Assembly (NCBI GenBank): GCA_963827165.1
Contig: CAWGZR010000001.1
Coordinates: 1-54,222 of the forward strand
Direction: 5' to 3'
Length of the DNA stretch: 54,222 nucleotides
From: Candidatus Bathyarchaeota archaeon
Lineage (GTDB): Archaea; Thermoproteota; Bathyarchaeia; Bathyarchaeales; Bathycorpusculaceae
Of the stretch, positions 1 through 54,222 are shown piece after piece (the first letter of the stretch is position 1; each line of letters starts with the position of its first letter). The notes below the pieces were generated by a model that had not been told where the DNA came from, did no database searches, and worked only from the letters and a program-made list of their open reading frames with translations. The position numbers and the translations under genes were made by a program.

Positions 1-9
1 TTGTCTAGT

Positions 10-207
10 TCACCTCTCTTTGGGCCCTAGGGCTTCCAAAACCGTGTCTTCTACGTATTCAGCGTGGTCCAGTTTGCCTATTGTTCCTTCGATGAGCGCG
101 TTGTCTTGGGCGTCGTTGTTTAAGGCTATGTTCTTGAGGTTGACTTTTGATTTTAATTCAACGGAGAAAGGCCGCCCTTTTTCCATCGGTTTGTTTTCTT
201 TCACCAT
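10..207 (-). CDS. Hypothetical protein; 3' end at the window edge may be unreliable
   Basis: ORF 10..228 with probable ATG at 207 (MVKENK...FSVELKSK...IEGTIG); no recognised motif. Confidence 0.5.
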   Translation of the reverse strand: MVKENKPMEKGRPFSVELKSKVNLKNIALNNDAQDNALIEGTIGKLDHAEYVEDTVLEALGPKER

Positions 208-287
208 TTTTATTTCCTTCAAATGCAAATAAGTCGCTAATCCCCATTAGTTTTATTTGATGAGTATGTGTACTAAGATACAACGGT

Positions 288-1067
288 GTGTACGCGTTAA
301 CATCGGTAGGCAGCTTGGAAAAAAACAAAGGAATAGAAAAACTGTTTTTTGATCTTGCAAGTGAAAGCAGAATCGGTATAATACGCGAGCTAAAAGAACA
401 AAATCTCAAAAACAACGAGTTAGCTGGAAAGCTGGATTTGACAGCCACTGAAGCTTTCAGACAGCTACAACACCTAACTGAGGCACTTATAGTTCAGAGA
501 CTCCCTGATGGAACGTACACAATTACAAACTATGGCAAATTGACTCTACAGCTTCTTCAATCACAGGAATTCACCTTTGAGCATAAAGAGTACTTCTTGA
601 ATCATGACGTTTGGCGACTTCCATATCAGTTCGTTAACAGGATAGGCGAGCTTTCGAGGAGCACATTGAACATGGACACAATTGAGAACATGAACAGAGC
701 ATGTCAAATGCTTAGCGAAGCCGAGAATTATGCGTGGGCGATGGGCGAAACACTCCTAGAACCGTTAGGTCCAGCGATGGCGAGACCCATCTCCAAAGGA
801 GTCAAATTCAGGTTCATCGGTTGCGAAAGCAGGCTTCCCAACTTCAATCATGTTCCTGGAGAAGCGCCTCATATTGAACTTAGAACTTTCACCGATATCC
901 CAATAACAATAATTACCACCGAAAAAGAAGCTTGTATATGCTTGCCTTCAACCGAAGGAAGAATGGACTACGCTGCTTTCTTCGGCACAGACCCAAAGTT
1001 CATAAACTGGGCGAGAGAACTTTTCCTTTACTACTGGGACAAAGGAAGACCGAGCAACCCAACATAG
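288..1067 (+). CDS. ArsR-like winged-helix transcriptional regulator with DUF1724-type C-terminal domain
   Basis: LFFDLASESRIGII...ELAGKLDLTATEAFRQLQHL...YTITNYG; C-terminal DPKFINWARELFLYYW; start may be TTG 315. Confidence 0.8.
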   Translation: MYALTSVGSLEKNKGIEKLFFDLASESRIGIIRELKEQNLKNNELAGKLDLTATEAFRQLQHLTEALIVQRLPDGTYTITNYGKLTLQLLQSQEFTFEHKEYFLNHDVWRLPYQFVNRIGELSRSTLNMDTIENMNRACQMLSEAENYAWAMGETLLEPLGPAMARPISKGVKFRFIGCESRLPNFNHVPGEAPHIELRTFTDIPITIITTEKEACICLPSTEGRMDYAAFFGTDPKFINWARELFLYYWDKGRPSNPT

Positions 1068-1284
1068 GCCTAATTTTCCGACGCAGCACGCGCTTGACAT
1101 GCATAGTTGAACAAATCTATCTGTAAAAGAAACTTCCTTTGAAGTGTCCCATGTGCGGGGAGGGTTTTGTATTCAGTTTAGAATGCTACCATAAAATCAT
1201 GAATAATTAAATGTCTTTTGTCAAGCTACAATTTTTATTCTAATCTGTGGTGTTCTCCTATGTCACTAGTTGGTTGGTAATCGT

Positions 1285-2007
1285 ATGGCTAATCCAGTCG
1301 ATGTTGAACTTGTTGCTCATGACGCAGACAAGGCCTCAAAAAGAGGAGACCTTGTCATCGTGATTGATGTGGTGAGAGCAACAACCAGCATCATAACCGC
1401 ACTATCTAATGAAGCTAAAAGTGTTATTCCTGTCCAAACAGTCAAAGAAGCAATGCAACTTCGCACAACGCACCCTGATTATTTACTTGCTGGGGAGCGA
1501 GAAGGAGTTAAACCAAAAGGTTTTGACCTTGACAATTCCCCTTTATCACTTACCAAAGAGAAGGTGGAAGGAAAAAACCTCATCATGAGCACTACAAATG
1601 GAACAAAAGCTTTGGTGAGGTCAAAGGGGTCCAAATGGGTTTTAGTGGGTGCTTTTGTGAATGCTGATGCTGTTGCAAAGAAGAGCATTGAGATTGCAAG
1701 TGAGAATAATGTGGGGATTTCTTTTGTGTTGGCTGGTCAAAAAAACCATTTTGCTTTAGAGGATTTCATCTGTGCTGGTGGAATCATTGATAGACTTCCA
1801 AAGGGAGTTATTGAGCTTTCAGATAAAGCGTTGGGTGCTTTACTTGCCTATAATAGTGCTAAACACAGTTTGCAAGAGAACATTCGCAAAAGCAAACATG
1901 CACAAGAACTGTTGAAAATTGGGTTTGGTAAGGACATAGAATTTGCGTGTCAAATAGACCTTTACAGCATAGTTCCACGTTATAAAAACGGAGTCACACA
2001 GTTTTAG
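1285..2007 (+). CDS. comB: 2-phosphosulfolactate phosphatase (ComB family)
   Basis: VIDVVRATTSI, LAGEREG, DNSPL, STTNGT, LEDFICAG motifs. Confidence 0.9.
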   Translation: MANPVDVELVAHDADKASKRGDLVIVIDVVRATTSIITALSNEAKSVIPVQTVKEAMQLRTTHPDYLLAGEREGVKPKGFDLDNSPLSLTKEKVEGKNLIMSTTNGTKALVRSKGSKWVLVGAFVNADAVAKKSIEIASENNVGISFVLAGQKNHFALEDFICAGGIIDRLPKGVIELSDKALGALLAYNSAKHSLQENIRKSKHAQELLKIGFGKDIEFACQIDLYSIVPRYKNGVTQF

Positions 2008-2078
2008 AATGAAGAGATGGTTTTCGTCAAGCGCGTTGGGACATGTTAAATAGGACATATTTTTTGGCAGTGTCGTGT

Positions 2079-2588
2079 CTAGTCGATTGCGTATTTTCTT
2101 GATAAACGTTCTGTAGCAGAATGATTGATGAGTGGACCAGCGGCTAGCAAAGAATTGCTGATGACGGCAATTTTGCCCGATTCCATCTTGATCCACGTGT
2201 TTCTAAGGGCGAGACGCACCACTTTACCTTTAACGCTGCCATACTCCACTGTGTCGCCTAGGTGAATTACGCCGTCATGGAACATGAGTAAACCTGAGAG
2301 GATGTTGGATAGAGTGTTCTGTAACGCAAGCGAAACGGCAATTGCGGCGATTCCAGAAATGGTAATTGTCGTGAACTGTGATGCGAGACCACTTAGCGAA
2401 AGAATAACGGTAACGATCACAAGAACCACGATTACACGCAATGCTACCCCGATATCGCGAATTACGGTAGGGTTTGATCCCGCCTTCTTTGCTCCACTCC
2501 TGATAATGCGATTAATGCCTTCTTCGATCAGAATTGTCACGATTGTACCGATGGTGATACCTATAATTAGTTCGAGGTTTGTGATCAT
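2079..2588 (-). CDS. Short MscS-family mechanosensitive channel protein
   Basis: Three hydrophobic segments then SLALQNTLSNILSGL...IHLGDTVEY...GKVVRLALRNT...ISNS. Confidence 0.8.
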   Translation of the reverse strand: MITNLELIIGITIGTIVTILIEEGINRIIRSGAKKAGSNPTVIRDIGVALRVIVVLVIVTVILSLSGLASQFTTITISGIAAIAVSLALQNTLSNILSGLLMFHDGVIHLGDTVEYGSVKGKVVRLALRNTWIKMESGKIAVISNSLLAAGPLINHSATERLSRKYAID

Positions 2589-2855
2589 TCCGGGTGACTC
2601 CAGTCCAATTCTAGTAAAATGCATGAGAACTTAGCTTTTTTGTTTATGCAACTCATGGAGCAATAGACATAGTTTGCCGGCGCTCCAAAGAATAAGGTTT
2701 TGAACCGCAATCAGACTGTGTAAAAACTATTTTCGATTTCAGAAAATTGCAATTTTTATGTCTATTTTTTAAGGTTCAATGATTTGTTTTTTAATAAAAG
2801 GTACAATTTTTAAAACTGAATTCGAGTTTTCACACACTCTCGTTTGGGTATGGGA

Positions 2856-2870
2856 CGGGCAGCCCCACCA
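2856..2870 (+). repeat. tRNA-Pro 3'-end remnant (att-like site)
   Basis: CGGGCAGCCCCACCA: T-stem 3' strand, acceptor strand and CCA; related to copies at 3631, 7746, 8539, 9516. Confidence 0.7.
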
Positions 2871-2938
2871 TTTGGCGTCAGGTTTAATTTTCGAGGTTAT
2901 GAAAACTTTTTTAGGAAGGTGGCTATCTTATTTTTCTG

Positions 2939-3193
2939 GTGAAACTTTTGGAATCTGGTGTAGAACTTAAAAAAGTGGATGAACAGGGGCGTTTTATCCT
3001 GCCTGCTGATTGGCGTGAGTCTGAGCTTAGCGAAAGTCGGGAGATTTACGTTATCAAGCGGAAAGGCTATTTGAAGTTGATTCCTAAACGTCGCGTTGAT
3101 TTGACTGAATGTTTTGATAAGGCTGACTTAGGTGTCAAATCAATTGGCGCTTGGAGCGAGTTTGAAAAGGAATTCTACGGGGAACATCCATGA
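2939..3193 (+). CDS. AbrB/MazE/SpoVT-family antitoxin
   Basis: KKVDEQGRFILPADWRE; stop overlaps the PIN start (ATGA). Confidence 0.8.
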   Translation: MKLLESGVELKKVDEQGRFILPADWRESELSESREIYVIKRKGYLKLIPKRRVDLTECFDKADLGVKSIGAWSEFEKEFYGEHP

Positions 3194-3616
3194 GGTTTTT
3201 GGACGCAAACATCTTCATTTATGCCTACTACAGACCAAAGAGAACGCTGACAGAAAAAGAAGAAGCCATAAAAGAAGAAGCAAAAAACATAATAAGCAAC
3301 ATTTCGGCGGGCAAGGAGCAAGTCCTCACAACCGTGGTGCATATCTCTGAAATAGTAAATATTCTAAAAAATGGCTTGCCGAAAGATTTGCTCACAAAAA
3401 CAATTCTCGGCCTGTTCATGCTTGACAATGTAATCATAAAGGAAGTTACGAAGGAAGGTTATTTTGCGGCAGTCGCCATAGCTGAAGATCTGAAGCTTAG
3501 AACCTAACGACGCGTTAGCCGCAGATATAATGCGGCAAAACGGCGTTAAAGAAATATACTCATTTGACGAGCACTTCAACAAAATAAATGACGTAACCCG
3601 ATTACCAATTTTATAA
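3190..3616 (+). pseudogene. vapC: PIN-domain (VapC) toxin with a +1 frameshift near 3498, possibly a sequencing error
   Basis: MRFLDANIFIY...; after CTTAG the shifted frame continues EPNDALAADIMRQNGVKEIYSFDEHFNKI...PIL* to 3616. Confidence 0.85.
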
Positions 3617-3630
3617 TCAAGAACTTGTCT

Positions 3631-3688
3631 GCTGGTCTAGGCTTGTAGACTTGGGTTCTATAGACTCCGGTTCAAATCCGGGCAGCCT
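3631..3688 (+). repeat. Degenerate tRNA-Pro(TGG) fragment, D-loop to acceptor strand, lacking the 5' acceptor strand
   Basis: GCTGGTCTAGGCTT GTAGA CT TGG GT TCTAT AGAC TCCGG TTCAAAT CCGGG CAGCCT: anticodon arm and T arm both pair. Confidence 0.8.
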
Positions 3689-3930
3689 AGTAAAGTCTCT
3701 AAACCGTTTCGGGTTCAAGTACCGTAGGCGCCTGACCTATTTGAGGTTCAAATTCTGGGCGACAAGCAACTTCAGGGATACCTGTCTTTTTCAGCATCTC
3801 AACTTGCTGAAAACACGCGCACCTTCAACTAAGAGTCTTTTGAGATGCACCTTTAGCTTGTTGTAAGAAAAACCTGCCAAAGCCTTTCCGCTCAGCTTTG
3901 TGCGAAAATGTTTCAACAGACGCATATTTT

Positions 3931-6900
3931 TTACTGTCTGCGTGGTGGGTTCCGCTTGGAATTATTGTCAGCGCGTTTCTTTTTTGTTTTCTTTGATGTA
4001 GCTGGTGGTTTTCGTTGTTTTTTAGCTCTTGCAGGTTTCGGTTCCTCTTCTTTTACAGTTGCTGGTCGCGGTTTCGGTTGGGTTTCAATTTCAGGAAGCT
4101 TTGATTTTTCTGCTTTTGAAGCTGCGAGTTGCGGTTTCGTTTGAGCGTTAGCTTTGGAGACTTTAGCCGTTTTCTTTGCGGTTCGTCGTCTTCGTTTCTT
4201 CTTAGTTTTGGTGGTGAGTGCCATAGGTGCCGGTTTCTTTTCGGAGAGCAAATCGTCGTTTTGTTTAGGCGCTTGTTTTTCGACGTCGCTTGATTCTTGT
4301 TTGATGTCTTCTTGGACAGTTGAAACTGCAGCTATTGCAGGAGGAGGCGTGAGAACAGTTGTTTGCTGTTTTTCTTCTGGATTGATTATTGCATCTTTCG
4401 TTTCTAATTGCGAGGCTGATTTTGGTTGCCCCTCTTTGTACAAGTCGATCGTTGTTGCCGTTGAAGCTGGGGAAGCGTTGTCGTCTGTTTTCTTCCGGTT
4501 TTGTTTGAGCCAAGACAGCATCAAAGTTGATGTGAAAATCACAGCGAACAATACGATCGTTACGAGACCCACAAGGTATAAGCTGATGGACGAGGCTGTT
4601 TTCCATGTTGCCGTTTCTGTAATGGGATTATTCATTGTTACTGTTTGAGGATTAGTTGAGTTTGTGCATGAGCCTACGCCCGTTCCTATCCACTTGTCAA
4701 ATATGTAATTTTTGCCTGAATTAAGATACGGGGAAGTAACTGAGAAGGTTGCTGTTGTGCGGGCATCATACCAGCCTGTGCCAGTCGTGTTGCCGTAGGT
4801 TGACGTTACCGTCAGATAATATTGGGGTATGTACGTAATTGATTTGGCTGTTGTGATTGGAACTTCGATCTCTCCTGAAACCTCAAGGGGCATTAGCCGG
4901 TTGTCTTCCGCGAAACTTACTGCTGGGGTTGTCCAAGGATAGGTTCCTGCCTGAATCCCGTTGAAGGTCATGGTATTTTGGTTGGATGATTCTGTTACGC
5001 CTCTAAACGTTACGTTCCAAGTTTGTTCTCTTGGCAAACCGATTTCCGTGAAGGTTACGCTGAACACGATTGGTTTGGGTGTTGTTGCGCCGCTCGGATT
5101 AGTAGATTGAGAAGAAGGGGCGTTAAGGGTTAAGGTGGCCGCGGCGCTTTTGCCATTGTAGGTTGCAGTTACGGTAAATACTCCGCTTGTTGTTGAGGTT
5201 ATCGTGTTCCCCGAAACAGAGGCGCCTGGGGCAGTGAATGTTGTAGTTGAGGTTACGTCGCCTAAGCTGTTTCCGTAGGTATCATAGGCAACCACAGCGT
5301 AAGCTTGGAATTCGCCTGCAGAAATAGTTGAAGATGATGGATTAATCGCGATGTGGTCTAAATCTGAAGGGGTAACTTGGAAGATTGCGGGTTTGATCTT
5401 AACTCCACTAGTGGTGACGGAAACAGTGTACGTCCCCGCTAAAGTCTCAGTGACGGAAGCACCGCTTACCGAAGACCCGTTGACTGTGAAGGTCACACTT
5501 TGAGGACCAAGACCGTTACCAGAACTGTCATAGCCAACTGCAGTTAAAGTTACGACGTTTCCTGCAAAGACGTTAGAGGAAGAAACGCTAACAGTAATGG
5601 TGCTCAACCCTGTGGGCAAGACTTCAAACGAGGCTTGAGCGCTTAAGGTTCCGACAGTAGCTGTTACGGTATAGGCGCCAGCCGAGTTTTCATTTACTGA
5701 TGTGCCGGAGATTGCTCCAACCGGACTGACGCTCCATGACGGAGCGATCGTTATTGGATTGCGGTATAAGTCAGTCCCCAAAGCCGAGAAAGTTACGGTT
5801 GTACCTGCCGTCACCGAGGTCGAGGAGAGACTGACAGTTATTTGACTTAGGGAAGCGGCATTCACGGTTAAGGGTGCTGTAATTTTGGCTGTTATAGCGT
5901 TGTAGTTTGAGTCTCCACTGTAGGTGGCTCCAAACTCGTAAGAACTGGCTGCGGATGTAGGGCCGTAACCTTGAGAAGCCGTGGCGTTGGCTGTTTCGCC
6001 ACTTCCGGATATCGCTATTTCTGCTCCAAGCTGTGTCCACGTTGCGCCCCCATCGGTGGAGTAATAGAAGGTAACTGTTCCCGTGGGCGGAGTGGTGGCT
6101 TCGATTCCGGTGATGGTGACTGATGGAGCAACTGCGTTTCCAGCAGTGATTGTGTAGCTCGAAGAATTGAAAGATGCCGTCGCCGTAGCTTGATTTACGG
6201 TAACATATGTGGGCGAAGACGAATCGGAATTTAAGCCTAGACTGTCGGTGACAGTGACCGTTATTGAGTAGGAACCGGCGTAAGATGATGAAAAAGTGAA
6301 TGAGTTGCTTATGCCGCTTTGAACTTCATCATAACCAACATACCATTGATAACTCGTGTAGGTGCCTGAGCCTCCAGAAGCAGAAGCTGTAAACGTTCCA
6401 GATTGGCCAAGATTTGTCGAATAAGAGTCAGGAGATAAACTGACGATAGGAGCGCCATTTACCGTGATGGCGATAGCACCAGAAATAACTGCGGAGCTTG
6501 TGCTGTCTGTTACTTGAAGTTCAAAGCTGTAGGTTCCTATATCTGTAGACGTTGATGTTGCGAACGAGTATGAACTTGAAGTGGCATCGTTTACGGCTAC
6601 GTAACTTTCTTCTCCAGGAACCTGCTCAAGCCATTGATATGAGTAAGGGGAAGTGCCAGTGGATATTAACGTGAGGGTCAAACTGCTTGTTTGACTTTGA
6701 TCAACGGTAATAGCGGAAGCAGAAATTGTCGGGGCAACTATTTCTGAGTTCACTATAACGAGCACTGAGTTAGACTGGACCGTTTCATGATTTGATGCTT
6801 GGTCGGTGACTCTGCAGTAGATTGTCGGAGACCCGAGGGTGGCAGTTGCATAGGTGTAGGTTGGTGCTGTCGCGCCAAAGATGGATGCCCCGAGCAAATA

Positions 6901-7617
6901 CCATTGATAAGTTAGGGCGCCCGATCCGCCGGAAGCCGTGGCGGTGAAAGTTTCAGATTGGTCGACGTCCATTGACCAAGCGCTGGGCGAGACATTGACA
7001 GAAAGACCCTCATTCACGGTAACATTTGGTGTGTTTGATTTAACTGTAAAAGGTGAAGAGGCTCCGTAAGTTACATTGCAATAAATCGAAGGTGACCCAG
7101 AGACAGAAGGCTCAAACAAATAAGACGCGCCAGTCGCGCCGGGAACAGCTGAATCATTAAGATACCACTGATAGCTTACTGGATAAGTGCCTTCTGAAGC
7201 GGATACCCTAAATGTTTCCGATTGACCCACATCCATGGTCCAAGAAGACGGCGACACAGTGGCAGTCAAAGCGGGATTAACGGTCACAACCGCGCGAGAA
7301 GATGGATCGGAAACCGCATTTTTACTGTCAGTAACATTTACCGTAATTGAGTAAAAACCTGACGAGGAGGGAGTGAAAACGTATGTGCTGACAGATCCGT
7401 TTTGAACAAGGCTTGATCCAACATACCACTGGAAAACTGTGTAACTTCCTGAACCAAAACTGGGATGAGCAGTAAATGTCTGAGACTGACCAACATCCAT
7501 CATGTACGAAACCGGCGTAACCGTGACCAATGGGTTTGCCCGCACATAAGTCGCTGAAAACAAGAATAGTAGTAGAGCAAAGAACACTATCGTACCTACT
7601 TTCAGTTTATGGGTCAA
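3931..7617 (-). CDS. Large membrane-anchored surface glycoprotein with PKD/Ig-like repeats and a basic cytoplasmic tail
   Basis: Signal peptide; repeated VSPSSWTMDVGQSETF...YQWY units; FSVTFTEIGLP and PQYYLTVTS...GWYD modules; TM helix; K/R-rich C-terminus. Confidence 0.8.
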   Translation of the reverse strand: MTHKLKVGTIVFFALLLFLFSATYVRANPLVTVTPVSYMMDVGQSQTFTAHPSFGSGSYTVFQWYVGSSLVQNGSVSTYVFTPSSSGFYSITVNVTDSKNAVSDPSSRAVVTVNPALTATVSPSSWTMDVGQSETFRVSASEGTYPVSYQWYLNDSAVPGATGASYLFEPSVSGSPSIYCNVTYGASSPFTVKSNTPNVTVNEGLSVNVSPSAWSMDVDQSETFTATASGGSGALTYQWYLLGASIFGATAPTYTYATATLGSPTIYCRVTDQASNHETVQSNSVLVIVNSEIVAPTISASAITVDQSQTSSLTLTLISTGTSPYSYQWLEQVPGEESYVAVNDATSSSYSFATSTSTDIGTYSFELQVTDSTSSAVISGAIAITVNGAPIVSLSPDSYSTNLGQSGTFTASASGGSGTYTSYQWYVGYDEVQSGISNSFTFSSSYAGSYSITVTVTDSLGLNSDSSSPTYVTVNQATATASFNSSSYTITAGNAVAPSVTITGIEATTPPTGTVTFYYSTDGGATWTQLGAEIAISGSGETANATASQGYGPTSAASSYEFGATYSGDSNYNAITAKITAPLTVNAASLSQITVSLSSTSVTAGTTVTFSALGTDLYRNPITIAPSWSVSPVGAISGTSVNENSAGAYTVTATVGTLSAQASFEVLPTGLSTITVSVSSSNVFAGNVVTLTAVGYDSSGNGLGPQSVTFTVNGSSVSGASVTETLAGTYTVSVTTSGVKIKPAIFQVTPSDLDHIAINPSSSTISAGEFQAYAVVAYDTYGNSLGDVTSTTTFTAPGASVSGNTITSTTSGVFTVTATYNGKSAAATLTLNAPSSQSTNPSGATTPKPIVFSVTFTEIGLPREQTWNVTFRGVTESSNQNTMTFNGIQAGTYPWTTPAVSFAEDNRLMPLEVSGEIEVPITTAKSITYIPQYYLTVTSTYGNTTGTGWYDARTTATFSVTSPYLNSGKNYIFDKWIGTGVGSCTNSTNPQTVTMNNPITETATWKTASSISLYLVGLVTIVLFAVIFTSTLMLSWLKQNRKKTDDNASPASTATTIDLYKEGQPKSASQLETKDAIINPEEKQQTTVLTPPPAIAAVSTVQEDIKQESSDVEKQAPKQNDDLLSEKKPAPMALTTKTKKKRRRRTAKKTAKVSKANAQTKPQLAASKAEKSKLPEIETQPKPRPATVKEEEPKPARAKKQRKPPATSKKTKKKRADNNSKRNPPRRQ

Positions 7618-7745
7618 GAACCCCCTCTCCTAACATTTCTCCTATAACGTTACGGTGCACTTAAAAAGCTTGCCAAATTGTAGGGACGCGTTTCTTATCG
7701 CTCGCTGGACAGGGCATTAATCTCTGCCGCTGTCACCCAGATTTA

Positions 7746-7770
7746 GGTTCAAATCCCCTCAGCCCTACCA
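7746..7770 (+). repeat. tRNA 3'-end remnant (Pro-type)
   Basis: GGTTCAAATCCCCTCAGCCCTACCA followed by CTGATCT (compare CAGATCT after the 9516 copy). Confidence 0.7.
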
Positions 7771-7792
7771 CTGATCTCCAAAGTTTGACTGA

Positions 7793-8206
7793 TCACATTC
7801 TTCTTCTTATTTCTGATTTGTCGAAATCCCTGTCGTTTGAAACTATTTCTTCTGCTCCAACTCTCTCCGCCACAGCCAAATGCAATGAATCCTCATAATC
7901 GAGTTCCCAGTTCCCCATAATTTCTGCCGCCTTCTTGAAGTCTTCAGATTTGAGAGGTTCAATTGTTAATGGCTTAATGGCCGTAATCGGAGTTATAACT
8001 TGAGTTATGAACGTTTTGTCCTTGAGGTTTCTTCCTGCTAGAATAACGGTTGTTTCCGTATAATGTCACGCTATGAGTGAAGTATTTTACCTCGTGGAGC
8101 CTCTTCCATGTTTTGGACCAGCTTTTGGCTGTTTTCGCGCGATTCGGGTGATTCCCAACCAGCAAACAAATATGTTCACATCTATGTAGCGTGTTGGTTC
8201 CACCAT
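7793..8206 (-). pseudogene. vapC: PIN (VapC) toxin with several frameshifts
   Basis: MVEPTRYIDVNIFVCWLG... and C-terminal LDYEDSLHLAVAERVGAEEIVSNDRDFD; about four single-base indels between 8050 and 8155. Confidence 0.85.
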
Positions 8207-8460
8207 TTTCTGGTTGCCTCCGTTACAAATTCGTCTAAATCTTCTGGCCATTTGGAAATTGTGAAGATTCCAAAATATTTCTCAGCTATGGACTCTGATG
8301 GTTCGATAATTATTATATGGTCTTTAGATTTTATGTTGACATATGCTCCGGGTTTTAGTTTGGCTTTTCTTCTGATATTCTTCGGGATTATTATTCTGCC
8401 TTTGTCGTCTACTTTGGCGATTGCTTCTTCCATCTCATCCCACTTTTGTTTTTTTCCCAT
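8182..8460 (-). CDS. AbrB/MazE-family antitoxin
   Basis: AKVDDKGRIIIPKNIRRKAKLKPG; overlaps the PIN start. Confidence 0.85.
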   Translation of the reverse strand: MGKKQKWDEMEEAIAKVDDKGRIIIPKNIRRKAKLKPGAYVNIKSKDHIIIIEPSESIAEKYFGIFTISKWPEDLDEFVTEATRKWWNQHAT

Positions 8461-8538
8461 TGTTAAATATAAGACCACCAATTTTAAAATGTTCCACAAA
8501 TCGTCTTACAATTCCACAGCTCGAGGCTTCGGCTATTT

Positions 8539-8595
8539 TGGTATAGGCTTGTAGACTTGAGCTCTGAGGACTCTGGTTCAAATTCGGGCATCCCA
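8539..8595 (+). repeat. Degenerate tRNA-Pro fragment (second long copy)
   Basis: TGGTATAGGCTTGTAGACTTGAGCTCTGAGGACTCTGGTTCAAATTCGGGCATCCCA aligns with 3633-3688. Confidence 0.8.
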
Positions 8596-8751
8596 ATGCA
8601 AAAAATCCCGAAAATCTCTACATCATTTTTTCGAGTCTTCTTACGTTTAGGGTAAGATCATATTGCGTTTGGTTTTGTCGTTCTTGTTGAGCGAATAAGA
8701 TTGCAATGAAAAGGTGTCTCATTGTAATGAATCCATGGCTTAAACCAGTCA

Positions 8752-8783
8752 TAAGTAAGACTTAAGTAAGATTAGATTCTTAC
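8752..8783 (+). promoter_or_regulatory. Probable antitoxin operator/promoter
   Basis: TAAGTAAGA direct repeat and GTAAGA-N6-TCTTAC palindrome just upstream of abrB at 8802. Confidence 0.45.
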
Positions 8784-8801
8784 AATCAATGAGCCTTAGT
8801 C

Positions 8802-9059
8802 ATGTTAAAAACTGTTGTCTCGAAAAAAGGCCAAGTTGTTATACCTAAAGGCGCGAGGGATCAGCTTAACTTAGCTCCTGGCACCGTTCTCGAAGTTCAA
8901 GTTGAAAAAGGTCGAGTTATCCTCAAACCGTTTAAAGCGCTGCCAGAGAAAGCTTTCTTTCGGGCAGGCAAGAATATCACCAAGCCAATCCTGCAAGAAG
9001 CAAAAGCCACAAGCGATAAGACACAAAGACTTCTCAAAGAGCTAGGTATCGATGCCTAA
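8802..9059 (+). CDS. AbrB/MazE-family antitoxin
   Basis: VSKKGQVVIPKGARDQLNLAPG. Confidence 0.9.
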   Translation: MLKTVVSKKGQVVIPKGARDQLNLAPGTVLEVQVEKGRVILKPFKALPEKAFFRAGKNITKPILQEAKATSDKTQRLLKELGIDA

Positions 9060-9507
9060 AATCGTTTTAGACACGAGCGTCATAATAGAGTATATAGACA
9101 AAGACTCTGAGTTTAATGATCAAGCAACAGGAGTTTTCGCATCGCTAAAAAAGGGCGAACTTGAAGCGATAATCCCTCATCCGATCTTATCCGAAACTTA
9201 CTATGTCAGCGCAAAGATATACCAAAAACTTGGAATAGAAACGCCTCAAAGTCTTTCAGCAGAGCTAGTAGAATGGCTCTTTAGACTTCCATCAGTGACA
9301 ATTCCGGTGGAAAACAAAGATTTGGCAATCGAAGCGGGCAAAACAAAACTGAAATATTGCATAGCCTTAACTGACTGCTACGTCTTGGCAGCGTCTCAAA
9401 TTTGCAACTGTAAAGCCTTATTCAAAAAACCTGAACGTGAAATGTCTCAAAAATTGAACGCCTTAAAGAAAACCTATCAACTTGTATTTCTATCAGATTA
9501 CAGGTGA
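9052..9507 (+). CDS. vapC: PIN-domain (VapC) toxin
   Basis: IVLDTSVIIEY...LSETYY...LTDCYVLA; overlaps abrB. Confidence 0.9.
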   Translation: MPKIVLDTSVIIEYIDKDSEFNDQATGVFASLKKGELEAIIPHPILSETYYVSAKIYQKLGIETPQSLSAELVEWLFRLPSVTIPVENKDLAIEAGKTKLKYCIALTDCYVLAASQICNCKALFKKPEREMSQKLNALKKTYQLVFLSDYR

Positions 9508-9515
9508 TTCCCTTC

Positions 9516-9548
9516 GGTTTAAAAACAGGCAGCCCCGCCACAGATCTT
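9516..9548 (+). repeat. tRNA-Pro 3'-end remnant
   Basis: GGTTTAAAAACAGGCAGCCCCGCCA followed by CAGATCTT. Confidence 0.65.
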
Positions 9549-9566
9549 TATTTAACTCAATTCTGC

Positions 9567-9695
9567 TTAAGTGCTGACCACTGGAGCTTTTGGGAACTCG
9601 ATTATATTAAATATTGTTGTTAGGCCTTTGAAGCTGGCTTTATCAGTTTTGAGGTGGTTTATGAGCTGATTTGTGTAGTAGGCAATCTCTTCCAT
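9567..9695 (-). pseudogene. Truncated PIN toxin (N-terminal 42 aa only)
   Basis: MEEIAYYTNQLINHLK...GLTTIFNIIEFPKA* overlapping the antitoxin 3' end; resembles short archaeal PIN N-termini. Confidence 0.55.
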
Positions 9696-9940
9696 TCCAG
9701 CTTCCTGCCTTTTTCGTATTGTTCAGTTGCATCATCGAGGGTTATGTCGGCAAGATCCAGGTTGGAGTCTTTGAGCATAGTTGCCAGTTTGCTTGAAGGC
9801 ACTACTCCTCCTTCAATTATTTCCATTTTGTTGATGTAATCTGCTATTGACTTTCTTACTACTTCGCTCCACTTTACTTCTGCATGTTTCTTCATCTTCT
9901 CGCAGAGCTCGGAAGGGATCGAGATAGTAATGTTTGTCAT
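9659..9940 (-). CDS. Ribbon-helix-helix (CopG-like) antitoxin
   Basis: MTNITISIPSELCEKMKKHAEVKWSEVVRKSI. Confidence 0.8.
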   Translation of the reverse strand: MTNITISIPSELCEKMKKHAEVKWSEVVRKSIADYINKMEIIEGGVVPSSKLATMLKDSNLDLADITLDDATEQYEKGRKLEWKRLPTTQISS

Positions 9941-10093
9941 AAATAATATTTAAGTGAAAATACAGATTTAAGTAATATTACTAAAACGGTTTCTAAAATT
10001 GTGCTTGCAGTTTACGACAACCGTGTTTGGAAAATGCAAATAACAACCAAGTTCCCGACAGATCTTGAACACAATTGAAAAACGGTTGCAAGT

Positions 10094-10474
10094 TTAGTTT
10101 TTGTTTTCTTGTAATTTGCCGAATTCTAAGGCGCTCTTGATTAGTCGCTCGAATGTTTCGAAATCTGAATGTTGTATCGTTGTTTCCTCGGAACCGATAT
10201 ATTTGTTGTTTTTTGCTTGTCTAACCAATCTTTCGAATTCGTTTTCTAAAATATCCCTGGTCATTATAGGTTTGCCGTCCAGCAATCTTAGACCGCAGCC
10301 AAGGCAATATTCAAAATCGAACTGCAAAACCCGCTCTTTTGAGTTGCCTTCCCCAAAGTATTTGGTGTCCTTGACTAACTTGGTGAAGTTGACATCGTCA
10401 TATTCAATGAATGAGACATGGGTTTTTTTCATGTCGTGTTTATGGTTGGGGTCAGCGGACTTCTTTGTTTGCAT
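10094..10474 (-). CDS. Hypothetical protein (HxH and CxxC, possibly Zn-binding)
   Basis: 126-aa ORF with HKHD and CLGC. Confidence 0.55.
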   Translation of the reverse strand: MQTKKSADPNHKHDMKKTHVSFIEYDDVNFTKLVKDTKYFGEGNSKERVLQFDFEYCLGCGLRLLDGKPIMTRDILENEFERLVRQAKNNKYIGSEETTIQHSDFETFERLIKSALEFGKLQENKN

Positions 10475-10617
10475 TTTGCTTCGCGGGTGACTTATCTAAT
10501 CTTGGGATTAATATAACCTTACTTTAGAAGAATCTACTGTAAAAAACAGCAATTTGACGTGAAATCGTTAGATTAGCTTGCTGCTGAAAAAAGAAAAAAA
10601 TAGGAATTATTATTCAA

Positions 10618-11172
10618 CTAGTTGCTTGCCTTTCGTTTTCTAACCATCAAGAAAGCTGCAGCGGAACCTACTGCGAACACTGTTACAACGGCTAATAGCG
10701 GTGGAAATTCAGGGGTTGTAGCTGGTGTTGGTGAGTGCGATGCCGATGTGGAGGCGGTCGGGGTCGGGGTCGGGGTGGCGGATGTTGAGGATTGTGTTAC
10801 TGTAAATTGGGTTTGCGTTGAGCTTCCAGTAGATTGATCGGTTATTGTGAACCCATAGAGTCCAGACTCTACTGAAGGGACTATCACCGTCGTGTTTAGG
10901 TTTCCGTTGGCGTCTGCGCTGAAGTTGTAGGCGCTTGTTCCATTCCAAAGTTCACTGTTTATTTCTCCGTTTGCTGTGAATCCTGACCCGTAAACATGCA
11001 CTGTTGTGCCGGCTGGTCCGCTTGTGGGGCTTAACGTTACGCTGGGGGCTGCATTCGCTCTCGGCATTGCCATCGATCCGATAACCAATAGACCGAAGAA
11101 GAACACTGCGAGAGCTATCGCGGCGTATACTTTATTTGATTTGCCTAAAAAAAGCAATTTAAACACCAACAA
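10618..11172 (-). CDS. Secreted IPT/TIG-like protein with PEF-CTERM sorting signal
   Basis: VTLSPTSGPAGTTVHVYGSGF; T/P linker; PEFP, TM helix, RKRK. Confidence 0.8.
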   Translation of the reverse strand: MLVFKLLFLGKSNKVYAAIALAVFFFGLLVIGSMAMPRANAAPSVTLSPTSGPAGTTVHVYGSGFTANGEINSELWNGTSAYNFSADANGNLNTTVIVPSVESGLYGFTITDQSTGSSTQTQFTVTQSSTSATPTPTPTASTSASHSPTPATTPEFPPLLAVVTVFAVGSAAAFLMVRKRKASN

Positions 11173-11334
11173 TCATATTCTTTTTCGACCATTTTAGTTT
11201 TATGGTGAAGCTAGATGACCTTGATTCGCCATTTGGACTAAGAACCGGTTGAACCGCAAGATCCTTGTATTATGCGGAAGGCGCAATCAGTATAAGCGGT
11301 GTTTTCTTCTATATGTTGATGGTAGTGACTTCTT

Positions 11335-11745
11335 TTGTCCGTTAGCAAAAATGGAGTTGTGTCTCTTCTTAGCGAATATTCTTTTGCCGAAACCTTCGAA
11401 CGCCTCGAATCCAAGGTTACCTCGCTGGGACTCACAACATTCGCCCGCATAGCATTCAGCGACGACGCAGCGCGCGCAGGCCTAAAAATGAGACCCACCC
11501 GCCTTCTTATCTTCGGCAACCCCAAGGCTGGAACCCCCTTGATGCTCGCATCGCCAACGCTTGCCATTGATTTTCCCCTCAAGATTCTTGTTGCTGAGGA
11601 TGAAAACGGCAAAACATGGGTTTCCTATAATTCACCGCAGTACCTGAAGGAACGCCACGGCATCCCGGACAACTTGCTGGGAAACATCGCTGGCATTGTT
11701 TCAATCGTAGAGTCTACTATAAAATTGAAAAAGGCAAGAATGTGA
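11335..11745 (+). CDS. DUF302 family protein
   Basis: PTRLLIFGNPKAGTPLM...AIDFPLKILV...WVSYNSP. Confidence 0.85.
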   Translation: MSVSKNGVVSLLSEYSFAETFERLESKVTSLGLTTFARIAFSDDAARAGLKMRPTRLLIFGNPKAGTPLMLASPTLAIDFPLKILVAEDENGKTWVSYNSPQYLKERHGIPDNLLGNIAGIVSIVESTIKLKKARM

Positions 11746-11758
11746 AAAGAGCGTTTTG

Positions 11759-13874
11759 TTAATATGTTGAAGTTGGCGTGTCAGCGGGATCTGCTTTTCT
11801 GCGTTTTAGCAACACGAAGACGGCAACCATCGCTACAACAGCTATGACTACAATGATCAGGATTGTGGAAAATGGGAAGCCATGGCCTGTTTGGCTTGCA
11901 ACGTTAGCTGCCAGTGTCAATGTCACCGCTGCTGGCTGGTTTTTCAAGTCAACATGGGTAATTGTCTGGATGCATCCTTTGGCACTTACGTCGAAGGTAT
12001 AGTTTCCAGCTGTGGCGTTTTGGAAGACAATGTATCCCGTGGCGTTAGTATTGCCTGAGAGAGTTTGCACTCCGTCGGGTTGGACCGTTGATGAGACAGT
12101 TGCGCCTTTAAGTGGGTTGCCGTTGCTGTCTTTGAGGTATAGCTGTATTGTCAATGGCCCCGTCCAGGTTGAGTCGGTGGTTGAGGTTAAAGTTTGGGTT
12201 GAATTTGAGGTTGATGAATTTGACGGCTGAACAGTTATCTGAATTGTTGCTATGGTGTTTGCATATCCGGTTTTTGAGGTAGTAGCTGTAATTGTGCATG
12301 TGGTTGTTTTCGTGAAGCTCGGAGCAGTAAAAGATGTGTTATAATGCCCGTTTCCCAGTTCTTTAGTTGTTGTGAACGTTCCTCCACTGTCAGAGGTAAA
12401 CTGGATTGTCGCGCCTGTAACTACGGCGCCATTAGCGGTTATTAGGACGGCTATGTTTGTTTTGGCACCGTTACTTAGACTGGTCGAACCCGGAGTCAAC
12501 GTCACTAAGTAGAGGTAAATAATCTATGCTGTACGTCGTCATCGACGCTTGTCCAGTGGAATAACTTGAACCTAAAGCGGTGATTGTGGTTGTGCCCGGC
12601 GAGTTCGTTACGCTGACGGTTCCCATAGCTTGTGTCTGACCAAAAGGAATCGTCAAGGATGAGCTTACTCCTGCCACTGTTGGCTGCGATGACGAAAGGG
12701 TTACGGTAACATCTGAGGTTGGATCCTTTGCAGGTCTTCCCAGGGAGTCTTGAAGCTGTACTTCTACTGCGTTGTAAGTCGAGTTATCGGAAGGCAACGA
12801 TGCTGGGACGCAGAAGACGGCTAGTTTTGTCGGCGTGAAACCTGTTGTGGTTATGGATTGTGTTCCTTTTGTAGTGCCTGTTGCTAAAGCAGTTATTGTT
12901 ATGATGCCCGCTTTGTATGTGGTGGTCAAAGTTGCCAACGCGTAGGTTTGGCCCGTTGGAATCGTCAACTGCGAGTTGATTTGGCCGATGGTTGGATCCG
13001 TTGATGACATAGTAACACTGGTGTCTGACGTAATAGCGCAAACGCATGTCCCGTTCCAAAGTTCGACTGCGACTTGTGGGTACGCGTTTGCATCTGCAGG
13101 GATTTGGGGTGGTCCAGTAAACACTTTGAGTTGGCTTGGATTTGATGCAACGGGCGTCGTGGTGATAGTTAGCTGTTCGGGGAAGTATCCTTGCGCGGCG
13201 GTGTAGATTGTAACTGTTTGAACTTTCGTGTTGTTTGGTACGGTTGTAAAGTTGGCTGTGGCGTAGGTTGTTCCTTCCGCAATGAAGACGGATGGTGATA
13301 CTGATCCAACGTTAGCGGCCGAACTTGATAATGTGACTTCTACTCCGCCCTTTGGAGCTTTGGCTGGGGCACCGGATGAATCCTGCAGCTGCACCAAAAT
13401 GGCGTTGTAGGTTCCGCCGTCAGCTGGCAGCGTCGATGGGAATCCATATACTGAGACTTGGTATGGTGTGTATCCGTCGGTTATTATGGATGATTGTACT
13501 GGTGTGAACCCGCTTGCCGTTGCGGTTATCGTTGTAGATCCAGGGCTAAATGTTGTCTGGAAACTTGTTGCCACATAGGTTGAATCCTTCGGCAGGGTGA
13601 CTGACGGTTGCACCGTTCCAACGTTAACTTGGGATGATGATAGACCCACGACGATGTCCTGGGTTGCTCTGGCTGGTTTTCCACTTGAATCCACAAGTTG
13701 GATAAAAATGCAGTTGTATGAGTTGTTGTCTGCAAGGACGCTTGTCGGTCCGAAGTAGATTTTAAGGGCGGCGGGGGCATTTGTTGAGCCGTATCCGCTA
13801 TTTTGGCTTACTACCATAAGTAATGAAAAAATAACTATGAATGCTACAATTGCAGACTTTGTTTTCCTAAACAT
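11759..13874 (-). CDS. Surface protein with Ig-like repeats, carboxypeptidase-regulatory-like domain and C-terminal TM; split by a +1 frameshift near 12507
   Basis: ORFs 12471-13874 and 11759-12505 join (YLPLL-VTLTPGS) if one base of CTAAG is removed; repeated LPAD...VQLQDS.G.PA units. Confidence 0.75.
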
Positions 13875-14095
13875 CTTTCTTCCTCAACTCAAGATTTTTC
13901 ACTTTAATGGGGTTTACGTTATTTTTCAAGGCCAAGTTGCTTAAGTATATTATGTATTAATAAACGATACTCATTTGTGTTGAACACTTAAACAAATCAG
14001 CAAAAACCCCGTTTTTTGCGGAAGATTGATTACGGAAAATAAGCATTAGAGGCTAACACAAACCCTACTAAAGCTAGATAATTGGTAATTCCGAC

Positions 14096-15040
14096 ATGAC
14101 TCAAACAAAAGAGGAACAACAGCCACACGAGAAGCCAAAAACAAATCCTGATCATTACAGAGTCCTAGCTGTCCTCCTCTCAGCTGTTTTTGTAGCAGTC
14201 GTAGCAGTCCTCGAACTCACAAATGACATTATACCTGGGCCAGAGTTCGTAATCGTGGTTTTGCTGGTCTATGCAGCTTACAGCAAGAAGATTTGGCGGT
14301 TTGTTAAAGATTGGATTCCGTTCCTCTTGATTTTCGTTTCATATGAAACCTTGAACGGATTAGTTGGCACAGTGTCCAAATTCAACATTCACTATGGACC
14401 TTACAACTTTGATCTCGCTCTCTTCGGCGGAAACGATCCCAACTTGCTTCTGCAACATTTCCTGAAAACACCCATATTAAACTTCACAGGCGCTTTTTTC
14501 TACACAATTTACTTTTTCGTCCCCACGGTCTTTGGCTTTGTTCTCTGGATAGGAAGTAACAAAAATTACTGGAAATACACCATTTCCATAGCGGTTTTAG
14601 TCTACACTTCTCTGATCACTTTTTTAATTTATCCAGTTGCCCCACCGTGGCTCAACACCGCCTTAACAAATCAAGGTCTAACGCGCATATTGTCTTCCTC
14701 GGTTGACAAAAGCCTAGGAGTGCCCGCTTACAAAACACTCTACGATTTTTTGGGACCAAACCTTTACGCGGCTTTTCCCAGTCTTCACTCGGCGCTACCA
14801 TGGCTTGTTTTTCTTTTCGCCTTCAAAATTTGGAAACGAAAAGCGCTTCCTGTGTTGGCTCTTCCGGTTGGAACTTGGTTTAGTGCAGTTTACCTCGGCG
14901 AACACTACTTCACAGATGTCTTAGGCGGAATCATCTATGCTACCGCGGCATTTGTAGCTGTGGAGGCGTTCTTTCCACTAATATTACGTCGACTAAGCAC
15001 AATGAGGAAAACACCTCAAAATCTACAAGCCCAAAATTGA
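14096..15040 (+). CDS. PAP2/AUR1-like membrane phosphoesterase or phosphotransferase
   Basis: YPVAPPW, AAFPSLHSA, AVYLGEHYFTDVLGG motifs; several TM segments. Confidence 0.85.
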   Translation: MTQTKEEQQPHEKPKTNPDHYRVLAVLLSAVFVAVVAVLELTNDIIPGPEFVIVVLLVYAAYSKKIWRFVKDWIPFLLIFVSYETLNGLVGTVSKFNIHYGPYNFDLALFGGNDPNLLLQHFLKTPILNFTGAFFYTIYFFVPTVFGFVLWIGSNKNYWKYTISIAVLVYTSLITFLIYPVAPPWLNTALTNQGLTRILSSSVDKSLGVPAYKTLYDFLGPNLYAAFPSLHSALPWLVFLFAFKIWKRKALPVLALPVGTWFSAVYLGEHYFTDVLGGIIYATAAFVAVEAFFPLILRRLSTMRKTPQNLQAQN

Positions 15041-15175
15041 GTTCTTGTTGAGCTCCATAACTTTGCAATCGTAGGTAGTCACAATAATAAATTGCGGTAG
15101 TAGGTTCAATATCTTGTAAGCCATTGTAAAAAAATGTTTTCGGATGTTTTCTTAACTAAACTTGTGGATAAGCGG

Positions 15176-15382
15176 TTATCTTCGTTTGCGTGAATTCCAT
15201 GCGAAGTACAGAACTGCCGAAATGAGAAAAGTCGAGTCAAGCATGTTCGGGAAAGACGGGAAATAGACCCATTGATTAAAGAAGGTCACAAATTTCAACG
15301 CTATGCCGATTGTTCCACAAACAAACAATATTGACGCACAATCTCGAAACAGTTCAGTTCTGTTATTGTGGATTGCTTTCAT
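15176..15382 (-). CDS. Small two-TM hypothetical protein
   Basis: 68-aa ATG ORF with two hydrophobic stretches and a basic tail. Confidence 0.4.
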   Translation of the reverse strand: MKAIHNNRTELFRDCASILFVCGTIGIALKFVTFFNQWVYFPSFPNMLDSTFLISAVLYFAWNSRKRR

Positions 15383-15468
15383 GTATCATCGTTGGACACA
15401 TATACACTTTTGAAATAAGTAAATTATGAAGCCCCAATTCTGATCAATAATATGGTTTAAGCCTTATA

Positions 15469-16155
15469 TCAAGAAATTCTTGTGGCTGTCTCGATTAGGA
15501 AACCTTTCTTGCTTATCGTGTATGGAAGCCGCCGGGCAGGCACAAACAAGCCCTTCATCTTTTTTAGGAGCATATCAGTGCGCACAGTGTCGGTTGTCCA
15601 AGTTGTTGTGAAAACTATAACGCCCTCTGCAAAATGCTGCATTACCGTTTCAGCCTTTGAATCCTGCATCCCATCAGTGAGCAATAGCATATGGTAGTTT
15701 TCAGAATTTCTGTTCTCACGGGACATGGCAGTCAGCAGACCAATGACCTCTTCCATTTTACGGGAAAGAAGCACCTCTGACAAAGAATCAAGAAGAATAG
15801 TCCGATTCTGCTTCATTTCCTCGATTACGCACTCCTGCAAGTTACCGCTTTTTGTTATGTTTTTAAACTTCCAGTTTCCACTGGTTTCAAGCGGCGTTGT
15901 GTCCCAGTTGTAGGTTGCCATGTCTTCTCTAATGGTTTCCTGTGTTTCGTTGACGCTAATGTAGGTGACTCCGAACTGTTTTGCCCGTAGGAACGCGATT
16001 TGTCTTGCGAAAATCTCGTTTCCTGCGCCTGGTAAACCCGTAAGAAGCAGAATTCTTGGGGGCAGACCTCCCGTTAAAAACTCATCTAGACCTGCGATAC
16101 CTGTTTTAACAAGCTTCATTACGGTTTTCCTTCTATTTACTTGTGAATCCTTCAT
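15469..16155 (-). CDS. KaiC/RAD55-like ATPase with degenerate Walker A
   Basis: KTGIAGLDEFLTGGLP, TGLPGAGNE, ILLDSLS, KKMKG; start may be ATG 16119. Confidence 0.85.
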   Translation of the reverse strand: MKDSQVNRRKTVMKLVKTGIAGLDEFLTGGLPPRILLLTGLPGAGNEIFARQIAFLRAKQFGVTYISVNETQETIREDMATYNWDTTPLETSGNWKFKNITKSGNLQECVIEEMKQNRTILLDSLSEVLLSRKMEEVIGLLTAMSRENRNSENYHMLLLTDGMQDSKAETVMQHFAEGVIVFTTTWTTDTVRTDMLLKKMKGLFVPARRLPYTISKKGFLIETATRIS

Positions 16156-16361
16156 TATAATACTTTGTGAATTGAAAATGCAAGTTTAAAGACTCTCTTA
16201 AAGTTGGTAGACCTTTTTTCTCATCAGAATATGAAAGCTATCCATCGTTGTATCATATCCAATTCCGCTAGAACAATATTGCATAGTGTTTTTTAAGCAA
16301 GCGATCCAAAGTATGTATCAACCAAACAATCGTTTGAGACAGAAAGGAGAGAAAATAAAAA

Positions 16362-16829
16362 ATGAATTATAGAAAAATCCGTAGAAATGTAAAAGCGATC
16401 TCACCGATAATTTCCACACTACTGCTCATCGCAATCGCAGTCGTAGCCTCACTCGTAGCATACGCATGGGTCATGGGATATATAGGATTCCAAACCGCAA
16501 AAACAGGTCAAGCGGTGCAAATACAAAGCGTATCCGATCAGGGAAATGTGTTGACCGTTTACGTGCAGAATATAGGACAGGCACCCATAAGCTTCAATAT
16601 AGGCAGTGCTACTACTTCAGCTTCTTGCGTATTCGTTAATGGACAAGCCGTTGCAATAACTACTTCAACTCCTGCTGCAGGAACCAATGGTCAAATAACA
16701 AACGTAGCTGCTGGAAACACAGTAACCTTCGTCACCAGTTTTGTACCTATCGTCGGCCAGCCAGTAGTCGTCAAAGTCAATTCTGTGGACGGAACCTTCA
16801 ACTCAATGACCTATACTTTCACATCGTAA
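16362..16829 (+). CDS. Archaeal type IV pilin (probable major pilin)
   Basis: Class III signal RRNVKA|ISPIISTLLLIAIAVVASLVAYAWVMG; GGAG RBS; T-rich terminator downstream. Confidence 0.9.
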   Translation: MNYRKIRRNVKAISPIISTLLLIAIAVVASLVAYAWVMGYIGFQTAKTGQAVQIQSVSDQGNVLTVYVQNIGQAPISFNIGSATTSASCVFVNGQAVAITTSTPAAGTNGQITNVAAGNTVTFVTSFVPIVGQPVVVKVNSVDGTFNSMTYTFTS

Positions 16830-16846
16830 GGATTAGATCGCTAAAA

Positions 16847-16868
16847 ACCTTTTTTTTCCCATATTTTT
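16847..16868 (+). terminator. Oligo-T terminator after the pilin
   Basis: CCTTTTTTTTTCCCATATTTTT just after the stop at 16829. Confidence 0.5.
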
Positions 16869-16910
16869 AAATTAAGCTAAAGAACTAACTCGTTTGAGAT
16901 GGCGTAAACT

Positions 16911-18560
16911 ATGGTGTTCAACAAGCAACTGGGTAAAATGTTTAGTCGGAAGAAACCAGTCGATACTCCGAAAGAAAAGCTGGCTGATGGAAGTAACAGT
17001 GCCGAAGAAAGTGTGCTTCAGCCAAGTTTGACAAGTGAAGGCTTGGATGTTGGTGTAACTAAAGTTGGGACGCCGGATGCCGTCGAGAGAGTTGTTTTAG
17101 AAAGTTATTCGCTTAATGCACCTTATGCTTCTGTTGATGTAACGAGGGACTCTTTGAGAGGTAACGTCACATATATCTTGAAAGAGCCAGCCCTTACTGA
17201 GACAGATGTGACAAATCTGAATCGTTTAAAAGATATTCTAAACCAAGTGCTTCTGGTGAAATCAAGCGATTTACAGTCTAAGCAGGCTGCCTCAGATTAC
17301 TTGGTTAAGAAATGTAACGAAGTTTTGGACAATTACAAATTCAACTTAGACCCTGTAACTCGTGGGAAACTGCTGTATTATGTTCTTAGGGATAATACTG
17401 GGTTCGGTAAAATAGATGCCTTGATGCACGACCCCTTGATAGAGGACATTTCATGCGACGGCGTCAACGTTAACATGTACGTTTGGCATAGAAAATTCGA
17501 ATCCATCCCTACAAACGTCAAATTTGAAACCGCAAGCGAACTAGACACGTACGCCCTTAGACTTGCTTACCAATGCGGCAGCCACGTTTCAATAGCGCAG
17601 CCGCTTTTGGATGCAAGTTTGCCTGATGGAAGTAGAATCAACTTAACCTACGGAAGCGAAGTCACGCGCAAAGGCTCCACTTTCACCATTAGAAAATTCA
17701 AACTTGACCCTTTCACAGTCACCGATCTTATAACCTTTAAGTCACTCTCAGCTGAAATGGCTGCTTTCTTCTGGTACGCAGTCGAAAACAGGGTCTCAAT
17801 TCTTGTTGCAGGAGGAATCGCAGCTGGCAAAACAACTTTACTCAACTGCTTGAGCATGTTCATAAAGCCTGACCTCAAAGTTGTTTCAATAGAGGATACC
17901 CCTGAACTAAATCTGCCACATGAAAACTGGATACCGGCCACTACTAGGACCCATTTTGGTCTCTCAACTGAGAATGCGGATGTTTCACTTTTCGATTTAC
18001 TCAAAGCTTCACTGAGGCAGAGACCAGACTACATTATTGTGGGTGAAATCAGAGGCGCTGAGGCATACACCCTTTTCCAGGCAGTCAGCACGGGTCACCT
18101 TGGAATGTCAACCGTTCACGCGGAATCCGTGGAATCCACAGTTTACCGACTGGAATCAGCCCCTATGAACATTCCCAGAACTCTCATAGCCGGCATTGAC
18201 ATCATTTTGGTTCAAAAAAGAGTTGAATTAAACGGCAAACCCTGGAGAAAAACTATATCAACGGCCGAAATTGTGGGGTTAGATCCGCGGTCAGGAGAAA
18301 TCCTAACAAACGATGTCTATAGATGGAACCCTGCCCAAGACACCTTCGACTATACAGGCAGAAGCTATATCCTCGAAAAAATTGCGGAGAAAACAGGCAT
18401 AACCCCTGAGCAGGCCACGGAGGAAATCCAAGCCAGAACCAAAATCTTAGAGTGGATGGTCAAGAAAAACATACGTGACTACAAGGATGTTTCAAACATA
18501 ATTCGAAGCTACCTTGAAAACCCAGTGCCCCTGCTGGCGGAGGCGCAGAAAAACGAATAA
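16911..18560 (+). CDS. Type II/IV secretion (pilus assembly) ATPase, PilB/ArlI/VirB11 family
   Basis: GGIAAGKTT, SIEDTPEL, LRQRPDYIIVGEIRG, TGHLGMSTVHA. Confidence 0.95.
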   Translation: MVFNKQLGKMFSRKKPVDTPKEKLADGSNSAEESVLQPSLTSEGLDVGVTKVGTPDAVERVVLESYSLNAPYASVDVTRDSLRGNVTYILKEPALTETDVTNLNRLKDILNQVLLVKSSDLQSKQAASDYLVKKCNEVLDNYKFNLDPVTRGKLLYYVLRDNTGFGKIDALMHDPLIEDISCDGVNVNMYVWHRKFESIPTNVKFETASELDTYALRLAYQCGSHVSIAQPLLDASLPDGSRINLTYGSEVTRKGSTFTIRKFKLDPFTVTDLITFKSLSAEMAAFFWYAVENRVSILVAGGIAAGKTTLLNCLSMFIKPDLKVVSIEDTPELNLPHENWIPATTRTHFGLSTENADVSLFDLLKASLRQRPDYIIVGEIRGAEAYTLFQAVSTGHLGMSTVHAESVESTVYRLESAPMNIPRTLIAGIDIILVQKRVELNGKPWRKTISTAEIVGLDPRSGEILTNDVYRWNPAQDTFDYTGRSYILEKIAEKTGITPEQATEEIQARTKILEWMVKKNIRDYKDVSNIIRSYLENPVPLLAEAQKNE

Positions 18561-19413
18561 ATCTTTGCTCTCGATGTGTCTACGAATTTCCAGCATCATG
18601 CCGAAAAGCCTCCTCTCTGAATTCAGTAGCCTACAAAACAACTTGGCTAAAGCAAGCCTTATGATTACTTTTGAAGCTTACATGGGCTTAACAGTTTTCA
18701 CTTCAATTGTTTCAGGGGCCCTGTCCTTGTCTTTGTCTTTTCTCATATCACAATCCATAGTGGATGGAGTCTTAGTTGGGGTGATTGTTTTTTTCCTTTC
18801 AATCTGCGTTTGCTACATGCTGCCGCAACTAAATATCTCCTCAAAGGTTAGAAAGATAGATGCAAATTTGCCTCTTACGGCAAACTTTATGGCAGTCCTT
18901 GCCAGCGCTGGTATGCCGCCAGAACGCATTTTTCGGTCGCTCGCGAACGTTGGAGACGAATTCGGCGTAGGCGAAGAAGTCAGAAGAATAATAGGCGACA
19001 TTGAACTTTTAGGACTAGACCTGAATTCTGCCTTAAGAAATGGGTCTTTGCGGTCGGCTTCCCCAAAATTCGGTGCAATGCTCGATGGTGTTGTAACTAC
19101 TGCGCATATGGGCGGCGATTTGTCGGCTTATCTGCGTGAGGAGGCTGAAAAATTCAAAAAGGCAAGAGTCGCATCAATGAGAAGCTATGTAGATAGTCTA
19201 GGCGGAATAGCTGAAGTCTACGTCAGTTTGATGATTGCTCTGCCACTGGCCTTGGTGGTTATGTTGTCGATAATGTCTTTTTTAGGCGGCGGCGCTTCAA
19301 TGTTGGGCAATATCGATCCACAAACGCTGCTTTTACTAGTATGTTTTCTCGCAATACCCGCTGGTGTGGGCATTCTAATGTTAGTTGTTGATTCGATGAC
19401 TCCTCCGAGGTAG
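18514..19413 (+). CDS. T2SS F family (TadC/ArlJ-like) membrane platform protein
   Basis: IDANLP...FMAVLASAGMPPERIF; TM helices; start uncertain (18514, 18553 or 18574). Confidence 0.9.
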   Translation: MKTQCPCWRRRRKTNKSLLSMCLRISSIMPKSLLSEFSSLQNNLAKASLMITFEAYMGLTVFTSIVSGALSLSLSFLISQSIVDGVLVGVIVFFLSICVCYMLPQLNISSKVRKIDANLPLTANFMAVLASAGMPPERIFRSLANVGDEFGVGEEVRRIIGDIELLGLDLNSALRNGSLRSASPKFGAMLDGVVTTAHMGGDLSAYLREEAEKFKKARVASMRSYVDSLGGIAEVYVSLMIALPLALVVMLSIMSFLGGGASMLGNIDPQTLLLLVCFLAIPAGVGILMLVVDSMTPPR

Positions 19414-19419
19414 AAAAAT

Positions 19420-20268
19420 ATGCGACAGATTTCGAAAAACAAAAGGCAAACGACCGCTGCTGTCTCTGTGGTGTTGGTCTTAGTAGGCATATTCATGTTT
19501 GCAATATTCAATCCCAACGCTCTGACTCTTTATGCAAACGAAATATTCCTCTTGGGCATCCTAGTCGTCATTATACCCTCAGCCGTACTTGACTATGAAA
19601 ACCAAACTTGGGTTTCAGCCATTGAAGATCAAATGCCCCTTCTGGTCCGCGGTGTCTCCGAATCTCAAGAGACGGGATTAACTCTAGTCAAAGCTCTAGA
19701 AAAAGTAGTGGATAACAAGATGATTGGTCATCCCCTGTCGGATGAGATTAAGAAGTTGTTGATTCAGATGTCATGGGGCGCATCATTTGAGCAAGGTCTC
19801 ATAAACTTCAAAGAGAGGATCAACTCACCAATAGTTAACAGGTTCTGCGCTCTAGTACTTGAAGCAAGCAAGTCGGGAGGCACTATTAAGAAAGTTTTCT
19901 CCAACACTTCTAATTTTATGGTTGAAATGAAGGATATGGATAAGGAAGCAAGCGCCCAGATGAAACCCTACATTATTGTGATCTACGCTGCTTTTGGAGT
20001 ATTTCTAGTTACAGGCGCTCTACTTGTGCGGTCTTTCCTGTCGCCAGTTCAAGGAACACCGATGATCATGAGCCAAGTTTCTACTGGTAGCACCAGCGGA
20101 CTCAAGGACTTCTTCTACAAAGACATGCTGGTTTCCGCGATTACTGGAGGTTTAATGGCTGGAAAACTTGGTGAACGGAGAGTAGCGGGCGGCTTAAAAC
20201 ACGCCATAATCTTGAGCATCGTAGGCTACATGATATTCTTTGTTGTGATTCCGCCAGTTTGGATGTGA
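19420..20268 (+). CDS. T2SS F family (TadB/TadC-like) membrane platform protein
   Basis: IEDQMPLLVRGVSESQETGLTL...MSWG...EASKSGG...GLMAGKLGE...GLKH. Confidence 0.9.
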   Translation: MRQISKNKRQTTAAVSVVLVLVGIFMFAIFNPNALTLYANEIFLLGILVVIIPSAVLDYENQTWVSAIEDQMPLLVRGVSESQETGLTLVKALEKVVDNKMIGHPLSDEIKKLLIQMSWGASFEQGLINFKERINSPIVNRFCALVLEASKSGGTIKKVFSNTSNFMVEMKDMDKEASAQMKPYIIVIYAAFGVFLVTGALLVRSFLSPVQGTPMIMSQVSTGSTSGLKDFFYKDMLVSAITGGLMAGKLGERRVAGGLKHAIILSIVGYMIFFVVIPPVWM

Positions 20269-20272
20269 AAAA

Positions 20273-20797
20273 ATGATAAAACACTTAAAAAACAACAAAA
20301 AAGCTGTATCACCGGTTATAGCAACGATCCTTATGATAATGGTTGTGATGGTAGGCATGAGCATTGCTTTTTCTTATGTTGTAGTCTATTCAGATAATTA
20401 TAAATCCGGAGCAGGCAGCTCTGTCTTAGAGTCCTTAACAATAGAGGACGTATGGGTTCAAGGCAACACGGTACAGGTCACAGTTTATAATGCTGCAACA
20501 ACAACCAATATGGGTTATAACGTTAACTTGCAGGTAACTGCGATTTACATAGATGGTGCGGCGCTCGTTAACATTGAGGGCGACAACAAAGTCCCGAACC
20601 CCAACCCTAATTATGATACCATTAAGTTCGATATGAATCCAAGCCAGCAATCAATGTATAATGGAGAAGTAAATGCTGGTTTGCATGTAACTTTCCAGGG
20701 TATGTATCCCTTAGGGGATTTGGCGGCTGGAACCCACGTGGTTAACGTTGCAACTGTGAGAGGTTCAAACTTCAAGTCATCGTTTACTACTGTGTAG
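20273..20797 (+). CDS. Minor type IV pilin
   Basis: KNNKKA|VSPVIATILMIMVVM; C-terminal VATVRGSNF. Confidence 0.85.
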   Translation: MIKHLKNNKKAVSPVIATILMIMVVMVGMSIAFSYVVVYSDNYKSGAGSSVLESLTIEDVWVQGNTVQVTVYNAATTTNMGYNVNLQVTAIYIDGAALVNIEGDNKVPNPNPNYDTIKFDMNPSQQSMYNGEVNAGLHVTFQGMYPLGDLAAGTHVVNVATVRGSNFKSSFTTV

Positions 20798-20809
20798 AGG
20801 AAATGCAAG

Positions 20810-21301
20810 ATGATGAAACTATTACAGAATCGCAAAGGCACTGCCGAAGTAATCGGAACCATCATGTTTATAGTTATAATGCTGTTCTTCTTCACGAACG
20901 TTTACTTGTGGCATGACGCAGCCACCAAAGATGCAAATCAACTCTATGTTGAAAAAGTGAATGCTGGGATGTCAATAAGCTTTGATGCGGTTAATAGCCA
21001 AGTATTTGTGAACGCAACATCGTCGGAGGTCACGCTGTCTCGGTTATGGATAGACACACCGGTTGATCACCTTTACGTTAACCTAACGTCAATTAACATC
21101 CAAGTTGCGCCTGGCGACACCAATGGTATTACAATCAAGTTTGGCGACAGCAATTCCGAACAGCTCGATCAATATGGAATTAATTACGTGACCTTCACTT
21201 ATGATCAACTCGATAGAGTTATAACTGTTAATTACTATCCTCTGCCCTCAGCCCCTATCTTTACAATTGTAAATTCTATGGGTGTGGCCGTCTCAACGTA
21301 A
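20810..21301 (+). CDS. Minor type IV pilin-like protein
   Basis: NRKG|TAEVIGTIMFIVIMLFFF class III signal. Confidence 0.75.
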   Translation: MMKLLQNRKGTAEVIGTIMFIVIMLFFFTNVYLWHDAATKDANQLYVEKVNAGMSISFDAVNSQVFVNATSSEVTLSRLWIDTPVDHLYVNLTSINIQVAPGDTNGITIKFGDSNSEQLDQYGINYVTFTYDQLDRVITVNYYPLPSAPIFTIVNSMGVAVST

Positions 21302-21397
21302 CGTGAAAAATCAAAAACAGCTTTCCGATTAATAATAGCGGCAGTACTCACGCCATATTCTTTATGATTTTGGACAAAAGAGATCCTCGGTTTGATT

Positions 21398-21859
21398 TTA
21401 ATTTGTCCAAGCTAAGTAGCTGGTGTATGTGGTCAAGGATGGTCCTGTGTACGGGAGTTGAACGTCGATTATTTGGTATATGCCAGCGTCGAGGGATGCA
21501 GCGATCGTTGTCGACATATTGAGCGGTGTCGCGTTTCCATTTTGCCCAGCGGTCACGTGGATTGCACAGTTTTTTGCAGTGGCGCTTCCAACATTAACTA
21601 TATAGCCCGTGATGTGCAAGAAAGGCGAGTTTGGGTCCGAGCGATTATCATTGTATTGTAAGCCTATGCTGACAAGTTTAGGTGCCGACAGTTGGCTTTG
21701 GAGGTCGCTTATCTGTTTATTCTTGTCTTGTAGCGTGCTGTTTTGCTTTGAATAGATGATTAATGAAGAGGTCAAACCGATTAACGCCACGATTGCAATC
21801 ACGGCAAGAACTATGATAAGTGAACTGTGTGAAGACTTTTTGTTTTCGCCCATGACCAA
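21398..21859 (-). CDS. Membrane-anchored protein (TM, short coiled coil, beta domain)
   Basis: N-terminal TM; LQDKNKQISDLQSQL; HITGYIVNVGSATA. Confidence 0.7.
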   Translation of the reverse strand: MVMGENKKSSHSSLIIVLAVIAIVALIGLTSSLIIYSKQNSTLQDKNKQISDLQSQLSAPKLVSIGLQYNDNRSDPNSPFLHITGYIVNVGSATAKNCAIHVTAGQNGNATPLNMSTTIAASLDAGIYQIIDVQLPYTGPSLTTYTSYLAWTN

Positions 21860-21933
21860 TTGCCCCTCTATACAATAGAATTTGGCGTTTGAAATAAAAC
21901 GTTTGTGGAGTCAGACTCATGTAGCAAAGAGAG

Positions 21934-23089
21934 TTATGTTGCCTTGGCCGAATTTAGTTCTCTGATTTTGATTTTTGTTGGCCGAGTAACATTCAAGCCA
22001 GCGATAACCCACTCGCCTACCTCCAAGACAGGCAACCCCACGTCTACTCGAAATGTCATATTGTTGAGGTAAGTTAAATCCTGCTGGTCAACGGTTTTCC
22101 CCATTATTAGCGTTTGCATTTGTGAGAGAATTTTTCCGCCTAGTAAGGTTGGGTGAGAAGAAATCAGAATTGCTCCAACCTCTTTGCAGGCAAGGACCTC
22201 TTGGAGAGCTTGAGGTGCAATATTATCCGCGTCTTCAACAATCACAAGGAATGGTTGAATGGTTTTTTCCTGCCTGCCTTTTATTAAAGCTCTCAACACA
22301 TTGCTAAAGTAATCGCATTTTTCGGCAACAAGCAGGCTTTCAGCATTTATAATTGTGACTTGATTCGGTTTGATTTTTCTTAGCTGCGACCTCGGGGCTA
22401 TTTTTTTGAGAATCAGCCGCCACAGTAACGGTTTCCGATACCTTTGAAGCTGTGGCTATTTTGGTGTACTCGTTGGCTGGATCGAGTACCACTAAGGGCT
22501 GGCTAACTTTGCCCATAAATTCCTCTATGATGACTGAGGCAGCATGAGTTTTTCCTACGCCATCAACACCGCAGATAAGAGTATGTTTGCATAAGAAGTC
22601 TGAGTTAAGGTAATAATGCAACGGCTGGTCATTTGTCTCTAGTGTTGCAGCGGCAATCTCCGTTTTTCCCAGAAAAAGTGGCTGACTGTAAGGTTTCCCA
22701 TCTGTTCCACGGTTGAATGCGTCCTGAAGGAATGTTGAGTATGGCATGTAGACGCGGCTTCCTGGGTTCGGTGGGATAAGCAGTTTCTGCAAGGGTTTGT
22801 TTTCACCTCTTAAATCTATGTATCCGATTATCTGGGTCGTCGCAAGCAATTTGCCAATACGGTCGCGGATGGTTGAGCCAGCAACTTCTTCGTAACTGGT
22901 TATTTCTGTGACTTCCCCTAAAATTTGGCAGACCTCGCCATATATGGGGTGATCCAAACAGATTATGTCTTGTTTCTGAATGCTTTCACGATTTTTTGGG
23001 GGGCTAATTAGAAAGGTAAACTTTGCTGTGTTTGTGTCGTTGGTTACTATTCCAAAATGTTCTTTTATCCGTGTGCTTGAAAGGTCCAA
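21934..23089 (-). CDS. Compact HerA/DUF87-like ATPase with HAS barrel; split by a +1 frameshift near 22381
   Basis: PPNPGSRVY, KHTLICGVDGVGKT, LVVLDPANEY; the shifted frame continues IKPNQVTIINAE...VIVEDAD into ORF 21934-22299. Confidence 0.75.
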
Positions 23090-23261
23090 ACGTCTTACCC
23101 CTGATTAGTTTATCTATATGATGGCTTTAGGAATTTTAATATATCGTAATACATTTCCGCCCGGGTGCCTTCGAAAGGTTCGCCTCTGATTTAAAACGAG
23201 GTTTGGCCTTCTCGATAGTATTAATTATGGACGTCAAAAAGATCTGTTGTTTTTGGGATTA

Positions 23262-23609
23262 TTAATTTGTGATAGCGTTATTATTTTGAAGGACATGTGT
23301 TAAGGGAAGAAATGTTTTGACATGATTTTTCGAAAAGCTATCATTGACCAACTTTATGAGTTGGCACTGCTTCTCCATGAATCCTATACCTTTCTCGGTG
23401 GCTAGGTAGATTCCTTTTCCGCCGTTTGCAGTTTTTTCAAGCAGACCTGTTTCTTCGAGAAGCCAAATGTACTCGTTAAGTTGGCTAAAACTAAGACTTG
23501 CCTTAAACATGATGTGCGTTTTTGAGCTTCCTTTTTTGGCGATTGCTAAAATCTCTGCCATAATTACGAGCTTGTCTCGCCTTTTGGGGGTATTCACTGT
23601 TATAGTCAT
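23262..23609 (-). CDS. Winged-helix regulator (archaeal HTH_45/DUF4364-like)
   Basis: KRRDKLVIMAEIL...KTHIMFKASLSFSQLNEY...YLATEKG. Confidence 0.85.
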   Translation of the reverse strand: MTITVNTPKRRDKLVIMAEILAIAKKGSSKTHIMFKASLSFSQLNEYIWLLEETGLLEKTANGGKGIYLATEKGIGFMEKQCQLIKLVNDSFSKNHVKTFLPLTHVLQNNNAITN

Positions 23610-23916
23610 TTTCCAAATCTCTTCCCGAATTTTGTTCTATATTTGTGCGCCAGGTTTCGCGTTATAAGTCGTGTTTGAGTCGTATTGGTATCGCGGATTG
23701 CATGGTATATGACCCCATGTATATTAGCTTGCCTCATATTCGCCCTGAAAACATAAACAGCCGCTTGGTTGCACAACCAACATGCTTGAAAAGCCAAAAA
23801 ACATCCCCTATTATTGTTCTATGCAGCCTTAAATACGCGGAATTCCAACTTAGAATCAAAGAAGGAGGAGCGCTAACCAGCGCATCCTACAAATACTTAG
23901 GGAGAGAAAGGTAAAA

Positions 23917-26900
23917 ATGAGAAAAATAACTAAATTAAGACGCTCAGTCAGAGCGATTTCACCAATAATTTCAACACTACTACTCATTGCTATAGCTGTA
24001 GTTGCTTCATTAGTGGCCTATGCCTGGGTTATGGGGTATATAGGCTTCAGCACTTCAAAAGCAGGCAACGCTCTAGTAATACAAAGCTATACCACAAGTG
24101 GTAACCTAGTTGTTTATGTCCAGAATACTGGTCAGAACATAGTGCATCTTAAGCACGATGGAAGCGTGTATGTCAATGGTAACCTTAAAAACATTCTTTT
24201 GGTAGATGGACAAGACGCTTCAAATGGGCAGCTTGATCCAATACCTGTCGATGTAGGTAAAACCGTTGCGTTAACCATTGATTTCCAGCCAACTTCTGGC
24301 GAACAACTAAACATCAAAGTTGTTACGGCTGAAGGAACCACAATACAGGGATCAACAACCGCTACTACTCAACCGGGAACTGCCCAAGTTTCTTTCGAAG
24401 TTAATCCGGCATCTTCTGGAACTACAACGCCTTCAGCAACGACGCCGTACACTTTGGGTTCTTCAATTCAAATAACTGCCAATGCTGCCTCAGGCAATGT
24501 GTTTTCTTATTGGAGTTCTGATTCTACAATCACGATAAGCAATGATCAATCAGCCGTAACTGTAGCAACAATTAATGGGGACGGAACTATCACAGGGAAC
24601 TTTGTGTCGTCAAGCAGTCCTATGCTGCATATCACCAGTGGTGGTAGCCAAACCGTTCTGCTAGGCCAGATTTCAGGAGCCATCATAATTCAACGCCTAC
24701 AAGATTCAACTGGCTCAATTGCCGTGAACTTAGGCACATCATCCAAAACAGGAATTTTCTATCAAGATCAAAGCCCCACAACTCCGATTACATCAATACC
24801 CATAGCCTCTCAAGGTGGCAGCGCTACTGTTTACTATAAAGACTCAACTGTGGGCGCATCGCAGCTTACCTTTTCCTACACAGGTTATTCCCCTGCGATC
24901 ACAACATTTACAATTCAAACGGTACAGACTCCTGTTCTTACAACCTTAACAATCAGCCCTGGAACTGCATCTGTTTCTGCTGGTAGTTCTCAGGCATTTA
25001 CGGCTCAGGGATTTGACCAGAATGGCAAAAGCATGGGCGACTTCACAGCTTCAACGACTTTTAGCGCTTCCGGCGCCTCTGTGACTGGAGCTTCGGTGTC
25101 ATCAACCACTGTTGGTTCCTACACTGTTACAGGAAAATGCAGCGGAGTTACCTCGAATTCGGCCACTCTAACCGTGACTGCTGGTTCCGCCAAAACCTTA
25201 ACGATTAGTCCTTCTACGGCATCCATAACCGCCGGAGGATCTCAACCATTCACTGCATCAGCGCAAGACCAGTATGGCAACATTTTAGGAGACGTAACTT
25301 CAGCTACCACATTCAGCGCAAGTCCCAGTGGAGGTACAGTTGCTCAGAATTATGTCTCTGAGACTGCCGTTGGCTCATACACTGTTACTGGAACCGATGG
25401 TGCAGCGACATCAACAGCTACATTGCAAGTTAATGCTGGTTCTACGGTTTTCAGTGTATCAGGCTTTACAAGTCCCATAACTGCAGGCACCCCTAGCTCA
25501 TTAACAGTAACAACACAAGATCAATATGGCAACAAGATAACGGGCTACACGGGAACGGTGCACTTTACTTCAAGCGACTCTCAAGCCATGCTTCCAGCAG
25601 ATTACACATTCACGAGCGCAGATGCTGGCACTCACACTTTCAGCGGCGCCACTTTAAAAACCGCTGGAGCACAGTTAATTACGGCAACTGATACAGCGGA
25701 CTCTTCGATTACTGGCTCCCAAACAGGCATTACAGTTAATGCGGTTGCTACAGTGACACAATTTACTTTCAGCACCATTGGCACTCAAACTGCCGGCATA
25801 CCATTCGCTGTGACAATTACTGCTGCCGATATTTACGGAAACGCAGTTCCAAGCTATTCTGGTACAGCAACACTGAGTGACCTATCAGGATCGCTAAACC
25901 CGACTACAGCCACATTTGCTGCCGGTCTCTGCTTAAATCAACAACTTACAATCACAAAAACGATTCCTGGACAAGACGCCCTCACTGCGCAAGACAGTAG
26001 CTCAAACCTTGTTGGCACAAGCCTTCCCTTCACAGTTAACGCTGGTTCTGCTTTGAGCTTTGTTGTTTCTGGGTTTGCAAATCCTGTTGCTGCTGGTACT
26101 GCTGGTTCTGTTACGGTTACGGCGGAAGATGGTTATGGAAACGTCGTGACTGGTTATGCTGGTACGGTTGCGATTACTTCAAGTGATGCTCAAGCGGTTT
26201 TGCCTGCGAATGCTGGTCTAACTAATGGTGTTGGTTCCTTCAGTGTTACTTTGAAAACTGCTGGTACACAATCGATTACCGCTACTGATACAGTGACAAG
26301 TTCAATTGCTGGTTCTCAGACAGGTATAGCCGTTACTGGCGGTTCTGCTTTGAGCTTTGTTGTTTCTGGGTTTGCAAATCCTGTTGCTGCTGGTACTGCT
26401 GGTTCTGTTACGGTTACGGCGGAAGATGGTTATGGAAACGTCGTGACTGGTTATGCTGGTACGGTTGCGATTACTTCAAGTGATGCTCAAGCGGTTTTGC
26501 CTGCGAATGCTGGTCTAACTAATGGTGTTGGTTCCTTCAGTGTTACTTTGAAAACTGCTGGTACACAATCGATTACCGCTACTGATACAGTGACAAGTTC
26601 AATTGCTGGTTCTCAGACAGGTATAGCCGTTACTGGCGGTAGCTTAGCGAGCTTTGCTTTTGGTACAATCTCTTCTCCCCAGACTGCCGGTACAGCCTTC
26701 TCAATTACCATTACTGCTTATGATGCATACGGCAACGTTGCAACCAATTATGCTAACCAGGCTACTCTGATTGATTCTTCCGGGTCAATTAGCCCAACGG
26801 GAACAAGTGCATTTATCAATGGTGTCTGCACTGTCCCAGTGACTATCACGAAGACTTATACAAATGACATTATCACTGTGAGCGATCCTTCAGGCGTTAC

Positions 26901-29373
26901 TGCGAAGAGTGGACAGTTCACCGTTAGTCCTGGTGCTCTGGCAAGCTTTACTATTAGCCCTATTAGCAACCCGCAGAAAGATACAACATCTTTCAGCATT
27001 ACGGTAACCGCTTATGATTCATCTGGCAATGTCAAGACCGACTTCGCTGGTCCAGCTGTCCTGAGTGATCTTTCAGGATCACTTAGCCCATTAAATACTG
27101 GCACTTTTGGCGCTGGTGTTTGGACAGGTTCGGTAAAGATCTCGGCGACTTACACAAATGATATCCTCACCGTGAAAGATTCAGTTTCAGGCATCACCGC
27201 GAACAGCAATACCTTCAATGTAGTCGTTGGCACCGTCGATCACTTTGTGTTTACTACTATTGGCAGTCCGCAAACTGCCGGCACAGCTTTCACCGTAACT
27301 ATCACAGCTGAAGACTCAAGTGGTACTATTGTTACGACCTACGCTGGTTCCGCTTCATTCACTGACCTTTCCGGCTCAATCAGTCTGAAAAGCACAGGTG
27401 TGTTCACAAATGGTGTCTTGCAAGCATCAGTAGCTATCTCTAAGGCATACACAAGCGACACTGTGACAGCGAGTGATGCAAGTACAGGCGCCACAGGAAC
27501 GAGCAACACATTCAATGTGGTTGCAGCTCCGGCAACACAACTTGTTTACACTGCAGGAACATCGCAATCAATAACATCCAGTACTGTTTCCTCAGTGATT
27601 ACAGTTCAGTTGGAAGATGCAAATGGGAACCCAGTCGCTGCCGGAACGAACGGCGTTCCTGTAGGCTTAACCACTACGGATACAACAACAGGAACTTTCT
27701 GGAGCGGCACTACAAAGATCACATCGATTACGATTGCAAGCGGATCGCCCTCTGCAAGTTTCTACTACAGTGACACAGCCTCGGGATCACCAGTTCTTAC
27801 AGCCGCTTCCACACCTCTGACACCAGCAATCACAACATTCACAATAAGCGCAGACAAACTCGTTTTCAGCGAAGGCGCAACACAAACGTTGGCTCCTGGC
27901 CAAACTTCAACAGCCATCCAAATAGAGCAGGAAACCCCAACTGGAGGTGCAGATTACAACATACTAAGTACTACAACGATCACGTTGACAACAAGTTCGC
28001 CCACAGGAGAATTTTCCACCACCCTAGGAGGCACCTTGTCTCACAGCATAACAGTCAGTGTCGGAATATTGTCTGATACATCTGGCAATTTCTACTACGT
28101 CGATTCAGCGGCAGGAACCGCAATGCTCACAGCCTCCGCAGGAGGATTTAATCCGGGAACCACAACATTTACCATTTACACAGCCACCCTCAGCAAATTC
28201 ACAATAACTGCCACTATTTACACCGTCGCAACAGGAGCACCCTTCAGCATAACAATCACCGCTTTAGATCAACAAAGCAATATCATGACAAGCTATACAG
28301 GCACAAACACACTTTCCGCCTCCACTGGATCGATCAGCCCAACAAGCACTGGAGCATTTACAAACGGCGTCTGGACGGGTTCGGTATCGCTTAATACGGC
28401 AGGCAGCATCACTATATCGACATCTGGCGGCGGCGCAACGGGACAAAGCAGTACATTCACAGTTTACACGCCAACCCTCAACCACTTCACAGTTACAGCT
28501 TCTGGCGGCGGCAACATTGGCACTCAGACAGCAGGCACAACTTTCAGCATAACGATATCAGCTCTTGATCAGGACGGCAATACCTACACGGGCTACACAG
28601 GCACAAACGCCCTGACTGTATCCTCGGGAACGATCGCCCCAACAACTACAGGTGCGTTTGTAGCAGGCGTCTGGACAGGTTCAGTGACACTTACTAAAGC
28701 AGGCACAGGCATCTCAATATCGACATCTGGCAGCGGAGCAACAGGTATAAGCAACACATTCACAGTCAATGCTGGTACACTTCACCAATTCTCATTCAGC
28801 ACAATTGGCGCTACTCAGACAGCCGGAACAACCTTCAGCGTAACCATCACGGCTCAAGATCAATATGGTAACACAGTCACAAGTTATGGCAGTTCAACGA
28901 CTCTGACTGAAACAAACGGCGGCGCAGGCGGAACGGTCAGTCCATCACCAGTGACCTTCACTAACGGCGTATATACTCACACGGTTTACGTCACCAAGTC
29001 AGGGTCAGGTGTCACCATCACCGCGACATATAATGGAGTAAGCAGTGCAAGCAACACATTCACCGTTAACGCAGGGACCCTCGACCACTTTGCCTTCAAC
29101 ACGATTGCTACTCAAGCTTCTGGTACTGCCTTTTCAGTCACAATAACCGCATATGATGCATACGGAAACGTAGCAAGCTATTCAGGAACTCAAACCTTGG
29201 TATTGCACAATAGTTCTGGAAGTGGAACTCCAACTCTATCTCTGACAAGCGTAACTTTCACAAATGGCGTTGCGACATTTTCAGAAACCATAACATGCAC
29301 TGGCACTCACACTGTCTATCTGTATATTAATGGCTACCAAGCGAATGACAATAGCAATACATTTACAGTTTGA
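23917..29373 (+). CDS. Giant (1818 aa) type IV pilin-adhesin with many Ig-like repeats
   Basis: RRSVRA|ISPIISTLLLIAIAVVASLVAYAWVMGYIGF, a pilin domain, then repeated QTAG..F.VTITA.D.YGN...Y.G units; no C-terminal TM. Confidence 0.9.
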   Translation: MRKITKLRRSVRAISPIISTLLLIAIAVVASLVAYAWVMGYIGFSTSKAGNALVIQSYTTSGNLVVYVQNTGQNIVHLKHDGSVYVNGNLKNILLVDGQDASNGQLDPIPVDVGKTVALTIDFQPTSGEQLNIKVVTAEGTTIQGSTTATTQPGTAQVSFEVNPASSGTTTPSATTPYTLGSSIQITANAASGNVFSYWSSDSTITISNDQSAVTVATINGDGTITGNFVSSSSPMLHITSGGSQTVLLGQISGAIIIQRLQDSTGSIAVNLGTSSKTGIFYQDQSPTTPITSIPIASQGGSATVYYKDSTVGASQLTFSYTGYSPAITTFTIQTVQTPVLTTLTISPGTASVSAGSSQAFTAQGFDQNGKSMGDFTASTTFSASGASVTGASVSSTTVGSYTVTGKCSGVTSNSATLTVTAGSAKTLTISPSTASITAGGSQPFTASAQDQYGNILGDVTSATTFSASPSGGTVAQNYVSETAVGSYTVTGTDGAATSTATLQVNAGSTVFSVSGFTSPITAGTPSSLTVTTQDQYGNKITGYTGTVHFTSSDSQAMLPADYTFTSADAGTHTFSGATLKTAGAQLITATDTADSSITGSQTGITVNAVATVTQFTFSTIGTQTAGIPFAVTITAADIYGNAVPSYSGTATLSDLSGSLNPTTATFAAGLCLNQQLTITKTIPGQDALTAQDSSSNLVGTSLPFTVNAGSALSFVVSGFANPVAAGTAGSVTVTAEDGYGNVVTGYAGTVAITSSDAQAVLPANAGLTNGVGSFSVTLKTAGTQSITATDTVTSSIAGSQTGIAVTGGSALSFVVSGFANPVAAGTAGSVTVTAEDGYGNVVTGYAGTVAITSSDAQAVLPANAGLTNGVGSFSVTLKTAGTQSITATDTVTSSIAGSQTGIAVTGGSLASFAFGTISSPQTAGTAFSITITAYDAYGNVATNYANQATLIDSSGSISPTGTSAFINGVCTVPVTITKTYTNDIITVSDPSGVTAKSGQFTVSPGALASFTISPISNPQKDTTSFSITVTAYDSSGNVKTDFAGPAVLSDLSGSLSPLNTGTFGAGVWTGSVKISATYTNDILTVKDSVSGITANSNTFNVVVGTVDHFVFTTIGSPQTAGTAFTVTITAEDSSGTIVTTYAGSASFTDLSGSISLKSTGVFTNGVLQASVAISKAYTSDTVTASDASTGATGTSNTFNVVAAPATQLVYTAGTSQSITSSTVSSVITVQLEDANGNPVAAGTNGVPVGLTTTDTTTGTFWSGTTKITSITIASGSPSASFYYSDTASGSPVLTAASTPLTPAITTFTISADKLVFSEGATQTLAPGQTSTAIQIEQETPTGGADYNILSTTTITLTTSSPTGEFSTTLGGTLSHSITVSVGILSDTSGNFYYVDSAAGTAMLTASAGGFNPGTTTFTIYTATLSKFTITATIYTVATGAPFSITITALDQQSNIMTSYTGTNTLSASTGSISPTSTGAFTNGVWTGSVSLNTAGSITISTSGGGATGQSSTFTVYTPTLNHFTVTASGGGNIGTQTAGTTFSITISALDQDGNTYTGYTGTNALTVSSGTIAPTTTGAFVAGVWTGSVTLTKAGTGISISTSGSGATGISNTFTVNAGTLHQFSFSTIGATQTAGTTFSVTITAQDQYGNTVTSYGSSTTLTETNGGAGGTVSPSPVTFTNGVYTHTVYVTKSGSGVTITATYNGVSSASNTFTVNAGTLDHFAFNTIATQASGTAFSVTITAYDAYGNVASYSGTQTLVLHNSSGSGTPTLSLTSVTFTNGVATFSETITCTGTHTVYLYINGYQANDNSNTFTV
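26044..26637 (+). repeat. Tandem duplication 2 x 297 bp (99-aa Ig-like domain), identical by eye
   Basis: 26044-26340 and 26341-26637 both run GGTTCTGCTTTGAGC...GCCGTTACTGGC. Confidence 0.95.
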
Positions 29374-30227
29374 TCAATTGCAGGCAACCACCATCTCTAA
29401 TTTTCCTTATTTTTTGTTTTTTTCTTATAATAAACAATTGACATAGTTTATTTTCTCATCAAATTACAGAATTTCTTCTTAGGCGCTGCTTCGAAGTACA
29501 ATAAAACAAGAGCACCAAATCACCATCAAAAGACTCCGATCTGTTTTATTTCTTGAACTTCAAATTAACTAATGTGCAGCCTGGAATCTTAATCACATTG
29601 GCCAAGTTATTCAGAAAACTAACTAACATGATTCTGAGTCGTAGTTATCAACCTGAAGCTCATCCACCTTTGCATTGGGCAAGTTAAAATTGAGAGCGAC
29701 CGCATTTACTCTGTTTCTTTAGAGTTAGAGAAGCGAGAGGATCTGGAGTTATGCCGGTCTTTCTGCCTCCCGTGGATGCTCTGGAAAAACCGTTAGATAA
29801 TGCGAAATAACGGAACAGATACGCGGCTTTTTCTTAATTTGGGAAAATAAATGATGGAAATGAAGTGTGAAAAAAGACAATCGAAAGAATAAATCCTCGG
29901 CTCAAGAACCACATCTAACTCTGCAACCCAACACACTCTCGCTAAAGATAGTCATAATGATTAAATTGGATTGTCGAATTAATTGATTAATGAGCATACT
30001 TTTTCTAGTCTCCCGAATAGAAAAAAAATGGTCTTTTGGAAAATAAATTTCCATGTTATCAACTTTATGAAGTTTGACTTCTAACCAAAAATCGTCGTTG
30101 ACATACGTAAGAGTTGGTCAATATGAGGCTGCTACCGAACGCTAATAATAACGACAGTACATAACTTACCAAGACAAAAATAACAGCCATGTGAAACGAA
30201 AATAAAAGATGGAGCGAGGGGGGGGGG

Positions 30228-31070
30228 TCACTGTATTTCGATGGTTAAGTTTCCGCTGGTGAAGTTTGCTCCGTTACCGCCATTGCTTGTTTGAATTTGT
30301 GCAAGAGTTTCAAATACGTTGTTGAACGAGTAACTTCCTGAGTAGTTTAATGAGTAATATTGACCTGTACCGCTGCCTATGAACTCTATGTATGTGCTTG
30401 TAACAACGACAGTTGCAGAACCGCCAACAGTGTTTAGGTGACCTTGTGGTCCATTTCCTCCTCCGGTATTGACCCAGTAGTAGAAGAAAGTGCTGTTCAC
30501 AAAGTTTACGTTCCAAATCCACTGGTTGGAATTCGCGTCGTTCAATGAACTTTCAGCCATTATGCCGAGTTGATCTGGTTGAGTTCCGACAGACATGGTG
30601 TCTTTGAGTGTAACTGTATAGCTGCTTGAAACGGTTTGATTCCAGTAATCAATCTCGTTTCCCGTCATCATTGTTGTGTAGTCCACTGTGTGTGTTTTGC
30701 CTGACGGTGTTGAAGTTGGCGTTGGGTTTGGACTTGGACTAGCGGTTGGTTTTGGTGTGGGCGATGGGCTTGCCGTGGGCTGAACGGTTGGTGCTTGTGT
30801 AGGTTGGGTCGTTGGCGCCGCTGTTGGGGATGTGGTGTGTGTTGGTGAGGTTGTAGGTGTTGTTATTGGAACCGCTGTTGGGCTAGTCTTGGAAGTTGGT
30901 GACGGGGAAGAGCCACTTGATGTAGGCGAGGCCGTTGGTGATGCTTGAGGTTGAGTCGCGGTTTTGGGTTTGGACTGCAATGTTATTGCGGCCATTACTG
31001 CAACAATTAACACGATAATTACGGCTATTACAATAATTACTCTTGCCACGCCCGAGTTAGAACGATGCAT
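30228..31070 (-). CDS. Secreted or membrane-anchored protein with long S/T/P linker
   Basis: MHRSNSG|VARVIIVIAVIIVLIVAV; PT-rich linker; beta-rich C-terminal domain. Confidence 0.75.
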   Translation of the reverse strand: MHRSNSGVARVIIVIAVIIVLIVAVMAAITLQSKPKTATQPQASPTASPTSSGSSPSPTSKTSPTAVPITTPTTSPTHTTSPTAAPTTQPTQAPTVQPTASPSPTPKPTASPSPNPTPTSTPSGKTHTVDYTTMMTGNEIDYWNQTVSSSYTVTLKDTMSVGTQPDQLGIMAESSLNDANSNQWIWNVNFVNSTFFYYWVNTGGGNGPQGHLNTVGGSATVVVTSTYIEFIGSGTGQYYSLNYSGSYSFNNVFETLAQIQTSNGGNGANFTSGNLTIEIQ

Positions 31071-31347
31071 ATTCACTAAACTCCCTACGATACTCTTCCC
31101 AATATGAAATAAAATTGATTGTTTACGCATTTAACCTTTATTCTTAATTCGGAAATAGCGGCTTGCCCCATTCCCTGTTTCCATGAAAAGTTATCATAGC
31201 AAAAGAATCGAGTTGAGATCCATCAAAGTTTGCCTTTTTTTGTATTGTGCATATGAAAAGCACGCTCTAATATAATTCAAGTTTAGTGACTCAGACCGAA
31301 ATCAATCTTGGATTTAGTGAAGGGTGATTGTTCGCCAGGTGATTTCA

Positions 31348-31692
31348 CTAGAATGGTCCGTTTCTTGGTAAAGCGACAAATTCAAGCGAGGTCTTAATGT
31401 TGTATTTGCTATAATTTGCGTTTATTAGATTGATGATTTCGTATTGTTTTTTTAGCAGATCTAATCCTTTTGGTGTCGCTTCGTAAATTTCTTTTCCATC
31501 AACCTTATGTTTTTCAAGAAGACATTTATCAGTTAAAACTGTAAGATATTGGTTGAGTTGGCTGAAGCTTAGATTTGCTTTAAACATAATGTGGGTTTTG
31601 GATGTGCCTTTTTCAGCAATTTGTATAATTTCCGCGATGATGACGAGTTTGTCTCGTCTTTTCGATGTGTTTTCAGCAAATTCTAAAGTCAT
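31348..31692 (-). CDS. Winged-helix regulator, paralogue of 23262-23609
   Basis: KRRDKLVIIAEII...KTHIMFKANLSFSQLNQY...YEATPKG. Confidence 0.85.
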   Translation of the reverse strand: MTLEFAENTSKRRDKLVIIAEIIQIAEKGTSKTHIMFKANLSFSQLNQYLTVLTDKCLLEKHKVDGKEIYEATPKGLDLLKKQYEIINLINANYSKYNIKTSLEFVALPRNGPF

Positions 31693-31956
31693 TTCAGTTT
31701 CCTCTTCTAGAGTTGTTTTCTATATTCGACTGGGTAATTTTGGGTTATAAGCCATGTTTCCCGGGTCTTATTATATCGGTTTTGGTAATATAGCCGCTTA
31801 TTGAATACCGCACTTTTGATTTCTGTTGTCCTAAATTAACAAAGTCTTGGCGAACCTGACAACACTCGATTTAGACCGCCTTTGGTCGCTTGCTTACCGG
31901 TAACCGCAAAGTTAGATAAGCGACTGACGATTAAATAATTCCAGAGGTATCCGCCA

Positions 31957-33333
31957 ATGGAGTTTGAACTTAACTACAAACTTTTCGGAAACGAGTCAAA
32001 CCTGAAAAATGAGGGCGAGGCAAAAGCCGCCCTAGACCAAAAATACTTGACTCTAACCGTCATGTTTGGCGAGCCCATGCTGTTCATGTACACCGACATC
32101 GTCAAAATATCTGACTATGATTACAAAATTGACCTGTCTTTGACTTCTAATGAGACGCTGAATTTGTGGGGGTTGGGGTACCAATATGAAGACTTTCTCT
32201 TTCAACTGTTCAAACTCCGAAATGAACTTCTGATCAAATTCATGCTTATGGAAGAAACACTTATTCAAGCTGGCTTCCAAGGGCAATACAGCTCACTTGA
32301 CTCAACCAGCCAAATGACGCAAAATGGACGCTGCGAAATCCGCTTCTACGATAGCGCAACACTAATTCTACCCCAAAAAAACGAGCCAATCCGAATTCCC
32401 TACTGCTACATATCAAACATTAGTAAGCAAGACTACACGTTGACGATAACGGATGAATTTCAGGGCAAGTTAATATTGACGCAAATGGGGCAATACTTTG
32501 ATTCAGTTGGAAAAGCTCTTTCAGATTCAGTAAACAAGATGAATCTTAGAACACAACAAACCATAAAAGAACTAGTTCCAGAGGCAACGCCTATAACGAT
32601 AAGCAAAATAGCCACTCTGATGAAAGATGGACGAGCAGCAAGCAGAAAAGAAATTGAGCAGCAGTCAACCAGCTTTTGGACGCGGCTAACTAAAAAGATA
32701 GATGAATCTGGCTTAATCGCAGAATATGACTTCTTAAATTCGCTTTCTGCCAAGGATGAGGTTTGTGTTGGAATAAAACGAGGTTTAATGGGTGATTTGA
32801 CAGGGACATATACCTGGCTTCTATTCCCTTTTCTTGATCCTGCAACTGGAAAGTTCGAAAACACTGTTGCGTTAGAGGCGTTCAACAGCCACGAGAACCA
32901 GGCGCAGCAAACCTCCGATTCGGAAACGGAAGATGAACTAAACCAAAAAACTGAAGAAGACAAAAAAACCGCTGCAACAGGAGCCACCTACTTCTTCAAA
33001 ACAAAAAAACAAGAACTGGATGCGCTAAAGAAAGACGAAGATCCGTCATCGGAATTAAGCGCTTTTCTCAAAACTATCAATCGCGCAATGATTGAAATCA
33101 ACTTCAGACGAGAACCGATTTACCTCACCGAAAACCAGCTTGAAAGCACCGAATATACCCAGTACAGATTCGCCATAGCAAAAATCCCCTCCCTCAAAAT
33201 CTTAAGAGACTTGTTTATCGGAAGGGTAATCCATGCATCCAAGGAGCAATGGAAAGCCGATGTCACTAGCTTATTAGCTTTCAACACCCAAAGTGTAGAT
33301 GACAACGAAAAACTGGTTAAAGGAGACCAATAA
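31957..33333 (+). CDS. Hypothetical protein (458 aa), first gene of a zinc-ribbon operon
   Basis: Long ORF with GAGGT RBS; stop abuts the next ATG (TAAATG). Confidence 0.8.
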   Translation: MEFELNYKLFGNESNLKNEGEAKAALDQKYLTLTVMFGEPMLFMYTDIVKISDYDYKIDLSLTSNETLNLWGLGYQYEDFLFQLFKLRNELLIKFMLMEETLIQAGFQGQYSSLDSTSQMTQNGRCEIRFYDSATLILPQKNEPIRIPYCYISNISKQDYTLTITDEFQGKLILTQMGQYFDSVGKALSDSVNKMNLRTQQTIKELVPEATPITISKIATLMKDGRAASRKEIEQQSTSFWTRLTKKIDESGLIAEYDFLNSLSAKDEVCVGIKRGLMGDLTGTYTWLLFPFLDPATGKFENTVALEAFNSHENQAQQTSDSETEDELNQKTEEDKKTAATGATYFFKTKKQELDALKKDEDPSSELSAFLKTINRAMIEINFRREPIYLTENQLESTEYTQYRFAIAKIPSLKILRDLFIGRVIHASKEQWKADVTSLLAFNTQSVDDNEKLVKGDQ

Positions 33334-33663
33334 ATGCCCGGTTACAAACACCCATGCAAATACTGCGGAAAACTCGTATCCTTAGACGATAATGTATGCC
33401 CATTCTGCGGAAAAGTCAACCCAGTCGGACCACAAAGATGCCCAAAATGTCGAAACCCAATTGAAACCGGACAAGTCAAATGTAGCAGCTGCGGCTTATC
33501 ACTCCAAACTACCTGCCCATACTGCCAAAAAACCACATTTTTCGGAGACTACTGTGAGAACTGCGGCAAAAGGCTAACCGTGATTTGCCCGAAATGTAAA
33601 ACCGAGCAGCCGCCCCTTGGAGAGAAATGCATAAAATGCGGTAAGCCGCTTACTATTAAGTAG
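33334..33663 (+). CDS. Double zinc ribbon protein
   Basis: Eight CxxC motifs in 109 aa. Confidence 0.85.
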   Translation: MPGYKHPCKYCGKLVSLDDNVCPFCGKVNPVGPQRCPKCRNPIETGQVKCSSCGLSLQTTCPYCQKTTFFGDYCENCGKRLTVICPKCKTEQPPLGEKCIKCGKPLTIK

Positions 33664-33676
33664 GAGATAAAAAAAA

Positions 33677-34339
33677 ATGCCCCTTCAACCTTTTACTCGA
33701 AATTATCAGGACAACAGCACGGATGCTGGGTTCCAGTTTACCTTCAACTGCGACATATGTAACGACGGCTACAAAACAAACTTTATCGCGAGCAAAACCT
33801 ACAAGAAGAAAGGTTTCTGGAAAGGAGTCGGAACGGTCGCTTCGATCGGAGGACAACTTACCGGACACAGCAGCGGCTATTCAGCTCAACAAGGCGCCAA
33901 CGTTATGAGCGAGCGATTTGAAGGCATGACACCCGAATGGCACAAAGAACATGAAGACGCCTTTGAACTTGCGCAGAACGAAGCTAAAGGTCACTTCCAA
34001 AGATGCCCAAGATGCCATCGATACGTCTGTGAAAACGACTGGAATGAACAAGAAGGATTGTGCACATCGGATGCTCCTAGAGAAAGCACAGAGGTAGCTG
34101 CAGCCCGATCCGAAAAAATGGTTGCAGACATCAAGCAGAAAGCCGAAACGACTCAAGTCTACACAGGCGAGATAGAGCAGAGGCAAACAATCTGTCCAGT
34201 ATGCGGAAAACCAGCCGGTTCAGGCAAATTCTGCAACAACTGCGGCGCTCCCTTGGGACTCAAGATTTGCCCAAAATGCGGCGCCAAAAACCCAGCGAGC
34301 ACAAGCTTCTGCGGCGAATGCGGCACCAAACTATCTTAA
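33677..34339 (+). CDS. Zinc-ribbon domain protein
   Basis: GFQFTFNCDIC, CPRC and a C-terminal double zinc ribbon (CPVC, CNNC, CPKC, CGEC). Confidence 0.85.
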   Translation: MPLQPFTRNYQDNSTDAGFQFTFNCDICNDGYKTNFIASKTYKKKGFWKGVGTVASIGGQLTGHSSGYSAQQGANVMSERFEGMTPEWHKEHEDAFELAQNEAKGHFQRCPRCHRYVCENDWNEQEGLCTSDAPRESTEVAAARSEKMVADIKQKAETTQVYTGEIEQRQTICPVCGKPAGSGKFCNNCGAPLGLKICPKCGAKNPASTSFCGECGTKLS

Positions 34340-34400
34340 AACAATCCATTCTTCCTTTCTTTCTTTTCATAATTTCTTTTTTTATGGATTTTTGAAGTTT

Positions 34401-34447
34401 GTGAATTGTTGCCAGGAGGGGATTCTATTGCCCTTTACCAGTCAAAA
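34401..34447 (-). repeat. Degenerate tRNA-Ser att-like junction J9 (most distal recognised)
   Basis: GTGAATTGTTGCCAGGAGGGGATTCTATTGCCCTTTACCAGTCAAAA vs by-eye consensus GTAAATTGGCGCCGGGAGGGGGATCCAGCACCAATTTACCAGTAAAA. Confidence 0.65.
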
Positions 34448-34627
34448 TGATTCTCAAGCCATTTCTAAAACGTGCCGCCAAACATTCCCTGTTCAAAACC
34501 AACGTTAAACCGCTACGTGAACCTTTGGCAAGATTTATCAAAAATATTTTGTTTTGACCTGGCTCTATTTTGAATTGTTCTGTAGTAAAACAGAAAATTA
34601 TATATATTGTTCTGTAGCAGAACAATT

Positions 34628-35884
34628 ATGGAAAGCTCAAATATTTTCGAGGAATGGAACACATACGCATTGCGCAAGGTCCTCCTTCAGCGTAATGTGA
34701 ATCTGGATGCAATTGAGCGTAATTCAGAATCGAAGATAGTTGCCATCACAGGCATAAGACGCTGTGGCAAATCAAGCGTTTTAATGCTGCTGGCTCAGAA
34801 GCTGGCAAAAGAAGGAAAAGAGGTCTGTTATGTCAATGTTGAAGACAGTCGACTTGGGGCAGAAAAGAATGTTTTGGATCAGATTCTCAAGTGGTTTGGC
34901 GATGAGGGTTTCTTGTTACTTGATGAAATTACAAGTGCGAACGATTGGAGCGGTTGGCTAGCAAGAACACATGAACTTCTCAAGGGCAGACTACATCTAG
35001 TAGTGGGTTCTTCGCGTAGAAGTTTGGTTGTTCCTAGCAAGCCGTTGCGCGGTCGAATCCTTCCAATAGAGCTTTTTCCCCTCTCTTTCAAAGAGTTTTT
35101 GGTTTTCAAGCGCATAGAAGTTGAGAGCACCACAGTTGGCATAGGAAGATTGGAGCGTGCACTTTCCGAATATCTAACTTTCGGAGGTTTTCCAGAAGTC
35201 GTCCTAGCGGAAGATGCATTGGATAAAGTTCGAATTATTGACTCATACTTCAAGGACATTGTAGGTCTTGATGTCGCAGAGGTTTCGCATGAAGATCCCA
35301 CAACTGTCGCAACTTTTGGAAGATGCGTAATTCAGAGTACATACTTTTCTGCCTCAAAATGCCTTAACTTCTTTAAAAGTTTAGGTTACAAAATAGGTAA
35401 AGAGAAATTATTGCAGCTCGAAAAACACTCGGAAGCGGGGTACCTCTTCTTTTTTATCCCCGTGTTCTCGCATAGCCTCAAGGCTCGGTCCGCGTATCCC
35501 CGCAAAGCATACAATGGCGATGTTGGTTTCTCTTACGCTGCAACGGGAAAAACTGATTGGGGAAAGCTGTATGAAAACGCCGTGTTCCTTGAGCTTAAAA
35601 GAAGATTGAACGATCAAGAAATCTGTTACTGGAGAAACAAGGCTGGCGAAGAAGTTGATTTCTTGGTTAAGCGAGGAGGCGAGTTATATGAAGCGTACCA
35701 AGTGGTTTATGACCTGAGCAACGCCGCAACTGAGCGCAGAGAAGTGGAAGGGTTAATATCGTGTGTAAAAGAACTCAAACCCAATACTTCAGTTATAATC
35801 ACCAAAAATGTCTCGGAAACCCGAGAATTTGGCGATTGCATCGTAAAGTTTCAACCCCTTATTGATTGGCTTATGGAAGAATAA
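34628..35884 (+). CDS. AAA+ ATPase (COG1373 type) with DUF4143 domain
   Basis: GIRRCGKS, LLLDEI, YLTFGGFPE, LYENAVF, YWRNKAGEEVDF. Confidence 0.9.
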   Translation: MESSNIFEEWNTYALRKVLLQRNVNLDAIERNSESKIVAITGIRRCGKSSVLMLLAQKLAKEGKEVCYVNVEDSRLGAEKNVLDQILKWFGDEGFLLLDEITSANDWSGWLARTHELLKGRLHLVVGSSRRSLVVPSKPLRGRILPIELFPLSFKEFLVFKRIEVESTTVGIGRLERALSEYLTFGGFPEVVLAEDALDKVRIIDSYFKDIVGLDVAEVSHEDPTTVATFGRCVIQSTYFSASKCLNFFKSLGYKIGKEKLLQLEKHSEAGYLFFFIPVFSHSLKARSAYPRKAYNGDVGFSYAATGKTDWGKLYENAVFLELKRRLNDQEICYWRNKAGEEVDFLVKRGGELYEAYQVVYDLSNAATERREVEGLISCVKELKPNTSVIITKNVSETREFGDCIVKFQPLIDWLMEE

Positions 35885-35940
35885 AAAATCTCAACTGCTA
35901 TTGGAGCCAAGAGTGATATTTGCAATAAGCCATAATTATG

Positions 35941-36011
35941 ACTATTTAGCCCAAATAGCTTCAAAAAATGCTTATCAAATTGGCGAGGGGGAAACTAGCA
36001 CCAATTTAACC
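35941..36011 (-). repeat. tRNA-Ser att-like junction J8
   Basis: ACTATTTAGCCCAAATAGCTTCAAAAAATGCTT...AAATTGGCGAGGGGGAAACTAGCACCAATTTAACC; arm matches 47091-47124. Confidence 0.75.
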
Positions 36012-36132
36012 GTGAGACATTTTTTCTCTTTAAGATGCGGGCTCGATAGGATGAGCTTAAACTACTAGCAAATTCAAAGTTTAGCAAGTTAGCGCATGAT
36101 TCACATTAGTTACTTTCAAGCTTTGCTCCGAT

Positions 36133-36292
36133 TTAGAGAAGTTTGGAGAAGTCATCATATACTTTCTTCCTATGACCCATAAAAAGCACTGTTAATTGTT
36201 TTTGATCGGCGTTTATTTCTTAAGATAGCTCGGTAGTCCCTTGACCTTATCCTCCAAAATCTCAGGGATGCAACGTTTTTCCTGCTGTCCAT
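36133..36292 (-). pseudogene. RelE/ParE toxin C-terminal fragment with frameshift
   Basis: FWRIRSRDYRAI / EINADQKQLTVLFMGHRKKVYDDFSKLL*. Confidence 0.7.
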
Positions 36293-36595
36293 TGCTCTAT
36301 GAGTTTACGCTCAGCCACGGAGACGGCGGTCTAAATTACCTTCATTTTACATCAAGCATGTTTAATGTTACATTCAGATGATTTAAGTTTTTTCCAGCAA
36401 ACTGAATTTAAAAGTTCGCTTGCAGTGAACCTCCGTTCTTAGCTCCAACGAATAATTTGAAACATTTTCTAAGAGTTTCATTATATTTTTTCTATTCAAA
36501 ACTTGGAAGATCAAACGCACAGCTAAGCAAAAATCATTTTGCAATACGTCAATTTAATAAGAACCTCTATACAGTTATGATTTTAGGCATTTCAT

Positions 36596-36811
36596 ATGAA
36601 AATCGGTGTTACTGTACACAAAGAAGGAAAATTGTATGTTGCAGCTGATCCGGTCACCGGCGTTACTAGTCAAGGGAAAACTTGTGATGAGGCTTTGGCG
36701 AATTTCCAAGAGGCCTTTGGGCTTTGGTTTGAATGCGCGGAAGATTGGGAGAAGGAACGGGCATTGAATGGCGCGCCAGTGGCTACCTTGGTTTTGGATT
36801 TAAAAATTTAG
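36596..36811 (+). CDS. hicB: HicB-family antitoxin
   Basis: YVAADPVTGVTSQGKTCDEALANFQEA. Confidence 0.85.
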   Translation: MKIGVTVHKEGKLYVAADPVTGVTSQGKTCDEALANFQEAFGLWFECAEDWEKERALNGAPVATLVLDLKI

Positions 36812-37038
36812 TTTCCAACGAATTTGAGAAATTCTTCATCTGTGATCCCTGCTTGAAACAAAATGCCTTTTAGCGTTCCAATGGCGATCTCTTCGTGCTT
36901 TGGAACTATGACGGTTCTTATTTTTCCATTGTAGAAGCCTTTTAGAACTATATGGCTTCCTCGTTGTCTGACGATTTGAAAGCCAAATTTACTTAAGGTC
37001 TTAATCACTTTTCGATGTGAGTACGGCTTCATCCTCAA
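36808..37038 (-). CDS. hicA: HicA-family toxin, convergent with hicB
   Basis: GFQIVRQRGSHIVL...VIVPKHEEIAIGTLKGILFQAGI. Confidence 0.9.
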   Translation of the reverse strand: MRMKPYSHRKVIKTLSKFGFQIVRQRGSHIVLKGFYNGKIRTVIVPKHEEIAIGTLKGILFQAGITDEEFLKFVGN

Positions 37039-37238
37039 GTGAATTCACTACTATTCAGTTCAAAATGCTAACAGAAATAACTTGCCCTATGTAAGAAGCT
37101 GTGTTCTAAAATGGATGCAGAGACATCAGACCGGGGTTGCGCTAAAAATTGAGTAAGGTTGTCAAAAACTTGACTATCTATAGGCGTATCGGCAAAAAGC
37201 GACTCCCCGATTTGCCAAGAGTTCTGGTCATCCGTCAT

Positions 37239-39014
37239 CTATTGCTTTTGTTCATCAAGGGCTTTTTGGTCGAGATAGTATTTTCCGTTGATTTCCTTGA
37301 AGACTTTTGTTTGTCCTTTGCGTTTTTCCATAACTCTCACGAACATTCGTGATAGTCCCAGTTCACTGGCGGTTAGCGCTGTTTCTGGGCTTAGCGCTCC
37401 CTTCTCTTGGAAAGTTTTGATGTTTTGCCGCACTCTCTCTCCGCTCCAAACTTGCTCCTCAGATGATTCCTGTTGACTTGATTGCGAAGACTCCATCTGA
37501 GCGGTTTGTGCGGCGACTGGAACTGAGTTTTGCTGCTGGGTTTGTGTAATTGGTGTTTGAGATTGTTGAGTCGTATTGTCTGAGTTGCTTGCGATGTCGC
37601 CTTTTGTCATTCGTGTTGATGAGTTATTTCCTTGAGTTTCAGACGCACTTGGTTCTAGTTTAACAGTGTATTGTGTTTTGTTTTTCACTGAAATAGATAC
37701 GGGCATTGAAGGCTTATAGCCTGTGGCATTGGCTTTTATTGAGTAGTCTCCTTTTTTCGGGTTTTTGAAAACGATTTGTCCGTTGTCTTTTGTGGTTCCA
37801 GTCAAGTTTTCTGGGCCTTCAGCTGAAACATTGGCTGCAAGAATGGGTGAAAGCGTTTGTGAGTTTTGTACGGTGATTACGAGTTTTCTTTGGCGACTGT
37901 ACCATAAGAGGAGGATGAGGATTAGCACAACTATGATGATTATGACTATGATTATCCAGGTGACCCCTGCGGTGGATGAGCTGGGGGGATTAGAAGCGGT
38001 TGGGCCTGAAGACGTAGATGTTGAAGGACCCGAAATAACTGACACGGTGCCCCCTGCGCCATTAGCAACATATATTGCGCCATTGCCTGGATCGTAAGTT
38101 CCTACCCAAGGCGAATTGCCTACAGTTATGGTTTGAACCACTTTGTTATCGCTGTCTGATATAACTGCAACTTCGCTGTTTTGGTGAAGGGCTACGAATA
38201 CTTGTCCAAGTGCAGGATCGTAAATTAACCCTTCAACTTGCACTTCGTCGTTCAAGTTTGAAATAGTAGCAACAACCGCATAATTGCTATCCGAAATAAC
38301 CGTGACGACAGCCCCGTACAAACCGACACCGGTGGATACGAATATTTCGTTTTTCTCCGAATCGTAGGCTAAAAATGAGGGGGGACCCGGAATAGCCACG
38401 GTTGCAACTACTGTATTAGCGCTATCAGAAATTACTGAAAGAGAATAGTTTCTTGTGTCAGTGCTAAGATCGACTACGAATATCTCGCTTTTGCCAGAAT
38501 CGTAGGCGATGCTAAAAGGTTCGCTTCCTACCCGGATAGTTGCTATGACCGTGTTTGTGCTGTCTGAAATTACTGAGACAGTGCTGTCATATTGATTGGT
38601 TACAAATAATTCGTCTTTGCTAGAATCATAGGCTATATTATAGGGGGATTCTCCCACAGGTATTGTAGCAATTACAGTGTTGGTGCTATCAGAAATAACC
38701 GAGACGCTATTACTATACAGGTTGACTACGAATATCTCGCTTAGTTGGGAGTCATAAGCTACACCGTATGGGTAGCCTCCGACTGGTATGGTTGCTATCA
38801 CGGTGTTTGTGCTGTCTGATATGACTGAGGTTGTGTTGTCTTGACCGTTGGCTACGAATATTTCGCCTTTGGCGGAATCGTAAGCTGCGCCTGATGGAGC
38901 GTTTCCGACAGGAATTGTTGCGGTTACGCTTAAGGCGTGAACATTGTTAACTGCTGAGAAAACAAAAATTGCAATAAATAACAAAACTAATAGATTCCAA
39001 GCTTTAGTTTTCAC
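37239..39014 (-). CDS. YVTN/YncE beta-propeller surface protein with TM, carboxypeptidase-regulatory-like domain and C-terminal wHTH-like domain
   Basis: About seven ATIPVG..P...AYDS...EIFV.N....VSVISD repeats; GTG start after GGAGAGGGAG. Confidence 0.85.
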   Translation of the reverse strand: MKTKAWNLLVLLFIAIFVFSAVNNVHALSVTATIPVGNAPSGAAYDSAKGEIFVANGQDNTTSVISDSTNTVIATIPVGGYPYGVAYDSQLSEIFVVNLYSNSVSVISDSTNTVIATIPVGESPYNIAYDSSKDELFVTNQYDSTVSVISDSTNTVIATIRVGSEPFSIAYDSGKSEIFVVDLSTDTRNYSLSVISDSANTVVATVAIPGPPSFLAYDSEKNEIFVSTGVGLYGAVVTVISDSNYAVVATISNLNDEVQVEGLIYDPALGQVFVALHQNSEVAVISDSDNKVVQTITVGNSPWVGTYDPGNGAIYVANGAGGTVSVISGPSTSTSSGPTASNPPSSSTAGVTWIIIVIIIIVVLILILLLWYSRQRKLVITVQNSQTLSPILAANVSAEGPENLTGTTKDNGQIVFKNPKKGDYSIKANATGYKPSMPVSISVKNKTQYTVKLEPSASETQGNNSSTRMTKGDIASNSDNTTQQSQTPITQTQQQNSVPVAAQTAQMESSQSSQQESSEEQVWSGERVRQNIKTFQEKGALSPETALTASELGLSRMFVRVMEKRKGQTKVFKEINGKYYLDQKALDEQKQ

Positions 39015-39084
39015 TGAAATCTCCCTCTCCTTCTTAGGCGGATATTTCAAGGAAGATTTAAGGCTTATGCTTGCTCGCTTGGGG

Positions 39085-40121
39085 TATCTTTTCCTGAAAT
39101 TATTTCCGCTTTCGTTTTAACGTGTTTCATGGTTTTTCACCATTTGAATAATTCTTTTGCTTGCCACATCCAACATTCCGGCGGTAACTTTCTGATAAAT
39201 GCTTGATTAGGAGTCTCTGCATAATGCATGTTAAGGCTTCCATGCATCCGATTATTATACCATCCAAGCAGCTCAGATAAAGAGCCATATCTGCCACGAT
39301 GATGCTCATAGAAATCAAACCATTTCTCAACTTTACCATTAGTCTGAGGATGATTCACCCCACAAAGTATCTGCTTGACTCCCTCTGACTTGAGAAAGTT
39401 CTCAAACACATGATCAGCTAAACCATGCTTATCTCTTCTCTCACCATAAAACTGGCTACCGTGATCGCTTATACATTCTCTAATACTGATATTGTAATTT
39501 GATCTACATCGCAGCAACGCCTCTCTTAGCAATAAAACAGAGTTTTCAGCGGTTGCATTGCTAAATTCTCCACCTGATAGAATCTTTCTTGAAGCATCAT
39601 CTAGAACAACGCATACTTGCTTTCCATGAACTGCCTTGCTGATATGCCAGTCCATATGGACAGCTGAGAGTGAATGTTCTCGTTCATAGCGAATCCATGG
39701 TTTCCGTCGTTTCTGTTTATTCTCCTGTTCACTCGCATAACCCTTCGCAAGCATAATCTTATGTATAGTGTTATGGGGTATTCTCTGTTTCTGTTCAATA
39801 TCGATTATCGTTTCCAAATAGAGAGCGTTCAAGTGGTGGCTTTGCCATTCATCGATTATGGTTTGTTCTTGTTGATCTGAGATTTTGGCTGTTGGCCTTC
39901 CAACGTTTGATCCTACAGTGGGAATGGTTTTTGTTTTCTTGTAGATTCGGTAGATTTGTCTAAACCGTCTTGACGTAACTCCCAGATACTCTGAAAGCCA
40001 TGATTGTGTTGCCTTTCCTTCTTCAAATTGCTTAATGCACCATCGGAGTTTCTTGTGATCTCTAAGTTTAGCCATGCAAGCCTTTGGTTTTAAATAGAGG
40101 AAATAATTTTGGGAAAAGATA
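39085..40121 (-). mobile_element. IS481-family insertion sequence (1037 bp) with 23-bp TIRs and 15-bp TSD
   Basis: TIRs TATCTTTTCCTGAAATTATTTCC and revcomp TATCTTTTCCCAAAATTATTTCC (21/23); CTTGCTCGCTTGGGG at 39070-39084 and 40122-40136. Confidence 0.9.
39137..40075 (-). CDS. DDE (rve) transposase, IS481 family
   Basis: N-terminal HTH; RYEREHSLSAVHMDWH, VLDDASR, SDHGSQF, HPQTNGKVEKWF. Confidence 0.92.
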   Translation of the reverse strand: MAKLRDHKKLRWCIKQFEEGKATQSWLSEYLGVTSRRFRQIYRIYKKTKTIPTVGSNVGRPTAKISDQQEQTIIDEWQSHHLNALYLETIIDIEQKQRIPHNTIHKIMLAKGYASEQENKQKRRKPWIRYEREHSLSAVHMDWHISKAVHGKQVCVVLDDASRKILSGGEFSNATAENSVLLLREALLRCRSNYNISIRECISDHGSQFYGERRDKHGLADHVFENFLKSEGVKQILCGVNHPQTNGKVEKWFDFYEHHRGRYGSLSELLGWYNNRMHGSLNMHYAETPNQAFIRKLPPECWMWQAKELFKW

Positions 40122-40216
40122 CTTGCTCGCTTGGGGCATAATTGTCTTAAAGCACGAAAACTTTAGATGCAAAAATTTATTAGAAGCTGTGCGAGACGTT
40201 ATCATAAGTGATTTTT

Positions 40217-40588
40217 GTGAAAATTGTAGATAAGATAATTCTGACTCATCTCCTTGTGCGTGACATGAATAAGGCAAAAGCATTCTATACTGATGTGTTG
40301 GGCTTTGAATCAACCCAAGACACCGAGTGGGGAAAAGGAAACCGCGGAGTCTTCGTCGTTCCTCCTGGCGGCGGCACATACATTGCTCTTGATTTCATGT
40401 CCGAACAAAAAGAGTTCGATACTGCGAGAAACTTTATTATTTCAACACCGGATGTCGAAGCAGCGTACAAGGCAATTAAAGCAAAGGGCGTTAAGCCAAA
40501 CAGCGAGATCATGCCTTACCCACCTGGCGGCAGATTCTTCAGCGTCAATGATCCCGATGGCAATGTCTGGAACATTCTGCAATCATAG
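40217..40588 (+). CDS. VOC/glyoxalase family protein
   Basis: VRDMNKAKAFYTDVLGF...DVEAAY...FSVNDPDGN. Confidence 0.9.
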   Translation: MKIVDKIILTHLLVRDMNKAKAFYTDVLGFESTQDTEWGKGNRGVFVVPPGGGTYIALDFMSEQKEFDTARNFIISTPDVEAAYKAIKAKGVKPNSEIMPYPPGGRFFSVNDPDGNVWNILQS

Positions 40589-40672
40589 AAGCTTGTGGAT
40601 TCCTTAATCAATCAATCAGTTAATCTTTCAACCAGGCAAAATGGGGTCACACCCGCAGAGAAATACTGGGTG

Positions 40673-40996
40673 TTAGACCCGAACGGGCAGCACCTCACGA
40701 ATCTCCACTGAACCCTCATTCTCGAAAATCGGACATGCTTTAAGCTTTGAAGCAGCACTGTCTTAGTTGTCAGCCTCTATCACTATGTATCCTCCGAGTA
40801 ACGAGTCACTAAACTCGACACTCGACACGTTTGCGCCGTTTTTGCCTAAGATTATCCTGCCTTCCGGCTTAGGCCTGTTTCCAAGCCGCAAGTCTTTTGA
40901 GACATACTTGGCCCAATTTGCAAAGCGTTTTATATAATCATCAGTTAATTTCTCTTTGGGAAATCCACCGCGGAATAAAACGACATAAGTGTTCAT
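40673..40996 (-). pseudogene. YCII-family protein with in-frame stop at 40763-40765, possibly a sequencing error
   Basis: GGYIVIEADN*DSAASKLKACPIFENEGSVEIRE continues in frame to the stop at 40673. Confidence 0.75.
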
Positions 40997-41054
40997 TGAA
41001 AACCAGCATCCAAAGCTTATTTATTATTGTGCAAATAAATAGATATTGATAAAG

Positions 41055-41468
41055 ATGCCACAAAATAAGGCGGTTAATGATGCGTCTCGACTGATAGATG
41101 CGAGAATCAAGGAGTTAGCCGATTGGCGTGGAGAGATGCTTTCGCACCTCCGTGCGTTGATTAAGCAAGCCGACCCTGAGGTCGTGGAGGAAGTTAAGTG
41201 GGTAAAGCCGTCCAATCCGCTTGGTGTTGCGGTTTGGTCTCATAACGGTTTGATCTGTACCGGCGAGGTCTATAAGAATGCTGTAAAGATGACATTCCCA
41301 AGCGGTGCCTCGTTGGATGACCCTTCAGTTCTCTTCAATTCCTGTCTTGAGGGTAGCGCTAGGCGTGCCATCGACTTCCACGAAGGTGACAAGGTTAACG
41401 AGGAAGCTATGAAAACGCTTATTCGCGCCGCCGTGGCCCTAAACACGTCTTCGGCGACAGCTAAGTAA
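41055..41468 (+). CDS. DUF1801 (YdhG-like) protein
   Basis: IDARIKELADWRG...ADPEVVEEVKW...FNSCLEG..RRAIDF. Confidence 0.88.
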   Translation: MPQNKAVNDASRLIDARIKELADWRGEMLSHLRALIKQADPEVVEEVKWVKPSNPLGVAVWSHNGLICTGEVYKNAVKMTFPSGASLDDPSVLFNSCLEGSARRAIDFHEGDKVNEEAMKTLIRAAVALNTSSATAK

Positions 41469-41706
41469 GGAATTCTACCTCGGTTACTTCGTCGTTGTGT
41501 TCTCTTGAATTCCAGCAGGGGGCAGGATTCCAAGAAGAACTAAAGCGGCGCCCAAGACCTCAAGCAGCATTCAAGCAACATAATTCTTAATGGAAGATAT
41601 ACAAAAGTTAAATTCCTGTTTTACCTAATTGGATATCCGGCAGATATTTTCAGAGAATCAATTAACAAAATACTTCTCCGTAAAAACCCCATTATTTTTG
41701 CTCATA

Positions 41707-41733
41707 ATGGTGCCGGGGGGGGGGACTTGAACG
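41707..41733 (-). repeat. tRNA 3'-end remnant J7
   Basis: Reverse strand reads GTTCAAGT, a C run, then GGCACCA (T loop to CCA). Confidence 0.7.
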
Positions 41734-41852
41734 CTCACTCTAATGGAGACTTCGCCCGCTTCTCTTTTTTTTAACCATTATTTGTCCATTCGTCTTTTTG
41801 GATGAGAGTTATATTGAAGTTGAGACACTGAATTTAAGGCAGATGAGTTCAA

Positions 41853-42542
41853 TTGGGCAAGACCCGCCTTAGCGTAACCAAACAAGCGGTCATAGGTTTA
41901 GCGGCGCTTACAATTGTGTTGTGGGTGATCTTGTTTGTACCTGCTGGGACGCTTAATTATTGGCAAGCATGGATTTTTTGGCTCATTTTTGTCTTCTGCA
42001 TTTTGATAGTTAGCGCCTATTTCCTACAAAAAGACCTTACGCTTATCGCGGGTCGGCTAAAAGTTGGGGCTACGGCGGAACAAGACCGCATCCAACGATT
42101 AACACAAGTTGTCATCAGCGTTTTTTTCATTTTGCTGCTATTGGTTCCTTCTATTGACCATCGTTTTCAATGGTCCATCGTACCCTCAACTTTGAGTTTA
42201 GTAGCTGATGCTTTCGTTGGGTTTGGGCTTCTCATTATTTTTTTGGTCTTCAAAGAGAACACATACACCTCAGTTCTTGTCGAAGTCAAAGAAGGACAAA
42301 AAGTCATATCCACAGGTCCGTACAGCAAAGTACGGCATCCCATGTATTCGGGAGCCCTATTAATGCTGCTCTTCATACCTCTTGCCTTGGGTTCGTATTG
42401 GGGATTGCTTGCGTTTCCGCCAATATTGGCAGCAATCGCAGTGCGGAGTATAGCAGAAGAAAGGTTTTTGGCGAAAGATTTACAGGGTTACAATGAATAC
42501 CGCGAAAAGGTTCGTTACCGCTTAGTTCCGTATGTTTGGTAA
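41853..42542 (+). CDS. Isoprenylcysteine carboxyl methyltransferase family membrane protein
   Basis: KVISTGPYSKVRHPMYSG, EERFL..L.GYNEYREKVRYRLVPYVW. Confidence 0.9.
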   Translation: MGKTRLSVTKQAVIGLAALTIVLWVILFVPAGTLNYWQAWIFWLIFVFCILIVSAYFLQKDLTLIAGRLKVGATAEQDRIQRLTQVVISVFFILLLLVPSIDHRFQWSIVPSTLSLVADAFVGFGLLIIFLVFKENTYTSVLVEVKEGQKVISTGPYSKVRHPMYSGALLMLLFIPLALGSYWGLLAFPPILAAIAVRSIAEERFLAKDLQGYNEYREKVRYRLVPYVW

Positions 42543-42645
42543 GGTAAATATTAGGGTTTCATCCACCCACAAAGAAAGTCGTCTTTTATTGCCCAAAGTT
42601 ATCTTAAAACTATCAAAACGTCAAGAATTAAGTTAAACTCAAATC

Positions 42646-42700
42646 CTCTGGCAATTCAGGTAGGGGAATGCTTTGAACCCACGTTTAGACTTCACGCAAA
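42646..42700 (-). repeat. Degenerate junction J6
   Basis: TTTGAACCCACGTTTAGACTTCACGCAA matches J1 TTTAAACCCACGTTTAAATTGCACGCAA. Confidence 0.65.
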
Positions 42701-42744
42701 AACATTTCTTGCATGGCGTTGTTAAAGCATTTACCTCTCGCAAG

Positions 42745-43108
42745 CTATACCAAACACACGTCTTTTAATGCCTTAAGATCGTTATCGCTCGTGTAGAATT
42801 TGGCCTTCCAATGGCGAGCAGTGGCATAAACAAGAGCGTCTGCAAAGTGTAGGTTATGTTCAAGGCTGTAGTCTGCTGCCTCAAGGGAGATTGATTGGTC
42901 GACTGGCGCAATCGTCGTCTGGCTGAGAGCGGCAACTGCCAGTAAAGCTTCTTCTTCACCCTTTACTTTCTTAATTTTTTTGTAGATTTCGTAGAGTACG
43001 ACAACTGAAGTGACTATCTCTTTAGGCTGCGTTGATTCAATTATCTGTTTGTATTGTCGCGCCTTTGGTAAGCTGTTCAATCCATCCAAAACTGTCTATG
43101 CTAATCAA
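42745..43108 (-). pseudogene. vapC: PIN (VapC) toxin frameshifted near its N-terminus
   Basis: TTG 43108 gives MISIDSFGWIEQLT (catalytic Asp), but the remainder (PKARQYK...HFADALVYA...YTSD) is in another frame. Confidence 0.8.
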
Positions 43109-43313
43109 TTCTGTCAGACTCGTCTCGCAAGCCTTTTGTATCAAGTCCGGGGATAAATCCTTCTGTTTCTTTTATGGGACGAACAGGTATGTACTGGATA
43201 ATTCCATGTTTAGTGATGGCAACCATCTTGTCTCCTGGTTTGATTCCCGATTGCTTGCGTAGTTTCTCGGGGATAACCACCTGATATTTCTTCGATACAA
43301 TAACTGTTTCCAT
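43101..43313 (-). CDS. AbrB/MazE-family antitoxin
   Basis: VSKKYQVVIPEKLRKQSGIKPGD. Confidence 0.9.
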   Translation of the reverse strand: METVIVSKKYQVVIPEKLRKQSGIKPGDKMVAITKHGIIQYIPVRPIKETEGFIPGLDTKGLRDESDRID

Positions 43314-43442
43314 CGATCATCAACTGGTAATACGAATACTAAATCGATGATAAAAAAACATTGTTGCACTCGCGTATGCGAACCTCGGCGCAAATTATGT
43401 TTAATTGCGCTAATTTGTTCAGAAAAACTGAAAGTACTTTGA

Positions 43443-43481
43443 TTGGTAAATTGGCGTCGGGAAGGACACTAGCACCAATTT
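43443..43481 (-). repeat. tRNA-Ser att-like junction J5
   Basis: TTGGTAAATTGGCGTCGGGAAGGACACTAGCACCAATTT. Confidence 0.8.
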
Positions 43482-43614
43482 GTTGTGAAAATCGTTGGAG
43501 TAGTCCAATAAATTTTCATGCCACTTCTATTGACGCTAGCGTCGTAAACTTTACCAGTAAAAAACTCAGCTGGTTTAACTCGCTTTTCAAGGTTAAAGAT
43601 TGCTTTGAAATAAG

Positions 43615-43875
43615 TTACTTGTACACATTGTCATGGTGCTCGTACCTCCTAATCGTGACTACTTTTCTTTCCTCATCTATGTCGTAGACAAGAACGAAGG
43701 ACCCAACATGTACACGGCGCATGTGCTGCATGGGACTCTTCAACGGCTTGAATTGTTGAGGATTTTCCAAAATCTTATCCACCTTCTTTGAGACTGCTTC
43801 AAACTGCATTGAATCTTTCTTTCGCAGCTTCTTGAATGTTCTATCTACTTTTTCAACCACTTCTAAAGAATACAA
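43615..43875 (-). CDS. relE: RelE/ParE/YafQ-family mRNA interferase toxin
   Basis: ILENPQQFKPL...RRVHVGSFVLVY...YEHHDNVY. Confidence 0.85.
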   Translation of the reverse strand: MYSLEVVEKVDRTFKKLRKKDSMQFEAVSKKVDKILENPQQFKPLKSPMQHMRRVHVGSFVLVYDIDEERKVVTIRRYEHHDNVYK

Positions 43876-43879
43876 ATAA

Positions 43880-44110
43880 TCACTTGGAGTATCTCTGGGT
43901 GAAGTTGTTGACTTTTACAGTTTTTTCACTTTGAGAATGTTTTAGGCTTTCTATGAACTCTGGTCTTAACTCGGGCTCCATAACGCACTCTTCAAACTGT
44001 TTTGCCATCAAGTTTATGGCTTGGCTCTTGTCTCTGAGCCCGTATTTGGCTTTGAGTATGTTTAGTATCCGGTTGGTCCTGTCGTCTATGGTCACTATGG
44101 CTTTTACCGT
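43880..44110 (-). CDS. Antitoxin (DUF2683-like); probable start position carries ACG
   Basis: (T)VKAIVTIDDRTNRILNILKAKYGLRDKSQAI...EPELRPEF; GGTGAT RBS precedes ACG at 44110; GTG at 44095 is the alternative. Confidence 0.75.
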   Translation of the reverse strand, partial: TVKAIVTIDDRTNRILNILKAKYGLRDKSQAINLMAKQFEECVMEPELRPEFIESLKHSQSEKTVKVNNFTQRYSK

Positions 44111-44219
44111 ATTATCACCACATTAATGCAATGTTAATCTGAAATATATAAAGTACTCCATAATATTTTCGAATTTTATTCGGGTTACCCAATCTGAAAT
44201 GATATGCGAATAGTCTGCT

Positions 44220-44312
44220 GTTGAGCTTATTTAGTAAATATAAGCCTAAAATAGATTCTAAATCGGCAAACGGCGTCGGGGGTTGATCCCAGCATCAATT
44301 TACCAGAAAAAA
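44220..44312 (-). repeat. tRNA-Ser att-like junction J4 with arm
   Basis: GTTGAGCTTATTTAGTAAATATAAGCC...GGCAAACGGCGTCGGGGGTTGATCCCAGCATCAATTTACCAGAAAAAA. Confidence 0.8.
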
Positions 44313-44343
44313 CTTGCGGACTATAGTAACAGGACAACTCAAG

Positions 44344-44787
44344 TTAGGGCTCAATGAAGGGATTTTGCGCCTTAATGAATCCATATTTATTGAAGTCTCT
44401 CACATTTTCGGTGTAAATGACGTCTATCTTGTTTGCTTTGGCAGAAACGGCTAAGATGCAATCAAAGACCTTGGAACCTGATAACCTCTTGCTCTTAACG
44501 AGGCTGAAAACTTCCCTAGGTACCGACTCGGAGGCAGCGATTTTCCCGAGTTCATCACATTCCCATAGATCGATGCATAACTCAGCGGCTATGTCAGGAG
44601 ACAAGGGCGATTCGACTCTCTTAGCGTTGGTGATGACAGCAAAAAACTCAAAAAGCACTTGCTGAGAAATACATGCTTCTATCTCCCCTGCCATCGCTCT
44701 TTCTATTATGCTGCTGGCAACCTTCTGGTTAGGAGATGCCTTGTTGTAAGCATGTACAAGGATGTTCGTATCAAGTAGTATCCTCAT
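44344..44787 (-). CDS. vapC: PIN-domain (VapC) toxin
   Basis: ILLDTNILVHA, QVLFEF, VFDCILA, IYTENVRDF. Confidence 0.92.
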   Translation of the reverse strand: MRILLDTNILVHAYNKASPNQKVASSIIERAMAGEIEACISQQVLFEFFAVITNAKRVESPLSPDIAAELCIDLWECDELGKIAASESVPREVFSLVKSKRLSGSKVFDCILAVSAKANKIDVIYTENVRDFNKYGFIKAQNPFIEP

Positions 44788-45013
44788 AAATCTCTTCCCT
44801 AGAAAGGCGCCCTTTTATCCGGCCAAGGTTAGGCGGGTTTTCGAGCATTTCACGAGCTAGCTTTGCCTTACGGCATCCTCGGACTACACTGAGTTTGGCA
44901 ACCCCCTTTTTTACAACTTCAATGCGTAATACGTCGCCATCTACTAGACCAAGTTTTTCCCTGACGCCTTTGGGCAAGTAGACTTTGTCCTCGTAGAAAG
45001 TAGTTTCAGCCAT
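44771..45013 (-). CDS. AbrB/MazE-family antitoxin
   Basis: KVYLPKGVREKLGLVDGD...LSREEIYED; overlaps the PIN start. Confidence 0.85.
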   Translation of the reverse strand: MAETTFYEDKVYLPKGVREKLGLVDGDVLRIEVVKKGVAKLSVVRGCRKAKLAREMLENPPNLGRIKGRLSREEIYEDTT

Positions 45014-45136
45014 ATCAACACTGGTTACCCAGTGAATTGGGCAAAATATAAACTTTGCCAGCACCATGCTTTCCATGCTGATTTGCCTTCTGAGGCTTAA
45101 AAGCTACCTGAAAATTTGAATGAACTTTGAATATGT

Positions 45137-45216
45137 CTATTTAGTCAAAATAAGCTCATGACTATCCGATTTTGTAAAATGGCGCCGGGAGGGGGATCCA
45201 GCACCAATTTACTCGT
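45137..45216 (-). repeat. tRNA-Ser att-like junction J3 with arm
   Basis: CTATTTAGTCAAAATAAGC...GTAAAATGGCGCCGGGAGGGGGATCCAGCACCAATTTAC; 18 nt identical to the tRNA-Ser 3' end including CCA. Confidence 0.9.
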
Positions 45217-45345
45217 AAATACTGGCAACGGTTGCCCGTCTCCAAATCAAGTGAGCAAAACCTCTTTTCTTCCTATCTCGGCATGAAGAGACATTCATAT
45301 TTCTTAGGCCGTGGGCGAGCCAAACTCAAAATGCCCTAGAAATTC

Positions 45346-45744
45346 CTAAATCCAGTTTCTTTTCGTTTCTTTTATTGAATCAAAATGGGGGTCGTCTGAT
45401 AAGATGATTGCCTGGTTGGCTATGGCTGTTGCGGCAATTATGCAGTCGCCCATTGGTACATTTCGATATTTGCTTCTTAGAAGACCAGCTTGTTTGGCTA
45501 TTGGTGCGCTTAAGCTTTGGATTTTCAATCCGCTTTGGGTTAAGTTTGCATAGCAGATTTCTGCCTCTTCTTTTCCGATTTGTCCGCAGACTGTTTGAAT
45601 CGTTTCGCTGATAACGATTGTGGGCAGTATGCCTTCTTTACGCTGGATTATTTCTTTTAGCCTTTTTGTGGCGTTTTGCTTGGTTTCAGGGATATCCGAA
45701 TAGAAATACTCCATGACGAATCTGCTGTCAAGGACCGTTCGCAA
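45346..45744 (-). CDS. vapC: PIN-domain (VapC) toxin
   Basis: TVLDSRF, ISE, PMGDCIIAATA, ILSDDPHF. Confidence 0.92.
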   Translation of the reverse strand: MRTVLDSRFVMEYFYSDIPETKQNATKRLKEIIQRKEGILPTIVISETIQTVCGQIGKEEAEICYANLTQSGLKIQSLSAPIAKQAGLLRSKYRNVPMGDCIIAATAIANQAIILSDDPHFDSIKETKRNWI

Positions 45745-45747
45745 GCT

Positions 45748-45978
45748 TTAATATTCCTCTCTGAGCTTATCTATCTGCCTTTTCATTTCTTCTGGTTTTG
45801 CGTATTTCGAGTAAATACCTGCGCAGTCTTCCAGTTTTCTGATTGGCGTAAAAATTACTTGACCATGCTCGGTTGTTTCGACCAAAAGTTTGTCGCCTTC
45901 CTTTATTACGAGTTTTTGCCTGACTTCTATTGGTATGGTTGTTTGTCCTTTTCGGGTAACCTTTACAACGGTTGTCAT
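45748..45978 (-). CDS. AbrB/MazE-family antitoxin
   Basis: VKVTRKGQTTIPIEVRQKLVIKEGD. Confidence 0.9.
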   Translation of the reverse strand: MTTVVKVTRKGQTTIPIEVRQKLVIKEGDKLLVETTEHGQVIFTPIRKLEDCAGIYSKYAKPEEMKRQIDKLREEY

Positions 45979-46145
45979 TTGTAATCTCAACGAAAGAAGG
46001 CAATAGTACTTTAAAACTATTGTCCTACTTCAAATGCAAAGTACTGCTAAATTTTGTGAAGTGAGAAATTATTATTAAGCGCGCTGAAGAAAAACGCCAA
46101 TAAGCCAACAATTCACCTTATTTGGAATGAAAATGCCAAATTCAG

Positions 46146-46200
46146 CTCTATCAGTAATTTGGCGCCGGGAGTGGATCCAAGCACCATTTTACCAGTAAAA
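46146..46200 (-). repeat. tRNA-Ser att-like junction J2
   Basis: CTCTATCAGTAATTTGGCGCCGGGAGTGGATCCAAGCACCATTTTACCAGTAAAA. Confidence 0.85.
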
Positions 46201-46244
46201 ACATTTTTGACGTCACCACTAATATGCAATCAACTATCAACACA

Positions 46245-46269
46245 GGTTCAAGTCCCAGCGGTCCCACCC
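46245..46269 (+). repeat. 3'-end remnant of a different tRNA, in opposite orientation
   Basis: GGTTCAAGTCCCAGCGGTCCCACC: T loop, T stem and acceptor-like strand. Confidence 0.6.
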
Positions 46270-46337
46270 CAAGCTTGCTTTGAAAAGAACTGCAATAGAG
46301 CGCTCATTCTGTCATAGATTATTTCAAAAAGCTTATC

Positions 46338-46353
46338 TGTGTACGTGTACACA
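46338..46353. promoter_or_regulatory. Palindromic operator upstream of vapB
   Basis: TGTGTAC-GT-GTACACA, 10 bp before ATG 46364. Confidence 0.5.
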
Positions 46354-46363
46354 TACATGAAAC

Positions 46364-46600
46364 ATGGGCACAAAGACCATATCAATAAAAGATGAGGCGT
46401 ACGAAGCTTTACTCCGTGAGAAGGCAGACAAAGAGAGCTTCACAGAAACTATCTTGCGCATAACCAAAAAGTCTGGCAAAATAGCAGATTGCTTTGGAAC
46501 CTGGAATATGACTGACGAAGAGGAAGAAGCCATTCGAATCGAACTTTCCAAGGGCTGGCACACAATTCAGGAGAGAATCTCAAATGAAATGTCTAGATAG
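46364..46600 (+). CDS. vapB: VapB antitoxin (DUF217/UPF0330 type)
   Basis: MGTKTISIKDEAYEAL...KESFTETILR. Confidence 0.88.
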   Translation: MGTKTISIKDEAYEALLREKADKESFTETILRITKKSGKIADCFGTWNMTDEEEEAIRIELSKGWHTIQERISNEMSR

Positions 46601-46976
46601 TGACTTGCTCGTCGCCATCTTGCGCGGCAAGGAAGACGCGCGAACAATAGTTGATGCGTTAGATGAAGACTCTAGAGGAGCAACAACATCTGTTAATGCC
46701 TTCGAAGTTTATTTTGGCGCAAACAAATCGGCGAAGAAGGATGGAAACGTAAAGGAAGCCTCCAAACTGCTCGAAAGGCTAACAGTTTTTCCATTAGACC
46801 TAAGTTCTTCGCGAAAGGCGGCTGAAATATCCGCGAAACTGATGGGGAAAGGCGAAACAATAGACTTCAGGGACGCCATGATCGCAGCAATTTCTGTGGA
46901 AAACGGCTTGACGCTGGTTACACGTAATATTTCCCACTTTAAGAGAATAAAAGACTTGAAGACCGAAAAATGGTGA
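46584..46976 (+). CDS. vapC: PIN-domain (VapC) toxin
   Basis: CLDSDLLV, FEVYFG, DAMIAA, LVTRNISHF. Confidence 0.92.
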   Translation: MKCLDSDLLVAILRGKEDARTIVDALDEDSRGATTSVNAFEVYFGANKSAKKDGNVKEASKLLERLTVFPLDLSSSRKAAEISAKLMGKGETIDFRDAMIAAISVENGLTLVTRNISHFKRIKDLKTEKW

Positions 46977-47090
46977 TGGTTTGCATGCAAAATTTTGGGG
47001 TCAAATCCACAGGTCCGCTATTTGATTATTCTTATCAGTAAAAGTTTTCGCCGTGATTTTAGAAATTTTGACAAATAAGCAATTATTGCG

Positions 47091-47174
47091 ACTATTTAGC
47101 TAAAATAACCCTAGAAAAATGCTTGAAAAAAGGCGCCGGGAGTAGGTTTAAACCCACGTTTAAATTGCACGCAA
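47091..47174 (-). repeat. tRNA-Ser att-like junction J1 with arm
   Basis: ACTATTTAGCTAAAATAACCCTAGAAAAATGCT...GGCGCCGGGAGTAGGTTTAAACCCAC vs tRNA flank TAGCTAAAATAACCTCAAAAATGCT...GGCGCCGGGAGGGGGATTTGAACCCCC. Confidence 0.9.
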
Positions 47175-47403
47175 GGTTCTGGGCATCAAGAGAAATACTA
47201 GGAGCGCGTGTGGCAACTACCTTAGATCCTTTGGTATACGGCAGGTTTTCATAATGAGCAGCGGAGTTGGCTAAAAAACAAAAGAGCGTGCTTACCCGGC
47301 TAATCCCGTAATGCCCACTCGTTTGTCCCATGCAAAGCTTGTCGAAAGCATAAAGAAAATTAATCAGGAGTCAGCTGGGGTCTGCTGGTTGGACATTCCG
47401 AAT

Positions 47404-49038
47404 CTACTGCTGGGAATGTAACTCTTTCACCCATGCTAAGAGCTCGTCGGAGAGTTCTTCCTTCGCGATGACTGCCTCAATCAGTGAGAATTCCTTGTTG
47501 CCATGAGCTTCTTCCAGCGACCTGTAAAGCGTGTCGCAGTTGTCGCAGTAGTAGCCTTTTCCTCCCCAGAGTTCGGCTATCCTCGCATAGGGCCAATTCA
47601 CAAGTTCATTAAACCGGGCAGTCGGGTAGAACAGCTGTTGCATTCCCCAACGGCTGTTGTTGAAGACTATGAAAATTGGGTTTATACCGTAGCGAGGGCA
47701 ATGGCAGATCTCTTGACCCGTCATCTGGAAGCCTCCATCGCCGAGCAGAACTAGCGGGCGCTTCCCAGTGGAGACGGCGTAACCAATGGCGGCTGGAGTT
47801 CCGAAGCCCATGGATGCATAGTACGGATCAGCAATGACCGAAGGCGCCTCGATCTTGGTCGTCACGAACAGGCAGTCTCCCGTATCAGAAACGATAGGCA
47901 TCTCACCGTACTTGTCGAAGAACCAGTTTATGGCGTCAACTATCTCCTTCACGGTGACCACTCTTTCCTTTTCGTATTTGCATGCCCTGTTAAGTATCAA
48001 TTCTAGCTTGGCTGGGAACTGGAGGTTTTTCCTCTGAAGGTTCCTGCCTAAGAGATCTTCAACTAAGGGTCTAAGTGGGACCTCGTCGTACTGGTGGTGT
48101 CCCATAACAACTTTCCTCGAAAGGCAGAGAATAAGGTTTTCTTTCTTCAACTTCTTCAAGCGTAGTCCGAGATTCATGTCAGCGAGAATCGTGCCAAGCA
48201 TGAGGAGGCAATCCGAGTTCTCGACGAGTTCCTGCGCAACGGGATTTCCCGCCGTGCCCAAATAGGTGCCAAAGTAGTAGGGCTCGTCTCTGGGCATGAC
48301 GTCTCGACCAAGGAAATCCGATACGATCGGCACTCCAAGCCTCTTAGCCAACGTCAGGGCAGACTCGTTCATTCTGAATCGATCGACCTCAACCCCGACA
48401 ATGATGAGCGGCGAGTTGGCTGCTGAGAATCTGCGCAGGATTTCGTCTGCCGCTTCTCTGATTGCGCCCTCGTCCGGCCTGAAAGCCTGCATCTCTTGCT
48501 CAGGGACAGTTATTTCCTTGTCGACCATATCGCGGGGGATTTCTATGTAGACCGGAAGCGAAAATTCCTGACAAGCTTTCATAGCATGAAGGATTCTTGC
48601 GCAGGCAGTTGTTGGGCTGTCCAGAACGACGGCTTCCTTCGTTAATTCCTTGAAGACATTAAGCTGCGAATCGAAGTCCTTGACCATGTGGTGCAAGAAG
48701 GCGTCCTTTATCTTCTCGCCTTCGCCTGGCCCACCGGAAATGACGATGAGCGGGGTTTTCTCCGCGTAGGCACAGGCTACCGAGTTCACCATGTTGAGTC
48801 CGCCTGCACCATACGTGATGCATGCTACAGCGGGTTTGCCTGTCGCTTTTGCTGCAGCGACTGCGGCGAAGCCGACGCCCGGTTCATGGGAGAACGTGTA
48901 CAGCTTCAAGTCGGAGTCGTCTTCAATGACTTTGAAGAATCTGATGACCATGTCTCCAGGGATGCCGAAGACAGATTTCGCGCCTGCGTCTTTCACCGCT
49001 TGAAGCAGGAACTCGCCTATTGTGAGTTTGCCTGTCAT
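47404..49038 (-). CDS. ipdC: ThDP-dependent indolepyruvate/phenylpyruvate decarboxylase
   Basis: VFGIPGD, SHEPGVGFAA, TYGAGGLN, LHH, SDTGDCLF, YYASMGFG, GDGGFQMTG...NN. Confidence 0.88.
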   Translation of the reverse strand: MTGKLTIGEFLLQAVKDAGAKSVFGIPGDMVIRFFKVIEDDSDLKLYTFSHEPGVGFAAVAAAKATGKPAVACITYGAGGLNMVNSVACAYAEKTPLIVISGGPGEGEKIKDAFLHHMVKDFDSQLNVFKELTKEAVVLDSPTTACARILHAMKACQEFSLPVYIEIPRDMVDKEITVPEQEMQAFRPDEGAIREAADEILRRFSAANSPLIIVGVEVDRFRMNESALTLAKRLGVPIVSDFLGRDVMPRDEPYYFGTYLGTAGNPVAQELVENSDCLLMLGTILADMNLGLRLKKLKKENLILCLSRKVVMGHHQYDEVPLRPLVEDLLGRNLQRKNLQFPAKLELILNRACKYEKERVVTVKEIVDAINWFFDKYGEMPIVSDTGDCLFVTTKIEAPSVIADPYYASMGFGTPAAIGYAVSTGKRPLVLLGDGGFQMTGQEICHCPRYGINPIFIVFNNSRWGMQQLFYPTARFNELVNWPYARIAELWGGKGYYCDNCDTLYRSLEEAHGNKEFSLIEAVIAKEELSDELLAWVKELHSQQ

Positions 49039-49338
49039 AAATGAGCCTAAAAGAATGAGGGATTGGAAAGCTAATAAACCTATGTAGAGACGGGTTGTGC
49101 ACAAGCAGGCGGCAAGAAGCCTAAGAACACTGGTCTCCGGCCAATATAGTAGGTTCCGCGGGAAGTTTTGTCACGCACTAACTCAGTTGGTCTGGATGTT
49201 TTGCGAAATTGACTGAAGCATTTAATCACAACGAAGGCTGCGTACATCGACAGAAAAACAAATCGAATCGGCAAACTAATATGAACGAAGTTGAGCTTTA
49301 TAGCTAAAATAACCTCAAAAATGCTCTATCTGGTAAAT

Positions 49339-49453
49339 TGGCGCCGGGAGGGGGATTTGAACCCCCGCGGCCCCGAGAGGCCACAAGCTGCTTGGTGCTT
49401 GCCTTAGGCAAACATCTCCAGGCTTGCTCCCTGCCTGGCTAGGATACCCCGGC
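49339..49453 (-). tRNA. tRNA-Ser(GGA) with 26-nt canonical 37/38 intron (49390-49415) and encoded CCA
   Basis: GCCGGGG...CAAGC CT GGA G[intron]A GCTTG, long variable arm, GGTTCAAATCC, TCCCGGC G CCA; BHB motif with one C-A mismatch. Confidence 0.95.
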
Positions 49454-49641
49454 AACGTAAACCAAACTTCGCTCTTAGCTGGTTTGCAACCTTTCTCTTT
49501 GTCAGGCTGAATTTAAAGTTTTATGGTAGATTTCCAAGTGCAATTTTGTTGCGAAGGTTTTTGGCTTCCTGCTCCAAAGTCATGCTTTTCTTGATGTTTG
49601 GAAACTAGCAAAAAGAAAACTTTTCGTTGCAGTGTCTTTTT

Positions 49642-49920
49642 TTATGCTGGCTGAACGGTTACTTCTAGAATTTCGCCTGCAATGTTTGGTTTTTCCTCTC
49701 GAGTCATCAATGTAAGTGTCAATTTTGGGATTAGTATACGTCCCTGCTTGTCCATTCTTGCATAGAAGTATCGGGGGAGCATCGTTTTTTCGGTTTCTAC
49801 GCTGATTCTTAGCATCTGGTTTTGCTCCATTTTGAATTGCCATACGATTGTTTTTGGAATTTGTACTCTGTTTCCTTTTTCAAGTACAGCTGGGAAGGTT
49901 ACGTTTTGATCTAACGGCAT
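49642..49920 (-). CDS. Tandem double-AbrB-fold DNA-binding protein
   Basis: AVLEKGNRVQIPK and ARMDKQGRILIPK: two AbrB-like motifs in 92 aa. Confidence 0.7.
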   Translation of the reverse strand: MPLDQNVTFPAVLEKGNRVQIPKTIVWQFKMEQNQMLRISVETEKTMLPRYFYARMDKQGRILIPKLTLTLMTREEKPNIAGEILEVTVQPA

Positions 49921-49950
49921 GGCTTGTCTCCGTTTAATGTTTATTTTCTT

Positions 49951-50025
49951 TGACTTTTGTTGACTATTATTGACTATTATAGACTACTATTGACTATTAA
50001 AGACTATTGCTGACTATTACAGACT
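49951..50025. repeat. 7.5 tandem 10-bp repeats, consensus WGACTATTAN
   Basis: tgacttttgt tgactattat tgactattat agactactat tgactattaa agactattgc tgactattac agact. Confidence 0.95.
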
Positions 50026-50236
50026 CAACCTGCAACAGATCCAAGCCCCAAACCAAAAAAGCAACTCAAAACACAAAGAAATTTTTCCCAGGAAAAATCA
50101 GCAGCATAAACCACCGCACGGTAAAACATTTGTGTCAAGCCATCCCAGCCAGATAGTAATCAAACATGTTGCATTGGACAAAGTTTTTATTCGCGTTTGA
50201 AACTTAACCTTCCGCGTTAAGATAGAGGATTTCGAA

Positions 50237-51034
50237 ATGACCTTTCAAAAAGCAGATTTCGTAGTGATCGATTATTCAGCAAAGGTTAAGGAAACAAACG
50301 AAGTTTTCGACACCACAAAAGAAGATGTGTCTAAAAAAGAGCATCTTCACAAAGAAGGCGAAATATACGAGCCTAAACTGGTTGTAATAGGAGAAGGCTG
50401 GGTACTCAAAGCCTTAGACGACAGCTTAACATCCATGGAGATAAACACTCCCGCAACCGTCGAGATCTCACCGGAAAAAGGCTTCGGACAGCGAGACCCC
50501 GAAAAAATCAAACGTGTACCTCTTAGGCAACTTTTGGCAAAAGAAATCAACCCAGTTATCGGCGCACGCATAGAATACCAAGGCAAAATGGCAAGCGTCC
50601 GAGCAATCGGAGCCGGAAGAGTTCTCTTAGACTACAACCCGCCACTAGCCGGAAAAACCCTAATTTACGAAGTAACAATTAACAAAAAAATCGAAAGCAA
50701 CGACGAAAAAATCGCGGCACTCGTCCACCGCAGAATACCCCAAGTAGAGGAACCACAGTTCAAGATAACTATCCAAGACAAAACCCTAACCATCGACATG
50801 CCTGAAGTAGCCTTCTACATCGAAGGAATACAAATCGCAAAACGAGGCATCGCAATTGACATCCAAAAATTCATCCCCGACATAGCTGAAACCAAATTCG
50901 TAGAAACTTTCAAAGCCGAACCAAAACCCGCACCCATAGAGCCAGCGCCAGCAGAAACGACCACCGAGACAACACCCGCGCCTGAAGCTCCAGCGTCAAC
51001 ACCTGAGCCAGAAGATAAAGCGGCAAAAGCATAA
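50237..51034 (+). CDS. slyD: FKBP-type peptidyl-prolyl isomerase, long archaeal SlyD type
   Basis: DFVVIDYS..EVFDTT, ISPEKGFGQRDP, GRVLLDYNPPLAGKTLIYEV. Confidence 0.92.
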   Translation: MTFQKADFVVIDYSAKVKETNEVFDTTKEDVSKKEHLHKEGEIYEPKLVVIGEGWVLKALDDSLTSMEINTPATVEISPEKGFGQRDPEKIKRVPLRQLLAKEINPVIGARIEYQGKMASVRAIGAGRVLLDYNPPLAGKTLIYEVTINKKIESNDEKIAALVHRRIPQVEEPQFKITIQDKTLTIDMPEVAFYIEGIQIAKRGIAIDIQKFIPDIAETKFVETFKAEPKPAPIEPAPAETTTETTPAPEAPASTPEPEDKAAKA

Positions 51035-51151
51035 GACGCCGCCTTCAAACATTTTCCATATCTATAATCTATTTCTTTAGGCGTTCCTCAGTCCACAATC
51101 GACCGTAGCTCAGAGGCAATCTTTTCCTGGGACTTATTTTAGAAAACTATG

Positions 51152-52219
51152 TTATTTGATTATTCCTGTTGCTCTTGCGGTTTTCTCGCAGGATTCAGAA
51201 TCTAGGTTTAGCTTGTGAAGGATTGTGTAGCGTTCGGGTCTTATTTTTGGAGCTAACTCCAAAGCCTTAATCACGTCATCGTCTTTTACACCCAGCTCTT
51301 TGGCGGTTGTGGGCGCACCTATCAATTTGAGACTGCTCAAAATTCGCTGCCAATTCGACTTGTAGAGATACGCCGAAAGAATTGATCCTACTCCGCATTG
51401 TTCTCCATGCATGGCATGATGGGAATTCACTATGTCCAGGGCGTGGCTAAATAGGTGTTCTGAACCGCTGCATGGACGGCTGCTTCCTGCGATGCTCATG
51501 GCAACCCCGCAACTAATCAAGGCTTCAAGAAGAACCCTTAGGCCTTCATCTTCATGGTTCACAATTAGTTTTGCGTTCTGCGCCACTAGTTTTGCGCTCA
51601 TTAACGCTAAACTGGCTGCGTACTCCCCGTAATACTCGTTTTGCTCCATATGCGCGAGTTTCCAGTCTTTTACGGCTGTAAACTTTGCGATTACGTCTCC
51701 GCAGCCGCTTATCACAAAACGCCAAGGTGCTTTGCTTATGACTTCTGTATCTGCGATAATGGCTAATGGCGCCTGCGAAAGAACCGAGTAGGGCTTGTCG
51801 GAGCCTTTTATCGACGCTAAAGGGCTCGCGATGCCATCGTGGGATACAGTGGTTGGGATGCTGATGAATGGGATGTTTTGGCTTCTTGAGCTTACTTTGG
51901 CGGCATCAATTATTGTTCCTCCACCGACGGCGAAAAGTACCTGCGGCTTTAGATCTTTGATTTGATTTTCAACTTCCGCGATGTCTTTTGCAGTCATTGT
52001 TTTGACCAAAAGGAAATCAACAGATAAGCCTGCTTCAGCAAGAAAATCAGAAACCGTTTTTCCAGCAAGATCGTAACATACGGCATCCGACATAACCAGG
52101 GCTTTTCCTTTGAGGTGTAAACGTTTCGTAACCTCGGGTATCCGGTTAAGTGTCCCTTTCCCAACTATGACTTCACGTGGAAGCTGCATGTAATGGTAAT
52201 TTAAAGTCAAACCTACCAC
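51152..52219 (-). CDS. egsA: sn-glycerol-1-phosphate dehydrogenase
   Basis: MQLPREVIVG, GGGTIIDAAK, PTTVSHDGIAS, SSRPCSGSEHLFSHALD, HGEQCG, IRPERYTIL. Confidence 0.97.
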   Translation of the reverse strand: MVGLTLNYHYMQLPREVIVGKGTLNRIPEVTKRLHLKGKALVMSDAVCYDLAGKTVSDFLAEAGLSVDFLLVKTMTAKDIAEVENQIKDLKPQVLFAVGGGTIIDAAKVSSRSQNIPFISIPTTVSHDGIASPLASIKGSDKPYSVLSQAPLAIIADTEVISKAPWRFVISGCGDVIAKFTAVKDWKLAHMEQNEYYGEYAASLALMSAKLVAQNAKLIVNHEDEGLRVLLEALISCGVAMSIAGSSRPCSGSEHLFSHALDIVNSHHAMHGEQCGVGSILSAYLYKSNWQRILSSLKLIGAPTTAKELGVKDDDVIKALELAPKIRPERYTILHKLNLDSESCEKTARATGIIK

Positions 52220-52412
52220 TGTTAACTTACAGACTAATCTGTTTACGATGGTTTAAAACTTTGGGAAACTTGACCAAAAACGCGCCAGTTTAATCGAGAG
52301 TAAGAATAATTGAGATAAACATATTTCCGAATCAAGAATTGCTTTCTGAGCCAATTTAGCGATGTTGATCAAGGCAGTAAACAATAAAAATCTCGTCGAT
52401 CAAAATCTAGTT

Positions 52413-52799
52413 ATGGCAAAAGTAAAAGAAAGAATAGTGGACATTGATGATATTCTGAACCGTTTGGAACCCGAACAAAAAGAAACTGTTCAAAACCTTC
52501 GCGGATTAATAAAAAGCGCCGTACCTGAAACCGTTGAAACAGTCAAGCAGGGAATTATCACCTATAAACTGGGAAACAACGACTTTGTTTGGATAGGCAC
52601 TTACAGAAAACATGTTAACTTGGAGTTTTCCATGGGTGCAAGTCTTGATTCAGATATGCTTAAAAGTAGGGGAATAGAAAAATCTGAAAATACTCGTCAC
52701 ATTACTGTAGGCGATTTTGGGAAGCATAAACCCGAAATAACGCGGCTCTTAAAAGAAGCGGCGTTGTTGGGTTTCAAGCATTGTTCAACGGCTCCCTAA
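52413..52799 (+). CDS. DUF1801-like protein
   Basis: LRGLIKSAVPETVETVKQG..TY...HVNLEFSMGASL...RHI. Confidence 0.75.
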   Translation: MAKVKERIVDIDDILNRLEPEQKETVQNLRGLIKSAVPETVETVKQGIITYKLGNNDFVWIGTYRKHVNLEFSMGASLDSDMLKSRGIEKSENTRHITVGDFGKHKPEITRLLKEAALLGFKHCSTAP

Positions 52800-52816
52800 A
52801 CGAGAACTGCAACGGT

Positions 52817-53050
52817 CTATTTTGGTTTAATAACTATTTTTGTCGCTACACTTAAGCTATATTCGCCATCCGCAGCTTTGCCGAACGTTAAATTGAAGCT
52901 GTCCACATTGACATCCATAGGTTCACCAGCCATCTCTCTGACATTTCCCACCAAATCCCTAACTTTTTCTATTATTTTAGTCACATCAATACTTGTTGTG
53001 GGCTCTTTCTTCGCCTTGGGCTCAGATGCATGTACCTCGATTTCAACCAT
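52817..53050 (-). CDS. Small hypothetical protein
   Basis: GGAGGTG RBS before ATG 53050. Confidence 0.7.
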   Translation of the reverse strand: MVEIEVHASEPKAKKEPTTSIDVTKIIEKVRDLVGNVREMAGEPMDVNVDSFNLTFGKAADGEYSLSVATKIVIKPK

Positions 53051-53280
53051 TTTTGTTTCACCTCCAAAAATCAAAGAAATTCACTCAACTGGTGCTTTAA
53101 ACTTATGTGATTACTGCAAGAAGACACAACCCAAAACCTGCGGGGTTGCGCGCCGTCTTCTATAACTGTGGGATGTCGACTAGTTTGTTATTCTAAAATA
53201 AAATGTTATGAAACATTTCTTTGTAAAATATTTCCAACTTTGAAACATCGCTTATATAATGTTCTATAATCATAAGTCAA

Positions 53281-53374
53281 GTGGAGAAGGACGAGGAGAA
53301 AGGAGAAAGACTCCATGCACCAAGGGTAGGAAACTTCCAACCGCTTGTCTCGCTTCTCCATTTTGCTTCTTTTT
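53281..53374 (+). ncRNA. Candidate structured small RNA
   Basis: TTATATAA box at 53252-53259; 5' GTGGAGAAG/GACGAG pair with 3' CTTGTC/CTTCTCCAT; two internal hairpins; T-rich end. Confidence 0.35.
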
Positions 53375-54120
53375 AACTATTACTAAGAAATTAAGCTAAT
53401 GCTAAAATGGCCATAGATCTTGTGACATAATCCATTTTAGAAATATGACTTTTAAGACTCCGAGGCTACTTTTGTATTTGAGGAGAAAGGAAAGCTTCAA
53501 AGAAAGGAGAAAGGGGAAAATCCCCCAATATTTTTAGTCCAAAAGTTTAAGCCAACTAAACGGTATCAGCTTAAACCACTCAACTGATAACGCCACCGGA
53601 TATGGCCTGCACGTTTTCTTTTGAAAAGAACTTATCTTTAGACATAAAAATCACATTTAAACAGTAAATATTTTGTTTCGATAAATAATATGCTTGAGTA
53701 TATGCATATGATAATAAGTTTTAATGCTGAGAGGTTAAATTTGAGAAAAGGGCATGAAGACTTGAAAGTTATGAGAAAACTGATTGCCGTCTCAGAAAAT
53801 AAAGAGTTTCATAGGTTTGGAATTTGGTTGTACCCGTGCATTCAACGCGCAATAATAGTTCTCTTCAATCGATTCCACCGCTCAAAAAATACTCGTCTAA
53901 AAAAGACAAAAAACAAGAAAAGTTACTATCGCCAATTAGGTAACCCACGCTCTCACGATGCTTGACGCTCCTTTTCAGTAACACTGTAGTCTTAGGCATC
54001 TTTCTTATGAAAAAAATGACTACAGAACGCTATATAGCGCAATATTCTGAAGTTCTTGCGCCTTTGAACGTTAGAGTTATAACGCCCGACAAACTTACAG
54101 AGGTGCTGGACGGGAAATCA

Positions 54121-54221
54121 GGGCGAGTAAAGAGAGAATAAAACTCTTTCTCGAAGCTCAGTACGGATAGAGCACCAGCCTCCTAAGTTGGGGGTCGAGG
54201 GTTCAAATCCCTCCCCGCCCG
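54121..54221 (+). tRNA. tRNA-Arg(CCT) with 26-nt non-canonical intron at position 9/10 (54130-54155)
   Basis: Spliced: GGGCGAG TA GCTC AGTACGGATA GAGC A CCAGC CT CCT AA GTTGG GGGTC GAGGG TTCAAAT CCCTC CCCGCCC G; complete BHB motif. Confidence 0.9.
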
Positions 54222-54222
54222 C

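Follow-up and report, generated by a model that had tools for sequence, protein, structure and literature searches.

How did five partial copies of a single tRNA gene come to lie, all in one orientation, between small toxin–antitoxin (TA) gene pairs in an archaeal genome? The question arises at the left end of the window, by which we mean the whole stretch of 54,222 nt that was analysed; it begins at base 1 of contig C1 of a Candidatus Bathyarchaeota assembly. The host belongs to an uncultured and abundant group of soil archaea, and the genome comes from peat soil. A sequence-only reading of this DNA had proposed accretion at a tRNA-Pro(TGG) gene, as part of a general genome-wide system. Our analysis leads to a narrower answer: the region was probably shaped by site-specific insertions that happened repeatedly at attachment sites of tRNA-Pro type and left scars behind.

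As a reference for all pieces we used the intact tRNA-Pro(TGG) gene located on the minus strand at C5:45519-45596, which has an encoded CCA. Local alignment of the window with this gene produced five pieces, all on the plus strand, inside 6.7 kb. The pieces and two sequences associated with them are as follows.

2846..2870, plus strand: R1, in which 2856-2870 corresponds to tRNA positions 64-78 (15/15 identical, CCA included)
3633..3687, plus strand: R2, tRNA positions 18-72 (54/55 identical), 15 nt past the stop codon of PIN toxin 1
3688..3723, plus strand: imperfect palindrome TCTAAACC GTTTC GGGTTCAAG..., directly past R2
7739..7777, plus strand: R3, in which 7739-7770 corresponds to positions 47-78 (26/32), plus CTGATCT
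8525..8594, plus strand: R4, positions 3-73 with one gap, a decayed near full-length copy
9512..9547, plus strand: R5, in which 9512-9540 corresponds to positions 50-78 (23/29), plus CAGATCT
10057..10065, plus strand: ACAGATCTT, nine nucleotides that repeat what follows R5

The pieces range in extent from 15 to 71 nt, with the 3′ end mostly kept. The exact 15 nt of R1 are preceded by 10 nt of degenerate T-arm-like sequence, the T-stem of R3 departs from that of the host tRNA, and the anticodon of R4 is mutated to TGA. R4 had been taken for a 3′ piece of about 57 nt, which the alignment corrects to a nearly complete copy. The end-to-end spacings from R1 to R5 are 817, 4083, ∼827 and ∼943 bp, in agreement with the intervals of about 0.82, 4.1, 0.83 and 0.95 kb in the sequence-only reading. 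The same reading had seen CWGATCT after two pieces; we find CTGATCT after R3 at 7771 and CAGATCT after R5 at 9541. The repeat that it placed near 10059 is there as well, since CAGATCT recurs at that position, but it has no tRNA-like part in the local alignment, and we rejected CAGATCTT at 10059 as a sixth remnant. The motif CCAC[AT]GATCT has five copies genome-wide, two of them in this region.

Chance was assessed from ungapped matches to the 3′-terminal 25 nt of tRNA-Pro in three block-shuffles of the whole genome (6.26 Mb, both strands counted). R1 to R5 have 18, 20, 21, 19 and 20 matching positions out of 25, respectively, while the shuffled genomes contained on average 2.7 matches of at least 18 and none of at least 19. 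The five pieces are far beyond chance, and the five plus-strand remnants proposed from sequence alone are confirmed. ARAGORN annotates 3624-3691 as a tRNA-Pro gene, a call that leaves out positions 1-17 and does not reach the real 3′ end; it is unreported by the Rfam tRNA model at its gathering score. With permissive E-values Rfam found no tRNA match at any remnant in 1-14000, the sole related match being to the tmRNA clan (10 bits, 3648-3684), and we dropped Rfam as uninformative for scoring the pieces. Genome annotation should take warning from the scar called as a tRNA-Pro gene, and from the contigs of this assembly that break inside such arrays.

The palindrome past R2 also follows the intact tRNA-Pro(TGG) in two relatives (G016 and G004), and at G016:C6 it is repeated after a Pro piece; we count it as part of the attachment site. 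The pieces are true tRNA-Pro(TGG) derivatives, and their behaviour is that of attachment-site scars. Viral contigs, scanned for exact copies of 28 nt from the 3′ part of tRNA-Pro, contained none (0 matches).

The intervals between the pieces contain, in order, an AbrB-PIN pair, a PKD surface protein, a reversed AbrB-PIN pair and an AbrB-PIN pair, and R5 is followed by a VapB-like gene and a PIN stub of 43 codons.

2939..3193, plus strand: antitoxin 1 (TA1), AbrB/MraZ-like, with weak Pfam and NCBIfam matches
3190..3618, plus strand: PIN toxin 1 (TA1), with a weak Pfam PIN match at 3190-3507, truncated by a frameshift
3931..7617, minus strand: PKD/Ig-repeat surface protein of 1228 aa with a signal and a C-terminal anchor (Pfam)
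7796..8206 (approximately), minus strand: PIN toxin 3 (TA3), with two in-frame stops and with frame changes in the N-terminal third
8182..8499, minus strand: antitoxin 3 (TA3), AbrB/MazE type (Pfam)
8802..9059, plus strand: antitoxin 4 (TA4), AbrB/MazE type (Pfam)
9052..9507, plus strand: PIN toxin 4 (TA4), intact PIN (Pfam), with its stop 5 nt before R5
9541..9670, minus strand: PIN stub, 43 N-terminal codons cut off at R5
9659..9940, minus strand: VapB/RHH-like antitoxin (NF050799, E 6e-6, below the cut-off; RHH_3, E 0.16)

Pfam thus agrees with the cargo as first read, with some matches being weak. The RHH-PIN remnant that had been proposed past R5 holds in part: the PIN stub is there, but the VapB/RHH matches of its neighbour are weak and below the cut-off. 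Three pairs combine PF04014/PF02381 with PF01850 and have an antitoxin gene overlapping the PIN gene, as in VapBC systems. Two of their three PIN genes, PIN1 and PIN3, are interrupted. In this assembly a single additional base near 3496 breaks PIN1; the base is absent from contigs of two sequencing runs, and the gene is intact in G010 and G020, whose DNA is 76% and 70% identical, respectively, to ours in antitoxin 1. In the stub, the catalytic D of YDTN is replaced by Y. Its homologue in G023 is a longer PIN, and 9586-9983, the region of the VapB-like gene, has 83% DNA identity to G023. The R5/PIN-stub junction is a deletion rather than a clean insertion.

The units R1-TA1-R2 and R4-TA4-R5 contain a TA pair only, while the 4.1-kb R2-R3 interval carries the surface-protein gene as its cargo. 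The distance from the PIN stop codon to the tRNA piece is 15 nt in TA1, 5 nt in TA4 and ∼22 nt in TA3 (∼18 nt in G010 and ∼25 nt in G016), and from CCA to the antitoxin start it is 69-205 nt. R3 and R4 are on the strand opposite to the TA3 pair.

Contigs of independent public runs span 2852-3686 and 4739-9857, which means that the layout was not created by the present assembly. Close strains differ at this region: contigs diverge from the window left of 9584 in run X1 and left of 10079 in run X2. One X1 contig joins a 90%-identical copy of 9861-9986, through 96 unknown letters, to 2852-3686 at 98.7% identity, a joint that could be an assembly chimera through a repeat. Seven contigs of RNA run X9 fall on the surface-protein gene and on 9136-9324; transcripts and their ends are not readable from these. 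Stretches that no run covers carry no evidential weight.

What process could have left such a region? Under the reading that we favour, mobile DNA, equipped with a partial tRNA-Pro(TGG) copy that served as its attachment site, would have recombined into the genome, presumably by means of a tyrosine integrase from another source. Either a tRNA-Pro gene or the scar of an earlier insertion would have been the target. Each event would bracket the inserted DNA by tRNA-derived repeats, with newer events probably pushing older ones along. Most of the cargo would have been lost later, VapBC-type pairs and one surface-protein gene persisting; the pairs may have persisted because their loss is harmful, if they act in addiction here. 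Subsequent decay would account for the frameshift of PIN1 in this assembly, the broken PIN3, the PIN stub, the dead R4 and a MITE inserted beside R1. The units of ∼0.8-0.95 kb may either have arrived at that size or have been trimmed from a larger element.

The source genome also has classical islands, which count in favour of the scar reading. Islands with a tRNA gene, an exact 3′ repeat and an integrase exist at Thr-GGT (47-nt repeat), Arg-TCT (43 nt), Ala-TGC and Leu-TAG. A profile search found no PF00589 or PF16795 integrase on contig C1, and Pfam found no site-specific recombinase among 15 + 42 ORFs scanned in the window; the only find among the 42 further ORFs was a weak rve-type transposase-like ORF at 39137-40075. 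Twenty PF16795 integrase loci were collected from the genus. A tRNA piece is present at 18 (Thr-GGT in five loci; Arg, Ser, Gly, Val, Leu, Met and Ala in others), none of these is a Pro piece, and no tRNA-Pro-specific integrase was found among the 20. The profile scans bear out the sequence-only reading as regards the missing integrase. That reading also saw no intact tRNA-Pro in the window and expected the intact gene upstream of position 1; a search of the assembly located the sole intact tRNA-Pro(TGG) on contig C5 rather than C1. No intact tRNA stands at the head of the array in available DNA, a point against the scar reading along with the missing integrase. The tRNA-Pro island on C5 ends with a Pro piece at C5:39934. 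On C5 a UPF0175/DUF3368 pair starts 79 nt past the intact tRNA, and no remnant was found after this pair. An attempt to join C1 to another contig via the gene order of G016 was abandoned, as the counterparts of its island blocks lie in mid-contig (C3, C13 and C1) and not at contig ends.

Relatives provided further comparisons. At G016:C5 the MITE and GGGTTTGGGGA-CGGGCAGCCCCA are joined straight to the palindromic flank that follows R2 in the window (alignments to 2717-2867, 111/152, and to 3679-3723, 37/46). As the block between the aligned parts is lacking in G016, 2868-3678 has the look of an insert flanked on either side by a 12-nt core; it comprises TA1 and 46 nt of extra tRNA-like sequence. 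Against this stands the fact that the ‘empty site’ belongs to another species, with 73-80% identity and a different map position. The equivalent piece in G016 lies 1.2 kb past tRNA-Val(TAC), in a tRNA-Val(TAC) island. G020 has the MITE-R1-TA1 block at 70% identity; it shares its strand with tRNA-Pro(TGG) and follows that gene at a distance of about 6 kb. In G010 a block of R1-like piece, AbrB-PIN and Pro piece (76% identity) has unrelated flanks on both sides; its Pro piece carries G010's own tRNA variant, the block is 17.6 kb upstream of the tRNA, and ARAGORN found no tRNA in the 28 kb before it.

The tRNA-Pro site is used by other TA families too. In G002 the tRNA-Pro is followed by RHH-PIN and, 0.81 kb on, by a 65-nt Pro piece; at G016:C6 a homologue of this RHH-PIN is followed by a Pro piece and the repeated palindrome; and the pair past the intact tRNA of the source genome (G000) is a third case. 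Homologues of the VapB-like gene are located 84 nt (G019) and 260 nt (G004) past a tRNA-Glu-like gene, which shows one module at more than one kind of tRNA. In G020, G002 and G016:C6 the array has an intact tRNA of the same strand at its head; in G010 and G016:C5 it has not. Of the 18 genus relatives examined, 5 have additional Pro pieces on the strand of tRNA-Pro(TGG), at most about 7 kb past the gene. The G010 block upstream of its tRNA and the G016 piece in a tRNA-Val island both count against the scar reading in its simple form; they indicate that pieces travel or get rearranged, and that a layout downstream of the cognate tRNA is not general. Two further observations weigh on the same side: the deletion at the R5/PIN-stub junction, and the homologues of TA1, TA3 and TA4, most of which have no tRNA piece (12/14 and 12/13 loci).

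A second reading, which we hold only tentatively, takes each unit of ∼0.8-0.95 kb (promoter, antitoxin, PIN and tRNA-like site) to be mobile in itself; an integrase acting in trans would capture and shuffle such units at tRNA-derived sites, in the manner of integron cassettes. The boundaries of the units are tight on both sides, as the distances past the stop codon (5-25 nt) and from CCA to the antitoxin (69-205 nt) show. Compared with the G016 site, the insert of 0.81 kb comes with a longer tRNA-like arm of its own, the G002 unit of tRNA, RHH-PIN and fragment has the same length of 0.81 kb, and TA1 has another left neighbour in the 98.7%-identical strain, if the X1 contig is not a chimera. 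A link between PIN genes and tRNAs is seen genome-wide. In support of the scar reading, 12 of 34 PIN matches have a tRNA gene or piece no more than 500 bp away, compared with 3.7% of 5000 random places, a roughly ten-fold excess; and, in support of both readings, a tRNA-like stretch (scoring above the 99th percentile of random segments) occurs in the 70 nt past the stop codon in 7 of 32 PIN genes, or 4 of 29 outside this region.

Weighing against mobile units, the TA families do not as such come with a tRNA piece. Among loci of TA1, TA3, TA4 and VapB-like homologues in relatives, 12 of 14 have no tRNA piece and two have one; as a constant of the TA1 family the piece was rejected, being present at only 1 of 13 species-representative loci, that of G020 itself. 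The genome-wide system of the sequence-only reading stands as regards the PIN-tRNA link, but not as regards these homologues, and a dedicated cassette system is unproven because most TA homologues elsewhere are without a tRNA piece. Furthermore, we saw neither a circular form nor a true same-species empty site, no cognate integrase was found among the 20 PF16795 loci of the genus, one unit (R5/PIN stub) is plainly a deletion product by its sequence, and R1-TA1-R2 has the same two kinds of pieces in three species, a pattern as compatible with block inheritance as with re-insertion. That VapBC pairs of the genus at large are integrase-less mini-cassettes of ∼0.8 kb, with a tRNA-derived site past the toxin stop, stacked and reshuffled at tRNA genes and old scars by integrases encoded elsewhere, is an idea that we rate at something like one chance among several.

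It is less likely still that no site-specific insertion took place, i.e. that tRNA-Pro genes were duplicated locally and decayed into the pieces, and that the TA pairs came independently, for example through IS/MITE activity or through homologous recombination among tRNA-like repeats. In favour, R4 is a dead copy of the tRNA in full length, and two complete tRNA-Pro(TGG) genes are found in G020, separated by 1.7 kb. A mobile element also lies beside R1.

2713..2840: MITE of an IS1182-like family, 128 bp, with inverted ends GAGACTGTGTAAAAACT / AGTTTTCACACACTCTC

The MITE is separated by 5 nt from the degenerate T-arm-like stretch of R1. Its inverted ends are common to full copies (e.g. C9:23692-25336), whose transposase has DUF772 and DDE_Tnp_1_6, and by these features the element at 2713-2840 is an IS1182-family MITE. 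Several copies have 4-bp duplications (TTTT, AATT, AAAT, TTAC), while the window copy has none (CAAT / GTTT). The combination of MITE and Pro piece is found also at C5:39934-40091, in G020 and at G016:C5, and IS1182-like elements or MITEs adjoin T-arm-like sequence at roughly 17 of 30 ends by our reading, R1 being one of these places. In Sulfolobus islandicus, according to PMC3718332, vapBC loci are flanked by degenerate IS copies. Four facts speak against local duplication: the pieces differ in extent while mostly keeping the 3′ end, as attachment-site repeats do; a core is duplicated around the insert in the G016 comparison; the G010 piece matches the tRNA variant of its own host; and with a single MITE in the region there is no composite transposon around any TA pair.

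VapC toxins cut tRNAs. That the tRNA-like stretch 5-30 nt past the stop in 7 of 32 PIN genes, in several cases with the anticodon arm at its centre (Thr-CGT positions 24-50, Ala-TGC 27-53, Pro 18-72), is a working RNA of the operon, e.g. a decoy or sensor for such a toxin, is nevertheless very improbable, and we set the idea aside, as the pieces drift in a neutral-like manner (anticodon loop altered or inserted in G002, cut short in G020, internally deleted in G016), R3 and R4 are on the strand opposite to TA3, and 25 of the 32 PIN genes have no such stretch.

Insertion scars at tRNA-Pro-type sites, our preferred reading, can be compared with several known systems. The preprint on tycheposon islands in Prochlorococcus (10.1101/2020.12.28.424599) describes serial integration at one tRNA with partial tRNAs between; PMC6563490 describes serial tRNA integration with partial tRNAs in thaumarchaeal integrated elements; and Table 6 of PMC3718332, on Sulfolobus islandicus, has vapBC within a tRNA-Met insertion. 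Such tandem islands share with our array the partial copies of the target tRNA that bracket inserts, the repeated insertion by which older elements are pushed along, the scattered degenerate remnants and the extra partial tRNAs. The array differs from them in having no integrase in or beside it, units of just 0.8-0.95 kb and almost exclusively VapBC cargo, in having no intact head tRNA in available DNA, and in that Pro pieces of a relative lie in the island of another tRNA.

The array can also be set beside CIMEs of streptococci, which, according to the review PMC5704250, have lost integration and transfer genes, keep attL/attR, occur in tandem next to further elements and may receive the next insertion; the review cites Pavlovic 2004 and Bellanger 2011 on CIMEs and site-specific accretion. 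Like CIMEs, the units described here are att-flanked and without integration or transfer genes. CIMEs, as presented there, are decayed bacterial ICEs or IMEs of several kb, whereas our units hold a single TA pair and are known from sequence.

Integron arrays are rows of small gene units with a recombination site near the stop codon, and large chromosomal integrons include TA cassettes. Our array resembles them in its rows of small units, its site near the stop codon and its TA cargo. It differs in that no IntI-type integrase or attI was found, with no tyrosine recombinase in the window, in repeats that derive from a tRNA gene instead of attC hairpins and align to tRNA-Pro, not to one another as a hairpin family of their own, and in mixed orientation (TA3 is reversed). 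If the units were mobile as such, they would make up a small cassette-capture system, integron-like, on tRNA attachment sites.

We found no paper on TA-only units between tRNA fragments in Bathyarchaeia in a search that covered few subscription journals. By the standard of archaeal VapBC systems the proteins are ordinary (an AbrB/MazE or RHH antitoxin overlapping PIN), and it is their position at tRNA scars that is unusual. This position suggests a possible route for the build-up of VapBC in archaea, in which addiction modules outlast other cargo at integration hot spots. Insertion scars at tRNAs are a well-known kind of hot spot, here unusually compact; less usual in comparison are the rows of near-minimal TA units between scars, recurring in several species of the genus, and the roughly ten-fold excess of PIN genes beside tRNA genes and pieces.

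Five plus-strand segments of the window can be aligned with the tRNA-Pro(TGG) gene of the host genome, so that the tRNA-Pro remnants noticed in the sequence-only reading are real:

2856-2870, plus strand: R1, tRNA positions 64-78, 15/15 identical
3633-3687, plus strand: R2, tRNA positions 18-72, 54/55 identical
7739-7770, plus strand: R3, tRNA positions 47-78, 26/32 identical
8525-8594, plus strand: R4, tRNA positions 3-73, with one gap
9512-9540, plus strand: R5, tRNA positions 50-78, 23/29 identical

The final 25 nt of the tRNA, scanned without gaps, matched at 18-21/25 positions in all five places; the chance control, shuffled genomes, gave 2.7 matches of ≥18/25 genome-wide and none of ≥19. 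The spacings were as stated earlier (about 0.82, 4.1, 0.83 and 0.95 kb). R4, however, had been taken for a 3′ end of ∼57 nt and is actually a near-complete dead tRNA copy (8525-8594). ARAGORN calls a tRNA gene at 3624-3691 though this stretch is missing positions 1-17 and the genuine 3′ terminus; this call did not pass the Rfam gathering threshold. CTGATCT stands directly 3′ of R3 and CAGATCT directly 3′ of R5; the whole genome has just five copies of CCAC[AT]GATCT, so R3 and R5 share a site type reaching a few bases beyond CCA. At 10059 the isolated CAGATCT-type copy shows nothing tRNA-like when aligned to tRNA-Pro. Contigs from independent runs cover 2852-3686 and 4739-9857.

The assembly (14 contigs, 3.13 Mb, 94.5% complete, 3.9% contamination), whose relatives are Bathyarchaeota/Bathyarchaeia metagenome-assembled genomes of bog and soil origin, includes the window as an entire contig, C1. 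The intact tRNA-Pro(TGG), expected upstream of position 1, does exist, with CCA encoded, but on contig C5 (45519-45596, minus strand) rather than on C1; the contig sequence begins at position 1 and the assembly has no DNA 5′ of that point. Contig C2 carries tRNA-Pro(CGG); a Pro(GGG) tRNA was not found in the assembly. On C5 a UPF0175/DUF3368 pair begins 79 nt 3′ of the intact tRNA-Pro and is followed by a surface protein, a Fic protein, a copy of the MITE that lies 5′ of R1 and a 15/25-nt Pro piece (C5:39934). Because the C5 island already closes with a Pro piece of its own, C1 is a second locus.

Three comparisons with relatives show that the tRNA-Pro pieces behave as attachment-site repeats. 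A contig of the relative G016 (its C5) has the same MITE as the one 5′ of R1, then GGGTTTGGGGA-CGGGCAGCCCCA and immediately the imperfect palindrome found downstream of R2; this site matches the window at 111/152 positions over 2717-2867 and at 37/46 over 3679-3723, and its 12-nt core aligns to R1 and also to the end of R2. Relative to it, 2868-3678 is, by alignment, an insert; it brought 46 more tRNA-like nt, as expected of an attP carried by an element. On another G016 contig (C6) the order is intact tRNA-Pro, palindrome, RHH-PIN pair, rearranged Pro piece and palindrome again; the repeated palindrome implies that the repeat unit reaches ∼40 nt past the tRNA, with an 11-nt inverted repeat. 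The R2 flank (3688-3723) has 89% identity to the region following tRNA-Pro in G016 and G004. G010 and G020 both have the block of short Pro end, AbrB-PIN pair and long Pro piece. The G010 copy (76% identity) is flanked left and right by unrelated DNA, and its long piece represents that genome's own tRNA variant; the G020 copy (70%) includes the MITE. Additional same-strand Pro pieces were seen within ∼7 kb after tRNA-Pro(TGG) in five of the 18 genus relatives examined. The general interpretation offered earlier, accretion at tRNA-Pro, is sound.

Comparison of the relatives' gene orders shows that a tRNA upstream of such an array is no rule. The block homologous to TA1, the AbrB-PIN pair between R1 and R2, lies downstream of tRNA-Pro in G020 and 17.6 kb upstream of it in G010, where no tRNA was called in the 28 kb preceding the block. 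G016 has the equivalent MITE and Pro piece 1.2 kb 3′ of tRNA-Val(TAC), and the same island contains the ArsR-type and MscS genes known from window 33-2649; Pro scars, with their neighbours, are thus shifted about within islands of other tRNAs. Between their ArsR-type and MscS genes, G016 and G009 lack the ComB (2-phosphosulfolactate phosphatase) gene of window 1090-2063; one public contig, from run X1, skips it, with 25 different letters instead.

The cargo described earlier, AbrB-PIN pairs and a surface protein, was borne out with qualifications. PIN1, the toxin of TA1, has a one-base frameshift in this assembly and none in G010, G020 or contigs of two runs; PIN3, the toxin between R3 and R4, is a broken gene; the last unit consists of a weakly VapB-like gene and a 43-codon PIN stub halting at R5. 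C1 was found to contain neither a PF00589 nor a PF16795 tyrosine integrase. An X1 contig omits 1093 bp (6384-7478) within the repeat-rich surface-protein gene, which suggests that repeat number varies between strains. Just beyond the array, 10094-10474 (minus strand) encodes a protein of 126 aa that matches no family; at least eight relatives have DNA copies 73-80% identical to it, and G023 has two.

The toxin-antitoxin units could have arrived small, as dedicated mini-cassettes. Their tight boundaries (5-25 nt past the stop and 69-205 nt ahead of the antitoxin), the 0.81 kb size of the insert relative to G016 and a comparable unit in G002, where tRNA-Pro, an RHH-PIN pair and a Pro piece of 65 nt together take up 0.81 kb, agree with this, as does an X1 contig from a 98.7%-identical strain in which TA1 has another left neighbour; still, 96 letters of that joint are unknown, and it may be a chimera through the MITE. 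The junction of R5 and the PIN stub, on the other hand, is a deletion and fits a trimmed remnant. The toxin-antitoxin families are seldom tied to tRNA pieces (1/13 and 2/14 loci in two sets, both positives of the latter being VapB-like homologues just 3′ of a tRNA-Glu-like gene), and 20 integrase loci taken from the genus included no tRNA-Pro integrase. Weighing small arrival against trimming, we consider mini-cassettes rather unlikely and lean towards an array of scars left by repeated insertion at tRNA-Pro-type sites.

A BLAST search of all tRNAs against the genome gave 45 fragments (E ≤0.05) outside the 41 genes. These include classical pairings of a tRNA with an exact repeat of its 3′ end, of 47 nt for Thr-GGT, 43 nt for Arg-TCT, 38 nt for Met, 26 nt for Leu-TAG and 24 nt for Ala-TGC. 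The Thr and Arg islands have genes for PF16795 'archaeal phage integrase' with 5′ ends within the repeat, PF00589 integrases adjoin the tRNA in the Ala and Leu islands, and the Met island (1.7 kb) holds a single surface-protein gene without integrase. PIN genes are linked to such sites: matches to PF01850 lie ≤500 bp from a tRNA gene or fragment in 12/34 cases, versus 3.7% of 5000 random places. PIN matches cluster, so independent loci are fewer; by our grouping ∼10/20 are near a tRNA feature. A tRNA-like stretch (scoring higher than 99% of 1500 random segments) was present within 70 nt after the PIN stop in 7/32 genes, or 4/29 excluding this array.

Several further observations concern these islands. 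The PF16795 genes at C5:310351-311259 and C10:95096-96055 start inside the island's tRNA-derived repeat, their first codons being the reverse complement of the tRNA T-arm (...GFEP...); a tRNA piece is present at 18/20 PF16795 loci of the genus. Four PIN-containing pairs occupy 4.2 kb at window 42745-46976, presumably the 'first array' of the sequence-only reading, downstream of an intron-containing tRNA (49342-49453, minus strand); 45180-45197 is an exact 18-nt copy of its 3′ end, and T-arm-like bits follow two PIN stops. C4:29403-47981 (18.6 kb) holds eight PIN genes, with no tRNA pieces detectable near them; the pair at C4:47328-47980 has 69% identity to the RHH-PIN unit after tRNA-Pro in G002. 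The other cargo seen repeatedly in this genome's tRNA-linked islands consists of large repeat proteins, secreted or anchored, of PKD/Ig, PQQ-propeller and YNCE-like types (window 3931-7617; C5:41834-44497; C5:312232-313404; C11:118028-119338). C1 ends inside a partial tRNA (54153-54214) that is nearly duplicated at C11:718-775, and PIN/AbrB genes stand at the start of both C9 and C11 (C9:57-655; C11:58-775); such arrays probably break the assembly.

The 128-bp MITE at 2713-2840 belongs to an IS1182-like family with DUF772 + DDE_Tnp_1_6 transposase, 4-bp target duplications and ∼128-bp MITEs; longer copies of the family lie at C9:23692-25336, C3:138180-139821, C3:25125-26767, C9:14224-15853 and C13:24001-25645. 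By our reading, roughly 17/30 ends lie 4 nt from T-arm-like GGGTTCAAATCC. Often one flank continues as the remainder of a tRNA 3′ end (Ala, Arg, Gly, Val, Pro) and the opposite flank bears an inverted T-arm-like half; C3:158271 has such a palindrome that stands unfilled. It is the centre of these tRNA-derived palindromes that the family seems to target.

A literature search excluding supplements found no paper on units of toxin-antitoxin genes only between tRNA fragments in Bathyarchaeia. Earlier accounts describe related situations: tycheposon islands with serial integration and partial tRNAs between elements, older remnants having more partial tRNAs (preprint 10.1101/2020.12.28.424599); arrays of tyrosine-recombinase elements, mentioned for archaea (PMC6563490); decayed att-flanked CIMEs and accretion in streptococci (PMC5704250); and vapBC listed in a tRNA-Met insertion of S. 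islandicus (PMC3718332, Table 6). The array is a compact, toxin-antitoxin-rich variant of this known type of hot spot.

What the first reader, a model, noticed from the sequence alone, without database searches (positions are those of the whole stretch)
34401..49453. Integrase-less, tRNA-Ser-anchored cassette array (integron-like accretion of ~1-kb TA cassettes)
Seen: downstream of the intact tRNA-Ser(GGA), its 3' end (+ strand GGCGCCGGGAGGGGGAT) recurs, often with a conserved flanking arm (..ACTATTTAGC.AAAATA..AAAAATGCT..GTAAATT), at about 47132, 46161, 45181, 44272, 43453, 42660, 41709, 35982 and 34408, all in the tRNA orientation. Spacings from the tRNA are about 2.2, 0.97, 0.98, 0.91, 0.82, 0.79 and 0.95 kb. 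Each of these intervals holds one unit: ipdC; vapBC; abrB-PIN; abrB-PIN; antitoxin-relE; abrB-PIN; ICMT. A larger mixed block and an AAA-DUF4143 gene follow. Cargo points either way, and distal sites are broadly more decayed. Established: tyrosine integrases use tRNA 3' ends, and repeated integration gives tandem arrays, but the units are normally multi-kb elements with their own integrase. Inference: minimal non-autonomous cassettes are added in polar fashion at the tRNA by a recombinase acting in trans, like an integron but without intI or attC.
Basis: partly seen in the sequence, partly recalled or inferred. Interest (0 to 1): 0.92.

Follow-up and report, generated by a model that had tools for sequence, protein, structure and literature searches.

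The report
Integrase-less cassette array at tRNA-Ser
Next to a serine tRNA gene of a soil Bathyarchaeia archaeon lies a row of small gene cassettes, mostly toxin-antitoxin pairs, each bounded by a copy of the tRNA's end plus conserved arms but with no recombinase of its own, and the same cassettes turn up at other positions in sister species.

Summary
An intron-bearing tRNA-Ser(GGA) lies at 49339-49453 (-). Its 3' end recurs downstream with conserved arms at 47132, 46161, 45181, 44272, 43453 and 35982 (strong), and at 42660, 41709 and 34408 (weak). The window is a whole 54-kb contig and has no tyrosine recombinase.

New here:
- The junction type occurs in 48 of 60 sampled genomes of the genus, usually as arrays behind tRNA-Ser(GGA) or tRNA-Ser(CGA).
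- Single window cassettes recur at 85-92% identity in other species at other array positions. One abuts the tRNA directly, with homology breaking at the core.
- The first unit behind the tRNA differs in nearly every species, while the other flank is syntenic.
- A ~420-aa tRNA-targeting integrase family is common in the genus. Its elements carry different arms, and no array examined holds an intact copy.

Best reading (0.6): non-autonomous integrative cassettes stacked by site-specific recombination, using a recombinase supplied in trans that remains unidentified. It works like an integron but is not one: no IntI, and no attC-like hairpin. Closest known kinds are cis-mobilizable elements, tycheposon islands and IMEX. 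No excision or circle was seen. Rated a new variant of a known kind.

The parts
49339..49453 (-). tRNA-Ser(GGA) with a 26-nt intron. It anchors the array, and its last 18 nt (ATCCCCCTCCCGGCGCCA) form the shared core.
   Evidence: ARAGORN with introns allowed; sequence read; found in 107 of 120 genomes of the genus
49288..49338 (-). P' arm directly behind the tRNA (AATTTACCAGATAGAGCATTTTTGAGGTTATTTTAGC...). This is the left arm of the first unit.
47149..49287 (-). Unit 1 (2.2 kb). It holds a TPP-dependent enzyme gene at 47404-49104. Its distal arm is type B, a longer tRNA-like T-arm fragment at 47149-47175.
   Evidence: Pfam; 92% identical copy in G159 with a junction beside it, and 85% in G002
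47077..47176 (-). Junction 47132. The core matches 14 of 17, and a 110-nt type-1 P' arm follows.
46206..47076 (+). Unit 2: VapB (46364-46600) and PIN (46584-46976), oriented opposite to the tRNA.
   Evidence: Pfam; 90% identical copies in G102 and G044
46106..46205 (-). Junction 46161, with a type-A P arm.
45226..46105 (-). Unit 3: MazE/AbrB antitoxin (45748-45990) and PIN (45346-45744).
   Evidence: Pfam; 84-86% identical copies in at least 8 genomes
45126..45225 (-). Junction 45181. The 17-nt core is exact and this is the best-preserved site.
44317..45125 (-). Unit 4: AbrB-type antitoxin (44771-45076) and PIN (44344-44787).
   Evidence: Pfam. In G105 it is 88% identical and directly adjoins tRNA-Ser(GGA), with homology switching inside the core.
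44217..44316 (-). Junction 44272.
43498..44216 (-). Unit 5: DUF2683 antitoxin-like protein (43880-44095) and ParE/RelE toxin (43615-43875).
   Evidence: Pfam; 80-83% identical copies in G110 and G037
43398..43497 (-). Junction 43453.
   Evidence: 84% identical over 114 nt to C13:7440-7552
42706..43397 (-). Unit 6: MazE/AbrB antitoxin (43101-43313) and PIN (42745-43089).
   Evidence: Pfam. An 86% identical copy is the second, junction-flanked unit in G131.
42640..42705 (-). Junction 42660 (weak). It has a type-B arm like 47132, and its core is decayed.
   Evidence: D18: 28 nt at 86%; not found by the junction profile
41761..42639 (+). Unit 7: PEMT/ICMT-family methyltransferase (41853-42542).
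   Evidence: Pfam. The whole unit, 41705-42678, is 92% identical in G125.
41682..41760 (-). Junction 41709 (weak): a longer tRNA-like 3' fragment.
   Evidence: E 0.11 within the window; sequence read
36027..41681 (.). 5.7-kb mixed block: DUF1801 (41046-41468), an IS with an rve transposase (39070-40121), a 603-aa beta-propeller protein (37239-39050) and HicB/HicA (36596-37038).
   Evidence: Pfam. The IS is absent in contigs of run X1. The beta-propeller gene is the first unit behind the tRNA in G122.
35927..36026 (-). Junction 35982, with a type-A P arm and a type-1 P' arm. Its core carries a 4-nt deletion.
34452..35926 (+). Last unit: AAA_14-DUF4143 ATPase (34607-35884).
   Evidence: Pfam
34400..34451 (-). 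Terminal site 34408 (weak). It has a P arm and a core-like 13 of 17, but no P' arm behind it, so it is the likely distal end of the array.
   Evidence: E 0.2 in both profiles; sequence read

Best explanation
This is a tandem array of non-autonomous integrative cassettes at the 3' end of tRNA-Ser(GGA).

Each unit has the form [P' arm of 50 to over 200 nt] - cargo - [P arm]. The P arm is either TTTTTACTGGTAAATTGG followed by a degenerate T-arm, or a longer tRNA-like fragment. Neighbouring units share one copy of the tRNA's last ~18 nt as the crossover core.

Shown:
- the repeated, oriented junctions;
- the unit boundaries;
- the absence of a recombinase gene in the array and on the contig;
- the recurrence of single units in other species at other positions, with homology breaking at the core.

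Inferred:
- A tyrosine recombinase encoded elsewhere (a helper element or the host) excises a unit as a small circle carrying one P-core-P' site.
- It inserts such circles into the tRNA or into any existing junction, so that units pile up and are exchanged between lineages.
- The toxin-antitoxin cargo would then stabilise the array against loss.
- In this genome the array may currently be inactive.
For: Junction statistics:
-, as given in the observation check.

Distribution:
- A sequence-only covariance model of the junction hits 62 of 101 related genomes, 48 of 60 in the same genus. The hits form co-oriented arrays behind tRNA-Ser(GGA) in G016, G013, G048, G012, G105 and G131, and behind tRNA-Ser(CGA) in G029.

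Modularity:
- Unit 4 is 88% identical in G105. There it abuts the tRNA, and the alignment switches from cassette to tRNA inside the shared core.
- Unit 6 is the second, junction-flanked unit in G131.
- Unit 4 is junction-flanked in G110.
- Unit 7 is 92% identical end to end in G125.

Turnover:
- Among 28 tRNA-Ser(GGA) loci the first 1.45 kb downstream aligns over more than 50% in 2 of 756 ordered pairs. Upstream the figure is 224 of 756. The downstream stretches form 24 clusters.

Cassette versus flank identity:
- Shared cassettes are 85-92% identical where the flanking FKBP gene is 76-81% identical (G125 92 vs 75.8; G020 86 vs 77.6; G152 86 vs 79.1; G019 85 vs 80.9). This fits lateral exchange.

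Conserved arms with unrelated cargo:
- The type-2 P' arm aligns over 200 nt or more in 11 loci.
- The type-1 arm aligns over ~110 nt in 6.

No integrase in cis:
- There are 0 PF00589 hits on C1.
- tblastn with two family integrases finds nothing on C1.
- It also finds nothing in the six GGA arrays fetched.

A plausible enzyme class exists:
- A ~420-aa tyrosine recombinase family occurs in 92 of 101 genus genomes.
- In 60 of 80 loci it sits within 400 bp of a tRNA 3' end, 11 of them at Ser(CGA) and 2 at Ser(GGA).
Against: - No excision product, circle or empty site was seen. Contigs of 4 soil runs keep the window's cassette order and merely break at the junctions. Contigs drop rare variants, so this is weak evidence.
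- No cognate recombinase was found. The only intact family member in this genome belongs to a 14.7-kb tRNA-Ala element with a different P arm.
- The ~21-kb integrase-bearing Ser(CGA) elements of G156 and G011 also have a different P arm.
- Profiles of the P' arms find nothing below E 0.19 in 88 integrase loci totalling 553 kb.
- The inverted copy of the P-arm motif in P' is kept in only 10 of 35 internal junctions.
- Core decay is not monotonic along the array, so strict polar addition at the tRNA is not shown.
- Higher cassette identity could also reflect selection rather than transfer. Only one flanking gene served as the baseline.
Confidence: 0.6

Rival explanations
1. Decay model. Each unit is what is left of a larger, integrase-bearing element that integrated at the tRNA and then lost its integrase and most genes by deletion. 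This is the classical origin of cis-mobilizable elements and of tycheposon island debris. Differences between species would come from differential loss.
For: - Integrase pseudogene remnants lie right behind junctions in G029.
- A 20-aa C-terminal remnant follows tRNA-Ser(GGA) in G003, and a 43-aa remnant lies in the second unit of G139.
- Relatives' arrays also hold multi-kb units: median interval 2.3 kb, up to 19.8 kb.
- Precedents are described in passages read from the tycheposon preprint (10.1101/2020.12.28.424599) and the IME review (PMC5704250).
Against: - No integrase remnant lies anywhere on the window's contig.
- The P' arms have no detectable likeness to 88 integrase loci.
- The P arms of integrase-bearing Ser(CGA) elements differ from the cassette arm.
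- Six consecutive 0.8-1.0 kb units, each keeping exactly one operon plus both arms, would need many independent and equally precise deletions.
- The same compact units, with the same boundaries, recur in other species at other positions.
- 9 of 26 intervals in relatives are also 1.2 kb or less.
Confidence: 0.22
2. True integron remnant: a cluster of attC sites lacking an integron integrase (CALIN), of the kind reported in Archaea.
For: - The array has ~1-kb cassettes that are rich in toxin-antitoxin pairs and mostly co-oriented, with no adjacent integrase.
- CALINs are the commonest form of archaeal integron according to passages read in 10.1101/2022.02.06.479319.
Against: - The junctions are conserved in primary sequence and contain the tRNA's 3' end.
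- As single-stranded DNA, 4 of 7 fold no better than shuffles (z -1.14, -0.62, +0.50, +1.18). The other 3 reach only z -1.70 to -2.35.
- The integrases of the genus match XerA better than IntI4 and show no sign of IntI identity.
Confidence: 0.03
3. Not mobile at all. On this view the repeat is a dispersed regulatory or REP-like motif, or the end of an insertion sequence, that merely resembles the tRNA end.
For: - P-arm-only copies are dispersed over contigs C3, C7, C9 and C13.
- Three of them lie 50-150 bp from copies of one IS.
Against: - The motif lies outside the IS and in inconsistent orientation to it.
- The junctions carry an exact 17-18-nt tRNA 3' end.
- Between-species homology breaks at the core.
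- Arrays start at tRNA-Ser genes in at least 7 genomes.
Confidence: 0.04

Closest known systems
Cis-mobilizable elements (CIMEs) and site-specific accretion at tRNA genes (ICESt1/ICESt3 of Streptococcus thermophilus and related cases)
   Same: Both are units bounded by att sites that lack integration genes, sit in tandem at the 3' end of a tRNA or other target gene, and are expected to move only with a recombinase from another element. The definition is taken from passages read in PMC5704250.
   Different: - CIMEs are described as decayed conjugative or mobilizable elements of bacteria, usually one or two per site and several kb long.
- Here up to nine units stand in a row, six of them 0.8-1.0 kb with one operon each, in an archaeon.
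- Their arms are not detectably related to the integrase-bearing elements of the genus.
Tycheposons and the tRNA-anchored genomic islands of Prochlorococcus
   Same: Both show successive integration at tRNA genes that pushes older elements inward. Both islands are littered with partial tRNAs and carry niche-related cargo. This is taken from passages read in 10.1101/2020.12.28.424599.
   Different: - Tycheposons are defined by carrying their own integrase and often replication genes. The integrase-less material in those islands is described as degenerated fragments without clear boundaries.
- Here the integrase-less units have sharp boundaries and conserved arms.
Integrons (IntI, attI, attC cassettes), including archaeal integrons and CALINs
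   Same: Both work as a fixed chromosomal entry point followed by an array of small, mostly co-oriented cassettes. The cassettes lack their own recombinase, are frequently toxin-antitoxin pairs, and are exchangeable between lineages.
   Different: - There is no IntI and no attC-like hairpin.
- The sites are conserved double-strand sequences built around a tRNA 3' end.
- Each unit has long asymmetric arms.
- The word Bathyarchaeia does not occur in the main text of the archaeal integron paper (listing). Its supplementary tables could not be seen.
IMEX (integrative mobile elements exploiting Xer)
   Same: Both are integrase-less elements that use a recombinase encoded elsewhere and can form tandem arrays at one chromosomal site.
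   Different: - IMEX integrate at dif, using a dif-like site.
- Here the site is a tRNA 3' end with long arms.
- No Xer/dif relation was tested or seen.

Membership tests
Integron / CALIN | attC sites: imperfect palindromes that are conserved in structure rather than sequence and fold as single-stranded hairpins | tested here: not met
   Junctions are conserved in sequence. Single-strand DNA fold z-scores were -2.35, -1.14, +1.18, -0.62, +0.50, -1.70 and -1.89 for 7 junctions. No attC covariance model was available.
Integron / CALIN | IntI tyrosine recombinase with the IntI-specific extra domain, adjacent to attI | tested here: not met
   No PF00589 match on the contig. The genus integrase matches XerA best in PDB sequences, with IntI4 matching only over 48 residues. 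The IntI-specific profile itself was not available.
Integron / CALIN | Array of small cassettes, mostly one orientation, at one entry site | tested here: met
   There are 7 units of 0.8-2.2 kb behind the tRNA, 5 of them in the tRNA orientation.
Cis-mobilizable element (CIME) in tandem accretion | Bounded by attL- and attR-type sites of a site-specific recombination system | tested here: met
Cis-mobilizable element (CIME) in tandem accretion | Lacks integration and transfer genes | tested here: met
Cis-mobilizable element (CIME) in tandem accretion | Derived by decay from an autonomous integrative element with the same att sites | tested here: inconclusive
   Integrase remnants occur in the G029, G003 and G139 arrays. 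None occurs in the window. The arms are unlike those of integrase-bearing elements.
Cis-mobilizable element (CIME) in tandem accretion | Mobilised by a related element's integrase | not testable with these tools
   Needs a recombination assay or read-level evidence. Contigs of 4 runs show no skipping joint.
Tycheposon | Element carries its own tyrosine or large serine recombinase | tested here: not met
tRNA-targeting tyrosine-integrase elements of Bathyarchaeia (the ~420-aa family found here) | Integrase gene 20-165 bp from the tRNA 3' end, convergent with it | tested here: not met
   This arrangement is present in 60 of 80 family loci. It is absent at the window's tRNA-Ser(GGA), where a TPP-enzyme unit follows.
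IMEX | Integration at the chromosomal dif site through a dif-like site, by host Xer | not tested
   No dif site or XerA was identified here. The target here is a tRNA 3' end.

The most novel reading that the evidence does not exclude
Bathyarchaeia of this genus run a chromosomal cassette-capture platform that is a functional analogue of the integron but of independent origin.
- The 3' end of tRNA-Ser genes plays the part of attI.
- A conserved double-strand P/P' arm pair plays the part of attC.
- A recombinase encoded away from the array (host-encoded or on a helper element) shuffles ~1-kb promoter-carrying cassettes within arrays and between species.
- Toxin-antitoxin cassettes hold the array in place.
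Probability: 0.3. Interest if true: 0.85.

Novelty: new variant of a known kind. Interest (0 to 1): 0.7.

Why it matters
Bathyarchaeia are abundant and uncultured, and little is known about how they exchange genes. If these units move with a recombinase supplied in trans, the tRNA-Ser loci would be hot spots where single operons are gained, lost and traded between species. The cargo seen includes toxin-antitoxin pairs, sensor kinases and metabolic genes.

That would be a second route to integron-like cassette arrays, built on ordinary tRNA-targeted site-specific recombination. It would also supply well-defined short recombination sites, and a candidate enzyme family, for genetic tools in archaea. 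The junction model gives a simple way to map such flexible islands in metagenome-assembled genomes, whose contigs tend to break there.

Tried and rejected
- Dispersed P-arm copies as ends of an IS. Copies of one IS with a 487-aa transposase lie 50-150 bp from three of them. The motif is outside the IS and in inconsistent orientation to it. Rejected.
- P' arm as a remnant of the integrase 3' end. I suspected this from a by-eye likeness. Profiles of both arm types find nothing below E 0.19 in 88 integrase loci totalling 553,181 bases. Rejected.
- Type-A P arm as the arm of integrase-bearing Ser(CGA) elements. The attR sites of the ~21-kb elements of G156 and G011 carry a different arm. Rejected.
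- The tRNA-Ala integrase of this genome as helper. Its element (22-bp direct repeats at C10:392713 and C10:407452) has an unrelated P arm. No support.
- A recombinase inside the large units of G016. Pfam on 10 ORFs of the 19.8-kb unit gave none, and five have no family. In the census of 92 ORFs from 8 relatives' arrays, no integrase appears among the 25 families listed. 108 families matched in all, and I did not see the rest.
- PF16795-type recombinases as helper. They occur in 39 of 101 genus genomes. They are missing at E 1e-5 from several array-rich genomes (G012, G013, G023, G028, G031), and none was noted beside an array. No support.
- Other recombinases in this genome. Resolvase genes lie on C10 and a broken Cas1 on C4, none near the sites.
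- A structured RNA or a conserved gene behind the type-2 arm. The consensus fold is about -2 kcal/mol on either strand, and no shared ORF follows the arm. Rejected.
- attC-like hairpins. Rejected.
- Rfam on the window. Only a tRNA at 54153-54214 was found.
- Viral contigs. The 20-nt P-arm pattern gave 0 matches.
- Reads. Only Logan contigs were on offer. In the 4 runs laid, no joint skips a cassette. Contigs end at 41690/41757, 42727/42783, 46284, 47132 and 49360. This says nothing about rare excision.
- Base composition of the array does not stand out.
- The distal limit of the island is not settled. In G138 a homologue of C1:14010-14955 follows the tRNA.
- Supplementary files of the papers were closed. 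Supplementary Table 3 of the archaeal integron paper could bear on whether Bathyarchaeia arrays were listed there.
- The claim that this array type is not described rests on the searches, on passages read, and otherwise on search listings.

Full report
**What is there**

The window is the whole of contig C1 of a 3.13-Mb, 14-contig genome. Relatives found with one of its gene families are titled Candidatus Bathyarchaeia or Bathyarchaeota MAGs.

A tRNA-Ser(GGA) with a 26-nt intron lies at 49339-49453 on the minus strand. The default tRNA and Rfam scans miss it.

Its last 17 nt are exact again at 45181 and have three mismatches at 47132. That is 3 matches against 0.03 expected. The repeat finder and an alignment show that the repeat is much longer than the core. 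It comprises an arm on the distal side, the core, and a second arm on the tRNA side.

A profile of the whole junction scores six internal sites at E 1e-15 to 1e-23. It also scores one copy it was not trained on, C9:6653-6752, at 5.6e-14.

Sites 41709 and 34408 are marginal, at E 0.11 and 0.2 within the window. Site 42660 shares only a 28-nt arm with 47132. All sites point the same way as the tRNA.

**Anatomy of a junction**

Read in the tRNA's direction, the consensus of 64 distinct junctions from this and related genomes has three parts:
- TTTTTACTGGTAAATTGG, followed by a degenerate copy of the T-arm (GGGGCTnnnAT);
- the exact tRNA end, CCCCCTCCCGGCGCCA;
- AtTTTACCAGTTAGRGC...TTTTTGAGnTTATTTTGnCTAAATA...

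I call the first part the P arm and the last the P' arm. In a tandem array every internal junction joins the P arm of the unit nearer the tRNA, the core, and the P' arm of the next unit.

A second P-arm type carries a longer tRNA-like fragment (47132, 42660, and sites in G139 and G131).

P' arms are long:
- One type is conserved over about 110 nt in 6 sites.
- Another is conserved over at least 200 nt in 11 loci, with unrelated genes behind it, no shared ORF and no consensus RNA fold.

In the best copies the start of P' is the inverted repeat of the P-arm motif (ACTGGTAAATTGG / CCAATTTACCAGT). This holds for only 10 of 35 internal junctions and for 15 of 23 tRNA-adjacent or second-type sites. 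As single strands the junctions do not fold consistently better than shuffles.

**Cargo**

The seven proximal units are 2.2, 0.97, 0.98, 0.91, 0.82, 0.79 and 0.95 kb. In order they hold:
1. a TPP-dependent enzyme;
2. VapB-PIN;
3. AbrB/MazE-PIN;
4. AbrB/MazE-PIN;
5. DUF2683-ParE/RelE;
6. AbrB/MazE-PIN;
7. a PEMT/ICMT methyltransferase.

A 5.7-kb block follows, with DUF1801, an IS, a beta-propeller protein and HicAB. Then come junction 35982, an AAA_14-DUF4143 ATPase, and a terminal site at 34408 with a P arm but no P' arm.

**No recombinase in cis**

PF00589 has 7 matches in the genome and none on C1. tblastn with two integrases of the genus finds nothing on C1.

**Relatives**

A sequence-only covariance model of the junction hits 62 of 101 related genomes. 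That is 48 of 60 in the same genus and 13 of 28 genera sampled.

The hits form co-oriented arrays:
- behind tRNA-Ser(GGA) in G016 (six junctions over 50 kb), G013, G048, G012, G105 and G131;
- behind tRNA-Ser(CGA) in G029.

The 26 intervals measured in relatives have a median of 2.3 kb, and 9 are 1.2 kb or less. Small units are therefore common, but the window's run of them is unusual.

A census of 92 ORFs from eight of these arrays shows PIN domains (6), PAS/histidine kinases (4), response regulators (3) and single metabolic genes. No integrase appears among the 25 families listed.

**Modularity**

Searching the genus with the window's array shows each cassette on its own in other genomes.
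- Unit 4 is 88% identical in G105, where it directly adjoins tRNA-Ser(GGA). The G105 sequence aligns to the window's cassette up to 45197 and to the window's tRNA from 49323, so the two alignments overlap in the shared core and arm.
- The same unit is junction-flanked in G110.
- Unit 6 is the second, junction-flanked unit of the G131 array.
- Unit 7 is 92% identical from site to site in G125.
- The TPP unit is 92% identical in G159 with a junction beside it.
- The beta-propeller gene of the distal block is the first unit in G122.

Among 28 tRNA-Ser(GGA) loci, the 1.45 kb behind the tRNA aligns over more than half its length in 2 of 756 ordered pairs. On the other side the figure is 224 of 756. 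The downstream stretches form 24 clusters. Two of the 30 loci were dropped from this count: one had no exact core and one had a short flank.

Shared cassettes are more alike than the flanking FKBP gene:

| Genome | Cassette identity | FKBP identity |
|---|---|---|
| G125 | 92% | 75.8% |
| G020 | 86% | 77.6% |
| G152 | 86% | 79.1% |
| G019 | 85% | 80.9% |

This fits lateral exchange, but it rests on one baseline gene.

**The integrase family of the genus**

Behind two G029 junctions lie integrase pseudogene pieces. Their intact relatives are ~410-425-aa tyrosine recombinases with an N-terminal zinc ribbon. They occur in 92 of 101 genus genomes.

In 60 of 80 loci from public Bathyarchaeia MAGs, a tRNA gene lies within 400 bp of the integrase's 3' end. 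Nearly all are convergent with it. The targets include Cys(GCA) 16, Ser(CGA) 11, Leu(TAG) 6 and Ser(GGA) 2.

This genome has one intact copy, in a 14.7-kb element at tRNA-Ala(TGC) bounded by 22-bp repeats, and four broken copies.

These autonomous elements do not share the cassettes' arms:
- The attR arms of the ~21-kb Ser(CGA) elements of G156 and G011 differ.
- The arm of the tRNA-Ala element differs.
- Profiles of both P' arm types find nothing in 88 integrase loci.

Within 1.5 kb of tRNA-Ser(GGA) in 29 relatives, only two short C-terminal integrase remnants were seen, in G003 and G139. The enzyme that acts, or acted, on the cassette junctions is not identified.

**Activity**

Only assembled contigs of public runs were available. 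In four soil runs the cassette order is the same as in the window, the contigs stop at the junctions, and no joint skips a cassette. The only joint of note removes the IS at 39070-40121 in run X1. Contigs hide rare variants, so this neither supports nor excludes excision.

**Reading**

The data fit best a stack of non-autonomous integrative cassettes made by site-specific recombination at the tRNA's 3' end, with the recombinase supplied in trans. The structure, the lack of an integrase and the between-species modularity are shown. Excision as circles, insertion at the tRNA or at existing junctions, and a stabilising role for the toxin-antitoxin cargo are inferred.

The main rival is decay of larger integrase-bearing elements. 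It has support in relatives, which hold remnants and multi-kb units. It does not account for the repeated, precisely bounded 1-kb units, or for arms unrelated to the autonomous elements.

A true integron is excluded by the nature of the sites. A non-mobile repeat is excluded by the exact tRNA core and by the breakpoints.

**Compared with what is known**

- The array works like an integron: one entry site, small recombinase-less cassettes and many toxin-antitoxin pairs. It fails the integron's defining features.
- It meets the structural definition of cis-mobilizable elements in tandem accretion (passages read in PMC5704250). It differs from them in size, number, host domain and arm relatedness.
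- It resembles the tRNA-anchored islands built by tycheposons (passages read in 10.1101/2020.12.28.424599), but those elements carry their own integrase.
- My literature searches found no description of such arrays in Bathyarchaeia. Supplements were closed.

I rate it a new variant of a known kind, with interest 0.7.

Noticed in passing
window 39070-40121: An IS of ~1.05 kb (rve-family transposase 39137-40075 plus a 103-aa ORF), bounded by 33-nt imperfect direct repeats (39067-39099 and 40119-40151). It is absent from a contig of soil run X1, which joins 39069 to 40122. It is therefore a recent, polymorphic insertion.
   Followed up: partly
G000 contigs C3:146062, C3:137988, C7:48894, C9:11050, C9:25392, C9:146754, C13:7510, C13:11051, C13:23925: Dispersed copies of the type-A P arm (GGATCCCAGCACCAWTTTACCAGTAAAAA on the window's plus strand) carry only a decayed core and no P' arm. 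The C7 copy lies 5.3 kb downstream of tRNA-Ser(GCT), in the same relative orientation as in the window. This suggests old attR sites at other tRNA-Ser genes.
   Followed up: partly
G000 C9:6653-6752: A complete junction outside the window has an exact core and a type-2 P' arm of over 170 nt that is 80-85% identical to arms in at least 9 other genomes. It lies 6.7 kb from a contig start, so its tRNA may be on another contig.
   Followed up: partly
G000 C10:392660-407473: A 14.7-kb integrated element sits at tRNA-Ala(TGC). It is bounded by exact 22-bp direct repeats and carries the only intact copy in this genome of the ~410-aa tRNA-targeting integrase.
   Followed up: partly
window 3624-3691 and 2939-3507: ARAGORN calls a 68-nt tRNA-Pro(TGG) whose 3' end differs from the full tRNA-Pro(TGG) on C5. 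An AbrB/PIN-like pair lies just upstream. This may be a displaced tRNA fragment marking another integration site. Further PIN pairs lie at 8802-9507.
   Followed up: no
window 38128-38886: The 603-aa beta-propeller / CarboxypepD_reg protein gene contains five or more ~126-138-nt tandem repeat units. Related repeat genes lie on C13, C5, C11, C3 and C9.
   Followed up: no
window 54153-54214: Rfam reports a tRNA (42.6 bits) at the very end of the contig that ARAGORN does not call. C7 and C8 also end close to tRNA-Ser(GCT) genes, so the contigs of this assembly tend to break at tRNA-linked variable regions.
   Followed up: no
L076 (G002:C4) 8775-10793: In G002 the homologue of the window's TPP-enzyme unit (85% identical) lies directly downstream of tRNA-Ala(CGC) and has a type-A P arm on its far side. 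The same cargo may therefore sit in a different tRNA context.
   Followed up: no
window 15469-29373: A cluster of genes has archaeal type IV pilin-like signal peptides, including an 1818-aa protein and a KaiC-like ATPase. In G138 a homologue of 14010-14955 follows tRNA-Ser(GGA), so the variable region may reach further than 34408.
   Followed up: no

Follow-up and report, generated by a model that had tools for sequence, protein, structure and literature searches.

Behind the tRNA-Ser(GGA) gene of a peat-soil archaeon assigned to Candidatus Bathyarchaeota stands a row of small gene cassettes, and the row contains no recombinase gene. How such cassettes came to be stacked there is the question raised by this locus, which we analysed within a window of 54,222 bp (all positions below without a contig name are those of the window). 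An earlier note on this DNA had drawn attention to the junctions between the cassettes and read them as palindromic attachment sites; the observation is confirmed, and its interpretation is supported in part. We lean, if only slightly, towards the view that small non-autonomous cassettes were inserted one by one at the 3' end of tRNA-Ser(GGA) by a tyrosine-type recombinase acting in trans, with the crossover in a spacer derived from the T stem, and that this site-specific insertion left hybrid attachment sites behind as the joints.

The cassette row behind tRNA-Ser(GGA)

The gene that anchors the array (49339–49453, reverse strand) has a 26-nt intron and was identified by ARAGORN with introns allowed; a plain tRNA scan misses it. 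A match to it is present in 59 of 61 genomes of the genus, G000 among them. The repeated core of the array is the last 16–17 nt of this gene, ATCCCCCTCCCGGCGC[C]. Forward-strand copies of the tRNA tail TGGCGCCGGGAG occur without mismatch at 45180, 46160 and 49339, and imperfectly at 47131 (one mismatch), 43452 (two) and 44271 (three). Known RNA families were sought around the tail sites and across the window, with no match apart from tRNA.

Reading outward from the tRNA gene, the first cassette opens with a head (49296–49338, reverse strand) composed of AATTTACCAG and a conserved box GAGGTTATTTTAGCTATAAAG, which was recognised as repeat families D7 and D10 and in an alignment of the sequences that follow tRNA tails in 21 arrays; it may serve as a promoter or operator. 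The cargo of this cassette (47176–49295, reverse) is a 566-aa thiamine-pyrophosphate enzyme (47404–49104; Pfam TPP_enzyme_N, M and C). It is followed by a joint of a second class (47122–47175, reverse; repeat family D20), in which a tail, TTGCGTGCAATTTAAACGTGGGTTTAAACCTAC, leads into the tRNA tail TCCCGGCGCC and then into the head of the next cassette. Cassette 2 (46208–47121) lies in the opposite orientation, on the forward strand, and encodes a VapB antitoxin (46364–46600) and a PIN toxin (46584–46976; Pfam). Next comes the palindromic joint J5 (46149–46207, reverse), with the tail block TAIL1 at 46176–46207, the spacer at 46171–46175 and the tRNA tail at 46160–46170. Cassettes 3 (45226–46148) and 4 (44318–45168), both reverse, each contain an AbrB/MazE-type antitoxin (45748–45990 and 44771–45076) with a PIN toxin (45346–45744 and 44344–44787; Pfam), and they are separated by J4 (45169–45225, reverse), the best preserved of the palindromic joints, with an exact tRNA tail at 45180–45191. 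J3 (44259–44317, reverse) has a decayed spacer, TCAACC, and the tail CCCGACGCCG.

Beyond J3, cassette 5 (43498–44258, reverse) carries a DUF2683 gene (43880–44095) and a ParE toxin (43615–43875; Pfam), and is bounded by the decayed palindromic joint J2 (43441–43497, reverse), the left flank of which is found again at contig C13:7440–7552 with another right side. Cassette 6 (42700–43440, reverse) is again an AbrB/MazE-type antitoxin (43101–43313) with a PIN toxin (42745–43089; Pfam), and ends at the class-2 joint J1 (42660–42699, reverse; repeat family D20), which has the tail TTGCGTGAAGTCTAAACGTGGGTTCAAAGC and a decayed acceptor part. A third kind of tRNA-like 3' fragment, comprising a T loop and CCCCGGCACCA, lies at 41700–41745 (reverse); similar fragments are present in the G013 array, and it is probably the junction that the earlier note had labelled J7. 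Further out, at 35977–36024 (reverse; nhmmer E 0.0026 / 6e-06), a decayed TAIL1 joint precedes a head-like box, so the array extends at least 13 kb from the tRNA gene. Synteny with G051, a relative with an empty site, picks up again below about 24.2 kb.

The cargo enclosed by a tRNA tail and the tail that follows measures 0.8–13 kb, or 0.9–13 kb in the relatives alone, and is unrelated from genome to genome. Pfam assigns that of the window to toxin–antitoxin pairs and the one thiamine-pyrophosphate enzyme; in relatives it includes histidine kinases, MarR with an MFS transporter, an Mrp/Nuo-like operon of 8 kb, and a 13.3-kb block that encodes AsnB, GlnA, a P-type ATPase and a permease. There are no further copies of the window cassettes elsewhere in the source genome, and all that the window has in common with 20 other arrays is two toxin–antitoxin gene cores (73% and 89% identity), without their heads or tails. 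Two relatives, G019 and G047, have an empty site in which tRNA...TCCCGGCGC is followed by TTTTTTCAAATTAGCC; in G053 the site is occupied by a 5.2-kb insert that ends with TAIL-ATCCCCCTCCCGGCGC and is followed by TTTTTTCAAAATAGCC. Comparison of the two states indicates that the 16–17-bp core is duplicated and that the insert supplies the CCA.

Reads and contigs from four soil runs, all of them stored as contigs, were mapped on 34000–50500, and none of the contigs skips or circularises a cassette. The sole clean joint in these runs marks an IS at 39070–40121 that is absent in run X1. One X2 contig has about 500 dissimilar letters left of 49330.

Anatomy and conservation of the joints

The four imperfect palindromes J2 to J5 are confirmed: in tRNA orientation they read tail, spacer, tRNA tail, with starts at approximately 43443, 44262, 45170 and 46150 and a consensus near that reported earlier. 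The right half corresponds to the tail of the tRNA-Ser(GGA) gene, and the left half, as the earlier note had stated, is an inverted copy that is absent from the tRNA gene; direct comparison of the note's consensus bears out a match of 16 in 19 between the arms. The inverted arms do enclose a short spacer, 5–7 bp long and taken from the 3' strand of the T stem, whereas the proposed arm length of about 18 bp holds only beside one head type. The general unit is shorter: the terminal 11 nt of the tail (TGGTGCTGGGA) repeat, in inverted form, the tRNA acceptor strand together with CCA (TCCCGGCGCCA), and the tail end, the 6-bp spacer TCCCCC (T-stem 3' strand) and the tRNA tail together form a 28-bp site of 11-6-11 design. 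The second joint class also stands, the joints at 42660 and 47125 being 86% alike over 42672–42699 and 47147–47174 and keeping a T-loop-like stretch.

The left arm of the joints is the end of a tail block of about 32 nt, TTTTTACTGGTAAAWTGGKGCTRGGATCCCCC, and is a single conserved block common to cassettes with unrelated cargo. The TAIL1 pattern is present in 12 of 24 other genomes of the same genus, and 118 metagenome contigs contain it exactly; with up to 3 mismatches allowed, the 24-nt left-arm pattern gives 41 matches in 14 of 41 genomes, and the reversed control pattern none. A second tail lineage, TAIL2, which is that of the class-2 joint at 47122–47175, occurs in 11 of the 24. The suggestion that two lineages share this tRNA gene is thus supported, and each of them is genus-wide. 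Viral contigs gave no match to the tail pattern. Every cassette begins with a conserved head, heads after a tRNA tail fall into two subtypes across arrays, and the conserved flanks extend 30–130 nt past the 28-bp core. A conserved module of about 55 nt (GACTCAGACC..GGGGGTAAGCCCGGTCCGACTCA) was also aligned upstream of many tails.

Two simpler identities for the tail were rejected. Taken for the close of a gene's coding frame (...F-Y-W-stop), it belongs to frames of just 0–49 codons; and a neighbouring IS with a 487-aa DDE transposase has three aligned copies that end CAGACTGTG.../...CACAGTCTG within 4-bp duplications, leaving the tail outside.

There are 14 tail sites in the source genome, and 97 of 156 tail sites have no tRNA-Ser tail beside them. 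The idea that the non-Ser right halves are tails of other genuine tRNAs is unsupported for the commonest of them, which matches none of the 41 tRNAs of the source genome; no gene ending ...TTCAAATCCCCCGCCCAACACCA was found in 61 genomes. The right halves away from the tRNA retain a likeness to the inverted inner arm (5.35 of 10 matches, compared with 3.2 of 10 for the reversed control). At these sites just the 6-bp spacer is common; at the tRNA gene the common stretch is 16–17 nt.

In 60 joints drawn from the window, relatives and metagenomes, arm complementarity over 21 arm pairs is 73.3%, and falls to 35–46% when the partner is slid by 1–3 columns; these joints were selected by the tail pattern, so that conservation of the left arm is overstated. 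The ten inner pairs (columns 21–30 with 38–47) hold a standard pair in 52–100% of these joints and column 20/48 in 65%, and the outer columns (10–15 with 53–58) pair in only about 40–65%, where the next cassette's head is of the TTTACCAG type. Arm covariation, put forward earlier as a check, is absent: at least as much pairing as observed arises in 478 of 500 shuffles, and a covariation score of 0.093 compares with 0.097 for shuffled joints. Folding of single strands gave a divided outcome for the four window joints, two of them beating shuffles (J4 at z -3.5, and J5 at z -2.0 on the tRNA-sense strand) and two not (z -0.8 and +0.6). Arm pairing that does not covary lends nothing to the idea of an attC-like hairpin, and the 28-bp site therefore looks more like a putative protein-binding site.

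Breakpoints, integrases and competing explanations

We compared pairs with the same left flank (at least 80% identity) and unrelated right flanks, and in 12 of 15 homology ends at spacer position 4–6, in agreement with a crossover at the spacer. In the other three it ends at 13–15, 7–9 nt later, the right arms being alike there by coincidence. Breakpoints outside the spacer had been named beforehand as evidence against this reading, and did not occur. The 15 pairs represent only four left-flank families, ten of them coming from a dnaJ family, and so are not independent. The 1.1-kb dnaJ cassette itself has a tail-spacer at both ends, both bounding tails being present in loci L088 and L008; its tail-side flank is at least 96% identical alongside five different right neighbours. 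It has two different left neighbours in L088 and L008, and in this one pair, compared by eye, the left-side identity begins at the spacer. Some right arms owned by cassettes, such as TACCAATCTTT of the dnaJ cassette, are not palindromic to the tail.

An enzyme that performs this exchange would presumably act from a distance. The units had been taken for tandem self-sufficient integrants, a notion that is not supported: no integrase was found in 38 arrays, in the window cassettes or in the cassettes of five relatives. The source genome has nine Phage_integrase matches, zero of them in the window, and tblastn with its nine integrase-like ORFs gave no match at E≤1e-4 in the 38 arrays, 20 of which span 20 kb (run at E≤1e-3, with one G045 match at E 4.7e-4) and 18 of which span 7–10 kb. 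The 4.8 kb of the window upstream of the tRNA gene contains no integrase, nor do the 16 kb upstream in seven of eight relatives, the eighth (G016) having one 9 kb upstream. In G010 tails are present and all integrase matches at E≤1e-10 are broken. An Xer-like ORF at C5:108989–110089 was considered as the cognate enzyme and set aside, being sporadic (3 of 24 genomes of the same genus).

At four loci, C-terminal integrase fragments of the Zn-ribbon family common in the genus lie on the right of a tail-spacer site. Those in L013, L028 and L110 lie 110–160 nt from the site and read toward it; that in L132 is about 800 nt away and reads away from it. These fragments count in favour of insertion in trans, and equally suit an explanation in which once-complete integrative elements with their own integrase have decayed to cargo and att sites, immobile now and never moved as small cassettes, by a three-step history that has been published as a route to tandem structures at tRNA genes (PMC5704250; 10.1101/2020.12.28.424599). 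The decay of several window joints fits this too, as does the complete replacement that is the only cassette-level variation between the window and its relatives. Independent decay should, however, give ragged ends and integrase debris, whereas the 38 arrays have conserved heads and tails around unrelated cargo with no integrase remnant, and the dnaJ unit keeps its tail-side identity and sharp spacer edges between different neighbours. Across the 38 arrays, 30 genus loci and 80 metagenome loci, an intact element possessing both head and tail did not turn up; integrase fragments were all that was found. We consider such a history of decay unlikely.

Less likely again is a family of non-autonomous, transposon-like units with 21-bp inverted ends, TCCCGGCGCCAATTTACCAGT ... 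ACTGGTAAATTGGTGCTGGGA, whose insertion into TCCCCC, by a transposase or an enzyme like a casposase, would duplicate the 6-bp target, the left end mimicking the tRNA tail. A fixed 6-bp duplication predicts precisely the joints observed, DDE transposases are plentiful in the source genome, and both the many tail sites away from the tRNA and the commonest non-Ser right half with its lack of a tRNA counterpart would be natural outcomes. Yet the 'duplication' hardly ever departs from TCCCCC, as would suit an overlap that needs a match rather than a copied target, and a matching outer inverted end is found on one head subtype only. The IS1182-like IS that adjoins tails has unrelated ends and a 4-bp duplication, and no Y1 HUH transposase was found. 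The casposon-type alternative of the earlier note, with a 14–15-bp duplication and a casposase, is likewise not favoured, given the 6 bp common to non-tRNA sites and a sole Cas1 match, on another contig (C4), that has an in-frame stop.

A true integron-like system, with single-stranded attC-like hairpins, an integron-type integrase and the tRNA tail as attI, we judge very unlikely. One site per cassette, clusters without an integrase and toxin–antitoxin cargo do recall chromosomal integrons and CALINs (PMC9668308), and on the tRNA-sense strand the inner arms pair fully with two G-T pairs. Against these stand the lack of compensatory change, the two window joints that fold no better than shuffles, the tRNA genes of seven of eight relatives with no integrase beside them, and the absence, by eye, of GTTRRRY-type R/L boxes. 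That the joints are no recombination sites at all, and instead terminator or operator palindromes common to small operons with an incidental likeness to tRNA, might suit the T run that would open the tail after each operon and the seemingly promoter-like heads with a second palindrome, but is scarcely credible when the core is an exact copy of the tRNA end that brackets inserts missing from empty sites, and gene content switches exactly at the joints.

Site-specific insertion in trans, the reading that we prefer, could proceed as follows. A recombinase encoded at another place in the genome, or brought in by a visiting element, would provide two tyrosine-type subunits; these would occupy one arm each, and strand exchange would take place at the spacer edges. 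Recombination between the tRNA gene and a circular cassette (tail, spacer and its own right arm) would then insert the cassette, and insertion would rebuild the tRNA tail including the encoded CCA and push older cassettes outward; such a system may be active today.

Known systems and significance

The array is akin to several known kinds of structure, namely tRNA-anchored islands, CIMEs and integron-like arrays. At tRNA-anchored islands newcomers insert next to the tRNA and push older units outward, leaving partial tRNAs between units with adaptive cargo (10.1101/2020.12.28.424599; PMC6563490). The array resembles the tycheposons of Prochlorococcus and tandem archaeal integrated elements in its outward stacking and partial tRNAs, but tycheposons are defined by carrying an integrase (a tyrosine recombinase in 910 of 937; 10.1101/2020.12.28.424599), whereas the units described here have none and end in a common palindrome-forming tail. 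CIMEs are att-flanked, lack integration genes, accrete one behind another at the 3' end of their target gene and are mobilised only by another element's recombinase (PMC5704250). The array shares with CIMEs such as those related to Streptococcus ICESt1 the tandem accretion, the att sites on both sides and the absence of integration genes; it differs in its conserved heads and tails around free cargo, in units down to 0.8 kb, in 38 arrays without a parent element, and in being archaeal. Casposons at tRNA 3' ends have similar inverted ends and a repeated tRNA-end stretch between tandem copies, but the array cassettes contain no casposase or PolB, and non-tRNA sites share 6 bp, not 14–15.

The core itself is closest to dif, lox and att sites. 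The dif site has two inverted 11-nt arms around a 6-nt spacer, with cleavage at the spacer edges (PMC8371274), and the array core has the same 11-6-11 layout, with breakpoints that sequence comparison places at the spacer. Whereas dif is single per chromosome, the source genome has its 14 sites, and none of 41 genomes has an archaeal XerA above the curated cut-off; elements that exploit a host Xer and a single dif (IMEX) are thus a poor parallel. One arm here is also a working part of a tRNA gene, and the core has long conserved flanks.

Integrons and CALINs, including those in archaeal MAGs, are described as having promiscuous cassettes with one imperfect palindrome each, often no nearby integrase, and commonly toxin–antitoxin cargo (PMC9668308). 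The array has neither an intI beside the insertion site nor an attC hairpin with compensatory change; its anchor is a tRNA gene and there is no IntI, and the available text of PMC9668308 does not mention tRNA. Its cassettes seem to come with promoter-like heads of their own and may contain whole operons. We suggest, tentatively, an archaeal counterpart of integrons for which a tRNA gene serves as landing pad: a remote recombinase could recognise a 28-bp dif-like site, half of it the working end of tRNA-Ser(GGA), and shuffle promoter-bearing cassettes, from 0.8-kb toxin–antitoxin pairs to 13-kb metabolic operons, through peat-soil Bathyarchaeia, with secondary landing sites scattered over the chromosome.

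The 28-bp site is short and symmetric, and its exchange region can be mapped from natural variants alone, so that the mechanism is directly testable with synthetic 28-bp substrates and a few candidate recombinases. The enzyme, should it prove to act in trans on so small a site, could become a tool in the genetics of archaea. Little is known of gene exchange in the Bathyarchaeia, an abundant and uncultured class, and the hypervariable islands that lie behind tRNA genes would be explained by a cassette system that has short defined ends and lacks an enzyme.

The array at tRNA-Ser(GGA)

The window, an entire contig of 54,222 bp from an archaeal genome of 3.13 Mb and 44% G+C, contains a row of cassettes anchored by a tRNA-Ser(GGA) gene with a 26-nt intron (complement of 49339–49453; ARAGORN with introns). 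Copies of the tRNA end (TGGCGCCGGGAG, + strand) are present at 47131 (one mismatch), 46160 and 45180 (none), 44271 (three) and 43452 (two). The units identified by Pfam are a 566-aa TPP enzyme (47404–49104), VapB with a PIN toxin (46364–46976), AbrB/PIN pairs (45346–45990 and 44344–45076), DUF2683 with ParE (43615–44095) and a further AbrB/PIN pair (42745–43313). Pfam finds no recombinase gene among these cassettes, and the sole recombinase-type gene nearby is the 312-aa transposase of an rve-type IS (39070–40121) with 27-bp inverted ends (39084–39110 and 40096–40122). In soil run X1, one contig runs directly from 39069 to 40122 and lacks this IS, and the insertion is therefore recent and polymorphic.

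Four palindromic joints start at approximately 43443, 44262, 45170 and 46150 and read, in the tRNA orientation, ...TTTTTACTGGTAAAWTGGTGCTGGGA-TCCCCC-TCCCGGCGCCA-WTTTAC.... The right arm corresponds to the tRNA acceptor strand, discriminator, CCA and present flank, and the left arm, its inverted copy, is absent from the tRNA gene, confirming the description and the consensus of the earlier note. The core site of 28 bp is TGGTGCTGGGA-TCCCCC-TCCCGGCGCCA. A second class of joint, in which a T-loop-like stretch is retained, is found at 42660 and 47125; these two have 28 nt in common at 86% identity. A decayed joint with the same conserved tail as the palindromic joints (TAIL1) is located at 35977–36024 within the extra region of 24.2–49.3 kb, and synteny with the empty-site relative G051 suggests that all of the material from ~24.2 kb to 49.3 kb is inserted.

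Several other features of the window are of note. An 1818-aa ORF (23917–29373) in the region that is extra relative to G051 has no Pfam match at E≤1e-4, and a 603-aa beta-propeller/CarboxypepD_reg protein (37239–39050) contains 126-bp tandem repeats within its gene (38467–38886) that have kin on contigs C13, C5, C11, C3 and C9. On the 5' side of the tRNA, at least six repeats with a 10-bp period (TTGACTATTA-like; 49940–50025) are located upstream of a 92-aa ORF (49642–49920) with no match in Pfam. At the very end of the contig there is a tRNA gene (54153–54214; Rfam, 42.6 bits), and contigs C7 and C8 likewise terminate just past a tRNA-Ser(GCT) gene; the assembly seems to be broken at tRNA-anchored repeats.

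Conserved ends, unrelated cargo and the search for a recombinase

A profile built from the four window joints identifies 14 left-arm sites in the same genome (E<0.01, both rounds pooled), with differing right sides. A 24-nt left-arm pattern (≤3 mismatches) is present in 14 of 41 genomes, including 12 of the 24 other genomes of the genus and one genome of another family, and its reversed control has no matches in the 41. In exact IUPAC form the pattern is found on 118 contigs from metagenomes; viral contigs lack it. In total we gathered 156 distinct tail sites, with 59 followed by the tRNA-Ser-like TCCCGGCGCC (≤2 mismatches) and 97 by other sequence. TAIL1 begins with a T run, which may act as a terminator, and ends at ATCCCC(C). 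It does not close a coding sequence, as the frames terminating there have only 0–49 codons, nor is it the end of the often adjoining IS with a 487-aa DDE transposase, which ends in CAGACTGTG and makes 4-bp duplications.

This IS1182-like element is represented eight times in the genome, as copies or fragments, and four of these are within ~200 nt of a TAIL1 site (G000 C9:23654–25377, C13:24000–25654, C3:138166–139824 and C3:146125–147410; loci L052, L054 and L056). Three mapped insertions are at the centre of small palindromes (e.g. GAACCC-AATT-GGGTTC), which recalls IS elements targeting integron attC sites. There is also a conserved non-coding module (GACTCAGACC-GTTTC-GGGGGTAAGCCCGGTCCGACTCA...) with no match in Rfam that accompanies roughly a third of the tails; at many TAIL1 sites (L084, L102, L085 and L133 among others) it is found ~55 nt upstream, and at some (L076, L083, L094) to the right.

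Each tRNA tail is followed by a conserved head of one of two subtypes, WTTTACCAGTTnGAGnTnTTTTTGAGSTTATTTTRYCTAAAW... or TTTTTTAAGGC...TTATTTT..CTAAATAG.CGCAAT..GCTTATTTG, and the TA-rich boxes in these could be promoter or operator sequences. Among 38 arrays 3' of tRNA-Ser(GGA) in relatives (20 of 20 kb and 18 of 7–10 kb), many contain TAIL1 with a tRNA tail at a varying distance, and the others have none within sequence reach. The site is bare in G019 and G047 (tRNA...TCCCGGCGC|TTTTTTCAAATTAGCC) and occupied in G053 by a 5.2-kb insert, the near end of which supplies an encoded CCA to the tRNA and the far end of which reads TAIL-ATCCCCCTCCCGGCGC|TTTTTTCAAAATAGCC; comparison of these shows that 16–17 bp are duplicated at the tRNA. 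The cargo in five relatives, counted from a tRNA tail to the next tail, includes response regulators with a PAS kinase (5.2 kb), a histidine kinase (1.9 kb), AsnB, GlnA, P-type ATPase, permease and Lrp (13.3 kb), a Mrp/Nuo-like operon (8 kb), MarR with an MFS transporter (3.3 kb) and a PIN pair (1.1 kb).

Searches by tblastn with the nine integrase-like ORFs of the source genome identify no integrase at E≤1e-4 in the 20 arrays of 20 kb (at the E≤1e-3 of the run there is one match, in G045, E 4.7e-4) and none in the 18 arrays of 7–10 kb. Of eight relatives checked over 16 kb upstream of the tRNA, G016 alone has an integrase, 9 kb away. Screening of the loci around tails (30 from the genus, 3 kb each, and 80 metagenomic, ≤4 kb) gives four with C-terminal fragments of a Zn-ribbon integrase from the family common in the genus; in L013, L028 and L110 the fragment follows the tail-spacer on its right by 110–160 nt and reads toward it, and that in L132 is ~800 nt distant and reads away. 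In L013 (G002:C6, 1–1364) an inverted tRNA 3' fragment marks the exact start of both a terminase-like ORF and a 64-aa pseudogene piece of an integrase C-terminus; this is a provirus remnant inserted in the integrase of the element formerly beside a tail site. Archaeal XerA does not exceed the curated score in any of the 41 genomes, and in the source genome the single Cas1 match (contig C4) has an in-frame stop, serine recombinases are fragments, and a Y1 HUH transposase was not found. Intact recombinases are encoded in the source genome at C10:392791–394020, C10:46359–47783, C12:78944–80323 and C5:108989–110089, and these are candidates for the enzyme. In the relatives G016 (C4; L226, 10550–12210) and G023 (C8; L228, 10904–12427), a Zn-ribbon integrase gene (450–480 aa) and a complete tRNA-Pro gene share a strand, with 90–130 nt from the end of the former to the latter, and a ~4.5-kb unit with TAIL1 at its end follows the tRNA, an order that recalls an integron platform.

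The suggestion of the earlier note that two lineages share the tRNA is upheld, and a class-2 tail (TYGYGTGRAATTTAAACGTGGGTKTAAAYCTAAC) is conserved in 11 of the 24 other genomes of the genus (two matches in the reversed control), preceding the acceptor end of tRNA-Ser(GCT), tRNA-Leu or tRNA-Ser(GGA) itself. Arrays at tRNA-Ala(TGC) in the source genome (G000 C10:392660–423515 and C5:948000–968400) differ: they have their own conserved tail (GGGGATTTTGCGGGTGATATCTCC...), their long core takes in the T loop, and the tRNA is directly followed by an intact 409-aa integrase. Long-core joints that keep the T loop thus go with ordinary integrase elements, and the palindromic joints, with their short core, belong to a different system.

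The probable site of exchange and its palindrome

All 151 sites with 110 nt on both sides were compared, and pairs were taken as informative if the left flanks share ≥80% identity and the right flanks ≤45%. There are 15 such pairs, from four left-flank families and with ten from a single DnaJ family, and in 12 of them the change-point estimate places the end of homology at spacer position 4–6; in the other three it is at 13–15, where the right arms are alike by chance. The reverse case, a shared right flank with unlike left flanks (23 pairs), is uninformative, as homology begins at the conserved tail start. The core shared at the tRNA measures 16–17 nt and starts on its left at the spacer, and at non-tRNA sites the shared stretch stops at the right edge of the spacer, such that the two overlap in the spacer alone.

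The DnaJ unit is 1.1 kb long, with a 306-aa DnaJ gene and a tail-spacer on both sides (L088, 1065–1985; L008, L009, L147, L158; both bounding tails in L088 and L008). Its tail-side flank is ≥96% identical in several metagenome contigs and genomes G010 and G023, and it has five different right neighbours and two different left neighbours, the latter in L088 and L008, the two loci that include the left boundary; there, by eye in this one pair, two unlike tails pass to identity at GATCCCC.

In 60 joints of the tRNA-Ser type, 73.3% of the cells of a 21-pair helix are complementary, compared to 35–46% with the partner slid by 1–3 columns. Shuffling partners among the sequences gives 73.9%, with 478 of 500 shuffles reaching the observed value, and the covariation score is 0.093 versus 0.097 shuffled. 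The right arm is near-invariant, as expected of a part that can become the tRNA end, and the left arm is variable (GGTGCTGGGA, GGGGCTAGGA, GGTGCTAGTA) with no compensating change. The joint sets were picked by the tail pattern, and the 60 also by a Ser-like right arm, so conservation of those parts partly reflects this selection; the slide and shuffle controls are unaffected. Good pairing is limited to the inner 11 nt on either side of the 6-nt spacer, with the outer arm pairing only beside the TTTACCAG head. Folded as single-stranded DNA, two of the four window joints beat shuffles (z -3.5 and -2.0), and this is limited to the tRNA-sense strand, in which G-T pairs take the place of two mismatches. 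Arm covariation and attC-like hairpins, both raised in the earlier note, are thus not borne out, and its attP-like reading stands in part, through the breakpoints at the spacer and the 11-6-11 arms. At the 97 non-Ser sites, resemblance to the inverted inner arm persists over the 10 nt that follow the spacer, with 5.35 of 10 positions matching compared to 3.2 of 10 in a reversed control, and no tRNA gene among 61 genomes carries the commonest non-Ser right half as its tail. We conclude that the site is a predicted 11-6-11 protein-binding palindrome, the right half of which tRNA-Ser(GGA) matches by two transitions.

Proposed insertion in trans and relation to known systems

Site anatomy and conservation, cassette modularity, the breakpoints and the lack of recombinase genes in the arrays are direct observations. 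The best-supported reading is that the cassettes are inserted by a tyrosine-type recombinase supplied in trans. A cassette would consist of its own right arm and head, then cargo, then tail, presumably passing through a circular intermediate; exchange would occur at the edges of the T-stem-derived spacer, every insertion would renew the tRNA end, and cassettes may still be active at present. Against this, the cognate enzyme was not found in the genome, arrays or loci screened, some cassettes own a right arm that does not form a palindrome, and the breakpoints come from few families (four). The same joints and an identical sequence would also result from a transposon that has inverted ends of 21 bp and inserts at a fixed 6-bp target, although the constancy of TCCCCC argues, without proof, for an overlap that must match. 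Decay of complete elements to att sites and cargo, as in CIMEs (att-flanked elements without integration genes), accounts for the integrase-free arrays but leaves unexplained why heads and tails are conserved around unrelated cargo and why the DnaJ unit has sharp edges.

The stacking of elements at tRNA genes, with partial tRNAs between them and integrase-less CIMEs, is described in published accounts (PMC5704250, PMC6563490, 10.1101/2020.12.28.424599, PMC3146451). Integrons reported in archaeal MAGs have IntI and attC, with tRNA not mentioned in the text of that report (PMC9668308), whereas the arrays described here have a tRNA anchor and no recombinase in the cassettes. For Bathyarchaeia, literature searches on integrases, tRNA and mobile elements yielded only virus and provirus surveys. 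To these the present arrays add a defined 28-bp palindrome resembling dif, which has the same 11-6-11 geometry (PMC8371274), one half of the palindrome being the end of a working tRNA, and natural variants that put the exchange within its spacer.

Follow-up and report, generated by a model that had tools for sequence, protein, structure and literature searches.

A tRNA-Arg(CCT) gene of Bathyarchaeia with a predicted BHB intron at position 9/10, a leader copy of its acceptor strand and a linked nuclease-like gene

At the end of a contig from a member of the Bathyarchaeia, positions 54121-54221 very probably constitute a functional tRNA-Arg(CCT) gene whose sequence is interrupted, at position 9/10, by a protein-spliced intron of 26 nt. 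Its leader holds a second copy of the acceptor 5′ strand, for which we propose a part in processing, and it adjoins the remains of a nuclease-like gene. The window, by which we mean the whole stretch of 54,222 nucleotides analysed here, is an entire contig (C1) of an assembly of 14 contigs (3.13 Mb, 44% G+C, 94.5% complete). The gene occupies the extreme end of this contig, which stops at 54222; of the encoded CCA that follows the gene in orthologues, the contig end leaves only the first C.

Anatomy of the gene and its predicted product

The features to which we refer throughout are the following:

53962..54141, plus strand: open reading frame (ORF) of 59 codons, with the 3′ remnant of an HTH plus PD-(D/E)xK-like gene at residues 19-58
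54067..54083, plus strand: conserved promoter-like block AACGTTAGAGTTATAAC, kept across three families
54108..54114, plus strand: leader copy of the acceptor 5′ strand, GGACGGG, a proposed surrogate ('decoy') acceptor strand
54115..54120, plus strand: spacer AAATCA between the leader copy and G1, varying in sequence and length (roughly 3-8 nt) in orthologues
54121..54129, plus strand: 5′ exon of tRNA-Arg(CCT), read directly, with G1-G7 as GGGCGAG (54121-54127) and U8 A9 (54128-54129)
54121..54159, plus strand: hBHBh′ splice motif, read directly and from pair counts in orthologues
54130..54155, plus strand: BHB intron of 26 nt at position 9/10, read directly and from comparison with orthologues
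54156..54221, plus strand: 3′ exon with D arm, anticodon arm, variable loop, T arm, 3′ acceptor strand and G73

The 5′ exon consists of the same nine nucleotides that begin the intronless orthologues, and the 3′ exon (54156..54221) is 100% identical to theirs. In the latter, G10-C13 reads GCTC (54156-54159), with the D arm beginning GCTCAG, and is followed by the anticodon CCT (54182-84) in a 7-nt loop on a 5-bp stem, a T arm of GAGGG/CCCTC, the 3′ acceptor strand CCCGCCC (54214-20) and G73 at 54221. The acceptor stem contains an A6.C67 mismatch, common to the intronless orthologues. Between the exons, the splice motif combines an outer helix (54121-23/54157-59; G1-C(54159), G2.U(54158) and G3-C(54157)), a 4-bp central helix of CGAG (54124-27) with CTCG (54150-53), two 3-nt bulges on opposite strands (TAA, 54128-30, on the 5′ side and AAG, 54154-56, on the 3′ side) and an inner stem of AGAGAG (54131-36) with CTCTTT (54144-49) that comprises five Watson-Crick pairs and one G.U pair. 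The two exons follow each other in collinear order on contiguous DNA, with 26 nt between them, and the gene is thus neither a split nor a permuted tRNA gene.

The original prediction of a complete BHB intron at 9/10 in tRNA-Arg(CCT) is borne out in that every base it named is present and the product corresponds to natural intronless orthologues; the normal D arm that it expected after removal of 54130-54155 is likewise that of intronless tRNA-Arg(CCT) genes. The predicted 75-nt product is letter-identical to four of the six intronless same-genus loci checked (L005-L008), and the three of these that were run (L005, L007 and L008) are each called tRNA-Arg(cct) by ARAGORN. The window spliced in silico receives the same call; unspliced, it yields none, and the gene is missed by ARAGORN with the intron option included. 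The Rfam tRNA model matches the window at 54153-54214 only (42.6 bits, model positions 7-64). About ten anticodons are absent from the ARAGORN list of this genome, and a stricter search of the genome for hidden tRNAs added two class II genes and nothing else.

The genome also encodes candidates for the processing machinery. It has two EndA paralogues, 184 and 183 aa long, and each of them matches PF01974 as well as PF02778. The motif EHAPY of one, with a histidine that we take to be the catalytic residue, corresponds to DTAPY in the other, where that histidine is missing. By the classification published in the abstract of PMC5829648, such a two-EndA set fits the alpha-beta type that cuts non-canonical introns, and by this analogy the two subunits probably form an alpha-beta heterotetramer. 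RtcB is encoded as well, as is the RNase P RNA. We envisage that a strict helix-bulge-helix-bulge-helix would form in the precursor, that the archaeal splicing endonuclease would cut after the second base of each bulge and that RtcB would ligate A9 to G10, such that the junction in a carrier of the 9/10 intron would read ...GGGCGGGUA|GCC.... The spliced tRNA would then refold to the cloverleaf, after which RNase P would remove the leader. As the BHB takes up the 5′ acceptor strand, splicing should precede acceptor folding and RNase P cleavage; the folding models described below are consistent with the sequestration of this strand that the original prediction put forward, whereas the order of splicing before RNase P is one that we infer.

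The 9/10 intron falls within the established class of non-canonical BHB introns, with which it shares its short length, protein splicing, an hBHBh′ motif and a position other than 37/38; the genome also resembles organisms with a broad-specificity alpha-beta EndA in its two EndA paralogues. Such introns are known from Thermoproteales, other Crenarchaeota, Nanoarchaeota and Thaumarchaeota (excerpts of PMC4090602 and PMC8450103), and the positions named in the excerpted text of PMC4090602 are 3/4 (an extreme case), 20/21, 22/23, 25/26, 29/30, 30/31, 45/46, 53/54, 56/57 and 59/60 'etc.', a series in which 9/10 does not appear. The present intron differs further in occurring in Bathyarchaeia, in a motif that consumes the entire 5′ acceptor strand and in the company of a conserved leader copy of that strand. 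Literature searches returned no relevant paper on a BHB intron at position 9, with the proviso that text searches cannot resolve '9/10', and nothing relevant on tRNA introns in Bathyarchaeota or Bathyarchaeia.

Conservation of the intron across Bathyarchaeia

The survey of Bathyarchaeia orthologues that the original prediction had proposed recovered, by pattern search, an insert at the same site in 26 of 401 genomes of the order (this genome included), distributed over 11 of 117 genera. Not counting this genome, the carriers fall into three families (f1, 18/247; f6, 2/25; f7, 5/60), and the pattern search of the 401 genomes found none in the remaining nine sampled families. A search of a species-representative collection gave 29 matches: 26 in records whose titles name Bathyarchaeota or Bathyarchaeia, in accord with the Bathyarchaeia named in the original prediction, one under the title 'uncultured archaeon' and two in bacteria; the bacterial matches (L068 and L077) have neither a CCT anticodon nor the leader motif and were set aside as chance. 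One match, L076, lies in the record titled Candidatus Bathyarchaeum tardum M17C-01, an organism available as an enrichment culture. Within the same genus, a DNA search of 40 relatives brought out three kinds of orthologue: intronless (GGGCGAGTAGCTCAG...), with a same-site insert of other loop sequence, and with an insert in the D loop. Across relatives, introns of the same tRNA also occur at the D loop, at 29/30 and at 37/38.

Base pairing in the splice motif is maintained while its sequence changes. Among 30 distinct 5′-exon/intron sequences, the three outer-helix pairs and central pairs 1-3 are paired in all 30, with central pair 3 changing on both sides (A-U in 18, G-C in 12); the six inner-stem pairs are paired in 25-30 of the 30 and comprise several pair types. 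Central pair 4 is G-C in 18 of the 30 and G.A in the other 12, which belong to G6 lineages, and the motif is therefore relaxed in those 12 and strict in the 18. The 5′ bulge is invariably U-A-N, and intron length ranges from 26 to 30 nt over the same 30 sequences. In a MAFFT alignment of 22 precursors, 94.7% of the cells pair and seven pairs change on both sides; the observed pairing was reached by 0 of 500 shuffles, and slid controls were 41-61% paired.

The exact register of the junction and the possibility of a dead gene both bear on this reading. The minimum-energy hairpin of RNAfold, in which G1-C4 and G10-C13 form an outer helix of 4 bp and the bulge is GAA, would place the junction at 8/9; in the window the choice of register leaves the mature sequence unchanged, since an A stands on each side. 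We nevertheless regard the 8/9 register as extremely improbable. The 3′ bulge reads ATG, ACG, AGG or GCG in 18 of the 30 orthologues, in which position 9 would be occupied by U, C or G after an 8/9 cut, yet U8-A9 is found in every intronless orthologue; the junction is therefore 9/10 and not 8/9, and two 3-nt bulges 4 bp apart arise in the 9/10 register alone. A dead remnant, in which an insertion broke the tRNA gene and AGG is read by tRNA-Arg(UCU), has several observations in its favour. The locus is a rearrangement hot spot with flanks that differ widely between species, in two relatives the 9/10 gene breaks off at about position 33 and is followed downstream by a second copy, genome G281 holds a degenerate second copy, and a partial copy lies on contig C11 of the genome under study. 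The genome does have a tRNA-Arg(UCU), and since this might cover AGG codons, it weakens the argument that the Arg(CCT) gene is essential. We consider a remnant very unlikely even so: the exons are intact and identical to those of intronless genes, the splice motif has been kept with compensatory changes over 11 genera and three families, and genuinely degenerate copies look different, with G1 missing and the T loop altered.

Copy number in the assembly also speaks against a remnant. According to the original prediction, another intact tRNA-Arg(CCT) elsewhere would make this gene a remnant; ARAGORN and the Rfam tRNA model detected no second intact Arg(CCT) gene in the 94.5%-complete assembly, where the other Arg tRNAs have TCG, CCG, GCG and TCT anticodons. 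The lone other Arg(CCT) copy (C11:709-778, 97% identical) begins 8 nt before the 3′ splice site, stops after about position 68, is devoid of the 5′ exon and the 3′ acceptor end and adjoins a PIN-domain gene; it is a fragment and not a rival gene. Contigs of four RNA libraries, from sequencing runs with small shares of matching words (0.05-0.10), contain no joint across the intron, and such a joint would be non-discriminating in any case because the mature sequence, and with it the joined form, is identical to that transcribed in intronless relatives. The unspliced 9/10-intron gene of a relative is represented by one contig each in X1 and X19; both contigs reach beyond the predicted transcription start and may reflect DNA carry-over or read-through.

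A second acceptor 5′ strand upstream of the gene

All distinct archaeal genes with the 9/10 intron carry, 4-8 nt upstream of G1, a second version of their acceptor 5′ strand. In the window this leader copy, GGACGGG, complements the 3′ strand CCCGCCC apart from a single A.C mismatch; GGACGGG is the form that the motif takes in this genus, with GGGCGGG or GGCGGG in its place elsewhere. Counted over related and hence non-independent genomes, it is present in 31 of 31 distinct archaeal 9/10-intron genes (30 by regex, and L070 as a G.U-compatible GGGTGGG) and in 0 of 40 distinct genes without this intron. Six of the 40 are D-loop-intron genes that retain a homologous promoter block and read, for example, GCTGTAATGGAATTT at the motif position. 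One of these, L014, has three substitutions within the 7 nt, which also create a stop, between two unchanged flanks. A scan of the genome for other tRNA 3′ ends with two upstream complements returned none, at a threshold that missed the Arg gene too because of the one mismatch in each of its copies.

The leader copy may also mark the beginning of the transcript. All 9/10-intron genes have in common an upstream block, AACGTTAGRGTTATAAC, with a TATA-like part at -44..-39 from G1, represented in the window by TTATAA at 54077-54082; AT-only hexamers upstream of the other tRNA genes of this genome peak at -42. With the block at the usual promoter distance, a start at -15 to -13 would make the leader copy the 5′ end of the transcript, and from the TATA distance alone we place the putative start near 54106-54108.

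Folding models favour pairing of the leader copy with the 3′ acceptor strand. For the window, the predicted energies are -21.6 kcal/mol for the BHB alone, -30.7 kcal/mol for the BHB with the leader helix and -30.8 kcal/mol for a cloverleaf with an intron hairpin. The minimum-energy fold (-41.8 kcal/mol) contains the leader helix and the central helix; it is not the strict BHB, since the D stem is kept and the inner stem is shifted. Averaged over 26 distinct precursors, the pairing probability of the 3′ strand is 0.82 with the leader copy and 0.00 with the true 5′ strand; when the leader is removed from the same 26, the true acceptor stem rises to 0.75 and the outer BHB helix stands at 0.00. 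The RNAalifold consensus, computed on 22 of the 26 after the multi-intron loci L027, L033, L034 and L037 were left out, pairs the leader with the 3′ strand and also shows the outer helix and the inner stem; acceptor and D stems are both missing from it. The leader helix shows no covariation, as the 3′ strand is nearly invariant: five of its seven pairs never vary in the 22-row alignment, and the A.C mismatch occurs in 15 of the 22 rows. Support for the leader copy consequently comes from conservation, association and thermodynamic models. A scrambled-leader control was weak and uninformative, since scrambles rich in G found other registers in which to pair with the C-rich 3′ strand.

On balance, and with some hesitation, we favour the view that the leader copy is a stand-in that holds the 3′ acceptor strand. 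The transcript would start at or just before GGACGGG, the copy would pair with the 3′ acceptor strand so that the acceptor stem could not pull the splice motif apart, and the true 5′ strand would displace it after splicing. Split and permuted tRNA genes, described for Nanoarchaeum equitans, Caldivirga and Thermofilum in the excerpts of PMC3218864 and PMC2237900, offer a parallel in that pairing of extra sequence presents a BHB and that EndA processing comes before the final acceptor stem. In the present gene, by contrast, the exons are contiguous on one transcript, and the role proposed for the extra sequence is to hold the 3′ acceptor strand, not to form the BHB. Full-text literature searches, within the text that they cover, returned no publication on a leader copy of the acceptor strand.

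Alternatively, GGACGGG/GGGCGGG may have no RNA role, being either coding sequence for the C-terminus of the nuclease-like protein (L-D/G-G) or the relic of a duplication or insertion, in which case the precursor would reach the BHB unaided. In this genus the neighbouring ORF has among its last codons an L-D-G stretch that overlaps the motif, which is read as ctG GAC GGG within ...TEVLDGK; the carriers may share one ancestral cassette, such that the perfect association could be inheritance; and the BHB hairpin, being local, could fold during transcription, ahead of synthesis of the 3′ strand. The missing covariation of the leader helix also counts in favour of this explanation, which we consider somewhat unlikely given how the motif behaves where it is free of coding duty. 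It is kept where the ORF has been destroyed (the window, L047, L058 and L033), past a stop codon or in noncoding DNA (L035-L037, L055 and L063) and in another frame, GGG CGG G (L054, L057 and L058), while the adjoining spacer varies freely. Its maintenance in two ORF frames and past a stop codon therefore implies a constraint on the nucleotides. Conversely, the motif is lost in the six promoter-block genes that are without the 9/10 intron, in L014 by the three substitutions described above.

The neighbouring nuclease-like gene and a possible route of intron gain

The 59-codon ORF of the window reads through the tRNA 5′ exon and stops inside the intron. Its 40-codon remnant matches a family alignment (A1) of longer proteins with an hhalign probability of 97.7% (E 1.4e-12, 40 columns). 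In relatives, this HTH plus PD-(D/E)xK-like gene abuts the tRNA gene, and it is rare and usually decayed; full-length ORFs are present at L054 (277 aa) and L038 and both run straight into the tRNA. The encoded protein is HTH-like in its N-terminal part, and FEYE, PDF and E-x-T-x-W are invariant in its C-terminal domain. Among the residues expected of a PD-(D/E)xK enzyme, P-D-F and E-x-T are invariant, and there is no lysine in the usual place. The sole Pfam match is to PF05367 (Phage_endo_I), below the cut-off (E 0.0013-0.0078), and the best hit of the family profile in the PDB is T7 endonuclease I (E 0.005). An AF2 model has a mean pLDDT of 68.5 and is confident in the C-terminal domain alone (83-94); with Foldseek it gives a best E of 1.4e-3 and weak matches to Can2, Bax1, restriction enzymes, Vsr, I-Bth0305I and HTH proteins. 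Taken together, these models and matches lend weak support to a PD-(D/E)xK nuclease fold.

Among the loci analysed, the nuclease-like gene stands exclusively in front of this tRNA. By tblastn it is found at 22 loci, namely 21 with the 9/10 intron and one D-loop gene with the same promoter, and at none of the other fetched loci; it is absent from all 151 sampled genomes of the order (0/151), and the family amounts to 16 clusters among 5.8 billion proteins. In at least 9 of 11 aligned family members the tail reads into this tRNA. The gene is intact in two of five chosen genomes and interrupted by stops in three, one of which has a second, degenerate copy of nuclease and tRNA. Linkage to one target gene, patchy distribution and frequent decay are traits of the homing type. 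Upstream conservation at these loci looks partly coding; coding constraint as its full cause was rejected, the motif being kept in two frames, past stops and where the ORF is destroyed.

Comparison of flanks places three intron states in shared neighbourhoods, and the state therefore turns over at one locus. Vertical descent of the intron-bearing allele with repeated loss is possible. The turnover also fits, without proving, a selfish cassette, and we tentatively raise the prospect, which we judge unlikely, that the nuclease-like gene, promoter, leader strand, 5′ exon and 9/10 intron form one such cassette spread by a homing-type nuclease. Under such a scheme, tRNA-Arg(CCT) alleles devoid of the intron would be cleaved by the free-standing nuclease, and their repair would bring in the intron along with the leader strand that makes it spliceable. 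Comparable arrangements are known: a free-standing homing endonuclease beside an intron is the basis of 'collaborative homing' in phages, and I-Ssp6803I is a PD-(D/E)xK homing endonuclease of a tRNA group I intron. As in those systems, a rare and often decayed nuclease-like gene is linked to a patchy intron allele; here, in contrast, the intron is protein-spliced and not self-splicing, and the nuclease is a candidate predicted from sequence and model.

One further non-canonical intron position is, by itself, a modest addition to those already described. Its practical consequence is that an essential-looking tRNA is lost by standard scanners in Bathyarchaeia. The leader copy, if it acts as we propose, would offer a simple and testable answer to how the splicing enzyme gains access to an intron whose motif consumes the acceptor strand. 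The link to a nuclease-like gene and the turnover of intron states among congeneric species provide a testable candidate mechanism for the gain of protein-spliced introns; if true, the cassette would be the first concrete mechanism for the gain and spread of BHB tRNA introns in archaea.

Intron states of tRNA-Arg(CCT) in relatives

The intron content of tRNA-Arg(CCT) varies around the 9/10 intron carried by the window gene. Three introns, at positions 9/10, 29/30 and 37/38, occur in the gene of one family (loci L033, L034 and L076, the last titled Ca. Bathyarchaeum tardum), and two introns, at 9/10 and 29/30, in that of loci L027 and L035–L037. In many congeneric species (L011–L019 and others), the gene has no 9/10 intron but a D-loop intron of approximately 40–70 nt, located after GGAT, and six of these D-loop-intron genes retain the conserved upstream block with a TATA-like part that is typical of 9/10-intron genes.

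Partial, disrupted and duplicated gene copies

Copies of the 9/10-intron gene in altered form were found in the genome under study (G000) and in three relatives (G331, G364 and G281):

G000 contig C11, 709–778 (locus L127): partial tRNA-Arg(CCT) copy, 70 nt, 97% identity to the window gene
L041 (G331) and L044 (G364), locus base 1501 onward: disrupted 9/10-intron tRNA-Arg(CCT) genes
L123 (G281, contig C11), bases 1330–1580, minus strand: second cassette of G281, a nuclease-like open reading frame (ORF) followed by the tRNA gene

The partial copy in G000 comprises the final 8 nt of the intron and the tRNA sequence that follows, up to approximately position 68. It neighbours a PIN-domain gene, its flanking DNA is unrelated on either side, and it resembles an att-type or recombination scar derived from a 9/10-intron gene. 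In L041 and L044, the gene is interrupted after approximately position 33, reading CCAGCCT up to the break and TAGGGCTTAG... beyond it, and a further tRNA copy lacking the 9/10 intron lies downstream (5.8 kb in L041, 2.6 kb in L044), an arrangement suggestive of an element that carried in a 5′ tRNA half of its own. A 439-amino acid ORF at the start of the inserted DNA in L041 had no Pfam match. The L123 cassette is a duplicate in decay, in which an ORF containing a stop precedes a 9/10-intron tRNA-Arg(CCT) gene with an acceptor strand one G short and a T loop of TTTAAAT.

Other tRNA calls and candidate hidden genes

Two further tRNAs were called by ARAGORN in the window, and a tRNA-like body was recovered on another contig of G000:

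Window 3624–3691, plus strand: tRNA-Pro(TGG), 68 nt
Window 49339–49453, minus strand: tRNA-Ser(GGA) with a 26-nt intron
G000 contig C9, 17186–17239, plus strand: body resembling tRNA-Gly(CCC), 28.2 bits over Rfam model positions 8–63

The tRNA-Pro call, which scored below threshold with the Rfam tRNA model, is probably a tRNA-like fragment; a normal tRNA-Pro(TGG) is present on contig C5. The tRNA-Ser(GGA) was absent from the window scan at the gathering threshold despite reaching 39.3 bits in the whole-genome Rfam search. No matching 5′ acceptor strand adjoins the tRNA-Gly(CCC)-like body and a possible candidate strand lies approximately 100 nt upstream; this locus may be a further case of a 5′-proximal intron or a pseudogene. 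Across the whole assembly (94.5% complete), ARAGORN returned no gene for approximately ten expected anticodons, including those for Asp, His, Tyr, Lys-UUU, Glu-CUC and Gly-UCC; the genome probably hides more tRNA genes with unusual introns.
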